This document shows positions 1-64,000 of a stretch of 64,000 nucleotides of DNA, one piece after another. A program made the translations under genes and the position numbers. Source of the stretch: Anolis carolinensis (lineage: Eukaryota); NCBI RefSeq assembly GCF_035594765.1, contig NW_026943826.1, positions 13,371,325 to 13,435,324 of the forward strand, in the 5' to 3' direction. The notes under the pieces are model-generated. The model had not been told where the DNA came from and ran no database searches. It was given only the letters and a program-made list of their open reading frames with translations. How positions within the stretch are numbered: the stretch's first letter is position 1; every line of letters begins with the position of its first letter.

Positions 1-164
1 GAGACTTTCAAATAGATAATTTCATGCAATTTTTTAGTCGTCTTGTGACATTTCTTTCCAACGTTGACGTTCTGTGCTGGAAATAATGTTTTCTATCTGC
101 GTTATCATCATCGGTGTCATCTGATATCTATGTTAATTTGATTCTATGGTTAAGTCCATTTAGC

Positions 165-596
165 TCAGTTTTCTCAACCTGGGGGTCAGGACCCTGGGAG
201 GGGTCATGAGGGGGTCTCAGAGGGGTCACCAAAGACCATCAGGAAACACAGTATTTTCTATGGGTCATGGGGTGTCTGTGTGAGAACTATGGCCCAATTC
301 TATCATTGGTAGGATTCAGGATGCTCTTTGATTTATAGGTGAACTATAAATCCCAGCAACTACAACTCCCAAATGACAAAATCAATCCCTCCCCCAACCC
401 CACCAGTATTCAAATTTGGGTGGATCGGGTCTTGGTCCAGTGAATGAAAATCCATACTGCATATCAGATATTTACATGATGATTCTTAACAATAGCAAAA
501 TTACAGTTATGAAGTACCAACAGAAGTAATTTTATGGTTGGGGGTCAACACAATATGATGAAGTGCATTAAGGGGTCACAGCATCAGGAAGGTTGA
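165..596. mobile_element. hAT-derived MITE
   Basis: CAGTTTTCTCAACCT...AAGGTTGA degenerate TIRs. Confidence 0.55.
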
Positions 597-627
597 TTTA
601 GCTGACTTTGATCGTCTTTGCCCACAG

Positions 628-3600
628 ATCTCTATCTTAAGGAAAATGCGTCTCTCTAACGGCTACGGACTTCTACGGTTAGCCATGGATGGCATACCAG
701 CCCGGGAAGATCCCCATCTGTCCATCAAGGATTTGGTTTTGGATGGAGTCCCCGTGAGGATGTATCAGCCGAGAAGACCCTTTGGTGGGAAAAGGAGAGG
801 AATCTTGTACTTTCATGGTGGAATCGGGCAATTTGGAAGCGTGGGTAAGAAAATGATACAATAATACAAAATTAGATCCTAGGTGATCGTACAATCCTAG
901 GTGCATATCATCTGCGAAGCGAATGAAAAATGGAAAAATATCTCGATTGATTTTTCAAGGTCCTGTGAGTTATTTATCTGGGTGCCTTAAACAAAAAGAC
1001 ACACAGATAGTGCTTTTGGAAGCTCTACTAGTTGCATCTTTGTCACAAAACGCATCTTATGTGTAGGCGTCTGGACAAACGTATTATTTGGGAATATAGG
1101 AAGTGGTTGAAGAACCTGAACCTGTTGGTTTACAAAACATATTTCAACAATACCATCCATTTCTCTCCTAGCGGCCTATGACAGACTGTGCCGGCGCATT
1201 GCAAAGGACAGCGATTCCATCGTGATCTCAGTTGAGTAAGTAAAAATGTTTTCATGTGATAACATCAGCCGGGATGATCTAGAGACATACTTCTCATAGT
1301 GAGCCGTCATAAGGAAAGGCAATGCTACATGAATGGATAAGGAAAGGCGACAACAAACGGGAAAAGAAAGACAAAGATATAACCATCAAAGAACTTATAG
1401 TGTGGTGAAGCCAGGGAAATATTTCCTTCCTCGAAAACTGTTAGGAATTCTGTTACTCTAGGAATCTGTGAGTCTATGATTCTATAAGTCTGAGTCTATA
1501 TGAGTCTACGAGTCTGTAAGTCTATGAGTCTATATGAGTCTATGAGTCTGTAAGTCTATGAGTCTATATGAGTCTATGAGTCTATAACTCTATACGTCTA
1601 TATGAGTCTATGATTCTATGACTCTATAAGTCTAGGAGTCTATATGATTGTATGAGTCTATCTCTATGAGTCTATGACTCCATAAGTCTATGAGTCTGAA
1701 TAAGTCTAGGAGTCTATGACTATATAAGTCTATGATTCTATATGAGTCTATGAGTTTATGACTCTATAAGTCTATGAGTCTATGACTCTATAAGTCTATG
1801 AGTCTATATGAGTCTATGAGTTTATGATTCTATAAGTCTATGATTCTATGAGTCTATGAGCCTATGATTCTATAACTCTATGAGTCTATGATTCTATGTG
1901 TCTATATGAGTCTGTGAGCCTATGACTCTATAAGTCTACAAGTCTATATGAGTGTATGACTCTATGATTCTATAACTTTGTGAGTCTATGATTCTATGCG
2001 TCTATATGAGTCTGTGAGCCTATGACTCTATAAGTCTATATGAGTGTATGACTCTATGATTCTATAACTCTATGAGTCTATGAATCTATGCGTCTATATG
2101 AGTCTGTGAGCCTATGGCTCTATAAGTCTACAAGTCTATATGAGTGTATGACTCTATGATTCTATAACTATGAGTCTATGATTCTATGCGTCTATATGAG
2201 TCTGTGAGCCTATGACTCTATAAGTCTACAAGTCTATATGAGTGTATGACTCTATGATTCTATAACTCTATGAGTCTATGATTCTATGTGTCTATATGAG
2301 TCTGTGAGCCTATGACTCTATAAGTCTACAAGTCTATATGAGTGTATGACTCTATGATTCTATAACTCTATGAGTCTATGATTCTATGCGTCTATATGAG
2401 TCTGTGAGCCTATGGCTCTATAAGTCTACAAGTCTATATGAGTGTATGACTCTATGATTCTATAACTCTATGAGTCTATGATTCTATGCGTCTATATGAG
2501 TCTGTGAGCCTATGGCTCTATAAGTCTACAAGTCTATATGAGTGTATGAGTCTATACGTCTATGACTCCATAAGTCTATGAGTCTATAACTCTATAATTT
2601 ATGAGCCTATGAGCCTTTGAATGTATGGACGTTGTCCCACCAGCGTTATAGAACAGAGACCAATTGTCTAATCTTCTCCTGCAGAATTCTGGGAAACGTA
2701 GTTTAAGGAAACTGAGAATTCCAAAAGCTCTGCCCTGGACTATATTTTCCAGAAATTCGCAGGAGCAACTCGGACGATCAGTAGATGATAACACTGGTGG
2801 GAAAACGTCCTATGAGTCTATGGGTCCATGATGACTATGTAGGACATACCTGCTCCAAATGAGTAATTAAGAAGCATCTGAGATGCCCCTGGAACTGATG
2901 GTTGTGCCGTTCCTTTAGGTATCGTTTGGCTCCTGAGAATCCATATCCAACCCAGTTCTTGGACTGTCTGAAGGCCACCGTACATTTCCTGAAGAACGTG
3001 GAAGACTATGGAGTGGACCCTGCCTCGGTCATAATTTCAGGAGATAGCATTGGAGGCACGCTAGCTTCTGCGGTTTGCCAGGGCCTGGTGAACAGACCGG
3101 ACCTCCCCAAAGTCCGCGCCCAGGTTCTGATCTACCCCTTCCTCCAGGCCGTGGACTTCAACTTGCCCTCCTATCAGAAGAACCGCCACATGCCCCTCTT
3201 CAGCCAGAGACTCGTGGTGGAGTTTGGCCTTCAGTACCTTCAGAAGGATTTGGCGTTGACGGAGGGGGCGCTGAAAGGTTTCCACGTGCCCAAGGAGAAG
3301 AAGCGGAAATATGGCCGATGGCTTTGGCCGGAGAAGAGCGCCGAGGAGTTTGAAGGCGAGGACGACGCGCTGACGTGGCCGAAGGGAACGGTGGACGAGA
3401 TCTTCGAGACAACCTTTTCTCCTCTCCTCGCTGAAGATTCCGTGATCCGACAACTTCCCGAGGCGTATATCTTGACCTGTACGTCTGACGTGTTTATGGA
3501 CGATGGGCACTTGTATAAGAAACGGCTGGAGGACAATGGCCGTAAAGTGACCTGGTACCAACTCGATGATGGCTTCCACGGAGTCCTGTATTTCGTTGAC

Positions 3601-3672
3601 CATTGGCTTTTCTCCTTTTCAGGTTCTCAGATATGCTTAGACAGCATAGTAGGCTTCCTAAGAAGTTTGTAA
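628..3672 (+). CDS. AADACL3/4-like gene A (5'-partial; exon 1 outside window). Exons 628-844, 1172-1235, 2919-3672
   Basis: Canonical AG/GT boundaries give 217- and 64-nt exons in frame. Motifs YFHGGIG, YRLAPE, GDSIGG (Ser codon 3046-3048), SDVFMDDG and DGFHG give an intact Ser-Asp-His triad. Confidence 0.92.
1465..2615. repeat. TCTATGAG-based minisatellite with 100-bp higher-order period, gene A intron 3
   Basis: 8-10-bp monomers; identical blocks at 2251, 2351 and 2451. Confidence 0.9.
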
Positions 3673-3789
3673 GTACCAAGTATGATAGCTAATACGCACA
3701 TATTGTAGCTGTTGGTTGAGATCTTGGGCCGAAGAGGTGGAACATAACTCAGAAAACCTCAGCGGGTTTCCATGACCAAGCAGGAACTT

Positions 3790-4031
3790 GATCCTTGGTC
3801 CACATATTGATCCTTGGTCCACATAGTTGTATCCTTGGTCCATATATTGATCCTTGGTCCACATAGTTGTATCCTTGGTCCACATATTGATCCTTGGTCC
3901 ACATAGTTGTATCCTTGGTCCACATATTGATCCTTGGTCCACATAGTTGTATCCTTGGTCCACATATTGATCCTTGGTCCACATAGTTGTATCCTTGGTC
4001 CACATATTGATCCTTGGTCCACATAGTTGTA
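3790..4031. repeat. 40-bp (19+21) tandem repeat
   Basis: TCCTTGGTCCACATATTGA/TCCTTGGTCCACATAGTTGTA x6. Confidence 0.95.
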
Positions 4032-4282
4032 GCCCAATGCTCAAACACTATACCACAATTCCCCAAAAGCAATAGAAAGGGTGCTCTGCAATAGCAGTAG
4101 TCCAAGACACAACGATCAGTAGTCCAAGGTAGGAAGGTACTAATAATCCATGAAGACAAGGAACATGAAATCCATGAAGACAAGGAACATGAAATCCATG
4201 AAGTCAGGAGCATAAAACCACAAATCCATAAGTGTGAGTCAAGAACATAGACAATAATTAATCCATAGGTATGAAAGCAGGA

Positions 4283-4475
4283 ACATAGGTAACTTGGGAG
4301 AGAATCGGCTGTTTACAGAGACATTGCTCGGATGTGTTACCATTCTGTGGGAGGCTTCTCTCATGTCCCTGCATGGGAAGCTGGGGCTGACAGATGGGAG
4401 CTTGCCCCATCTCACGGATTCAAACCACCAATCTTCAGATCTTCAGCACAGAGGTTTACCCCATTGTGCATCCTT
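4283..4475 (-). mobile_element. Squamate (Sauria-like) SINE fragment
   Basis: Resembles the anole SINE as recalled (tRNA-like GGTTTGAATCC box on the - strand). Confidence 0.5.
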
Positions 4476-5289
4476 CGCTCTTCAGATTAAAATACAATAA
4501 ATACACAGAATACACTCAAAATAGTGTGTAACTTGCCACCTAGTGGTTGTTTTCGGCATGAACGTGTATACAGGAGGACCAAGGAGACCCAGAAAAGTGT
4601 ACTCTTCCTCTTGAGCTTGCCAACCAAACCTGCCAGCACAACATTAAAAATGTTGGAAATACTCTACACCCTGCAATATGAAATATTCAGCCAGGATGAA
4701 ATTCTCCACGCAGAAATAAACAAGCATCTCATTAATATGCAAATTTGTTCCAATCTTTAATACATGGTAAAATGATATGCATACCAAAGAATTGTTTTGA
4801 AATAAATCTTTGTTGTGATGAGTTATCAGGAAATGTTTGGCTTGTGTTATATACCTGGAGTCACCTAGAAAAGTTTAGGAACCCTATATACATACATACA
4901 TACATATGTGTGTGTGTATACTAGGCATGTGTGATCGATAAAAAATGTTTCAAAAGTCATTACGAAATTTTTCTGCTTTCCCCTATTGAGTCAGTTTCGA
5001 TTCTTAGGTTTTTGGTGCATGTCGGATATCGCGTCGTAAGCACGAATGTAATGAATTTTATACGACTTACGATGAATAACGAAAAATTGCACAACCCTAA
5101 TATATACCTTGTGCGTATCCTTCCCAATATTGAAATATGGCTCTCGTGTCCCTGATCCAGCACTTGCAAATCAGGGAAGTTATTTCCGACTCGAATGTCC
5201 ACGTAATTTAGCAAGGGGGAATATAATGTAATTACACATTCTTTGGGAGGCTTCTGAGGTTTACAAAAATGCACACAAAAAGTGTTGAG

Positions 5290-5815
5290 TAAGTTTCGAT
5301 CCTTAAGCTTTTGGCTCATGTCAGATATCGCCTTGTAAGCACGAATTTAACGAATTTTATACGACAAGTTTCGATCCTTAAGTTTTTGGTGCATGTCGGA
5401 TATCGCCTTGTAAGCACGAATTTAACTAATTTTATACGACAAGTTTCGATTCTTAAGCTTTTGGCACATGTCGGATATTGCCTCGTAAGCACGAATTTAA
5501 CAAATTTTATACAACAAGTTTCGATCCTTAAGTTTTTGGTGCATGTCGGATATCGCCTCGTAAGCACGAATTTAACTAATTTTATACGACAAGTTTCGAT
5601 TCTTAAGCTTTTGGCGCATGTCGGATATTGCCTCGTAAGCACAAATTTAACAAATTTTAAACGACAAGTTTTGATTCTTAAGCTTTTGGAGCGTGTCTGA
5701 TACCGCCTCGTAAGCATGAATTTAACTAATTTTATATGACAAGTTTCGATTCTTAAGCTTTTGGCGCATGTCGGATATTGCCTCGTAAGCACAAATTTAA
5801 CGAATTTTATATGAC
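5290..5815. repeat. 75-bp tandem repeat amplified from the DNA-element-like segment at 4922-5099
   Basis: AAGTTTCGAT recurs at 5291, 5366, 5441 and onward; about 7 units. Confidence 0.9.
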
Positions 5816-6447
5816 ATACGAAAAATTGCACAACCCTAATATATACCTTGTACGTATCCTTCCCAACATTGAAACATGGCTCTCGTGTACCTTCCAATCA
5901 ACCTTCTCTTCTCCAAGCTCAGAAGGATTCGTCTTTCCCATTTCTTTGACCATTGTGACTGACACTTCCCAGCTTTTCTATATCCTAATTGCCGTGTCCA
6001 GAACCACAGGTGAGGTCTATCTCATTCCTGGCAATTCTGCGGACAAAGAAACATGATCGTTTTGGAAGAGAGGAGGCCCCTTTTCCAACAAGAAGCTTCA
6101 GAGGAACTTGAGAATCCGGTTTGGGCAAGATGTCGAGAGACGTGTTGTGTGAGCGAAGGGAAGGCGAAACGCCTTTCCCTGATCCGGCACTTGTGAATCA
6201 GGGAAGTTATTACCGTCGTCCACATAATTTAGAGTCAACAAAGGGAAATAAAATGTAATTAGCATTATGCATTCTTTAGGAGCGAGCGTCATGATTGAAA
6301 AATCAAGTGTAGCACACAACCACGGACTCCATCAGCTGACATCCTAATTAAGAGCCTTCCAAAACTTATCCCATACAAAGTGGAGAGGCCGGTGTGACAC
6401 AGAACGTCGGACAAACGAGAGTCCTTTCGCGCCTGTTCGTCAAGAGA

Positions 6448-7246
6448 ATGGTGTTTCTTGCGACTCTCGGGATGCTTGCGTTATATGCCGGCCTCCTCAT
6501 AACAGTCTTCGCGATCGCCTGGGGGATTTATTACGATCAGAAGAGGATACACATCCCGCCGGGAATCAAACACCCTGGAAAACTACGGCTTTATCATTTC
6601 ATTATCCAGTTTTTAGGGTTTCTGGTAAGTCCTCCTGATCTTAACATGCCTTCTTTGTGTATGTTTTATATGGCATCGTCATCTGGAAACTCTCTTTCGC
6701 TGGGGGTCGAACATGGAAAGGGATGATTCTTTTTGAGGATAGATTGGTTTCCAGTTTGTAGATGAAGTTCTAGTTCTCAGTTTTGGAAGCATCCAGGTCA
6801 AAAGAAATAATTTCACCCAGAGTAATATTGTTATTAAAATATTATTAATAATACCCGTTGGTACACATCAGCTGTCATGGGGAGGCAGACCTCTCTCAGA
6901 CTCAGCTTAGGGTCCCAAAATAACTATTGTTATTAATATTAATATTATTATTAACACACATTGGCACACATCAGCTGTCATGGGGAAGGAGCCCTCTCTC
7001 AGACCCAGCTTAGGGTCCCAGAATAACTATTGTTATTAATATTAATATAATTATTAACACCCATTGATACACATCAGCTGTCATGGGGAGGCAGACCTCT
7101 CTCAGACCCAGCTTAGGGTCCCAGAATAACTATTGTTATTAGTATTAATATTAATATTAATATTATTATTAACACCCATTTATACACATCAGATGTCATG
7201 GGGAAGGAGCCCTCTCTCAGACTCAGCTTAGGGTCCCAGAATAACT

Positions 7247-7282
<36 letters not shown>

Positions 7283-8801
7283 ATTATTATTATTATTAAC
7301 ACCCATTGGCACACATCAGCTGTAATGGGGAGGCAAACCTCTCTCAGACCCAGCTTAGGGTCCCAGAATAACTATTGTTATTAATATTAATATTATTATT
7401 AGCACCCATTGGGGCCCCAGGGAAACTATTGTTATTAATATTAATATTAATATTAGCACCCATTGGGGTCCCAGAATGACTATTGTTATTAATATTAATA
7501 TTATTATTAACACCCACTGGTACGCATCAGCTGTCATGGAGAACCAGCCTTCTGTCAGTACTGGCTTATTATTACGCAGCCCGAAACAAAAGGAAAATAA
7601 AGCAAGTGTGGTGACCGTGCAGCTTTCTCTTTCGTGTCGCCTTTCGTTTTGTCCGAAAATTGCATCTTTCGTTTCGTGCATCCGAATGGACGATACTAAA
7701 TGAATAGACGAATGAAAGAGATGAAGCAAATACCATGGACATCACTATCGTACAAAGAGGAATAATAACGCTTTCAGACAGGAACAGAAAATCTTTCACT
7801 TTTGTTACTCAGTGTTACTTAATGTTCATCTGTCTCACCCTATGACTATCATTCCTTGCGTCTAAGTCTTAGATGAATTCTTCCTTGTCCTTGTCTTGTC
7901 CTAAATAGGCCATCATCAGCGAAAAGCTTGGCATTTGCCACAAGTATAAAGCCCTGGCCGGTTTCTATAGAACAATGCCTTTGAGGAAGAGCTCGTTGTT
8001 GATTATCAAGAGCCTGCATTTCGAAGACATTCCGGTGAGAGTGTATTGGCCCAAAGTGGCTTCTTCTGGGAAGAGGAAAGGAGTGGTGGTCATTTCTGGA
8101 GGTGCCGGCCTTTTCGGAAACATTTGTAAGTTCCCCGAATGGAGCCCGCGAGATTCCGTTGAATAGCCGTAGAAATGATGGAGAAACGGGCCTCGAAATT
8201 TCCCCCATGGCTGCGAAGGGAACAAATCTTACGAAGTTTCTGAGATTCGGAATACGAAACGAGATGGGACCCGTCCAAACGAAGCGGGGGTCATCCATAT
8301 CTCCGAAACGAATTACTAATTGGATTTCAGCCGCTTTGTACACCTCTCGTAACTTGGGATCCCTTTGTTGTCGTGGGCAAATAATTAGATTTGAAATGTT
8401 CCAACTGTCGCATATTTTTAAATCAATGTTTAATGCATTTAATTTTTAACTGATTGAATTGCCTGTAATATTTTTATACTGTGTTTTAATATAAGCTGCC
8501 CTGAGTCCCCTATGGGTGAGAAGGGCGGGATATAAGTATTGTAATAAATAAATAAATAAGTACAGTAGGGTATCAGTTATCCAACATAAACGGGCAGGTA
8601 CAATGTTGGATGAGCAAAACTGTTGGATAATAGGGAGGGATAGGCCTCCCCTCGCTCGGCTGCCTGCCCTCACTCACTGACTCACTCAGCCGGGTCCTGG
8701 TTCTGCCACCACTGTTGCCTTTGTAGCCTGCCCTCCCTCCCTCTCTCACTCACCGGGCCGGATCTTAGCGAGGAGGAGGGCGAGAGAGAAAGAAGGCAGG
8801 T

Positions 8802-8850
<49 letters not shown>

Positions 8851-10876
8851 GCCTGCCTCCCTTCCTCCTCCCACACGTCGGATAATCTGGAGTGTCGGAT
8901 GAGCGGAAGTCGGAAAAACCGGAGTGTCGGATGAGCGGAAGTCAGATAGCCGGGACTCTACTGTATACTGATTTGCATATATCAAATAAGCCTCTGATAT
9001 GCTTCCTGAAATAGTTGAGTATCACTGAAAATGAACCATTCAATGTAGACGTGGACCCAGATCCACACTTTTAATCCGCTAATAGACCCATTTTACTCTG
9101 AATATAGTTATGTCAGCCTTTGTTGCTTCGTAATTTTTCCAGGAAACAAAATTCAGTGGGCACCCTAGTGGGGAGTATAGTATCTTTCTAAATAGTCCTG
9201 AAACCCATCAGTAATCTCCCTTGAAACATTATGTGTTCATCAGATATGTCTGACCAGCTATGCTGCTACATTGCCGAGAAAACCGATTCAGTCGTTGTCT
9301 GCATTGGGTAAGTGTCTTCCTACTCGTCCTGGTTGTATCGGTAAGTTTGTTCTCAAAACGATGTCCTACCGAGAGCGCTCTCCCACCTGATTCAATCAAT
9401 TCTGTATACAATAGTTTCCCAAAATACTCGTCCCTTTCGCAGTCAATGATCTTCCTACTGGGGAAACCAACAACCAAAAGAAGGGGTGTTCCTTAGTCCA
9501 AAGGGCATGACTTGTTTCGATATGCACCGGGAGGCCGAGAACACTACTTCTCGAAAAACTTATTTGTGAAGTTGACGAAATTTACTGTTGCATTATTCAT
9601 GTCTGAAGTTAATGTCTAAAGGAAAATTATTCACTGAGGACACCCATTAAGAAAACGCCTTTTATTTAAATGAATGCAAAGGAATGATGAGAGTTGGGTG
9701 TCATCTGCATATACGTAGCGTCATACTTCAAAACCTCAGAGGACCTCTCCCAGCAGTTTCATCTATATGTTGCATAGTATGTGGGATAAAACAGAGCTCC
9801 AAGGGACCTACACATTCTAGGAAGGATGTCCTCTCTGTGCATTTCCATGTCCTTCAAGATGATTCCATGGTATGCCAGAGGTTGACGATACCTAGAAGTA
9901 TTAGAAGAGTTGTTCTCTTTTGGCATTGTCTAGGTCCTCCAACATAATTCTGTCCTTTGATTCCAACATAAGGTTGTTCTGGAGTACCTACCTATTTTTT
10001 TTTTTGCCGGAAGTTGTTCATTTCACTACGGTTTGATTTCACATTGCTAGAATGCATCGAGTAGATTTACGGATTCAAACCACGTCTCATTTCTGCTTCA
10101 GGTTTCGTTTGGCTCCAGAGCACCCGTTCCCGATCCCGGTTATGGATTGCTGCACGGCTACCACGCACTTCTTGAAAAACGCTGCGGAATACGGAGTGGA
10201 CCCAAATTGCATCGCTGTCTACGGAGAAAGTAGCGGAGGGACATTTGCGACGGCTGTTTGTCAACATCTGGCAACCAAGAAGGGACTCCCAAAGCTCCGA
10301 GGGCAGGTCCTCGTGCATCCCTTCCTCCAGGCATTCGATTTCAACTTGCCTTCTTATCAGCAGAACCATTCGGTCCCCATTCTGTTCAAGAAAAGGGCCT
10401 TGAAGATGGGCATGGTGTATCTGACCGGGAAGAGGATCGACGTGGACGGCTTAATGAACAACGCTCACATTCCCAGGCATCTGTGGGAGAAATACAGAAA
10501 ATGGGTCAATCCCGACTTCATCCCAGAACAATTCAAGGCCAGGGGCTACGTGCCCGTGGAGAAGGCTCCGTTTTCCCCAGAACTTTATGAACTCTGCAAA
10601 ACAGGCGATAACCCAATGTTCTCCCCGCTTTTAGCGGAAGACGACATCATCCGCCAGCTCCCCGAGACCTTCCTAATAACCTGCGAATATGATACCGTCC
10701 GAGACGATGGGATCTTGTACAAGAAACGGCTGGAGGACAATGGCGTCCCAGTGACGTGGCATCACATCGAGGATGGCTTCCACGGAATAACGTACGGCTT
10801 TGGCAACCGGCTACTGGAATACCCGACTATGAAAAGCCATTTCCAACACGTGATTAATTTCCTTAACAGTTTATAA
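6448..10876 (+). CDS. AADACL3/4-like gene B, complete, 410 aa. Exons 6448-6624, 7909-8125, 9244-9307, 10102-10876
   Basis: N-terminal hydrophobic anchor; exons of 177/217/64/775 nt with AG/GT; GESSGG (Ser AGT 10229-10231), EYDTVRDDG, DGFHG; oxyanion loop reads SGGAG. Confidence 0.93.
6830..7545. repeat. ~115-130-bp tandem repeat in gene B intron 1 (inverted array at 54310-54845)
   Basis: CACATCAGCTGTCATGGGGA...CCCAGCTTAGGGTCCCAGAATAAC units. Confidence 0.9.
8563..8964. mobile_element. Tc1/mariner-pogo-type MITE with (GA)n in gene B intron 2 (inverted partial copies at 23210-23480 and 32433-32705)
   Basis: TA-CAGTAG...CTACTG-TA termini. Confidence 0.65.
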
Positions 10877-10934
10877 AAACACTTCATCCATTTCCTTCAA
10901 CACTTACCCGTTCCTCTAATAATTCGGCTGATGT

Positions 10935-11672
10935 GAACATTGGGTTGACCGTTGAGAAACACGTTCCTCGTAGTTCCCCAGATGTTGAGATACACTTAGG
11001 TACAGATAGTATTACATAGAAAATTGGGTTGACCGTTGAGGAACACGTTCCTCATCGTCCCCCAGATGTTGAGATACACTCATGAAGAGCTAGTATTACA
11101 TAGAACATTGGGTTGAGTGTTGAGGAACACGTTCCTCATCGTCCCCCAGATGTTGAGATACACTCATGAAGAGCTAGTATTACATAGAAAATTGGGTTGA
11201 CCGTTGAGGAACACGTTCCTCATCGTCCCCCAGATGTTGAGATACACTCATGAAGAGCTAGTATTACATAGAACATTGGGTTGAGTGTTGAGGAACACGT
11301 TCCTCATCGTCCCCCAGATGTTGAGATACACTCATGAAGAGCTAGTATTACATAGAACATTGGGTTGAGTGTTGAGGAACACGTTCCTCATTGTCCCCCA
11401 GATGTTGAGATACACTCATGAAGAGCTAGTATTACATAGAACATTGGGTTGAGTGTTGAGGAACACGTTCCTCATCGTCCTCCAGATGTTGAGATACACT
11501 CATGAAGAGCTAGTATTACATAGAACATTGGGTTGAGTGTTGAGGAACACGTTCCTCATTGTCCCCCAGATGTTGAGATACACTCATGAAGAGCTAGCGT
11601 TACATAGAACATTGGGTTGACTGTAGAGAAACGTGTTCTTCATCATTTCCCAGATGTTGAGATACAATTAGG
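10935..11672. repeat. 84-bp tandem repeat just 3' of gene B (related units at 41250-41690 and 53120-53645)
   Basis: GAACATTGGGTTGA period of 84 (11103, 11187, 11271, 11355). Confidence 0.92.
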
Positions 11673-11885
11673 TAGTTGTGAGTCTTCCGGGCTGTATGGC
11701 CATGTTGTAGAAGCATTGTCTCCTGACGTTTTGCCCACATTTATGGCAGACCCCTCAACCTCTGAGGATGCCTGCCATAGATGTGGGCGAAACATCAGGA
11801 GAGAATGCTCCTAGAATATGGCCATCCAATCCGGAAAACTCACAACAACCCAGTGATCCGGGCCATGAAAACCTTCGACAACACA
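11672..11885. mobile_element. Penelope-like terminal repeats in inverted arrangement, with a minimal hammerhead-like core (similar at 53283-53437)
   Basis: CTGAGGA-stem-GAAAC at 11762-11793, mirrored by 11672-11750. Confidence 0.65.
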
Positions 11886-13259
11886 TCCAATATGAATCCA
11901 TTGCTTTTGCTCCAGACCCCAGAACAGGAGAGAATGAACTCGCCCACTCCTCAATATGATATCCTTCAAATATATGGGTATCGCGTTCTCTTCCTCTTTC
12001 TCTCTCTCTTTCTTCCATGAATAAATCCTACTTTGAAAAAACCTGATTATCTGACAAATCTTTGACACGGCTGTTAAAAAAACTTCAGCTCCCATCATGC
12101 CCCGGGAGGGAGCGCAGAGGCTCCTTCCATGCTTGTGCCACACAAAGTGCTACTGGGAAAGCGAGTTCCCATTTGGCTGATTTGTGAGGCCACTCACATG
12201 CAAGTAGAGTGCCACTCAACCCCATTCGCACCCTTTATTAGCTCTCATGAGCCGGAAAAATCTGCCTGTTATGATCCATGTCGGCTAAGGCTTTGGCTGC
12301 CCCACATCGGGCTTGTTTGCATGTATTTGGTAGTCGGAACGTCCGAATCACCGAATATGGTATCCTAAAATGATATCATGCACACCCCTACTGTGGATTT
12401 GCCCACACGCCATGGACTCTGCCTCAATTAGAGTGCCGCTACTATTATTTGTATTGGGTAGGACTTTTCCTGCCCTGCAGTGGGCTCGTGTTCGTAGTTC
12501 TAATAAAACTCTAAGACATCCTTCAACTTTGTCTGAAGTTGGGAAGCCTAGAATAACTCAAGATGCCCAATGGAAGTCCAAGAATGTCCTGATACAAGTC
12601 ATGGTGGGATTCCATATCCACGTCGAATTGCTCTTCGTTCTTGTTGAAGAAATGTCCAAAAGAGATCCGTCCTTTGGACTCTTCCTTCTTCACTTCCGAG
12701 CTCTGCCCTCACCGCCCACGTGACGAGTCTCTTTTGGACATTAATTAAGGGCAATTCGACATGGATATGAAAACCCACCATGTTCTGCACCTTGCCCTTT
12801 TCAGTGAAAGAACTCTGATTTGACAACAAACTGCACATCCCAAGATCCTGTAGAACCTAGCCATGGTGTTGTAGTGATCTCATGGTCTCGGAGAGGACAC
12901 AGATCCTTCTAGAAGTTTCCAACCAGCACGTTTGGGAAGAACAGTTCTCTCTGAAGAGAACGTCAGGAGAGAGCAATATGATCCCTGAAACAAATGGGTC
13001 TGGATTTGGTACAACATGACCCCTTATTTTAACCCCATCCAACTGGGCGCTTCCAAAACTGAGAACTAGAACCATGTTGGCAGGCTGGAAATCTGAGCCG
13101 AAGCTTCAAAACCATCCGTCCCCATGAGCTGAGTCAAAGCCACCCATGCCCTTCAGAAGGCCCGTGCCGTGGGGTGACACTGAGCGAAAGGAAGCATCCA
13201 GACTATGACACCGCTGAAACATGTACACAAAGAGGGGCGTTAAGATCAAGAGGACTTAC

Positions 13260-13436
13260 CAGGAACCCTCCAAACTTGAATAAGGTGTGCCAAAGTTGTA
13301 GCCTTGTGGGGTATTTGATTCCCGGGGGAATGTCTAGCCTTCTTTGATCCAGATAAACGACCCATGCGATCACTAAGAAGAGAGCCAGAAGGCTAGCAGA
13401 CAACACAGGCATCCGCAGAGTGGTAAGGAATCCCAT
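13260..13436 (-). pseudogene. Orphan AADACL-like exon 1 (copy C) with promoter and partial intron 1; no downstream exons on this strand
   Basis: Open 177-nt MGFLTTLRM...FKFGGFL followed by a GTAAG donor. Intron-1 homology stops near 12530. Confidence 0.8.
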
Positions 13437-13748
13437 CCTCTTGACTAACAAGCGCGGAAGAACTCTCCTTTCTCCTTGGTGGTTTCTGAGGTTCTGCACC
13501 CCTTGGGTCTCCCCATTTAATAAGGAACTAATTACCAAATGCCACCCCATGCCCAGACAGCCATTAATTAATTAGGGAGTGCCTGATTATACCCGATGTA
13601 TTCCGCCCTTACCATTTATGCCACGATGCCTTATGTCAAGGAATACATTATGTGTATTCAGTGGGCACCCTAGCGGGGAGTATAGTATCTTTCTAAATAG
13701 TCCTGAAACCTGTCAGTAATCTCTCTTGAAACATTATGGGTTCATCAG

Positions 13749-13812
13749 ATATGTCTGACCAACAATGCTGCTACATTGCCGAGAAAACTGATTCAGTCGT
13801 TGTGTGCGTTGT
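13749..13812 (+). pseudogene. Orphan copy of gene-B-type exon 3 with flanking intron
   Basis: Near-identical to 9244-9307 and its flanks; GC donor. Confidence 0.8.
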
Positions 13813-14284
13813 GCAAGTGTCTTCATACTCGTTCTGGTTGTATTGGTGAGTTTGTTCTAGAAGCGATGTCCTACCAATACTGCTGTCCCACCCGATTCAA
13901 TCGATTCCATTTACAATAGTTTCCCATAATACTCGTCCCTTTCTCAGTCAATGATCTTCCTACTGGCTAAACCAACAAGCACAAAAGGGGCGTTCCTCAG
14001 CCCAAAGGGCATTGACTTGTTTCGATATGCACCGGGAGGAATACGGAAAACGTATTCATGCAGTTGATGAAATTTCCCAATGCATTATTCATGTCTGAAG
14101 TTAATGTCTAAGGGAAATTTATTCGCTGAATACACCTATTAAGGAAATGTCTTTTAATTAAATGAATGCAAAAGAATGATGAGAGTTGGGTGTCATCTGC
14201 ATATACATGGAATCATACTTCAAATCTCCAGATGACCTCTCCCAGCACTTTCATGTATGTGAGGGACCCCACAGGCCAGATTCG

Positions 14285-14881
14285 GTTTGGGACCTGCCTA
14301 CCTTAGAGACTGCATTTCCCCCTATGAACCTGCACGATCTCTTCGCTCGTCGGGGGAGGCCCTCCTCTCGCTCCCACAACCCTCGCAGGCGCGGTTGGTG
14401 GGGACAAGAGAGAGGGCCTTCTCTGTCGTGGCCCCCCAGCTTTGGAACCTGCTCCCTAGGGAGATTAGGCTGGCCCCCACCCTCCTCTCCTTCCGGACAA
14501 ATCTGAAAACCTGGCTTTTCCGGAAAGCCTTTGATGAGTGACTTTTGTTGGTTTAAGATGCCTGCCTATGTAATAATAGACCCACTGATCTGCCCTTTTA
14601 TTGTCACTATTGTCATTTATAGTACTTTATTGACTATGTCAATTATGTAACTATCTCCTCCCGATTTGACACATTCACCTTTCGGCCCCGACTTGTGTTT
14701 GATATACCTGTTTTAACATTTTATCTTGTAAGATTGTCCTTTTGATTGTTTTACCGATATTGTTGATTTATTGTTATAAATTTGTGTTTTTGTTTTGATT
14801 TTATATTGTGATGTTGGGCAAGACCCCATGTGAACCGCCCTGAGTCCCTTCGGGGAGATGGGGCGGGGTACAATAATAAAA

Positions 14882-14930
<49 letters not shown>
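14285..14930 (+). mobile_element. L2-clade LINE 3' end with (ATT)n tail
   Basis: GPAYL..RSLRS..RAFSVVAPQLWN.LP...FRTNLKTWLF. Confidence 0.85.
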
Positions 14931-14931
<1 letters not shown>

Positions 14932-16172
14932 GACCATTTAAGTCTACCATCTAAGAAATAGCCAAGTTAACTCCATATACTATATGCTCTTTAATAACTG
15001 TGAAATAAGCCGACTTCCGGTGGGAGAAGCTGGTTGTGATCCGTATTGGGTAAGCCTTTGACTGCCCTGCACTGGGTTTGATTTTGCGCATTGGGTAGTC
15101 GGAATGTCCGAATCACCGAATATGGTATCCTCAAACGATATCATGCACATCCCTACTCTGGATTGATGTGTTCTAGCTCAGGCTGGATCTACACTGCCAT
15201 ATCATACTAATTATTAAAGCAGATAATACACATTATATGAGTCTACATTGCGATATAACCTGGTTCAAGGCAGACAATCTGGATTTTATATGGGAGTGTA
15301 GAAGCTGTCACTTGCCCGTGGGATGTGAAAGAGCCAAAGGTTGTCTTCTCCTCTCTCAAGTGGTGAGGTGTGTGTGTGTGTGTACCTAAAAGCCAGTCGT
15401 CTATATACTGGAACCTCATTTTGTACTATTTGCTTAGGCAAGCAACCTTCAGGGGCGGTAGGAATGCTAAACAACAAAATTAAGCAACAAATCCAAGTAA
15501 TGCCCACCTGTTGCAAACAAACATGAACCCGTCTCGCCACTCAAAGCGAGTCATTCGGGGGGAAACAATTGTACAATATTGTTGTGGAAGAAGAAGGAGA
15601 GATGTTGTGTCGTGTTGATTTTCCACCTGACAGGATTTGTGTGTTCCTGTGCAATACCAAATAAAGTGCGCTCGGGAAGATATGACATATAAGGTAGACA
15701 TATTGATCAATAGTCAAGAAAGAGCTGTCATAGCAAATCTATTGACTTGACTAGTTTTCCACTAGTTAATAGATACACGAGTACAAGAGTATGTCTTCCT
15801 ACTCACTAAGCTGCCTTCTCCATCTCCTTGATGCTTATCCTCATGGGATTTATCTCCTTCCTCTGAAAGCCTGTCCCTATAAGGTTGACCTCCTTCTTCT
15901 TGATCGTTGTCCCCACAGGGTTTGGGCTGAGTATTTGATCTTGCAGGGTGTATCACATGCAACATAAGCAGATACACTGAGTCACACAGGAGAGAGGAAG
16001 TGTGTATAGATTTATAGTATATATATCTACTGTAATTGAGGCAATCAGTCTACTTGCTCCATCTATCTAAAGTGGAACTTAGCATTTGGGAAAGCAACAA
16101 AGGAGAGAATTTTTCTGGAACGTGACCCTACAGCCCGAAAAACTCACAGAAAGCAAAAATAGAAGATGTGTC

Positions 16173-19011
16173 TTATATTCTGTTAATGAAATCAGTTACA
16201 CGTCGGAAATGGATTTGCAGAGTTGGGAATTCCAGGAATGGATTGTGAAAGCCGTGGAATCCGTCCTCGACATGATACCACGTCACTGGGACTCCGTTGT
16301 CCTCCAGTCGCTTCTTGTACAAGAGCCCGTCGTCTCGGAAAACATCGTACTCGCAGGTCAGAATGAAAGTCTTGGGGAGCTGTCGGATCATGTCATCCTC
16401 TGCTAACAGCGGGGAAAACATGGGGTTGGTTGATTCTTTGCATTGTTCGTAAAGTTCTGGGATAAACTGAGGCCACTCCATGGGCACGTAACCCTGGCCC
16501 TTGAATTTTTCCGGGATGAGGTCGGGACTGACCCACTTCTTGTATTTCATCCAGACGTGTTTGGGTAGGTGAGCGTTCCTCATGACACCTTCCACGTTGA
16601 ACTTCTTCCCCGTCAGATACATCATGCCCATCTTCAAGGCCCTTTTCTTGAACAATATGGGGACTCTCTGGTTCTGCTGATATGAAGGCAAGTTGAAATC
16701 GACAGCCTGGAAATAGGGATAGATTAAGACCTGAGCACAAGGCTTTGGGAGATCCGTCCTGGCCGCCAACTGTTGACAAACGACGGTAGCAAATGTCCCT
16801 CCGCTACATTCTCCGTAGAGAGCTATGCGATTCGGGTCCACTCCGAATTCCGCAGCATTTTTCAAGAAGTGTGCGGTAGCCGTGCAGCAATCCATGACTG
16901 GGATCGGGAAGGGATGCTCTGGCGCCAAACGAAACCTGAAGCAGAAGCAAGAAACCGTCTGAATATGTAACTCTACAGGATAACGTTCTCTGGATTTTAG
17001 GATGTTTCCCCCCCTCCATTGTCAGTTTTATATGCTTCACATATTACGGATTACATGGGTAGAAGTTCGGTCAACATCAGGCTAATGGGGGCTAATGGGG
17101 ATGAGGACAGTGAACAGTCTTAAAGGGAAACCCAGCGTAGAATGTGTAGGACCTTGTCATCAATATCTGGTGGAAGCACACCATGGAATCGAGCTGGAAG
17201 TCATAGGAAATGCGTCAAGAGAGACATTCCCTGGAATATCTAGCTCCTCCAGGATGGCCATAGGGTCAACTTGTGGTGGAATCACACCATAGAACCGAGT
17301 TGGAGGAGAGGGAAAAGGCTTAAGGAGAACACACTCCTCCCTGGGTTGGTGGCTCCTCCAATGGGAAGACGGCTAGTTGAGGAATGGATCATGGAGACAA
17401 GTCTCTTGGAAAGGGAATGGATTGAATAGTGTGGGAGAACGTATATCCTATACGACCAGAATGAGGGTGAAGTCACTTACGCAATGTTCACAGTGACGGA
17501 ATCAGTCTCCTGGGAAATGTAGCGGCATAATGAGTCTCCCATCCCTGAAAAACACATCATGTTTCAAGAGAGATTATTACTGATGAGATTCATGACTGTG
17601 TACATAGAAAGATCCTATATACTCCACCCGAACCCTGTTTCCAGGAGAACTTACATATATTTCCGACAATGGCACCACCTGCAGGAATGACAACCACTCC
17701 TCTTCTCATCCCAGAAGGAGTCGTTTTGGGCCAATACACTCTGACCGGAACGCCATCAAAAACAAAGTCCTTGATTGTCAGTGTTGAGCTCCTCTTGGAT
17801 AGCATTAGGCTAGCGGCCCTATCCAAAAATCTATCCTTATTCTGGATGCCAAGTTTTTCTAAAATGAATCCCTGTTTATAGAAAAATATAAAGGTGAAAT
17901 TGATGTCACCAGGACCTGTTGACTTATGCAGCTTGAAAGATAATACATCTCTTGAGTAGAAAATTTAGGAAACGCTGATAAGGAATCACCAGATCAGAAC
18001 AAAGGAAGTATGTATGAAATAACTTGCGTGTCCATGCTTAAAACCTTTGACTATAAAACCCACCGGAGCTGCGTCCTCAGTGTGTGGCACTTGCTCACCC
18101 GAAAGAAGGATTCATTCAACTAAACCTATTGTACCCGATCTCCTCGCTACTTTGTGTCTAAATGGATAGAGAACCTTGGAGTTTCAGGTTGCCTTTTTGG
18201 AAGAGACACCTTGTCTGAAGTTGGGAAGAGCGGGTTCAATGAAGAATAACTCAAGATGCTCAATGGAAGTCCAAGAATGTCCTGATACAAGTCATGGTGG
18301 GATTCCATATCCACGTCAAATTGCTCTTAGTTCTTGTTGAAGGGAAGTCCAAAGAGACCCGTCCCTTCGACTGTTGGTTCCACACTTCCGAGCTCTGCCC
18401 TCACCGCCCACGTGACAGGTCTCTTTTGGACATTTCCTTCCCCAAGAACTAAGGAAAATTCTTCCTGGATATGAAAACCCACCATGTTCTGCACCTTGCC
18501 CTTTTCAGTGGAAGGACTCTGATTCGACAACACACTGCAAATCCCAGGATTCCATAGGGAATATCCATGGTGTCGGAGTGCTCTCACGGTCTCGGAGAGG
18601 ACACAGATCCCTCTAGAAGTTTCCAACTAGAACTAGAACCACTTTGGCAGGCTGGAAATCCAAGCCGAAGCTTCGAAACCATCCGTCTTCATGAGCTGAG
18701 TCAAAGCTGCCCATGCCCTTCAGAAGGCCCTTGTCTTGGTGGGACGCTGAGCGAAAGGAAGCATCCATACGATGACACCGCCAAAACGTGGACACAAAGT
18801 CACATAGAAGGGCATTAAAATCAGGAAGACTTACCATGGCCCCTCCATATCTGAATATGCCGTGCAAAACCCGTAGCCTTACGGGGTATTTGATTCCGGC
18901 GGGAATATCTAGCCTCCTCTGATCCTGATAAAGGGCCCACGCGATCACCAAGAGGAGAACCAGAAGGCTGGCATACAACACAACCATCCCCAGAGAGACA
19001 AGGAAGGCCAT
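16173..19011 (-). CDS. AADACL3/4-like gene D, complete, 406 aa, Cys-nucleophile type. Exons 19011-18835, 17871-17655, 17544-17481, 16935-16173
   Basis: Canonical splice sites and open frame; GECSGG (TGT 16808-16806), EYDVFRDDG, DGFHG; 12-nt shorter exon 4 just after the His. Confidence 0.92.
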
Positions 19012-19090
19012 CCTCTTGACCAACAAGCACGGAAGAACTCTCCTTTCTCCTTGGTGGTTTCTGAGGTTCTGCACACCTTAGGTGTCCCCA

Positions 19091-19110
19091 TTTAATAGGG
19101 AACTAATTAA
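19091..19110 (-). promoter_or_regulatory. Putative TATA-like box (TATTAAA) with adjacent TAATTA, ~80 bp upstream of the gene D ATG; same in C, E, F, H
   Basis: The motif is at a constant distance from the ATG in these exon-1 copies. Confidence 0.4.
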
Positions 19111-19269
19111 GTCATGCCATCCCCTGCCCACACAACCATTCATTGAATCGGAAGTGGCTGATTATGTCCGATGGATGCTGCCCTTACAATTTATACCACG
19201 GTGACCCGTGTGAAGGAATACATTGTTGTGAATGACATGATGGGTTAATCTAGCACAGCGGTTCTTCTG

Positions 19270-20455
19270 CACTTCACTTCGCTTCACTTTATTTCTTAAT
19301 TAGTCGCTCTCCACCAGAGTGCTCCGAGCGACTTACAATTTAAAATATCATTCCACAATATAAAAACATTCAACATAAAAACATTCAACAATGACTATTT
19401 GGCAAATTAGATCTGATTTACTTAAATGCACAACCAAACAGCCAAGTCTTGAGCGCTTTTACAAAAGGCCGCAACTCCGACATTGCTCTAACATATGGAG
19501 GCCATGAGTTCCACAGAATTGGAGCATCGGTCGAAAAGGCTCTACTAGGCCTTGTAGCTTCCAGGTGTACCTCCCTAGGGCCCGGTACGTGTAGGAGATT
19601 TTCCTGGGAGGATCGAGGTGACCACGGATGGAAAAAAGGAATGAGATATAATGGTCCTTGGCCATTTCGAGCTCTAAATGTCAGGACCAGTATCTTGTAA
19701 AAGATCCAGGTAACCAATGCAGTTGTTTCAGAATCGGTGTAATATGGGATCTTATAGATGATCCCGCTAGCAGCCTGGCCGCCGCATTTTGGACGATTAG
19801 GATCTTCTGGGTTTTTATCTTCGGAAGGCCGGCGTATAAGGCGTCACAATAATCCAACCTAGTGGTGACAGTTGCATGGATTACCGTTGCCAATGCTTCT
19901 GTCGAAAGGTAGGATGCCATTTTCCTTGCCTGACGAAGATGAAAAGAGGCCAGTGATCTGGGCCTCCGTTGTCAGCAATGAGTCCAACACAACCCCAAGG
20001 CTTTTAACAGTAGCAGACGGAACCAGAACTTCCCCATCGAGATCAGGCAGTGACTGGATTAACTCTGGTGGCTGGCTGGGACAGAGTATCTCAGTTTTCG
20101 CGGGATTCACTTGTAGTCTACTCGCTCGCAGCCAACTCAACACTGCTTCCAAACACAGCTTAAAGTTCTCAGGAATCGTGGTTGTCCCAGGTTCGAGACG
20201 CAAGAGTAGCTGGGTATCATCGCATAGCTCTATGCCAAAGCTCCGCACTAGTCCAGCAAGTGGTCGGACGTAGGTGTTGAATCGAAAGGATAGCACCCTG
20301 GGGAACTCCACAACCAAGGCAGGAGCTCTCAGAGCTTTGGCCTAGCCACTCCACCCTCTGTCTCCGGTCCCGGAGAAACGAACCATTGAGAAGCTAAACC
20401 TGGTACACCAGACATAGCCAATCAATGGATCAGCAAGTCATGGTACACGGTGTTG
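19270..20455 (-). mobile_element. Degenerate L2-clade LINE RT fragment upstream of gene D
   Basis: DDTQL, NPAKTE, KSLGVVLDS, RLDYC, QNAAARL, HITPILKQLHWLP, with frameshifts. Confidence 0.85.
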
Positions 20456-20518
20456 AATCTTTCTAAATCGTTCTGAAACCCATCAGCAATCTCTCTTGAA
20501 ACATTATGTGTTCATCAG

Positions 20519-20582
20519 ATATGACTGACCAACAATGCTGCTACATTGCCGAAAAAACCAATTCAGTCGTTGTGTGAGTTGG
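20519..20582 (+). pseudogene. Orphan exon-3 copy (in-frame TGA)
   Basis: Homologous to 9244-9307; GTG TGA stop. Confidence 0.8.
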
Positions 20583-21300
20583 GCAAGTTTCTTCCTAGTC
20601 GTCCTGGTTGTATTGGTAAGTTTGTTCTAAAAGCGATGTCCTACCGAGAGCGCTCTCCCACCCAATTCAATCAATTCTGTATACAATAGTTTCCCAGAAT
20701 ACTCGTCCCTTTCTCAGTCAATGATCTTCCTACTGGGGAAACCAACAACCAAAAGGGGCATTCCTCAGCCCAAAGGGCATGACTTGTTTCGATATGCACC
20801 AAGAGGCCCAGAACATTAGTTCTCGAAAAAAATTATTGGTGCAGTTGATTAAATTTCGTGTTGCATTATTCATGGCTGAAGTTAATGTCTAAGGGAAAAT
20901 TATTTGCTGAAGACACTCATTAAAAGAAATACCTTTTAATTAAATGAATGCAAAGGAATGATAAGAGTTGGGTGTCATCTGTATATACGTGGCATCGTAA
21001 TCCAAAACTTCAAGGAAGCTCTCCCAATGGTTCCATCTATATGTTGATAGGATGCGGAATAAAACAGAGCCTCGAGGGAACCCACAGGCCAGATTCAACC
21101 ATTTAAGTTTACCATCTAAGAAGAAACACCCAAGTTAACTCCATATACGATATGCTCTTTAATAATAGTAAAAGAAGCTACTCATGGGGCTATTTACCTC
21201 AAAAAAAGAATCCTACAATCTGACCAGTCAAAACAAAACTAAAATAAAATGTATGGTCCCGATCTCTGCAGTCCCTCATCCATGTTGGAGAAATTATTAC

Positions 21301-21373
<73 letters not shown>

Positions 21374-21374
21374 T

Positions 21375-21964
21375 TATGACACAGCAAACAAGATAGATAC
21401 GCTGGATTTCATATCACAAAATCACAAGTCAAACACTTCCCAATAATAATAATAATAATAATAATAATATCAAGATTGAACTGCAAAGACTCTGGCAGAA
21501 ACCAGTGCAGGTGGTCCCGGTGGTGATGGGCACACTGGGTGCCGTGCCGAAAGATCTCAGCCGGCATTTGGAAACAATAGACATTGACAAAATCACGATC
21601 TGCCAACTGCAAAAGGCCACCCTGCTGGGATCTGCACGCATCATCCGAAAATACATCACACAGTCCTAGACACTTGGGAAGTGTTCGACTTGTGATTTTG
21701 TGATACGAAACCCAGCATATCTATCTTGTTTGCTGTGTCATACAACGTCGTTGTGTCAATAATAATAATAATAATAATAATAATTACTCCAACTTAGATG
21801 AGAAACTGCAGAGATCGGGACTATACATTTTATTTTAGTTGTGTTTTGACTGGTCAGATTGTAGGATTATTTTTTTGAGGTAGAAGCATACCATAGAATC
21901 ATGTTGGAGGACATGGATACCCCACAATCTCCGAGGATGCCTGCCATAGATGTGGACGAAACCC

Positions 21965-22016
<52 letters not shown>

Positions 22017-22082
22017 GGGAAGTGTTTGACTTGTGATTTTGTGATACGAAATCCAGTATATCTATCTTGTTTGCTGTGTCAT
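21375..22082. mobile_element. Cluster of R4/Dong 3'-end fragments in both orientations, separated by (AAT)n
   Basis: 21470-21760 matches the 3' end of the 28060 element; short 3'UTR pieces at 21375-21440 (-) and 22016-22082 (+). Confidence 0.8.
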
Positions 22083-22087
22083 AATAA

Positions 22088-22136
<49 letters not shown>

Positions 22137-22894
22137 GTAATAGTAATTTCTCCAAGTTAGATGAGAAACTGCAGAGATTGGGACAATATATTTTATTTTA
22201 GTTGTGTTTTGACTGGTCAGATTGTAGGATTATTTTTTTGAGGTAGAAAGCCCCATGAGTAGCTTCTTTCACTGTTATTATAGAGCATATCGTATATGGA
22301 GTTAACTTGGGTGTTTCTTCTTAGATGGTTACCTTAAATGGTTGAATCTGACCTGTGGGGTCCCTGGAGGCTCTGTTTTATTCCGCATCCTATCAACATA
22401 TAGATGGAACCATTGGGAGAGCTTCCTTGAAGTTTTGGATTACGAGGCCACGTATATTTATTTATTTACAGTATTTATATTCCGTCCTTCTCACCCCGAA
22501 GGGGACTCATATGCAGATGACACCCAATTCTTATTTAATTAAAAGGCATTTCTTTTAATGAGTGTCTTCAGCAAATAATTTTCCCTTAGACATTAACTTC
22601 AGCCATGAATAATGCAACGGGAAATTTAATCAACTGCACAAATAAGTTTTTTGAGAATCATTGTTCTGGGCCTCCCGGTGCATATCGAAACAAGTCATGC
22701 CCTTTGGGCTGAGGAACGCCCCTTTTGTGCTTGTTTGTTTAGCCAGTAGGAAGATCATTGACCAAGAAAGGGACGAGTATTTTGGAAACTATTGTATACA
22801 GAATTGATTGAATCGGGTGGGAGAGCGCTCTCGGTAGGACATCGCTTCTAGAACAAACTCACAAATACAACCAATCCGAGTAGGAAGACACCCA

Positions 22895-22955
22895 ACGCAC
22901 AGAACGACTGAATTGTTTTTCTCATCAGTGTAGCAGCATTGTTGGTCAGTCATAT
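22895..22955 (-). pseudogene. Orphan exon-3 copy, inverted and degenerate
   Basis: Reverse complement of the 20519 copy. Confidence 0.7.
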
Positions 22956-24494
22956 CTGATGAACACATAATGTTTCAAGAGAGATTACTCATGGGTTTCA
23001 GAACGATTTAGAAAGATACTATACTCTTCACTAGGGGAGGAGGCTGATATAACTATATTCAAACTAATTCTTTTGGCTTCCTAAAATGGATCGCGGGTTG
23101 AAAGGGTGGACCTGGGTACACGTCTACATGGAATGGTTCATTTTCAGGGATACTCAGCTATTTCAGGAAGCATATTAGAGGCTTATTTGATATATGCAAA
23201 TCAGTGTAAGTAGAGCCCCGGCTATCCGACTTCTGCTCATCCGACACTCCGGTTTATCCGACTTCCGCTCATCCGACACTCCGGATTATCCGACGTGTGG
23301 GAGGAGGGAGGGAGGCAGGCTGCAAAATGCGACAGCTAGAAGGAGGAGCCTGCCGCACTGTCGCCTTTGCAGCCTGCCCTCCCTCCCTTTCTCATTCACT
23401 CACTCACTCACTCACCTGCCTTCTTTCTCCCTCTCCCACCTTCTCACTAAGACCCGGCTGGTGAGTGAGAGAGGGAGGGAAGGTGTGCCTGCTACTCATA
23501 GCCAAGAAGCTAAGTGTGGAAAGAGTTAATTGCCAAGAAGCCATGATGTCCTTGATGTGTGGCTGGAACTAGGGAGTATCCAGACACAAGAGTTTGTGCA
23601 TAATTGATTGCGTCAGTTCAGTTGAGTTCTGTCTGCCTAGAGTTCAAGTCAAGATCCGTTGGAGAACAAAACAGTCCTGTGTTTGTCTGTTTGTGTTGAT
23701 TACTGCTGCATACAGTAAAACTTTGTAAATAGTCTTACCAACGTCTCTGAGTGTCTCTTCGTTCTGCGCTCCACTCCTTCCATCCAACTACTGCTGTGCT
23801 GCACATACTCTGACACGCCTTCCACTTGGAAACCAATGTCCTCAATGCGGGAGAACATGTGGGTCAAGAATAGGTCTCTTCAGCCCCTGCACTGGTCTCG
23901 TTTTCATGCATTCGGTAGTCGGAACATCTGAATCACCACATATGGTATCCTCAAACGATATCATGCACATCCCTACTCTAGATGGATGCGCTCTAGCTTT
24001 GGTTGGACCTACACTGCCATATTATACTAATTATCAAAGCAGTTAATCCATGTTTTATGAGTCTACATTGCTATGTAACCCAGTTCAAGGCAGACAATCT
24101 GGATTCTATATGGGAGGGTAGAAGCTGTCACTTGCCCGTGGATGGGAAAGAGCCAAAGGTTGTCTTCTCCTCGCTCTAGTGGTGAGCCAGTCGTCTATAT
24201 ATTGGAACCTCATTTGATACTACAGTAGAGTCTCACTTATCCAAGACTCACTTATCCAAGGTTCTGGATTATCCAAGGCATTTTTGTAGTCAATGTTTTC
24301 AATATATCGTGATATTTTGGTGCTAAATTCGTAAATACAGCCATTACAAGATAAAATTACTGCATATTGAACTACTTTTTCTGTCAAATTTGTTGTATTT
24401 CTTTTGGTGCTTAATTTGTAAAATCATAACCTAATTTGATGTTTAATAGGCTTTTCCTTAATCCCTCCTTATTATCCAAGATATTTGCTTATCT

Positions 24495-25412
24495 CATATT
24501 TCATGTTGTGAGTATATTGCACATTTAATACAAACATTCACACCTACATGTCATTTATCTCTTATCACATTTCTCCATCCTCTTCCCTTCTATATTGTCT
24601 ACTCACATATCTAATATATCATCATTCTATTCATTCTATTCCCCCCTTTCTCTATCTTAAACCATTTATCTCTTTTCTCTCTCATATTTTCGAATAATGG
24701 TTTTATCTGGAACGCTTCATAATATAGTTCTAAATTTGGGATGCCCCACCCCAGATCTTCCTGGTGTGTAAAGTATATCTTATTTGGTAGTCTAGATTTC
24801 TTTTCTCCTAAGATCCATTTCTTGATAATCCTATTCCAAATATTTAATTGTCCTTGTTTAATTTCCAGTGGAAGAACTTGGAATAAGTATAATAATTTAG
24901 GTATCAGGAACATTTTAGTTGCTTTTTTTCCCCCCTAAGGTGCTCAGATTTTTGTTTTTCCAATTTTCCATATTGTTAGAAATTTTCTTCCATGCCTGTT
25001 TATAATTAATCTCCACCATCTTTCCCATATTCTTATGTATAATCACTCCCAAATATTTTATTTTCTTCTTACCCATACCCATTTCTGTTATATTATCTAT
25101 TTCTCTCTTTTTTTGTTTACATCTAAATACATAATTTTTGATTTCTTTATGTTTACCCCCAATCCTTTTCAGATTTTTCAAAATCTGTTAGTATAATTTT
25201 TAATTCTCTAATTCCTATTAAAGGATGGGATAAAATTATCATAATGTCATCTGCATAAGTATTCAGCCTAATTTCCACACCATCAAATTTAAAGCCTTCT
25301 ATCCTTACATTTCCTATTCCAAATTTAATCATTGTCTCCCGTAGAAATTCATGATTTATTGTATCAAATGCTTTGTATATATCCAATTTTAAAAATGCTA
25401 ATTTCTTTCCTT
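24495..25412 (-). mobile_element. Degenerate L1/Tx1-like LINE ORF2 fragment
   Basis: LDIYKAFDTINHEFL, YADD, IKYLGV, IPKLLYLFQVLP, GWGIPNLELYY. Confidence 0.8.
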
Positions 25413-25973
25413 GATGCTTATCCTCACCGGATTGATCCTCCACCTATGAAGTTGATAGAATTGTATTGGTGGTTGTTTGAGATTATTATTGTTGTATTAA
25501 CTCATGGTTATTACCTTTATTGTGTTTTCACTTGTGTATATTGTGCAAATGTATTTATGTCGTTAATTCTGTGAATTATGTTGTCCCATGTGAGCCGCCC
25601 CATGGTGGCGGGGTATAAATAAGGTTTTGTTATTATTTATTATTATTGATCGACTTCCTCTGAAAGCCTGTCCCTATAAGGTTGACCTCCTTCTTCCTGA
25701 TCGTTGTCCCCACAGGGTTTGGGCTGAGTATTTGATCTTGCAGGGTGTATCACATACAACATAAGCAGATACTCACACTGAGTCACACAGGAGAGAGGAA
25801 GTGTTTGTGGATATACAGTATATATATTTACCGTAATTGAGACAATCAGTCTACTTACTCCATCTATCTAAAGCGGAAGTTAACATTTGGGAAAGCAACA
25901 AAGGAGAGAATTTTGCTGGAACGTGACCCTACAGCCCGAAAAACTCACAGAAAGCAAAAATAGAACATGTGCC

Positions 25974-28016
25974 TTATATACTGTTAATGAAATCAGTCAC
26001 ATGTCGTAAATGGATTTTCTGAGTTGGGTATTCCAGGAGCGGAATGCCACTGACAGCCGTTATGCTGTGGAATCCGTCCTCAATGTGATACCACGTCACT
26101 GGGACGCCGTTGTCCTCCAGCCGCTTCTTGTACAAGAGCCCGTCGTCTCGGAAAACATCGTACTCGCAGGTCAGAAGGAAAGTCTTGGGGAGCTGTCGGA
26201 TCATGTCATCCTCTGCCAACAGCGGGGAAAACATGGGGTTGGTTACTTCTTTGCATTGTTCGTAAAGTTCTGGGATAAACTCAGGCCACTCCATGGGCAC
26301 ATAACCCCGGCCCTTGAATCTCTCTGGGATGAGGTCGGGACTGACCCACTTCCTGTATTTCATCCAGACGTGTTTGGGGAGGTGAGCGTTCCTCATGACG
26401 TCCTCCACGTTGAACCTCTTTCCCGTCAAATACAATGTGCCGAGCTGCAAGGCCCTTTTCTTGAACAACATGGGGACTCTCTGGTTCTGCTGATATGAAG
26501 GCAAGTTGAAATCAATGGCCTGGAAATAGGAATAGATTAGGACCTGAGCACAAAGCTTTGGGAGATCCGGCCTGGCCGCCAACTGTTGACAAACGACGGT
26601 AGCAAATGTCCCTCCGCTACATTCTCCCAAGATAGTGATGCGATTCGGGTCCACTCCGAATTCTGCGGCATTTTTCAAGAAGTGCGCGGTAGCCTTGCAG
26701 CAATCCATGACTGGGATCGGGAAGGGATGCTCTGGGGCCAAACGAAACCTGAAGCAGAAGCAAGAAACCGTCTGAATATGTAACTCTACAGGATAACGTT
26801 CTCTGGATTTTAGGATGTTTCCCCCCCTCCATTGTCAGTTTTATATGCTTCACATATTACGGATTACATGGGTACAAGTTCGGTCAACATCAGGCTAATG
26901 GGGGCTAATGGGGTTGAGGACAGTGAACAGTCTTAAAGGGAAACCCATCATAGAATGTGTAGGACCTTGTCATCAATATCTAGTGGAAGCACACCATGGA
27001 ACTGAGTTGGAAATCATAGGAAATGCGTCAAGAAAACCATTCCCTAGAATATCTAGGTCCTCCAGGATGACCATATGGTCAACTTCTTTTGGGAGCACAC
27101 CATGGAACCGAGTTGGAGGAGAGGGAAAAGGCTTAAGGAGAACACACTCCTCCCTGGGTTGGTGGCTCCTCCAATGGGAAGACGGCTAATTGAGGAAGGG
27201 AACACTTCTTTGGAAATATGGAGTCAAGTCTCTTGGAAAGGGAATGGATCGAATAGTGTGGGAGAACGTATATTCTATACAAGCAGAATGAGGGTGAAGT
27301 CACTTACGCAATGTTCACAGTGACGGAATCAGTCTCCTGGGAAATTAAGCGGCATAGTGGTTCTTCTATCCCTGAAAAACACATCATGTTTCAAGAGAGA
27401 TTATTACTGATGGGATTCATGACGGTGTACATAGAAAGATCCTATATACTCCACCTGAACTCTGTTTCCAGGAGAACTTACATATATTTCCGATAATGGC
27501 AGCACCTCCAGGAATGACAACCACTCCTCTTCTCTTCCCAGAAGGAGTCGTTTTGGGCCAATACACTCTGACCGGAACGCCATCAAAATCAAAGTCCTTG
27601 ATCGTCAGTGTTGAGCTCCTCTTGGATAGCATTAGGCTAGCGACCCTGTGCAAGAATCTGTACTTATTCTGGATGCCAAGTTTTTCTAAAATGGATCCCT
27701 GTTTACAGAAAAATATAAAGGTGAAATTAATATCACCAGGACCTGTTGACCTATGCAGCTTGAAAGATAATACATCTCTTGAGTAGAAAATTTAGGAAAC
27801 GCTTTATGCCTCATGGCTACTGCCAATTGCTGATAAGGAGTCACCAGATCAGAACAAAGGGAAAGGGAAGTATGTATGAAATACCTTGTGTGTCCATGGT
27901 TAAAACCTTTGACTATAAAACACCCGGAGCTGCATCCTCAGTGTGTGGCACTTGCCCACCCGACAGAGGGGTTTGTTCCCTACTACCTTTGCCTTCACTT
28001 CACTGGTGCCTCTTTC

Positions 28017-28062
<46 letters not shown>

Positions 28063-29037
28063 CTCACAAAATATCGCATCTGATGTACGTGGATGACCTG
28101 AAGCTGTATGGGAAAACGGAAACTGAAATCCAGTCTCTGACTAACACTGTCCGAATTTTTAGCACTGATATCAGTACAACCACACTACAAACTAGAGCTG
28201 ACAGTTGGCACAACAAAACATTGCATGGAAAGTTCCTTGACAAAATTGAAGGAAAAGCTGATAAGGAGAAGACCTGGCTCTGGCTCACGAATGGGACCCT
28301 GAAGAAGGAGAAACAAGGCCTGATCCTTGCAGCCCAGGAGCAAGCCATCAGAAGAAAGGCAATTAAGGCCAAGATTGAAAAATCAGCTGATGACGCAAAA
28401 TGCAGACTGTGCAAGGAAACCGACGAAACCATGGATCATATCCTCAGCTGCTGTAAGAAAATTGCACAGACAGACTACAAACAGAGGCACAACTATGTGG
28501 CCCAAATGATTCATTGGAACTTATGCCTCAAGTCCCACCTCCCAGCAGCAAAGAACTGGTGGGATCACAAACCTGCAAAAGTATTGGAAAACGAGCACGC
28601 AAAGATACTGTGGGACTTCCGAATCCAGACTGGCAAAGTTCTGGAACACAACACACCAGACCTCACAGTTGTGGAAAAGAAAAAGGTTTGGATCATTGAT
28701 GTTGCCATCCCAGGTGACAGTCGCATTGACGAAAAACAACAGGAAAAACTCAGCCGCTCTCAGGACCTCAAGATTGAACTTCAAAGACTCTGGCAGAAAC
28801 CAGTGCAGGTGGTCCCGGTGGTGATGGGCACACTGGGTGCTGTGCCAAAAGATCTCAGCCGGCATTTGGAAACAATAGGCATTGACAAAATCTTGATCTG
28901 CCAACTGCAAAAGGCCACCCGACTGGGACCTGCACGCATCATCCGAAAATACATCACACAGTCCTAGACACTTGGGAAGTGTTCGACTTGTGGTTTTGTG
29001 AAACGAAATCCAGCATGTCTATCTTGTTTGCTGTGTC

Positions 29038-29076
<39 letters not shown>

Positions 29077-30134
29077 GTTCACATGGGGACCGAGCCCAAG
29101 AATCAACAGATAATCACAATGTCTTATTGGGACACCGATCAGGACCAGCTGCTTACACAGTGCTCTATAGACAGCTGGGATCAGCAACAACGGCAACACG
29201 CATAGGATCCATTCCCTTTCCTCCTGGGCTGGTGTACGGTTCAGACAGAGAACAAGTTCAACTAGCACCCATTCCAGCTGTCCAGATGACCCCAAAACGG
29301 GAGCTCCCAGCAAACCCAAGACATCTCCCAACCTTGTCTGAAGTTGGGAAGAGCGGGTTCAATGAAGAAGAACTCAAGATGCTCAATGGAAGTCCAAGAA
29401 TGTCCTGATACAAGTCATGGTGGGGTTCCATATCCACGTCGAATTGCTCTTAGTTCTTGTTGAAGGGAAGTCCAAAGAGACCCGTCTCTTGGACTGTTCC
29501 TTCCACACTTCCAAGCTCTGCCCTCACCGCCCACGTGATGAGTCTCTTTTGGACGTTTCTTTCAACAAGAACTAAGGCCAATTCGACGTGGATATGAAAA
29601 CCCACCATGTTCTGCACCTTGCCCTTTTCAGTGGAAGGACTCTGATTCGACAATACACTGCAAATCCCAGGATTCCGTAGGAAATGTCCATGGTGTCGGA
29701 GTGCTCTCATGGTCTCGGAGAGGACACAGATCCCTCTAGAAGTTTCCAACTAGAACTAGAACCACTTTGGCAGGCTGGAAATCCAAGCCGAAGCTTCGAA
29801 ACCATCCGTCTTCATGAGCTGAGTCAAAGCTGCCCATGCCCTTCAGAAGGCCCTTGTCTTGGTGGGACGCTGAGCGAAAGGAAGCATCTATCCGATGACA
29901 CCGCCAAAACGTGGACACAAAGTCACAGAAAGGGGCGTTAAAATCAAGAAGACTTACCAGATATGCTCCACATTTGGGAAAGCTGTGCAAAACCCGTAGC
30001 CTTACGGGGTATTTGATTCCCGGGGGAATGTCTAGCCTCCTCTGATCCTGATAAACAACCCACACGATCACCAAGAGGAGAACCAGAAGGCTGGCATACA
30101 ACACAGGCATCCCCAGAGAGACAAGGAAGCCCAT
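25974..30134 (-). CDS. AADACL3/4-like gene E, complete, 410 aa, Cys type. Exons 30134-29958, 27698-27482, 27371-27308, 26748-25974
   Basis: Exons of 177/217/64/775 nt with AG/GT; GECSGG (26621-26619), EYD, DGFHS. Confidence 0.92.
28060..29040 (+). mobile_element. R4/Dong-clade non-LTR retrotransposon, truncated and internally deleted, inserted in (AAT)n in gene E intron 1
   Basis: HLMYVDDLKL (RT), CRLC..H...C zinc knuckle, RHN, PD..D restriction-like endonuclease; (AAT)n on both sides. Confidence 0.88.
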
Positions 30135-30389
30135 CCTCTTGACCAACAAGCGCAGAAGAACTCTCCTTTCTCCTTGGTGGTTTCTGAGGTTCTGCACACC
30201 TTAGGTGTCCCCATTTAATAGGGAACTAATTAGGTCATGCCATCCCCTGCCCACACAACCATTCATTGAATCGGAAGTGGCTGATTATGTCCGATGGATG
30301 CTGCCCTTACAATTTATACCATGGTGACCCGTGTGAAGGAATACATTATGTGAATGACATGGTGGGTTAATCTAGCACAGCGTCTCTTC

Positions 30390-31112
30390 TGCACTTCACT
30401 TCGCTTCACTTTATTTCTTAATTAGTCGCTCTCCACCAGAGTGCTCCGAGCGACTTACAATTTAAAATATCATTCCACAATATAAAAACATTCAACATAA
30501 AAACATTCAACAATGACTATTCGGCAAATTAGATCTGATTTACTTAAATGCACAACCAAACAGCCAAGTTTGCCATTTTCCTTGCCTGACGAAGATGAAA
30601 AGAGGCCAGTGATCTGGGCCTCCGTTGTCAGCAATGAGTCCAACACAACCCCAAGGCTTTTAACAGTAGCAGACGGAACCAGAACTTCCCCATCGAGATC
30701 AGGCAGTGACTGGATTAACTCTGGTGGCTGGCTGGGACAGAGTATCTCAGTTTTCGCGGGATTCACTTTTAGTCTACGCGCGCGCAGCCAACTCAACACT
30801 GCTTCCAAACACAGCTTAAAGTTCTCAGGAATCGTGGTTGTCCCAGGTTCGAGACGCAAGAGTAGCTGGGTATCATCGCATAGCTCTATGCCAAAGCTCC
30901 GCACTAGTCCAGCAAGTGGTCGGACGTAGGTGTTGAATCGAAAGGATAGCACCCTGGGGAACTCCACAACCAAGGCAGGAGCTCTCAGAGCTTTGGCCTA
31001 GCCACTCCACCCTCTGTCTCCGGTCCCGGAGAAACGAACCATTGAGAAGCTAAACCTGGTACACCAGACATAGCCAATCAATGGATCAGCAAGTCATAGT
31101 ACACGGTGTTGA
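30390..31112 (-). mobile_element. Paralogous L2 fragment upstream of gene E (internal deletion near 30570)
   Basis: Near-identical to 19270-20455 minus ~460 bp. Confidence 0.85.
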
Positions 31113-31174
31113 ATCTTTCTAAATCGTTCTGAAACCCATCAGCAATCTCTCTTGAAACATTATGTATTCATCAG

Positions 31175-31238
31175 ATATGACTGACCAACAATGCTGCTAC
31201 ATTGCCGAGAAAACCAATTCAGTCGTTGTGTGAGTTGG
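31175..31238 (+). pseudogene. Orphan exon-3 copy (in-frame TGA)
   Basis: Homologous to 9244-9307. Confidence 0.8.
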
Positions 31239-32101
31239 GTAAGTTTCTTCCTAGTCATCCTGGTTGTATTGGTAAGTTTGTTCTAAAAGCGATGTCCTAC
31301 CGAGAGCGCTCTCCCACCCAATTCAATCAATTCTGTATACAATAGTTTCCCAGAATACTCGTCCCTTTCTCAGTCAATGATCTTCCTACTGGGGAAACCA
31401 ACAACCAAAAGGGGCATTCCTCAGCCCAAAGGGCATGACTTGTTTCGATATGCACCAAGAGGCCCAGAACACTAGTTCTCGAAAAAAATTATTGGTGCAG
31501 TTGATTAAATTTCCTGTTGCATTATTCATGGCTGAAGTTAATGTCTAAGGGAAAATTATTTGCTGAAGACACTCATTAAAAGAAATACCTTTTAATTAAA
31601 TGAATGCAAAGGAATGATAAGAGTTGGGTGTCATCTGTATATATATATATATATTTATTTATTTATTTATTTACAGTATTTATATTCCGTCCTTCTCACC
31701 CCGAAGGGGACTCATATGCAGATGACACCCAATTCTTATTTAATTAAAAGGCATTTCTTTTAATGAGTGTCTTCAGCAAATAATTTTCCCTTAGACATTA
31801 ACTTCAGCCATGAATAATGCAACGGGAAATTTAATCAACTGCGCTAATAAGTTTTTTGAGAAGCAGTGTTCTGGGCCTCCCGGTGCATATTGAAACAAGT
31901 CATGCCCTTTGGGCTGAGGAACGCCCCATTGGGCTTGTTTGTTTAGCCAGTAGGAAGATCATTGACCGAGAAAGGGACGAGATTTTTGGGAAGCGATTTT
32001 AAAGAGGAATCGATTTAATTCGGTGGGAGAGCGCTCTCGGTAGGACATCGCTTTTAGAACAAACTTACCGATACAACCAGGACGAGTAGGAAGAAACTTA
32101 C

Positions 32102-32156
32102 CCAACGACTGAGTTGTTTTTCTCGTCAATGTAGCAGCATTGTTGGTCTGATATAT
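32102..32156 (-). pseudogene. Orphan exon-3 copy, inverted with a deletion
   Basis: Reverse-complement homology to 31175-31238. Confidence 0.7.
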
Positions 32157-34027
32157 CTGATGAACACATAATGTTTCAAGAGAGATTACTGATGGGTTTC
32201 AGAACGATTTAGAAAGATACTATACTCTTCACTAGGGGAGGAGGTTGATATAACTATATTCAAACTAATTCTTTTAGCTTCCTAAAATGGATCCATTCGC
32301 GGATTAAAAGGGTGGACCTGGGTACACGTCCACATGGAATGGTTCATTTTCAGTGATAGCTGAGTATTTCAGGAAGGATAGCTATTTCAGGAAGCATATT
32401 AGAGGCTTATTTGATATATGCAAATCAGTATACAGTAGAGTCCCGGCTATCCGACTTCCGCTCATCCGACACTCCGGATTATCTGACTTCCGCTCATCCG
32501 ACACTCCGGATTATCCGACGTGTGGGAGGAGGGAGGGAGGCAGGCTGCAAAATGCGACAGCTAGAAGGAGGAGCCTGCCGCACTGTCGCCTTTGCAGCCT
32601 GCCCTCCCTCCCTTTCTCATTCACTCACTCACTCACTCACCTGCCTTCTTTCTCCCTCTCCCACCTTCTCACTAAGACCCGGCTGGTGAGTGAGAGAGGG
32701 AGGGAAGGTGTGCCTGCTACTCATAGCCAAGAAGCTAAGTGTGGAAAGAGTTAATTGCCAAGAAGCTATGATGTCCTTGATGTGTGACTGGAACTAGGGA
32801 GTATCCAGACACAAGAGTTTGTGCATAATTGATTGCGTCAGTTCAGTTGAGTTCTGTCTGCCTAGAGTTCAAGTCAAGATCTGTTGGAGAACAAAACAGT
32901 CCTGTGTTTGTCTGTTTGTGTTGATTACTGCTGCATACAGTAAAACTTTGTAAATAGTCTTACCAACGTCTCTGAGTGTCTCTTCGTTCTGCGCTCCACT
33001 CCTTCCATCCAACTACTGCTGTGCTGCACATACTCTGACACGCCTTCCACTTGGAAACCAATGTCCTCAATGCGGGAGAACACGTGGATCAAGAATAGGT
33101 CTCTTCAGCCCCTGCACTGGTCTCGTTTTCATGCATTCGGTAGTCGGAACATCTGAATCACCACATATGGTATCCTCAAACGATATCATACACATCCCTA
33201 CTCTAGATGGATGCGCTCTAGCTCAGGCTGGACCTACACTGCCATATTATACTAATTATCAAAGCAGTTAATCCATGTTTTATGAGTCTACATTGCTATG
33301 TAACCCAGTTCAAGGCAGACAATCTGGATTCTATATGGGAGGGTAGAAGCTGTCACTTGCCCGTGGATGGGAAAGAGCCAAAGGTTGTCTTCTCCTCCCT
33401 CTAGTGGTGAGCCAGTCGTCTATATATTGGAACCTCATTTGATACTACAGTAGAGTCTCACTTATCCAACACTCACTTATCCAAGGTTCTGGATTATCCA
33501 AGGCATTTTTGTAGTCAATGTTTTCAATATATCGTGACATTTTGGAGCTAAATTCGTAAATACAGCAATTACAAGATAAAATTACTGCGTATTGAACTAC
33601 TTTTTCTGTCAAATTTGTTGTATTTGTTTGGTGCTTAATTTGTCCCCGTGGGAAGATGGTGGTGGGGTATAAATAAAGTTTTGTTATTATTTATTATTAT
33701 TGATCTCCTTCCCCTGAAAGCCTGTCCCTATAAGGTTGACCTCCTTCTTCCTGATCATTGTCCCCACAGGGTTTGGGCTGAGTATTTGATCTTGCAGGGT
33801 GTATCACATGCAACATAAGCAGATACTCACACTGAGTCACACAGGAGAGAGGAAGTGTGTGTAGACATACAGTATATATATTTACCATAATTCAGACAAT
33901 CAGTCTACTTACTCCATCTATCTAGAGCGGAAGTTAACATTTGGGAAAGCAACAAAGGAGAGAATTTTGCTGGAACGTGACCCTACAGCCCGAAAAACTC
34001 ACAGAAAGCAAAAATAGAACATGTGCC

Positions 34028-36938
34028 TTATATACTGTTAATGAAATCAGTCACATGTCGTAAATGGATTTTCTGAGTTGGGAATTCCAGGAGCGGAATG
34101 CCAATGACAGCCGTTATGCAGTGGAATCCATCCTCAATGTGATACCAGGTCACTGGGACGCCGTTGTCCTCCAGCCGCTTCTTGTACAAGAGCCCGTCGT
34201 CTCGGAAAACATCGTACTCGCAGGTCAGAATGAAAGTCTTGGGGAGCTGTCGGATCACGTCATCCTCTGCCAACAGCGGGGAAAACATGGGGTTGGTTAC
34301 TTCTTTGCATTGTTCGTAAAGTTCTGGGATAAACTCAGGCCACTCCATGGGCACATAACCCCGGCCCTTGAATCTCTCCGGGATGAGGTCGGGACTGACC
34401 CACTTCCTGTATTTCATCCAGACGTGTTTGGGGAGGTGAGCGTTCCTCATGACGTCCTCCACGTTGATCCTCTTTCCCGTCAAATACACCATGCCCATCC
34501 TCAAGGCCCTTTTCTTGAACAACATGGGGACTCTCTGGTTCTGCTGATACGAAGGCAAGTTGAAATCGATGGCCTGGAAATAGGAATAGATTAGGACCTG
34601 AGCACAAAGCTTTGGGAGATCCGGCCTGGCCGCCAACTGTTGACAAACGACGGTAGCAAATGTCCCTCCGCTACATTCTCCCAAGATAGTGATGCGATTC
34701 GGGTCCACTCCGAATTCTGCGGCATTTTTCAAGAAGTGCGCGGTAGCCGTGCAGCAATCCATGACTGGGATCGGGAAGGGATGCTCTGGGGCCAAACGAA
34801 ACCTGAAGCAGAAGCAAGAAACCGTCTGAATATGTAACTCTACAGGATAACGTTCTCTGGATTTTAGGATGTTTCCCCCCCCTCCACTGTCAGTTTTAGA
34901 TGCTTCACGCGTTGCGGTCAACATCAGGCTAATGGGGGCTAATGGGGTTGAGGACAGTGAACAGTCTTAAAGGGAAACCCATCGTAGAATGTGTAGGACC
35001 TTGTCATCAATATCTAGTGGAAGCACACCATGGAATCGAGCTGGAAGTCATAGGAAATGCGTCAAGAGAGCCATTCCCTGGAATATCTAGATCAGGGGTC
35101 GTCAAACCTTTTCAGTGGAGGGCCGGTTCACGGTCCCTCAGAAGATTGGGGGGCCCGACTATGATGAAATAGTCCAAAATTAGGATTGCTGTGGTTGTTT
35201 GCCTTCAACTCCTTGCAAACTTAGGTCAACCTTTAGTCTAAAGTTTAGGACAGAGACCAGGTAAAGGACCTTGGAGGATCACATCCAGCCCATGGGTCTT
35301 AGTTTGGGGACCCCTGATCTCATAAGACCATAGGTAAGGAAAGGGACCTCCAAAGACCATCTAGACAATCTCATAAGACCATAGGTAAGGAAAGGGACAC
35401 TCAAAGGCCATCTAGATAGTCTCATAGGATGATATGTAAGGAAAGTGACCTCCAAAGACCATCTAGACGATCTCAGAAGACCATAGGTAAGGAAAGGGAC
35501 CTCCAAAGACCATCTAGACAATCTCATAAGACCCTAGGTAAGGAAAGGGACACTCAAAGGCCATCTAGATAGTCTCATAGGATGATATGTAAGGAAAGTG
35601 ACCTCCAAAGACCATCTAGACGATCTCAGAAGACCATAAATAAGCAAAGAGACCCCCAAAGACCAGGTAGACTAAGGTCAACCCTAAGTCTAAAGTTTAG
35701 GATAGGGGCCAGGCAAAGGACCTTGGGGGCCGCATCCGGCCCACGGGCCTTCGTTTGGGGACCCCTGATCTCCAGGATGAGCATATGGTCAACTTCTGGT
35801 GGAAGTACACCATGGAATAGAGTTGGAAGTCATAGGAAATGCGTCAAGAGAGACATTCCCTAGAATATCCAGGTCCTCCAGGATAACAATATGGTCAACT
35901 TCTGGAGGGAGCACACCATGGAACTGAGTTGGAAATCATAGGAAATGCGTCAAGAAAACCATTCCCTAGAATATCTAGGTCCTCCAGGATGACCATATGG
36001 TCAACTTCTTTTGGGAGCACACCATGGAACCGAGTTGGAGGAGAGGGAAAAGGCTTAAGGAGAACACACTCCTCCCTGGGTTGGTGGCTCCTCCAATGGG
36101 AAGACGGCTAATTGAGGAAGGGAACACTTCTTTGGAAATATGGAGTCAAGTCTCTTGGAAAGGGAATGGATCGAATAATGTGGGAGAACGTATATTCTAT
36201 ACAAGCAGAATGAGGGTGAAGTCACTTACGCAATGTTCACAGTGACGGAATCAGTCTCCTGGGAAATTAAGTGGCATAGTGGGTCTCCTTCCCCTGAAAA
36301 ACACATCATGTTTCAAGAGAGATTATTACTGATGGGATTCATGACGGTGTACATAGAAAGATCCTATATACTCCACCTGAACTCTGTTTCCAGGAGAACT
36401 TACATATATTTCCGATAATGGCAGCACCTCCAGGAATGACAACCACTCCTCTTCTCTTCCCAGAAGGAGTCGTTTTGGGCCAATACACTCTGACCGGAAC
36501 GCCATCAAAATCAAAGTCCTTGATCGTCAGTGTTGAGCTCCTCTTGGATAGCATTAGGCTAGCGACCCTGTGCACGAATCTGTACTTATTCTGGATGCCA
36601 AGTTTTTCTAAAAGGAATGCCTGTTTATAGAAAATATAAAGATGAAATTAATATCACCAGGACCTGTTGACCTATGCAGCTTGAAAGATAATACATCTCT
36701 TGAGTAGAAAATTTAGGAAACGCTTTATGCCTCATGGCTACTGCCAATTGCTGATAAGGAGTCACCAGATCAGAACAAAGGGAAAGGGAAGTATGTATGA
36801 AATACCTTGTGTGTCCATGGTTAAAACCTTTGACTATAAAACACCCGGAGCTGCATCCTCAGTGTGTGGCACTTGCCCACCCGACAGAGGGGTTTGTTCC
36901 CTACCTACCTTTGCCTTCACTTCACTGGTGCCTCTTTC

Positions 36939-36987
<49 letters not shown>

Positions 36988-38705
36988 CTCACAAAATATC
37001 GCATCTGATGTACGTGGATGACCTGAAGCTGTATGGGAAAACGGAAACTGAAATCCAGTCTCTGACTAACACTGTCCGAATTTTTAGCACTGATATCAGT
37101 ACAACCACACTAGAAACTAGAGCTGACAGTTGGCACAACAAAACATTGCATGGAAAGTTCCTTGACAAAATTGAAGGAAAAGCTGATAAGGAGAAGACCT
37201 GGCTCTGGCTCACGAATGGGACCCTGAAGAAGGAGACAGAAGGCCTGATCCTTGCAGCCCAGGAAGAAGACATCAGGACAAAGGCAATTAAGGCCAAGAT
37301 CGAAAAATCAGCTGATGACGCAAAATGCAGACTGTGCAAGGAAACCGACGAAACCATGGATCATATCCTCAGCTGCTGTAAGAAAATTGCACAGACAGAC
37401 TACAAACAGAGGCACAACTATGTGGCCCAAATGATTCATTGGAACTTATGCCTCAAGTCCCACCTGCCAGCAGCAAAGAACTGGTGGGATCACAAACCTG
37501 CAAAAGTCTTGGAAAATGAGCACGCAAAGATCCTGTGGGACTTCCGAATCCAGACTGACAAAGTTCTGGAACACAACACACCAGACATCACAGTTGTGGA
37601 AAAGAAAAAGGTTTGGATCATTGATGTTGCCATCCCAGGTGACAGTCGCATAGATGAAAAACAACAGGAAAAACTCAGCCGCTCTCAGGACCTCAAGATG
37701 GAACTTCAAAGACTCTGGCAGAAACCAGTGCAGATGGTCCCAGTGGTGATGGGCACACTGGGTGCCGTGCCAAAAGATCTCAGCCGGCATTTGGAAACAG
37801 AAGGCATTGACAAAATCATGATCTGCCAACTGCAAAAGGCCACCCGACTGGGACCTGCACGCATCATCCGAAAATACATCACACAGTCCTAGACACTTGG
37901 GAAGTGTTCGACTTGTGGTTTTGTGAAACGAAATCCAGCATGTCTATCTTGTTTGCTGTGTCATAATAATAATAATAATAATAATAATAATAGTTCTCAT
38001 GGGGACCGAGCCCAAGAATCAAGAGATAATCACAATGTCTTATTGGGACACCGATGAGGACCAGCTGCTTACACAGTGCTCTATAGACAGCTGGGATCAG
38101 CAACAACGGCAACACGCATAGGATCCATTCCCTTTCCTCCTGGGCTGGTGTACGGTTCAGACAGAGAACAAGTTCAACTAGCACCCATTCCAGCTGTCCA
38201 GATGACCCCAAAACGGGAGCTCCCAGCAAACCCAAGACATCTCCCAACCTTGTCTGAAGTTGGGAAGAGCGGGTTCAATGAAGAATAACTCAAGATGCTC
38301 AATGGAAGTCCAAGAATGTCCTGATACAAGTCATGGTGGGGTTCCATATCCACGTCGAATTGCTCTTAGTTCTTGTTGAAGGGAAGTCCAAAGAGACCCG
38401 TCTCTTGGACTGTTCCTTCCACACTTCCGAGCTCTGCCCTCACCGCCTACATGATGAATCTCTTTTGGACGTTTCCTTCAACAAGAATTAAAGCCAATTC
38501 GACATGCGTTAAAATCAAGAAGACTTACCATGACCCCTCCATATCTGACGATGCCGTGCCAAACTCGTAGCCTTACGGGGTATTTGATTTCAGCGGGAAT
38601 GTGTAGCCTCCTCTGATCCTGATAAATGGCCCACGCGATCACCAAGAAGAGAACCAGAAGGCTGGCATACAACACAACCATCCCCAGAGAGACAAGGAAG
38701 GCCAT
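34028..38705 (-). CDS. AADACL3/4-like gene F, complete, 410 aa, Cys type. Exons 38705-38529, 36620-36404, 36293-36230, 34802-34028
   Basis: Exons of 177/217/64/775 nt with AG/GT; GECSGG (34675-34673), EYD, DGFHC. Confidence 0.92.
35093..35767. mobile_element. Non-autonomous hAT-type element in gene F intron 3
   Basis: CAGGGGTC...GACCCCTG termini; internal ~51-bp repeats; absent from genes D and E. Confidence 0.8.
36985..37965 (+). mobile_element. R4/Dong copy at the paralogous site in gene F intron 1
   Basis: Same junctions and same internal deletion as 28060-29040. Confidence 0.88.
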
Positions 38706-38959
38706 CCTCTTGACCAACAAGCACGGAAGAACTCTCCTTTCTCCTTGGTGGTTTCTGAGGTTCTGCACACCTTAGGTGTCCCCATTTAATAGGGAACTAA
38801 TTAAGTCATGCCATCCCCTGCCCACACAACCATTAGTTGAATCGGAAGTGGCTGATTATGTCCGATGGATGCTGCCCTTACAATTTATACCACGGTGACC
38901 CGTGTGAAGGAATACATTATGTGAATGACATGGTGGGTTAATCTAGCACAGCGTCTCTT

Positions 38960-40155
38960 CTGCACTTCACTTCGCTTCACTTTATTTCTTAATTAGTCGC
39001 TCTCCACCAGAGTGCTCCGAGCGACTTACAATTTAAAATATCATTCCACAATATAAAAACATTCACATAAAAACATTCAACATAAAAACATTCAACAATG
39101 ACTATTTGGCAAATTAGATCTGATTTACTTAAATTTACAACCAAACCGCCAAGTCTTGAGCGCTTTTACAAAAGGCCGCAACTCCGACATTGCTCTAAGG
39201 TATGGAGGCCATGAGTTCCACAGAATTGGAGCATCGGTCGAAAAGGCTCTACGCCTTGTAGCTTCCAGGTGTACCTCCCTAGGGCCCGGTACGTGTAGGA
39301 GATTTTCCTGGGAGGATCGAGGTGACCACGGATGGAAAAAAGGAATGAGATATAATGGTCCTTGGCCATTTCGAGCTCTAAATGTCAGGACCAGTATCTT
39401 GTTAAAGATCTGATGTTCTATTGGTAACCAATGCAGTTGTTTCAGAATCGGTGTAATATGGGATCTTATAGATGATCCCGCTAGCAGCCTGGCCGCCGCA
39501 TTTTGGACCATTCGGATCTTCTGGGTTTTTGTCTTCGGAAGGCCAGTGTCACAATAATTCAACCTAGTGGTGACTGTTGCATGGATTACCGTTGCCAATG
39601 CTTCTGTCGAAAGGTAAGATGCCAATTTCCTTCCCTGGCGAAGATGAAAAGAGGCCAGTGATCTGGGCCTCCATTGTCAGCGATGAGTCCAACACAACCC
39701 CAAGGCTTTTAACAGTAGCAGACGGAACCAGAACTTCCCCATCGAGATCAGGCAGTGACTGGATTAACTCTGGTGGCTGGCTGGGACAGAGTATCTCAGT
39801 TTTCGCGGGATTCACTTTTAGTCTACGCGCGCGCAGCCAACTCAACACTGCTTCCAAACACAGCTTAAAGTTCTCAGGAATCGTGGTTGTCCCAGGTTCG
39901 AGACGCAAGAGTAGCCGGTATCATCGCATAGCTCTATGCCAAAGCTCCGCACTAGTCCAGCAAGTGGTCGGACGTCGAAACGATCGCACCCTGGGGAATT
40001 CCACAGCAAAGGCAGGAGCTCTCAGAGCTTTGGCCTGACCACTCCACCCTCTGTCTCTGGTCCCGGAGAAACGAATTGAACCATTGAAGAGCTAAACCTG
40101 GTACACCAGACATAGCCAATCGATGGATCAGCAAGTCATGGTCCACGGTGTCAAA
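38960..40155 (-). mobile_element. Paralogous L2 fragment upstream of gene F
   Basis: Same motifs as 19270-20455. Confidence 0.85.
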
Positions 40156-40216
40156 TCTTTCTAAATCGTTCTGAAACCCATCAGCAATCTCTCTTGAAAC
40201 ATTATGTATTCATCAG

Positions 40217-40280
40217 ATATGACTGACCAACAATGCTGCTACATTGCCGAGAAAACCAATTCAGTCGTTGTGTGAGTTGG
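40217..40280 (+). pseudogene. Orphan exon-3 copy (in-frame TGA)
   Basis: Homologous to 9244-9307. Confidence 0.8.
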
Positions 40281-41001
40281 GTAAGTTTCTTCCTAGTCAT
40301 CCTGGTTGTATTGGTAAGTTTGTTCTAAAAGCGATGTCCTACCGAGAGCGCTCTCCCACCCAATTCAATCAATTCTGTATACAATAGTTTCCCAGAATAC
40401 TTGTCCCTTTCTCAGTCAATGACCTTCCTACTGGGGAAACCAACAACCAAAAGGGGCATTCCTCAGCCCAAAGGGCATGACTTGTTTCGATATGCACCAA
40501 GAGGCCCAGAACACTAGTTCTCGAAAAAAATTATTGGTGCAGTTGATTAAATTTCGTGTTGCATTATTCATGGCTGAAGTTAATGTCTAAGGGAAAATTA
40601 TTTGCTGAAGACACTCATTAAAAGAAATACCTTTTAATTAAATGAATGCAAAGGAATGATAAGAGTTGGGTGTCATCTGTATATACGTGGCATCGTAATC
40701 CAAAACTTCAAGGAAGCTCTCCCAATGGTTCCATCTATATGTTGATAGGATGCGGAATAAAACAGAGCCTCGAGGGAACCCACAGGCCAGATTCAACCAT
40801 TTAAGTTTACCATCTAAGAAGAAACACCCAAGTTAACTCCATATACGATATGCTCTTTAATAATAGTGAAAGAAGCGACTCATGGGGCTATTTATCTCAA
40901 AAAAATAATCCTACAATCTGACCAGTCAAAACAAAACTAAAATAAAATGTATTGTCCCAATCTCTGCAGTTTCTCATCTAACTTGGAGAAATTACTATTA
41001 C

Positions 41002-41041
<40 letters not shown>

Positions 41042-41112
41042 TTATTATGACACAGCAAACAAGATAGATATGCTGGATTTCATATCACAAAATCACAAGT
41101 CAAACACTTCCC

Positions 41113-41164
<52 letters not shown>

Positions 41165-42221
41165 GGGTTTCGTCCACACCTATGGCAGGCATCCTCGGAG
41201 GTTGTGGGGTATCCATGTCCTCCAACATGATTCTATGGTATGCTTCCACCAGAGGTTGAGCGTTGAGGAACCCGTTCCTTGTCGTTCTCCAGATGTTGAG
41301 ACACACTTAGGAAGAGATTCCGTTACATAGAACATTGGGTTGACCTTTGAGAAACGTGTTCTTCTTATGACGAAGAACATGTACCTCAACAGTCAACCCC
41401 ATGTTCCATGTAACACTATCTCTTCCTAAGTGCATCTCAACATCTGGAGAACGACAAGGAACGGGTTCCTCAACGGTCAACCCAATGTTCTATGTAACGC
41501 TACCTCTTCATGAGTGTATCTCAACATCTGGAGAACGACAAGGAAAGGGTTCCTCAACGGTCAACCCAATGTTCTATGTAACACTACCTCTTCATGAGTG
41601 TATCTCAACATCTGGAGAACGACAAGCAACGGTCAACCCAATGTTCTATGTAACGCTACCTCTTCCTAAGTCTTTCTCAACATCTGGGGAACACTCCTGT
41701 GTCCCTTCCAAAAGAATTTTCCTTAGTTCTTGTGGAAGGAAACGTCCAAAAAAGACTCGTCATGTGGGCATAGAGGGCAGAGCTTGGAAATGTGGAACCA
41801 ACAGTACAAGGGACGGGTCTCTTTGGACTTCCCTTCAACAAGAACTAAGAGCAATTCGACGTGGATATGGAACCCCACCATGACTTGTATCAGGACATTC
41901 TTGGACTTCCATTGCGCATCTTGAGTTATTCTTCGTTGAACCCGCTCTTCTTAACTTCAGACAAGGTTGGGAGATGTCTTGAGTTTGCTGGGAGCTCCCG
42001 TTTTGGGGTCATCTGGACAGCTGGAATGGGTGCTAGTTGAACTTGTTCTCTGTCTGAACCGTACACCAGCCCAGGAGGAAAGGGAATGGATCCTATGCGT
42101 GTTGCCGTTGTTGCTGATCCCAGCTGTCTATAGAGCACTGTGTAAGCAGCTGGTCCTCATCGGTGTCCCAATATGACATTGTGATTATCTGTTGATTCTT
42201 GGGCTCGGTCCCCATGAGAAC

Positions 42222-42276
<55 letters not shown>

Positions 42277-42903
42277 GAAAAAGGCACCATTGAAGTGAAG
42301 ACAAAGGTAGGTCGGGAGATGAGCCCTCTTGTTCTTTCCAGTTGTAGAGATGCTTCTTCTGATATTAGAATGGGGCACCAACAATGGCCAGGAACTCAGA
42401 TGGCTAGGTGAGAGTAGCCCTGCCAACACACAAGGTGAAGTGATGAACAACTTGAACAACTGTCTCGGTCTTTTGGACCATATGGATCCCATCCAAGCAC
42501 CGCGACGGGTTTGTGAATCTGTTGAGACACACTGCTGCGTCCCTTCCAAAAAGGCAACCTGAAACTCCAAGGTTCTCTATCCATTTAGACACTAAGAGGC
42601 GTTTAGTTGAACAATACGTTTAGTTGAACAAATCCCTCTGTCGGGTGGACAAGTGCCACACACTGAGGACGCAGCTCCGGGGTTTTTATAGTCAAAGGTT
42701 TTAAGCATGGACATGCAAGGTATTTCATAATACTTCCCTTTCCCTTTGTTCTGATCTGGTGACTCCTTATCAGCAATTGACAGTAGCCATGCCGCATAAA
42801 GCGGTGCGTAAATTTTCTACTCAAGAGATGTATTATCTTTCAAGCTGCATAGGTCAACAGGTCCTGGTGATATTATTTTCATCTTTATATTTTCTATAAA
42901 CAG

Positions 42904-43425
42904 GGATCCATTTTAGAAAAACTTGGCATCCAGAATAAGTACAGATTCGTGCACAGGATCGGTAGCTTACTGATATCCAAGTGGAGCTCAACACTGACGA
43001 TCAAGGACTTTGATTTTGATGGCGTTCCGGTCAGAGTGTATTGGCCTAAAACGACTACTTCTGGGAAGAGAAGAGGAGTGGTTGTCATTCCTCCATGTGC
43101 TGCCATTGTCAGAAATATATGTAAGTTCTCCTGGAAACAGGGTTCGGGTGGAGTATATAGGACATTTCTATGTGCACAGTCATGAATCCCATTAGTAATA
43201 ATCTCTCTTGAATCATGATGTGTTTTTCAGGGATAGGAGACCCACTATGCTGCTTAATTTCCCAGGAGACTGATTCTGTCACTGTGAACATTGCGTAAGT
43301 GACTTCACCCTCATTCTGGTCGTATAGAATGTATTGTTAATGTATTTGCGCTGTTACTTTTGTAACATTGTGAGCCGCCCCAAGTCCCCACGGGGAGATG
43401 GTGGCGGGGTATAAATAAAGTTTTA

Positions 43426-43463
<38 letters not shown>

Positions 43464-45430
43464 GAATATACGTTCTCCCACACTATTCGATCCATTCCCT
43501 TTCCAAGAGACAACTCCATGTTTCCAAAGAAGTGTTCCCTTCCTCCATTAGCCGTCTTCCCATTGGAGGAGCCAACAAACAAGGGAGGAGTGTGTTCTCC
43601 TTAAGTCTTTTCCCTCTCCTCCAACTCAGTTCCATGGTGTGCTTCCACCAGAAGTTGACCATATGGTTATCATGGAGGACCTGGATATTCTAGGGATTGT
43701 CTCTCTTGACACATTTCCTATAACTTCCAACTCTATTCCAGGGTGTGCTTCCACCAGAAGTTGACCATATGGTCATCCTGGAGGATCTAGATCAGGGGTC
43801 CCCAAACTAAGGCCCGTGTGCCAGATGCGGCCCCCCAAGGTCCTTTGCCTGGCCTCTGTCCTAAACTTTAGACTTAGGGTTGACCTTAGTCTACCTGGTC
43901 TTTGGAGCTCTCTTTGCTTATCTATGGTCTTATGAGATCGTCTAGATGGTCTTTGGAGGTCACTTTCCTTACCTATCATCCTATGAGACCATCTAGATGG
44001 CCTTTGAGGGTCCCTTTCCTTACCTAGGGTCTTATGAGACCATCTAGATGGTCTTTGGAGGTCACTTTCCTTACCTATGGTCTTATGAGATTGTCTAGAT
44101 GGTCTTTGGAGGTCCCTTTCCTTACCTATGGTCTTATGAGATCAGGGGTCCCCAAACTAAGACCCATGGGCTGGATGTGATCCTCCAAGGTCCTTTACCT
44201 GGTCTCTGTCCTAAACTTTAGACTAAAGGTTGACCTAAGTTTGCAAGGAGTTGAAGGCAAACAACCACAACAATCCTAATTTTGGACTATTTCATCATAG
44301 TCGGGCCCCCCAATCTTCTGAGGGACCGTGAACCGGCCCTCCACTGAAAAGGTTTGAGGACCCCTGATCTAGATATTCCAGGGAATGGCTCTCTTGACGC
44401 ATTTCCTATGACTTCCAGCTCGATTCCATGGTGTGCTTCCACTAGATATTGATGACAAGGTCCTACACATTCTACGATGGGTTTCCCTTTAAGACTGTTC
44501 ACTGTCCTCAACCCCATTAGCCCCCATTAGCCTGATGTTGACCGCAACGCGTGAAGCATCTAAAACTGACAGTGGAGGGGGGGAAACATCCTAAAATCCA
44601 GAGAACGTTATCCTGTAGAGTTACATATTCAGACGGTTTCTTGCTTCTGCTTCAGGTTTCGTTTGGCGCCAGAGCATATCTTCCCGATCCCACTCATGGA
44701 TTGCTGCAAGGCTACCGCACACTTCTTGAAAAATGCAGCGGAATTCGGAGTGGACCCAAATCGCATCACTATCTTGGGAGAATGTAGCGGAGGGACATTT
44801 GCTGCCGTCGTTTGTCAACAGTTGGCGGCCAGGCCGGATCTCCCAAAGCCTTGCGCTCAGGTCCTAATCTATCCCTATTTCCAGGCCATCGATTTCAACT
44901 TGCCTTCGTATCAGCAGAACCAGAGAGTCCCCATGTTGTTCAAGAAACGGGCCTTGAGGATGGGTATGGTGTATCTGACGGGGAAGATGTTCAACGTGGA
45001 GGTCCTCATGAGGAACGCTCACCTCCCCAAACACGTCTGGATGAAATTCAGGAAGTGGGTCAGTCCCGACCTCATCCCGGAGAGATTCAAGGGCCGGGGT
45101 TATGTGCCCATGGAGAGGCCTGAGTTTAGCCCAAAACTTTATGAACAATGCAAAGAAATAACCAACCCCATGTTTTCCCCGCTGTTGGCAGAGGATGACG
45201 TGATCCGACAGCTCCCCAAGACTTTCATTCTGACCTGTGAGTACGATGTTTTCCGAGACGACGGGCTCTTGTACAAGAAGCGGCTGGAGGACAACGGCGT
45301 CCCAGTGACGTGGTATCACATTGAGGACGGATTCCACTGCATAACGGCTGTCAGTGTCATTCCGCTCCTGGAATACCCAACTCAGAAAATCCATTTCCGA
45401 CATGTGACTGATTTCATTAACAGTATATAA
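42904..45430 (+). CDS. AADACL3/4-like gene G, exons 2-4 only (42904-43120, 43231-43294, 44656-45430), Cys type. No adjacent exon 1; possibly a pseudogene
   Basis: Open, correctly phased exons; GECSGG (44783-44785). Upstream intron-1 homology ends near 41700 with no exon 1 or promoter. Confidence 0.8.
43793..44366. mobile_element. Same hAT-type element in gene G intron 3
   Basis: CAGGGGTC TIRs with a perfect 8-bp TSD ATCTAGAT (43785-43792 and 44367-44374). Confidence 0.88.
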
Positions 45431-45895
45431 GGCACATGTTCTATTTTTGCTTTCTGTGAGTTTTTCGGGCTGTAGGGTCACGTTCCAGCAAAATTCTCTC
45501 CTTTGTTGCTTTCCCAAATGTTAACTTCCGCTCTAGATAGATGGAGTAAGTAGACTGATTGTCTGAATTACGGTAAATATATATACTGTATGTCTACACA
45601 CACTTCCTCTCTCCTGTGTGACTCAGTGTGAGTATCTGCTTATGTTGTATGTGATACACCCTGCAAGATCAAATACTCAGCCCAAACCCTGTGGGGACAA
45701 CGATCAGGAAGAAGGAGGTCAACCTTATAGGGACAGGCTTTCAGGGGAAGGAGATCAATAATAATAAATAATAACAAAACTTTATTTATACCCCACCACC
45801 ATCTCCCCGCGGGATGGGAAAAGAGCCAAAGGTTGTCTTCTCCTCCCTCTAGTGGTGAGCCAGTCGTCTATATATTGGAACCTCATTTGATACTA

Positions 45896-46211
45896 CAGTA
45901 GAGTCTCACTTATCCAACACTCACTTATCCAAGGTTCTGGATTATCCAAGGCATTTTTGTAGTCAATGTTTTCAATATATCGTGACATTTTGGAGCTAAA
46001 TTCGTAAATACAGCAATTACTAGATAAAATTACTGCATATTGAACTACTTTTTCTGTCAAATTTGTTGTATTTGTTTGGTGCCTAATTTGTAAAATCATA
46101 ACCTAATTTGATGTTTAATTGGCTTTTCCTTAATCCCTCCTTATTATCTAACATATTCGCTTATCGAAGGTTCTGCCAGCCCATTTAGCTTGGATAAGTG
46201 AGACTCCACTA
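45896..46211. mobile_element. Tc1/mariner-pogo-type MITE (partial copies near 24222 and 33448)
   Basis: CAGTAGAGTCTCACTTATCCAA ... TTGGATAAGTGAGACTCCACT TIRs, TA at the left flank. Confidence 0.7.
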
Positions 46212-47210
46212 AGGATTCTTCAGGGACCATAGGAAGCAAATGCGAAACAGCAAACCTAACCAACAAATCCGTGTAATACCCACCTGTTGCAAATGAACAT
46301 GAACCCAGCTCTCCACTCAAAGAGAGTCATTCAGGGAGAAATAATTATACAATATTCTTGTGAAATAAGGCGGCGAGATGTTGTGTTGTGTTGTGTTGAT
46401 TTTCCACCTGACAGGATTTGTGTGTTCCAGTGCAATACCAAATAATGTGTGCTAAGATATGACAACGCATAAGTAGCCTAAGTAGACATATTCATCAGAC
46501 CTATTGGCTGGACTGGCTTTTCACAGTGGTAATAGCTACTCACTAAGCTTCCTACTCACTAAGCTGCCTTCTCTATCTCTTTGATGCTTATCCTCACCGG
46601 ATTGATCCCCCACCTATGAAGTTGATTGAATTGCATTGGTGGTTGTTTGAGATTATTATTGTTGTATTAACTCATGAGTTATTACCTCATTGTGTTTTCA
46701 CTTGTGTATATTGTGTAAATGTATTTATGTCGTCACTTCTGTGAACTATGTTGTCCCATGTGAGCCGCCCCATGGTGGTGGGGTATAAATACATTTTTGT
46801 TATTATTTATTATTATTGATCTCCTTCCTCTGAAAGCCTGTCCCTATAAGGTTGACCTCCTTCTTCTTGATCGTTGTCCCCACAGGGTTTGGGCTGAGTA
46901 TTTGATCTTGCAGGGTGTATCACATATAACATAAGCAGATACACTGAGTCACACAGGAGAGAGGAAGTGTTTGTGGATATACATTATATATATTTATGTA
47001 TGTGAATATGCGTGTATTCATTTATTTATTTAATATACTGGTCTTCTCCCCCAGGGGAATCCAGAGCGGTCTTACACAATGGCAAAATTAAATGCCATGC
47101 TCGCCAGAACTGGTAGGACAGGCTTCAATATACAGTACTGTAAAAATATTAAAATTAAAATAGTGTCCCTACTTCACGGATTTTCACTTGGTCCTGCAAC
47201 ATAACCCCCA

Positions 47211-47339
47211 NNNNNNNNNNNNNNNNNNNNNNNNNNNNNNNNNNNNNNNNNNNNNNNNNNNNNNNNNNNNNNNNNNNNNNNNNNNNNNNNNNNNNNNNNN
47301 NNNNNNNNNNNNNNNNNNNNNNNNNNNNNNNNNNNNNNN
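47211..47339. other. Assembly gap (N run)
   Basis: Run of n. Confidence 1.
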
Positions 47340-48338
47340 TTTTGAATCGTATATCGGATTTATTTCGGATTGTTCTCGCTTTTTGATACGCATTCTGAGA
47401 CATTGTCTCACAGTGCAACCAGCAATGTAATTCGAACCATTATTGGCCCATTCTCTAATTGTCTTAATGTTTTGTTAATTTTTTACCCCCCAATTATTTT
47501 TTAAATATATATTTTTTTTAAATTTTCTAAAAAAAATGTGTTTCTGCAACCTACCTTGAATGGGAGCTTAGCGCAGCCTAACTTGGCTGCCGCTCCCCGG
47601 CCAATCAAAAGCTTCCACGATGGATGCAAAGGTGGGGGCTAGGTTCCTCTGCGTCCACGTGGAAGATTGCCATAAAAGCCCGTTGTGTAGCCCGGGCAAG
47701 CCATTCTGGGCTGGGCTTTGCGCGGAGAGGGTGGTGGTCGGCAAACAGAGAACAAGCAAGCCTCTTGAGGGGGAGAGAGGGTGAAGTGGCCCAGTCTGGC
47801 TGTTCCCACAGAGGGGTTTGGGGAAAAGGTTAGGGTTTTGTTGCTGGTTCTTTCTCTTAGCAAGGGAATTTCTAGTTTTCAAAGTATCTTTGCACTCCTT
47901 GCCAGGGCATTGCTTGGCGTGGTGGTCACTGGTCCATTTCTAATTGAAGGCATTGGGTTGAGGCTTGTGGGATTACATAGCCAGAGACACCATTGATTTC
48001 CAGTGTCCTTGCTTACAAATACAGCAAGAGATTTTCTAGTTTTCAAAGTATCTTTGCACAACTTGCAAGGGTATTGCAAATTTGATGTGGATAGCTCAAG
48101 AAATGAGGGCGGGAGAGCCCTGTAAAAGTCCCCCCCGCCCAGTTCTTTTTTTTTTTTTTTTGGCTATTGCGCATGCGCGTCCGCCATTTTAGAAACATTT
48201 AGAATCATTATGAATTTTTGGAAATATCCAAAAATTTTGGGTGAAAAAATCGGAAATAGTTTCTATGTCGAAGCGCTGGCGCCCCCTACTTTACAAACGA
48301 GAATTGAAACATTTTTTTCATCGATTGGACATGCCTAG
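47340..48338. mobile_element. Probable hAT-type element remnant next to the gap
   Basis: Right end (rc TAGGCATGTCCAATCGATGAAAAAAATGTTTC) matches the terminus at 4922. Confidence 0.45.
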
Positions 48339-48638
48339 TATGTATGTATATGTGTGTGTGTGTTTATTCATCTTTCAAAAGTACTTTGTAGAAACACAAC
48401 GACATCCCGACTACTGAATTGCGAAGATGTGCCTCTTGGATTCCTTCTCCTGGCAATCTCAGATAAGTTCTTGACAGCAAAAGGAAGCGTGTGTTTTTTA
48501 TTTACCGTAATCAGTCTACTTACTCCATCTATCTAAAGCGGAACTTAGCATTTGGGAAAGCAACAAAGGAGAGAATTTTGCTGGAACGTGACCCTACAGC
48601 CCGAAAAACTCACAGCAAGACAAAATAGAACACGTGTC

Positions 48639-50825
48639 TTATATACTGTTAATGAAATCAGTCACATGTCGGAAATGGATTTTCTGAGTTGGGTATTCCA
48701 GGAGCGGAATGCCAAGCCACACTGTTATGCTGTGGAATCCGTCCTCAATGTGATACCACGTCACCGGGACGCCATTGTCTTCCAGCCGCTTCTTGTACAA
48801 GAGGCAGTCGTCTCGGAAAATTTCGTACTCGCAGGTCAGAAGGAAAGTCTTGGGGAGCTGGCGGATCACGTCATCCTCTGACAACAGCGGGGAAAACATG
48901 GGGTTGGTTAATTCTTTGCATTTTTCATAAATTTCCGGTCTAAACTGAGGCCACTCCATGGGCACATAACCCCGGCCCTTGAATCTTTCCGGGATGAGGT
49001 CGGGACTGACCCACTTCCTGTATTTCATCCAGACATGTTTGGGGAGGTGAGTGTTCCTCATGACACCTTCCACATCGAACTCCTTCCCCGTCAGATACAA
49101 TGTGCCGAGCCGCAAGGCCCGCTTCTTGAACAACATGGGGACCGCGTAGTTCTGCTGATACGAAGGCAAGTTGAAATCGACGGCCTGCAAATAGGGATAG
49201 ATTAAGACCTGAGCGCAAGGCTTTGGGAGATCCGTCCTGGCCGCCAACTGTTGACAAACGACGGTAGCAAATGTCCCTCCGCTACATTCCCCGTAGAGAG
49301 CAATGCGATTTGGGTCCACTCCGTAGTCCGAGGCATTTTTCAAGAAGTGCGCAGTAGCCGTGCAGCAATCCATGACTGGGATCGGGAAGGGATTCTCTGG
49401 AGCCAAACGAAACCTGAAGAAGAAGCAAGAAACCGTCTGAATATGTAACTCTACAGGATAACATTCTCTGGATTTTAGGATGTTTCTCCCCCTCCACTAT
49501 CAGTTTTACATATTTTAGGCTCTGTTTTTGTGTACAGGATTCGGAAGATTCGGGGGATTCGAGGGATTTGTCTGCCGAGTCCATGAAAACGAGCCTGGAG
49601 CGGGGCAGCTGAAGCCTTAGCTGAGATGGATAACAGAAACCATAACAACAACAAGAAGAAGAAGTAGAAGAAGAAGGAGGAGGAGGAGGAGGAGGAGGAG
49701 AAGGAGAAGAACTTGTCCTGGCATAATATGTAAAGGAAAGTGAAAAATCTGCTTTGATTGAAGTCAAAAATCAGAAACTCTTCAACAAGAAGACTGCACT
49801 ACAAACTAGAGCTGACAGCTGGCACAACCTAGCATTGCATGGACAGTCCCTTGGAAAAATTGAAGCTGATAAGGAGAAAATCTGGCAATGGCTCACTAAT
49901 GGAACCCCGAAGAAGGAGACAGAAGGATGAAATCACTTACGCAATTGACACAAGGACGGAATCAGTCTCCTGGGAAATGTAGCGGCATAGTGGGTCAGCC
50001 AACCCTGAAAAACACATCATGTTTCAAGAACGATTATTACTGATGGGATTCATGACTGTGCACATAGAAAGATCCTATATACTCCACCCGAACTCTGTTT
50101 CCAGGAGAACTTACATATATTTCCCATAATGCCACCACCTGAAGGAATGAGAACCACTCCTCTTCTCTTCCCAGAAGGAGTCGTTTTGGGACAATACACT
50201 CTGACCGGAACGCCATCAAAAACAAAATCCTTGATCGTCAGTGTTAAGCTCCACTTGAATATAAATATGCTAGCGGCTCTGTCCAAGAATCTGTACTTAT
50301 TCTGGATGCCAAGTTTTTCTATAATGTATCCCTGTTTACAGAAAAATATAAAGGTGAAATTAATGTCACCAGGAGCTGTTGACCTATGCAGCTTGAAAGA
50401 CAATACATCTCTTGAGTAGAAAATTTAGGAAACGCTTTATGGCTACTGTCAATTGCCCACCCGACAGAGAGATTCATTCAACTAAACCTATTGTACCCAA
50501 TCTCCTTGCCTCTTAATGTCTAAATGGATAGAGACCTTGGAGTTTCGGGTTGCCTTTTTGGAAGGGACACAGCAGTGTGTCTCAACAGATTCACAAACCC
50601 GTCGCGGTGCTTGGATGGGATCCATATGGTCCAAAAGACCGAGACAGTTGTTGGAGCATCACTTCACCTTGTGTGTTGGCAGGGCTACTCTCAGCAAGCC
50701 ATCTGAGTTCCTGGCCATTGTTGGTGCCCCATTCTAATATCAGAAGAAGCATCTCTACAACTGGAAAGAACTAGAGGGCTCAACTCCCTACCTACCTTTG
50801 TCTTCACTTCAATGGTGCCTTTTTC

Positions 50826-50871
<46 letters not shown>

Positions 50872-52827
50872 GTTCACATGGGGACCGAGCCCAAGAATCA
50901 ACAGATAATCACAATGTCTTATTGGGACACCGATCAGGACCAGCTGCTTACACAGTGCTCTATAGACAGCTGGGATCAGCAACAACGGCAACACGCATAG
51001 GATCCATTCCCTTTCCTCCTGGGCTGGTGTACGGTTCAGACAGAGAACAAGTTCAACTAGCACCCATTCCAGCTGTCCAGATGACCCCAAAACGGGAGCT
51101 CCCAGCAAACCCAAGACATCTCCCAACCTTGTCTGAAGTTGGGAAGAGCGGGTTCAATGAAGAAGAACTCAAGATGCTCAATGGAAGTCCAAGAATGTCC
51201 TGATACAAGTCATGGTGGGGTTCCATATCCACGTCGAATTGCTCTTAGTTCTTGTTGAAGGGAAGTCCAAAGAGACCCATTCCGTGGACTCTTTCTTCCA
51301 CACTTCCGAGCTCTGCCCTCACTGCCCACATGACGAGTCTCTTTTGGACATTAATTAAGGCCAATTCGACGTGGATATGAAAACCCACCATGTACTCCAT
51401 CTCCCCCTTTTTAAATGAAAGGACTCTGATTCAACAACAAACTGCCCATCGCAGGATCCCGTCGGACATAGCCATGGTGTCGTAATGATCTCATAGTCTT
51501 GGAGAGGATACAGATCCCTCTAAAAGTTTCCAACCAGCACGTTTTGACTTTGGGAAGAAAGGCTCTCTCTGAAGAGAACGTTAGGAGAGAGCAATTTATT
51601 TATTGATTGATTTATTTATTTGCTACATTTATAATCCGCCCTTCGCACCCCGAAGGGGACTCAGAGCAGCTTACAATTTATATTTACATACGATATTATA
51701 TTATTAGCACAGTACAATACTGGCAATAATTTACTATATTGTACTGTATCAATATATTGTAATATTATTAGTAATATTACATGTAAAATATAATATATAA
51801 TTAATATTATTATATTGTATTATTAGTATTATATCATATTACAAAATAATATTATGAATATTATATGTATATACAATCTATATATATAAAAGAGTGATGG
51901 TATCATGGCGACCCACAAAACAACAAAACTACAGGCCCCCCAACCTCGAAATTTGACAACACAACCCATCATCCACACCTCTAGGTTGATACAACAAAAA
52001 GAAAAGAAAAATAAAGTCCTAATTTGAGAGAGAGGAAAAATTGCTTTTATCCAATTGCTGCCAGTTAGAAGGCTAAGCTCCTCCAACTTGGTCTCCTAGC
52101 AACCCAATAAAAAATAATAAAAAACACTAAAAATTAATACAATAAAATACTATAATAACAGAAAATAACTAAAAATAATACAAGAAAATAATAAAATATA
52201 ATAAATAAAATATAACTTACAATAAAATTAATTTAAAAATGCAAATAACATCAAATAAAAATTACACAACAATTTTTAACCAATACCACCACCACTTTGC
52301 CACAGCTACGTGTGGCCGGGCACAGCTAGTATGTTATAATTATTATATATTATATAATATGATCCCGGAAACAAATGGGTCTGGATTTGGTACAACATGC
52401 CGCCTTGTTTTAACCCCATCCAACTGGGCGCTTCCAAAACTGAGAAGTAGAACCATTTTGGCAGGCTGGAAATCCCAGCCGAAGCTTCGGAACCACGCGT
52501 CCCCATGAGCTGAGTCAAAGCCACCCAATGCCCTTCAGAAGGCCCTTGCCGTGGGGTGACACTGAGCAAAAGGAAATATCCAGATGATGATGCTGCCAAA
52601 ACATGTACAAAATGACACAGAGAAGGGCGTTAAAGATCAAGAAGACTTACCATGGACCCTACAAATTTGAAAAAGACATGCCAAAATCGTAGCTTTCCGG
52701 GGTATTTGATTCCCGGGGGAATGTTTAGCCTCCTCTGATCCCGATAAATGGCCCACGCGATCACCAAGAAGAGAGCGAGAAGGCTTGTATACAACACAGG
52801 CATTCCCAGAGAGGCAAGGGAGGCCAT
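48639..52827 (-). CDS. AADACL3/4-like gene H, complete, 410 aa, Cys type with acid Asp->Glu. Exons 52827-52651, 50331-50115, 50004-49941, 49413-48639
   Basis: Exons of 177/217/64/775 nt with AG/GT; GECSGG (49286-49284), TCEYEIFRDDC, DGFHS. Confidence 0.92.
49700..49927 (+). mobile_element. R4/Dong internal fragment in gene H intron 3, preceded by a compound microsatellite
   Basis: Matches the LQTRADSWHN...KKETEG region of the 28060 element. Confidence 0.7.
51877..52329 (+). mobile_element. Non-autonomous Helitron
   Basis: 5' TC, 3' CTAG, subterminal hairpin GCCAC..GTGGC, inserted between A and T. Confidence 0.75.
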
Positions 52828-55251
52828 CCTCTTGACCAACAAGCGCGGAAGAACTCTCCTTTCTCCTGCGTAGTTTCTGAGGCTCTGCACCCCTTGGGTC
52901 TCCCCATTTAATAGGGAATTAATTACCAAATGTCACCCCATGCCCTGACAACCATTAATTAATTAGGGAGTGGTTGATGATGTCCGAGGTATGCCACCCG
53001 TACAATTTATACCACGACGACTTGTGTCAAGGAATACATTATGTGAACGACATTATAGCGTAATCTAGAACAGAGAGTCTCAAAGCAGACCTGTCTCAGA
53101 CCCAGCTTAGGGTTCTTCGTTGTTCAAAAGATGTTGAGACACACTTAGGAAGAGATAGCATTACATAGAACATTGGGTTGACCATTGAGGAACACGTTCT
53201 TCGTCATAAGAAGAGCGCGTTTGTCAGCAGTCAACCCAACATTCAAATCAACTGAATTATTAGAGGAACAGGTACGTTCCATATTCTAGGAGCATTCTCT
53301 CATGATGTTTTGCCCACATCTATGGCAGGCTTCCTCAGAGGTTGAGGGGTTGAGGGGTCTGCCACAGATGTGGGCGAAACATTAGAAGACAATGCTTCTA
53401 GAACATGGCAATACAGCCCAGAAGATTCATAACTACCTAATTGTATCTCAACATCTGGGGAACTATGAGGAACACATTCCTCAATGGTCAACTCAATGTT
53501 CTATGTAACCCTAGCTCTTCATGAGTGTATCTCAACATCTGGGGGATGATGAAGAACGTCTTTATCAAAGGTCAACCGAAATGTAATACTATCTGTACCT
53601 AAGTGTATCTCAACATCTAGGGAACGACGAGGTTCACATTTCTCAACCTCATATAGACTTAAATGGTCAAATCTGGCCTCTGGGGTCCCCAGGGCTCTAT
53701 TTCATCCCATATCCTATTCAACATATAGATGAAACCACTAAGAGTGGTCATCTGGAGTTTGGGGTACGATGCCACATCTACCCAGATGACACCCAACTCC
53801 TATCATTCCTTTGCATTCATTTCATTAGGCATTTCTTTTAATGGGTGTCTTCAGCAATTAATTTTCCCTTAGACATTAACTTCTGCCATGAATAATGCAA
53901 CAGGAAATTTCGTCAACTGCATAAATAACTTTTTTTGAGAAGGAATGTCCTGGGCCTCCCTGTGCATACGGAAGCACGTCATGCCCTTTGGGCTGAGGAA
54001 TGCCCCACTTGGGGTTGTTGGCTTCTCCAGTAGGAAGATCGTTGACCGAGAAAGGGACGAGTATTTTGGGAAATCGATTGAATCGGGTGGGACAGCGCTC
54101 TCAGTAGGACGCCGCTTCTAGAACAAACTTACCAATACAAAAATTAGGAAGCAACTAAGAATCCAAGGCTGATATAACTATATTCACAGTAATTCGTTTA
54201 GCTTCCTAAAATGGCAGATTAAAAGTATAGACCTGGGTACACATCTACATTGGATGGTTCATTTTCAGTGATACTCAGCTATTTCAGGAAGCATATTAGA
54301 GACTTATTTAATAGTTACTCTGGGGCCCTAAGCTGGGCCTGATTCCCAATTTCAGCAGATCTGTTCCAATGGGTGTTAATGATAATATTAATAACAATAG
54401 CTACTCTGGGACCCTAAGCTGGGTCTGAGAGAGGGCTCCTTCCCCATGACAGCTGATGTGTACCAAAGGGTGATAATAATAATAATAACAACAACAACAA
54501 CAACACTAGTTACACTGGGACCCTAAGCTGGGTCTGAGAGAGGAGTGCTTCCCCATGACATCCAATGTGTACCAATGGGTGTTGACGATAATAATAATAT
54601 TAATAACAATAGTTACTCTGGGACCCTAAGCTGTGTCTGAGAGAGGCGTGATTCCCAATTTCAGCAGATGTGTGCCAATGGGTGTTAATGATAATAATAA
54701 TATTAATAACAATAGCTACTCTGGGTCCCTAAGCTGGGTCTGAGAGAGAAGTGCTTTCCTGTGACATCTGATGTGTGCCAATGGGTGTAAATAATAATAT
54801 TCATAACAATGGGACCCTAAGCTGGGTCTGAGAGAGGTCTGCGTTGAGGACCGCTGTGCTAGATTAAACTATCATGTCGTTCACATAATGTATCTCTTGA
54901 AAAGGGAACATGGAAGAGAAGGGAAAGCTTGGAGGAAGAGGAAGGAACCGATGAGCCGACGAGCCCCTCGGTACGGAGCTCCATGTTCTCTGCGGAGCAC
55001 ACTTTGAGAGCTAGATTAAGCTATGATGTCATTGGCATAATGTATTCCTTGACACAGGTCATCGTGGTATGAATAGTAAGGGTGGCATCTATCGGACATA
55101 ATCAGCCACTCCCGAATCAATTCATGGCTGTCTGGGCATGGGGTGGCATTTGGTAATTAGTTTCCTATTAAACGGGGAGACCCATGGGGTGCAGAACCTC
55201 AGAAACCACCAAGGAGAAAGGAGAGTTCTTCCACGCTTGTTAGTCAAGAGG

Positions 55252-55326
55252 ATGGGATTCCTTGCCACTCTGGGGATGTCTGTGTTGTATGCCAGCCTTC
55301 TCGCTCTCTTCTTGGTGATCGCATGA
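55252..55326 (+). pseudogene. Truncated AADACL-like exon 1 (Trp->TGA) with upstream promoter copy
   Basis: MGFLATLGMSVLYASLLALFLVIA*; homology ends at the stop. Confidence 0.8.
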
Positions 55327-55364
55327 GCAGATTATCATTCGGGGGGGGGGGGGGGATTGCACAA

Positions 55365-55606
55365 TCTATATATATAAAAAGGTAATGAAATTTCGGCCTA
55401 GGACAAAACAACAAAACTACACATCCCAGAAACACTAAACTTGGCAGCACAATCCCTCATCCATGCCTCTACGTTCATACAACAAACAGTTCCAGCTACT
55501 CCAGAAAACGGCCAGGCTTTGAGACTGCAAGGCTATTCACTGCTATTCCACCTGGCCAACAAAGGATTCCCATCAGTCACAGCAACGCGTGGCCCGGCCA
55601 AGCTAG
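55365..55606 (+). mobile_element. Short non-autonomous Helitron
   Basis: TC...CTAG ends and a similar hairpin; paralogous empty sites read ACAA|TATT. Confidence 0.75.
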
Positions 55607-55894
55607 TATTCTTATGAAAGAATAAATGTTGTGTCATGTTGATTTTCCACCTGACAGGATTAGTGTGTTCCTGTGCAATACAAAATAATGTGCACTGATA
55701 CACTCGCGAAGATATGACCACGCATAAGTAGCCTAAGTACTAAGTACATATTGAACAATAGTCAAAAATGAGATGTCATAGCAAACCTATTGGCTTAACT
55801 GGCTTTCCACAGAGTTAATAAATACGCGAGTACCAGAGTATGTCTTCCTACTCACTGAGCTGCCTTCTCCATCTCCAACAGATAATAACAACGT

Positions 55895-56130
55895 CATCCT
55901 CTTGACCAACAAGCACGGAAGAACTCTCCTTCCTCCTGGGTGACTTCTGAGGTTCTGCACCCCTTGGGTCTCCCTATTTAATAGGGAATTAATTACCAAA
56001 TGCCACCCTATGCCCAGACAGCCATTAATTGATTAGGGAGTGGTTGATTATGTCCGAGGTATGCCACCTTTACAATTTATACCATGATGACCTGTGTCAA
56101 GGAATACATTATGTGAACGACATTATAGCA
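55895..56130 (-). pseudogene. Promoter/5'UTR copy broken just after the ATG
   Basis: Matches 52825-53060; coding homology is lost after the ATG at 55897. Confidence 0.7.
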
Positions 56131-56242
56131 TGTGTGGGCATGGTGTGGCATTTGGTAATTAAATGGGGAGACCCATGGGGTGCAGAACCTCAGAAACCAC
56201 CAAGGAGAAAGGAGAGTTCTTCCGTGCTTGTTCGTCAAGAGG

Positions 56243-56355
56243 ACGGCCTTCCTTGCCACTCTGCGGATGCCTGCGTTGTATGCCAGCCTTCTCACTCTCT
56301 TCTTGGTGATCACATGGACCATTTATCAGGATCAGAGAAGGCAAGACATTCCCTC
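56243..56355 (+). pseudogene. Truncated exon 1 with start codon mutated to ACG
   Basis: TAFLATLRMPALYASLLTLFLVITWTIYQDQRRQDIP, then unrelated sequence. Confidence 0.75.
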
Positions 56356-57892
56356 CTCTTTCATCTAACACTTTCCCTTGTCGCTTTGACTAGAAAATTA
56401 CTATCATCCTCTTTTCGTGCATTTGGTAGTCGGAACACTGGAATTCCCGAATATGGTATCCTCAAACGATATCATGCACATCCCTGCTGTGGATCGATGC
56501 GCTCTAGCTCAGGCTGGATCTACACTGCCATATCATACTAATTATCAAAGCAGATAATTATATGAGTCTACATTGCCATGAAACCCGGTTCAAAGCAGAC
56601 AATCTGGATTTTATATGGGCGTGTAGAAGCTGTCACTTGCTCGTGGGATGCGAAAGAGCCAAGTTTGAGGACCAGAGGTTGTCGTCTCCTCCATCTCATG
56701 GCGAGACAAAACTCCATCTTGTAATGTGTGTGTCTGCACCTTCAAGCCAGTGGTCTATATATTGGAACCTCATTCTGTACTATTATCTTCGGAAAGGAAT
56801 CTTCAAGGGCCGTAGGAAGCAAATGCTAAACAACAAACCGTGTATTGCCCACCTGTTGCAAACGAACAAGAACCCAGCTCTATACTCAAAGTGAGTCATT
56901 TGGGGGGAAACAATTGTACAATATTGTTGTGGAAGAAGAAGACGAGATGTTGTGTCATGTTGATTTTCCACCTGACAGGATTAGTGTGTTCCAGTGCAAT
57001 ACCAAATAGTGCGCAAAGATATGACAACACATAAGTAGCCTAAGTAGACATATTGAATGAGCTGTCATAGCAATCCTATTGACTTAACTAGCTTTCCACA
57101 GAGTTAATAGCTACTCAAGTACCAGACTAGGTCTTCCTACTCACTAAGCTGCCTTCTCCATCTCCTTGATGCTTATCCTCATGGGATTGATCTCCTTCCT
57201 CTGAAAGCCTGACCCTATAAGGTTGACCTCCTTCTTCTTGATCGTTGTCCCCACAGGGTTTGGGCTGAGTATTTCATCTTGCACATACAACATAAGTAAG
57301 TATACTTGTTTACAAGTTCCACTCAGTGCACTTTGCCCAGCTCATTTTATGTTTTTACTGCTATGTTTCTCAAGTGTTTTATAATGATTGTGATTTTTAA
57401 TGCCTTTTAAATTTATTTGTGTGTTTTTGTATTCGATATTATTGTATGTTGGTTTTATATCTGTAAGCCGCCCCGAGTCCCTCTGGGGAGATGGTGGCGG
57501 GGTACAAAAATAAAATTATTATTATTATTTATACTCAAACTGAGTCACACAGGAGAGAGGAAGTGTTTGTGGATATACAGTATATATATTTATGTATGTG
57601 CATATGTGTTTATTTATTTGTTTGTTTGTTTGTTTGTTTGTTTAATATACCGCTCTTCTCTCCCAGGGGAATCCAGAGAGGTCTTACACAATGGCAAAAT
57701 TAAATGCCATATCTAATACAACCATGTGTGTGTATATATACAGTGCTCACATGCTACTTCGCGGTTCGCTTATCGTAGACTCGCTGTTTCACAGGATTTT
57801 TGTTTACTTATTTATTAATTTATTTACCCCATTGCTGCCCCCTTGCTCCGTGTCTGGCTGGAAAATAAACCCCGCGATAAGTGTAGGAACAC

Positions 57893-57923
<31 letters not shown>

Positions 57924-58379
57924 ATTTATTCATCTTTCAAAAGTACTTTGTAGAAACACAACGAAATCCCGACTACTGAATTGCGAAGATGTGCCTCTTG
58001 GATTCTTTCTCCTGGCAATCTCAGATAAGTTCTTGAAAGCCAAAGGAAGCGTGTGTTTTTTATTTACCGTAATCAGTCTACTTACTCCATCTATCTAAAG
58101 CGGAACTTAGCATTTGGGAAAGCAACAAAGGAGAGAATTTTGCTGGAACGTGACCCTACAGCCCGAAAAACTCACAGCAAGCCAAAATAAAACACGTGTC
58201 TTGATTTGTTGTAAAACATGATGTTTTAGTGCTTCATTTGTAAAAGCTTAATGTAATTTGATGTTTAATAGGCTTTCCCTTAACCCCTCCTTATTATCCA
58301 ACATTTTTGCTTATCCAACGCTTTTATTTTTCAGTGATTGGTTGGGGGGGGGAGGGCCAAAATTCTGTTCGCCTACACT

Positions 58380-58910
58380 TGGTTCGGGACCTGCCTATCT
58401 TCGTGACCGCGTCGTCCCCTATGAACCCACCCGATCGCTGAGATCCTCCGGGGAGGCCCTCCTCTCACTTCCACCCTCCTCACAACAGCGTTTGGTGGGG
58501 ACGAGAGAGAGGGCCTTCTCGGCGGTGGCTCCCCGACTCTGGAACTCCCTCCCCAGGGAGGTTAGGTTGGCTCCCTCTCTACCTTCCTTCAGGAAGCAAC
58601 TGAAGACTTGGATGTTTCGGCAGGCCTTCGGAGATAGTCATTAATTAATCAGCCCCAGTGGGTTTTTAATAATTTGTCCTGTTTTTATTACGGGCTTACC
58701 ATTTATGTGTTTTAAATGAAATTTTTATCTTGTATTGTTGTCTATATTGATATATTGTATTATTGTTTTATCTTTTTATATTGTGATTGTATTGCGTTGC
58801 TTATATTTTGTTCTTACGTTGTTTGGGCCACTGCCCCATGTAAGCCGCCCCGAGTCCCCGTGGGGAGATGGTGGCGGGATATAAATAAAGTTTTATTATT
58901 ATTATTATTA
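58380..58910 (+). mobile_element. L2-clade LINE 3' end
   Basis: GPAYLRD..RAFSAVAPRLWNSLP..FRKQLKTWMF with an (ATT)n tail. Confidence 0.85.
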
Positions 58911-59624
58911 CTTGAAAATTACCTAGGGCCGGCTCTGCATGCACACATCTACTATGGATTTACCCACACGCCATGGACTCCGCCTCAAGTCGAGTGAAGT
59001 TGCTGTGACTCGTATCTGGTAAGGCTTTGGCTGCCCTGCACTGGGCTCGCTTTCGTGCATTCGGTAGTCGGAACGTCCGAATCACCGAATATGGTGTCCT
59101 ATGGTGCACATCCCTACTCTAAGTCAGGCTGGATCGACATTGCCATATAATAATAATTATCAAAGCAGATAATCCACATTATGTAACCCGGTTCAAAGCA
59201 GACAATCTGGATTTTATATGGGAATGTAGAAGCTGTCACTTGCCTGTGGGATATGAAAGAGCCAAGTTTGAGAGCAAAGGTTGTCTTCTCCTCCCTCTAG
59301 TGGTGAGCCAAATTCCCATCTTGTAATGTGTGTGTATGCCTAAAAGCCAGTCATCTATATATGGGAAACTCATTTTGTACTATTTTCTTAGGCAAGGAAC
59401 CTTCGGGGCGGTAGGAACCTGCAAACCTAACCAACAAATCCGTGTAATACCCACCTGTTGCAAACGAAGATGAACCCGGCTCTCCGCGCAAAGCGAGTCA
59501 TTCGGGGGAAGGAATCGTACAATATTCTTGTGGAAGAAGAAGGCGAGATGTTGTGTCATGTTGATTTTCCACCTGACAGGATTAGTGTGTTCCAGTGCAA
59601 TACCAAATATTGTGGGCTGATACG

Positions 59625-59784
59625 CTCGCAAAGATATGACAACGCATAAGTAGCCTAAGTAGACATATTGATCAATAGTCAAGAATGAGCTGTATATATA
59701 TATATATATATATATACAGCTCATTCTTGACTATTGATCAATATGTCTACTTAGGCTACTTATGCGTTGTCATATCTTTGCGAG
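59625..59784. repeat. Perfect 160-bp palindrome centred on (TA)12
   Basis: The arms are exact reverse complements. Confidence 0.92.
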
Positions 59785-59825
<41 letters not shown>

Positions 59826-59913
59826 TATGTTTATGTATACCTTCCATCTGTATATTTATCTGTGTTTCTATGTGTGTCGGTATGTATGTGTGTATATATA
59901 TGGTATGTGTATG

Positions 59914-61063
59914 TGTCAAGGACAGAACGCCACAAGATTCAAAGTAACAGAGTTTATTAGATTACAGAACTCAAAAATGCCCGTAAAACACAAGGGCCAG
60001 GCAGTTTTTGCCTTTAGGAGCAAAAAGGGGCAAAAGTAAATGTTCAAAAGATAAACCGGATTAAACCGGAGTTTAATCCGGGTAAAAACAAACTGCTTGC
60101 TTCAGCCTGGGTATAAACGAAACGAAAGCCAAGGAACAAAAGATACAAAGAATGCAACTAATTGGCAGCAGATTCCTCTCTGCTGCCAACACTGTGCTTA
60201 GAGTAACTTGCGTCGCTCCCCCACACACACAGCAGACAGGATCTCCAACACGAGTAAATCAGCCAAGGATTGTAGCAGTTGAGTAGACCAGTTCCGTTCC
60301 GTAGATCAAAGCCAGAAGCAGACGTTTGTAGTTTTTCCAAGTCCAGGAAGGGGGGGAAGACAAGCCGTGGTCAGTTCAGTCCGAGTTCTCAAAGCAGGAG
60401 ATGGCGTCCGTCAAGAAGACGACGGAAGGTCAAGCTAATAAGAGTAAGCACAGGTTTGCACAAACAAATGCCCACACAATCCCTCCCGCCGTCTGACCCT
60501 GGATTCCAATCAACTTACGTCACAGCACAGGAAAGCACACAAGTCTTCAGGGAAGCGTCCCACACACACACGGATCCCAAGCGTTTGCCCAGATTACCTT
60601 GCCCAACGCAATTTGCAATTGCTCTCAAGCCCCATTTTATGCCAGTTACAAATCTTCATCACTGTCAGCTGTCCTCCTTAACCCGGGCGTTTCCTCATCA
60701 CTTTCCTCGTCAGAGCTGGAACACCTCTGACTACGCCCAACAGCATCTCCAGCTGTGGATCCCGTCCCATCCCTCCAGCTAAACCATGGGTCTAATCCTG
60801 AAGGTCCCCATTCATCTTCTGTCCCATCATGGCCAGTGGCACCCACTTCCTCCCTTACCCGAGTCCAATCCATCTCATCCTCCTCTGAGCTAACCAGCCC
60901 CTCCTCCATTCTCTCCGTAAACCCTTCGAAAGACTCCTCGTCAGATGGTGCTGCAAATATGTCTCGCAGTCTTTTTCTCTCTCGCTCCTCGAGAGTATCT
61001 GACTCTCGAGGAGTCTTACGCCCACGTCTGTCAGTAACAGAGCCATGAGGCTCAATCATAACA
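59914..61063 (-). repeat. 3' LTR (~1150 bp)
   Basis: Starts TGTTATGA directly after the PPT GAGAGGGGATAG (61075-61064) and ends ...CCTTGACA at 59914 next to host microsatellite. The 5' LTR is not in the window to confirm. Confidence 0.75.
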
Positions 61064-64000
61064 CTATCCCCTCTCACAAAGGCCTCCTCCCCCGATGGCG
61101 GAGAAGTGGCAGTGATACCCTCCGCTATAGCACCACGACGACTAGAGGTATCAAGTTTCAACAGCGAACGATGAAAGACTGGATGGACCTTTAAACTAGA
61201 CGGTAAACGCAAACGAAACGCAACAGAAGAAATCTTTTTAACGATAGGAAAGGGACCCAAATACCGAGGCGCAAACTTTCCCCCAGCCTGTTTAATATGT
61301 TTGGAAGATAACCACACCAAATCCCCTTCTTCCAACTCCTCCCCTGCCTGCCTGTGGCGGTCAGCCTGAGTCTTCTGCGTTGCCTTAGCTTCCAACAGTA
61401 AGCGACGGGCAACATCATGCAATGCAGCCATTTCCGAAGAGCGGTACACAGGGTCCGAAGAGACCACATTGGTCGACGGCGCCACACCTCCCCGTGGGTG
61501 AAAACCATAAGTTAGCTCAAATGGCGTATGCTGACTAGACGTGTGCACCGCATTGTTGTAAGCAAATTCCGCCACCGGTAACCACTTTACCCAAGCCGTG
61601 GGTTGATCTAAACAAAAACAACGCAGATACTGCTCTAAGAGCCCATTAACCCGTTCCGACTGTCCATCCGTTTGCGGATGGAAAGCTGAAGACACGTTTA
61701 ACTTAGTCCCCAAACACTCATGGAAGTGTTTCCAAAAGCGTGACACAAATTGCGGAGCCCTATCTGAAATAATCACCTCGGGTGCTCCGTGCAAACGATA
61801 GATGTGCTTTGTAAATAGTAAGGCCAACGTAGGGGCCGCCGGAATGGTTGAACAAGGAATAAAATGAGCCAGTTTACTAAATAAGTCCACCACCACCCAA
61901 ATACAAGTATAACCCCCAGACTTAGGCAAATCTGAAATAAAATCCATGGAAATGATTTGCCATGGCCTCTCCGGAACAGGTAAAGACGATAACAACCCTC
62001 TAGGGCGCCCAACAGGCGTCTTACTCTGCTGACAAACGGCGCAGCTGTCACAAAAGCGCAGAATGTCTTGCCGCATCTTTGGCCACCAGTAGCTCCTGGT
62101 GATAAGCTGTACGGTCTTGAACCTGCCAAAGTGCCCAGCCATGGGTTCGTCATGGTGGGCTCTAATCACCTCCAACCTGAGGGTCCCTACTGGTACGTAA
62201 ACCTGCCCCCTACGCACCAATACCCCGTCTTGATCCTGGAGATGCGGCAGTATGGTACGGTTACCTGCAGAGAGCAGCATCAGTTGCTCCTGAGTCCACA
62301 CATCATCCTTCTGAGCCTCAAGGATCTGGTCATGTAACCCAAGCTCATTATCTACAACACACAGAGAGGCAGTAGGCAAGATGGTCTGACATACTACCTG
62401 CTCATTGGTCTTAAATTCCGGCTTGCGGGATAAAGCATCGGCCCGCAAGTTTGCCTTCCCCTCCACGAACTGCACCTTGAAGTTAAACCTGGAGAAAAAC
62501 AAAGCCCAGCGGATTTGACGCTGGTTTAACTTCTTTGCTGTTTGCAAGTGCTCTAAGTTCTTGTGATCAGATCTGACCACGATCTGGTGCCGTGCCCCTT
62601 CAAGCCAGTGCCGCCACACCTCAAACGCCACCTTAATCGCCAACAACTCCTTCTCCCATATGGTATAGTTCTGCTCGAAGGGTGTTAGTTGCCGCGAGTA
62701 AAATCCACAGGGACGCAAGGTCCCTGAGGAATCCTTCTGAGACAATACAGCCCCCAACGCGTAGCTAGAAGCGTCCGCTTCTACCACGAACGGTCTGTCA
62801 ACATCAGGATGGGTTAGTATGTTGTCCGATTGAAAACTAGACTTTAGTTGTAGAAACGCCTCGTGAGCTTCCCGCCCCCACACAAATGGCTGTTTCTTGC
62901 GCAGAAGCTGCGTCAAAGGTACCGTGAGCTTTGCAAAATTCGGAATAAACTCCCGGTAGTAATTAGCGAAACCCAAGAACCTTTGTACATCCTTCTTAGT
63001 CTTCAGCTCCTGCCATGAGTTGACGGCGTCAACCTTATGTGGGTCCATTTTAAGTTCCCTACCTGACACTACATGACCTAGGAACTCCACTTCAGGCACA
63101 TGAAAGACGCACTTGGAAGCCTTGGCGAAAAGCCCATTAGCCCGCAGTCGGTGCAGAACCTGCTTGACATGTTGACGATGTTCTTTCTCGTCCTTAGAAA
63201 AAATCAAGATATCATCCAAATAAATCACTAAAAATTGGTCAATTAGGTCCCTGAACACATCGTTCATGAACCTCTGGAATACCGCAGGAGCATTACAAAG
63301 CCCAAAAGGCATGACTCGGAACTCGTGGCATCCGAAACACGTGTTAAATGCCGTCTTCCATTCATCCCCTTCCCGTATACGGATTAAGTTATAGGCCCCC
63401 CGCAGGTCAAGCTTGGTAAAGACCTTAGCCCCTTGCACCCTTGATAACAGTTCCGAGATTAAAGGGAGCGGGTACCTATCCCGAATGGTGTATTTGTTTA
63501 GGATCCGATAGTCACAGACCAGCCTAAGTTCCCCAGTCTTTTTGGCTACAAAGAATACTGGTGCCGCAGTTGGAGAACTAGATGGGCGAATAAACCCCTT
63601 GGCTAAATTTTCATCTAGAAACTCCCGCAAAGCTTGCCTTTCCGGTACAGTCAAGGCATACAGCCTCCCTGCTGGCAGTTTCGCACCTTCTGCCAACTTG
63701 ATGGCGCAATCATATGGCCTGTGCGGTGGTAATTTGTCCGCTTCTCTTTTACAAAATACATCAGAGAACTCCCCATACTCAGCAGGCACTCCCTCCATAT
63801 CAGAATGAGTAACATTTAGAGTGCAACAATCCTGCCTCTTTAAGATCACTTTACGTGTTGCCCAATCTACTTGTGGGTTTACTACAGCTAGCCAATCCAT
63901 CCCCAGGATCACGTCATATCTAGGCAAGCTCGTAATATCCCACACAAACGTTCCCGTTACTCCCTGCACCTCCCACGTTACTGCTGAGGTTTCATGGTTA
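60646..64000 (-). CDS. pol: Gypsy pol polyprotein (protease C-end, RT, RNase H, integrase, acidic tail); open at the 5' end
   Basis: YDVILGMDWL; KLDLRGAY, MPFGL, YLDD; EADAS; HHCC zinc finger; SMDF...SDRAPQF...SERVN (DDE); GPF/HPVFH module; >=1107 aa with no stop. Confidence 0.95.
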   Translation of the reverse strand, partial: NHETSAVTWEVQGVTGTFVWDITSLPRYDVILGMDWLAVVNPQVDWATRKVILKRQDCCTLNVTHSDMEGVPAEYGEFSDVFCKREADKLPPHRPYDCAIKLAEGAKLPAGRLYALTVPERQALREFLDENLAKGFIRPSSSPTAAPVFFVAKKTGELRLVCDYRILNKYTIRDRYPLPLISELLSRVQGAKVFTKLDLRGAYNLIRIREGDEWKTAFNTCFGCHEFRVMPFGLCNAPAVFQRFMNDVFRDLIDQFLVIYLDDILIFSKDEKEHRQHVKQVLHRLRANGLFAKASKCVFHVPEVEFLGHVVSGRELKMDPHKVDAVNSWQELKTKKDVQRFLGFANYYREFIPNFAKLTVPLTQLLRKKQPFVWGREAHEAFLQLKSSFQSDNILTHPDVDRPFVVEADASSYALGAVLSQKDSSGTLRPCGFYSRQLTPFEQNYTIWEKELLAIKVAFEVWRHWLEGARHQIVVRSDHKNLEHLQTAKKLNQRQIRWALFFSRFNFKVQFVEGKANLRADALSRKPEFKTNEQVVCQTILPTASLCVVDNELGLHDQILEAQKDDVWTQEQLMLLSAGNRTILPHLQDQDGVLVRRGQVYVPVGTLRLEVIRAHHDEPMAGHFGRFKTVQLITRSYWWPKMRQDILRFCDSCAVCQQSKTPVGRPRGLLSSLPVPERPWQIISMDFISDLPKSGGYTCIWVVVDLFSKLAHFIPCSTIPAAPTLALLFTKHIYRLHGAPEVIISDRAPQFVSRFWKHFHECLGTKLNVSSAFHPQTDGQSERVNGLLEQYLRCFCLDQPTAWVKWLPVAEFAYNNAVHTSSQHTPFELTYGFHPRGGVAPSTNVVSSDPVYRSSEMAALHDVARRLLLEAKATQKTQADRHRQAGEELEEGDLVWLSSKHIKQAGGKFAPRYLGPFPIVKKISSVAFRLRLPSSLKVHPVFHRSLLKLDTSSRRGAIAEGITATSPPSGEEAFVRGDSVMIEPHGSVTDRRGRKTPRESDTLEERERKRLRDIFAAPSDEESFEGFTERMEEGLVSSEEDEMDWTRVREEVGATGHDGTEDEWGPSGLDPWFSWRDGTGSTAGDAVGRSQRCSSSDEESDEETPGLRRTADSDEDL

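Follow-up and report, generated by a model that had tools for sequence, protein, structure and literature searches.

Natural exchanges of serine for cysteine at the catalytic position are known in a few groups of alpha/beta-hydrolases, and for the HSL/AADAC enzymes we found none. Serine/cysteine pairs of this kind occur among the alpha/beta-hydrolase thioesterases and N-acyltransferases (PMC9825947). In BAAT, the C235S replacement shifts the reaction from transfer toward hydrolysis; CTE-I S232C becomes strongly acylated at 2% activity, and thioesterase II S101C and CALB S105C retain activity (PMC9825947). The closest engineered case to the genes described here is hormone-sensitive lipase S423C, which has no lipase or esterase activity; lipoprotein lipase S132C is also dead, and S. 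hyicus lipase S369C is dead or nearly so (PMC9825947). In the literature covered, drawn mostly from outside subscription papers, we found no account of AADACL genes in Anolis or of a cysteine nucleophile in the HSL family.

An AADACL3/4-like tandem array in Anolis carolinensis

The window, the whole stretch of 64,000 nucleotides that was analysed, contains a tandem array of AADACL3/4-like genes of Anolis carolinensis, and the proteins carry this name in databases. They share 50-60% identity with AADACL4 of squamates, turtle and birds, and in our tree the array genes nest within the squamate AADACL3/4-like genes. The last exons scored 108-128 bits against PF07859 (Abhydrolase_3; curated cut-off 25), the only Pfam family strongly above its cut-off. 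The best structural matches in Foldseek were all HSL esterases (E about 1e-21), indicating an HSL-type alpha/beta-hydrolase fold.

Two genes on the forward strand have serine at the elbow. Gene A, a distant paralogue, has an exon 2 with HGG (634-843) and a last exon at 2920..3672 with GDSIGG (AGC at 3046-3048). Gene B (6448..10876; exons 6448-6624, 7909-8125, 9244-9307 and 10102-10876) is intact, encodes 410 aa with GESSGG (AGT at 10229-10231) and the oxyanion loop ISGGA, and is the nearest serine relative of the cysteine copies inside the window.

Four intact cysteine copies lie on the reverse strand, each with four exons, GT-AG introns, no stops and a product of 406-410 aa; the coding DNA of the copies is 88-95% identical. 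Gene D (16173..19011; exons 19011-18835, 17871-17655, 17544-17481 and 16935-16173; Cys196 TGT at 16806-16808) encodes 406 aa with the loop IPAGG and has a deletion of 4 codons just after His380. Genes E (25974..30134; exons 30134-29958, 27698-27482, 27371-27308 and 26748-25974; Cys196 TGT at 26619-26621) and F (34028..38705; exons 38705-38529, 36620-36404, 36293-36230 and 34802-34028; Cys196 TGT at 34673-34675) each encode 410 aa with the loop IPGGA. Gene H (48639..52827; exons 52827-52651, 50331-50115, 50004-49941 and 49413-48639; Cys196 TGT at 49284-49286) encodes 410 aa with the loop IPSGG and has Glu350 as its acid.

Gene G (42904..45430, forward strand; exons 42904-43120, 43231-43294 and 44656-45430; TGT at 44783-44785; loop IPPCA) is an inverted, 5'-truncated copy. 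It breaks within intron 1 at ~41714, and exon 1 is absent upstream on its strand. It is likely to be a pseudogene, or else a fragment that lacks the anchor. The earlier note ascribed open frames and splice sites to all five cysteine copies; D, E, F and H are complete, and G retains exons 2-4 only. An orphan exon 1 with an open frame and a GT donor, and without exons 2-4 behind it, lies at 13257..13436 on the reverse strand. Two broken exon-1 copies are found on the forward strand (55252..56359), one at 55252 with an in-frame stop and one at about 56243 with its start codon lost. The assembly gap at 47211-47339 is intergenic, with the 3' end of G (45430) on one side and that of H (48639) on the other; it touches no exon, so no reading frame depends on it.

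The nucleophile elbow and the rest of the active site

The G-x-S-x-G serine of the HSL/AADAC family is absent from D-H, where the elbow reads G-E-C-S-G. The earlier note had reported serine codons in A (AGC) and B (AGT) and TGT in all of D-H, and we read the same codons; TGT encodes the cysteine of GECSGG in D, E, F, G and H. Cys196 aligns without gaps with the serine of B and with the position in LAE6 S161A (GDAAGG) at which the catalytic residue was mutated. The AlphaFold prediction for D (pLDDT 89.5) places residue 196 at the turn that links strand 185-195 to helix 197-210. On the alignment and the predicted structure, the cysteine of D-H is in the nucleophile position. A cysteine gene of A. 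sagrei has GECGGG, an elbow without any serine, and we predict that a fluorophosphonate-reactive serine is absent from the cysteine copies. An assembly or haplotype artefact is excluded by the divergence of the copies, by the same base in other runs and by the same codon in A. sagrei. Serine in the reads, which the earlier note had considered, was not seen at H, where contigs from other runs show the identical cysteine base.

His380 and Asp350 (Glu in H) are kept in all 16 clade members. The earlier note had the histidine and acid retained, which is correct, except that the acid of H is glutamate, not aspartate; glutamate is a known catalytic acid in EstD11. The HGGG oxyanion motif of the HSL/AADAC family is replaced in the cysteine copies by PAGG, PGGA, PPCA or PSGG, and HGG is altered in every copy, B included. 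The oxyanion amide donors are the third and fourth motif residues (PMC7905190). All intact copies have the third-position glycine, Gly124, which G has lost, and D, E, F and H retain the amide positions at Gly124, residue 125 and residue 197. His122 is also missing from serine genes of Anolis, Sceloporus and Pogona, which excludes its loss as a partner change specific to cysteine. Variable sites cluster in the cap, oxyanion-loop and post-His segments.

The reading frames of D, E, F and H begin with an N-terminal hydrophobic anchor (hydropathy 2.2-2.8; helix 2-33 in the D model), which is absent in G. Exon 1 is missing from the RefSeq models now available for D, F and H, and the spliced RNA contig of H continues into intron 1, so the full-length anchored product stays a prediction.

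Serine-cysteine history, expression and selection in anoles

The earlier note had proposed that one A>T change preceded the amplification. Inside the window this fits, as D-H form a single clade sharing TGT (support 100/100). The paralogues of A. sagrei, however, are a mixture of TGT, AGT and TCT, cysteine genes as one clade are rejected (p-AU 0.009), and serine was regained at least twice through two codon routes. A single origin of cysteine without reversal is therefore ruled out by the tree and the topology test. Two histories are equally short, and in one of them cysteine was gained twice. A pair of A. sagrei genes with TCT serine adjoins a TGT gene, and AGT, TGT and TCT are nested on one branch. 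On these codons the pair is best read as the end of a series AGT>TGT>TCT, and the cysteine intermediate survives in a paralogue 83% identical. Paralogues differing in serine or cysteine are 63-83% alike, with swaps in both directions. For the A. sagrei gene P0011 we saw no sign that its TGT came by conversion from cysteine paralogues, its flanks being B-like; gene conversion, including short tracts, could nevertheless inflate the count of A/T flips.

Among the 16 genes, site 196 is only serine or cysteine despite 4 changes; if neutral, the probability that all further changes would be between these two residues is about 0.003-0.01. Serine-cysteine exchanges also exceed the neutral count (about 0.5 expected; P(>=3) 0.01-0.02). 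A search for homologues with the elbow alone gave only 9 candidates and was uninformative. Cysteine at the nucleophile was not found outside Anolis: all non-Anolis AADACL3/4-like matches examined have serine, and distant relatives without serine have G, D, N, E, R or A (cysteine in 0 of 160 domains).

The earlier note had made its proposal depend on expression and non-neutral dN/dS, and both were found, the first for H and the second for exon 4. In one spliced RNA contig (run X5), exons 2, 3 and 4 of H are joined with the Cys196 TGT unchanged, and 4 of the 5 listed coding differences are synonymous. In the cysteine copies, exon 4 shows purifying selection (omega 0.45; LRT p=1.7e-5), looser than in the serine controls (0.17). 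Exons 1-3 gave omega 1.2-1.6, not different from 1, with no significant positive selection; synonymous divergence is also raised in exon 1, which fits mosaic exchange. The three A. sagrei cysteine genes had omega 0.84, again not different from 1. Substitutions tend to spare the conserved columns, both in exon 4 (p=4e-7) and in exons 2-3 (p=0.008). Along the cysteine branches G194, G198, G199, R353, D354 and H380 are unchanged, where neutral evolution would give about 10.8 changes (rough p 2e-5). Retention of the cysteine by itself is not significant (P0 about 0.2-0.4).

Readings of the cysteine copies and comparison with known systems

From sequence and modelled structure we propose, with moderate confidence, that D, E, F and H encode active lipid enzymes of the Cys-His-acid type, which pass through a thioester intermediate and are plausibly biased toward transfer. 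They are predicted to be membrane-anchored enzymes of the HSL/AADAC fold with the triad Cys196-His380-Asp/Glu350. His380 would activate the thiol of Cys196, whose attack on a lipid ester or on an acyl thioester would leave the enzyme acylated as a thioester. As water would release the acyl group slowly, its transfer to an alcohol or amine of a lipid would gain the advantage. Variable pocket residues may tune the substrates among copies. The flips in anoles suggest that either residue is a usable nucleophile. Within this explanation, we judge a transfer bias about as likely as a hydrolase whose rate or substrate has changed. Speaking for the explanation are the unchanged active-site residues, the constraint on exon 4, the restriction of site 196 to serine and cysteine, the lack of cysteine among distant relatives that lost serine, the GECGGG elbow and the natural serine/cysteine pairs of other families; against it weigh the dead S423C and S132C lipases, the looser constraint than in the serine controls and the non-significant retention of cysteine by itself. 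The setting is likely skin or gland lipid, by analogy with bird and mammal relatives only. More tentatively, and with a rather low probability, the Anolis genes may be cysteine enzymes within vertebrate HSL/AADAC in which the flips are a selected switch between hydrolysing lipids and transferring acyl groups, with the AGT>TGT>TCT series having passed through a working cysteine enzyme.

Alternatively, cysteine may be a weakened state: a slow hydrolase fixed in redundant tandem copies and amplified, where dosage may compensate, with serine restored by selection when the mutation arises. The dead or nearly dead S423C, S132C and S369C lipases agree with this, as do an omega raised across the whole anole clade and the serine reversions, of which there were at least 2 where neutrality predicts 0.3-0.4 (P 0.03-0.07). 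A return to serine may mean that serine works better. We nevertheless consider it somewhat unlikely: TGT was kept in 5/5 window copies through the radiation and is common to A. sagrei, cysteine was gained twice in one of the two shortest histories, and constraint persists on the catalytic exon.

It is less probable still that the copies are non-catalytic lipid binders or covalent acyl holders, with fold and pocket kept and the cysteine perhaps acylated without turnover. CTE-I S232C offers a precedent for such acylation, and the altered HGG motif and the clustering of variation around the cap, oxyanion loop and post-His segment would suit a binder. The loss of His122 is, however, shared with serine genes, the amide donors include the Gly124 found in all intact copies, and a binder would need neither the histidine and acid nor a return to serine. 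Young decaying pseudogenes, or N-terminally truncated products only, are very unlikely. The truncation of G, the three orphan or broken exon-1 copies, the short RefSeq models and an omega near or above 1 in exons 1-3 point that way; against this stand four intact genes free of frameshifts and stops, the omega below 1 in exon 4, and the spliced RNA of H with its mostly synonymous differences. That Ser197, directly after the cysteine, is the true nucleophile of a serine hydrolase by a register shift, as in GCSAG of the PMGL2 esterase, is ruled out for practical purposes by the ungapped match of the catalytic serine to Cys196, the position of Ser197 at the helix start in the D model, Glu instead of Gly at -2 from it, and the A. 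sagrei GECGGG elbow.

If the genes are active cysteine enzymes, these near-twin paralogues would allow a test of whether a one-atom swap alters the chemistry, and one could ask with them which second-site changes allow a working thiol and whether a lipase can become a transacylase. AADACL3/4, skin-linked and little studied, may gain a first biochemical handle.

The array resembles AADACL3/AADACL4 (PF07859, HSL family) in its four-exon build, predicted N-terminal anchor, acid and histidine motifs and HSL fold, and differs in the cysteine nucleophile and in P-x-G in place of HGG. BAAT, compared with the ACOT acyl-CoA thioesterases, is a model for how the anole copies may work, being a vertebrate lipid enzyme with a Cys-His-acid triad and relatives with serine; it belongs to another family, and we claim no homology. 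The serine/cysteine split is stable there, whereas it flips among anole paralogues that are 80-90% alike. The GxCxG thioesterase domains, dienelactone hydrolase and PHA synthase likewise have cysteine at the elbow and a thioester intermediate, in families unrelated to the array. Congopain C25S and the Plasmodium SERA proteins are, like the array, multigene families in which many copies have the other nucleophile, but they have the papain fold and changed in the opposite direction, and we did not find a TCN/AGY codon trace cited for them. Brenner (1988), on 'two serines', reportedly argued that an active-site serine switching between AGY and TCN needs a cysteine or threonine intermediate or a double change. 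Such switches are mostly inferred over deep divergences, whereas in anoles AGT, TGT and TCT are nested and the cysteine intermediate is still extant. The AGT>TGT>TCT series would be a recent example, open to testing, in which the codon class of an active-site serine changed via cysteine.

Family membership and gene structure

Arylacetamide deacetylase-like 3/4 proteins of Anolis carolinensis matched the last exon of copy G with identity up to 100%, and seven of seven last exons far exceeded the Pfam Abhydrolase_3 cut-off. The predicted structure of D (P0005, pLDDT 89.5) matched HSL-family esterases. An N-terminal anchor is encoded in D, E, F and H. Database searches used single exons or protein ids as queries; spliced models were joined for translation, trees and dN/dS only. 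The Cys copies D, E, F, G and H are AADACL3/4 members by descent. They have neither the nucleophilic Ser nor the HGGG motif that serve as criteria of the HSL/AADAC family and are thus a variant within AADACL3/4, not serine hydrolases as defined.

As read from the DNA, the facts on these copies are firm and directly testable. Entries for their proteins already exist under routine names, and a search of literature covering few subscription journals found no paper noting a Cys nucleophile or Ser-Cys flips in AADACL3/4-like proteins. Another A. carolinensis GECSGG protein (P0003) is encoded outside the window. The UniRef model P0002, which joins exons 1-3 of the Ser gene B to a G-like exon 4 ~35 kb away, is probably a chimeric annotation.

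The open frames and splice sites claimed in the earlier note were found in D, E, F and H (four exons, 406-410 aa, GT-AG introns, no stops). G is an inverted duplicate without exon 1, whose breakpoint lies inside intron 1. Current RefSeq models place the start of D, F and H downstream of exon 1. An assembly gap (47211-47339) is intergenic. L008, a distant Ser paralog outside the window (another A. carolinensis assembly, 300-base flanks), served as a control. Intron 1 holds non-LTR retrotransposon fragments with AAT microsatellites in both E (27876-28967) and F (36864-37892), on the forward strand; they were copied along with the genes. Upstream of each minus-strand exon 1, in opposite orientation, is a B-like exon-3 region (13656-14261, 20457-21079, 31113-31643 and 40155-40777, forward strand), so the repeat unit contains a piece of a B-like gene. 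E exon 1 (29958-30134) differs from that of F by ~16% at nonsynonymous and ~13% at synonymous sites, against 2.3% in shared non-coding DNA, and looks as if swapped in from another copy. By eye, a 1107 aa ORF with reverse transcriptase, RNase H and integrase-like motifs (60646-63969, minus strand) was judged to be a Gypsy-type LTR retrotransposon pol.

The nucleophile codon and its history

All five claimed TGT codons were present (D 16806, E 26619, F 34673, G 44783, H 49284), as was Ser in A (AGC) and B (AGT). The Cys occupies the nucleophile site (residue 196): it aligned, ungapped, with the position changed in LAE6 S161A, and the D model places it in the strand-turn-helix elbow. The catalytic His380 is invariant, as had been claimed; D-G have Asp350 as the acid, and H has Glu350, with G356C beside it. 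Four residues after His380 are missing in D. Pro226 is invariant in alignment A1, from which E and F were left out, and is Ser in exon 4 of both.

In a tree built without the nucleophile codon, D-H grouped as a clade whose sister is an expansion in A. sagrei, and B was sister to three A. sagrei genes. In all, A. sagrei has at least 10 copies in a separate expansion (CM073882.1, ~13.06-13.38 Mb), which also varies at nucleophile-1 (Ile, Gln or Asp) and nucleophile+1 (Gly). Among the A. sagrei nucleophile codons, TGT occurs in four genes (two with GECSGG, one with GICSGG, one with GECGGG), TCT in two and AGT in four. The earlier note's single A>T change before amplification oversimplifies this history: D-H form a clade sharing TGT, but one clade of all Cys genes was rejected (p-AU 0.009).

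The TCT codons (L009:10697-10699 in P0008 and L010:13361-13363 in P0009) have TGT in the nearest paralog and AGY in the outgroups. These two genes nest next to P0011, a TGT gene (support 100/99); joining them to B was rejected (p-AU 0.0003). By single-base changes the simplest route is AGT>TGT>TCT; a double substitution may instead have occurred. The shortest histories took 4-5 steps. In one, Cys was gained twice and reverted twice; in the other it was gained once, ahead of B's divergence, and reverted three times. A single reversion may account for all four AGT genes (p-AU 0.14). Every step was Ser-Cys. Under neutrality this had p ~0.003-0.01 once the first gain was allowed for, and ~0.5 Ser-Cys exchanges were expected versus at least 3 seen; both figures are rough because they are based on 58 fourfold sites and take no account of short conversion tracts. 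No Cys was found at the nucleophile among the non-Anolis matches listed (two homology searches, best 120 of ~1,200 in each), nor in any of 160 domains from a Cys-weighted profile search (50%-identity representatives), where lost serines had become G, D, N, E, R or A.

Constraint and transcription

Lack of expression together with neutral dN/dS had been named in the earlier note as contrary evidence. The codon model gave omega 0.45 for D-H exon 4 (p=1.7e-5 vs 1), compared with 0.42 in B-like genes and 0.17 in outside Ser controls. Omega did not differ from 1 in D-H exon 1 (1.17) and exons 2-3 (1.61), or in three A. sagrei Cys genes (0.84). In exon 4 (p=4e-7) and exons 2-3 (p=0.008), amino-acid changes avoided the columns that other reptiles conserve; no avoidance was seen in exon 1. 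The most variable sites (~55-79, 123-134, 254-269, 384-388) lie in segments that build the cap and pocket in this family. Core constraint on the Cys copies is real though looser, and the pocket is diversifying. That the copies are decaying is accordingly improbable, the neutral-like omega of exons 1-3 notwithstanding.

In run X5 (presumed RNA, tissue coded), one 1428-base contig spans H exons 2, 3 and 4, both introns having been spliced out at canonical ends. It differs from H at nine positions, none A>T, the change that Ser at 49286 would need, so spliced H carries Cys; reads showing Ser, the other contrary outcome named earlier, were thus not what this contig gave for H. Four of five listed coding differences are synonymous. 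The DNA-like X1 and X15 contigs had no A>T versus H, and the X8 contig had one, its place not listed. The X5 contig continues unspliced into intron 1 (50332-50500); the RNA was either incompletely spliced or begun at an internal site.

Predicted chemistry and comparison with known enzymes

We predict, at about even chances, that the Cys copies are active Cys enzymes, whose Cys-His-acid triad would form an acyl-thioester. A skin-lipid role is suggested by analogy with relatives: AADACL4B is found in soft epidermis of chicken (PMC8742010), meibomian lipid genes include AADACL4 (PMC6769918), and AADACL3, which is restricted to skin, has been lost in pangolins and whales (PMC10277264).

The HGG motif is rewritten (D PAGG, E and F PGGA, G PPCA, H PSGG, B SGGA). 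In other iguanians, Ser genes have replaced its His122 too, and Gly124 is lost in G only among the copies. The HSL esterase EstD11 draws its oxyanion amides from motif residues three and four and from nucleophile+1 (PMC7905190); none of the copies D, E, F and H has Pro at a corresponding position.

Natural Ser/Cys pairs occur among alpha/beta-hydrolase thioesterases, N-acyltransferases and dienelactone hydrolases (PMC9825947). Engineered Ser-to-Cys changes had mixed outcomes (PMC9825947 supplement): HSL S423C and LPL S132C were dead, CTE-I S232C was slow and strongly acylated, and thioesterase II S101C and CALB S105C were active. Weakened hydrolases are a distinctly less probable reading of the Cys copies than active Cys enzymes, and binders a less probable one again; a shift of the nucleophile to Ser197 is very improbable. 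In Ser-to-Cys thioesterases the rate is limited by deacylation, and BAAT C235S gained hydrolysis and lost transfer (PMC9825947 and supplement).
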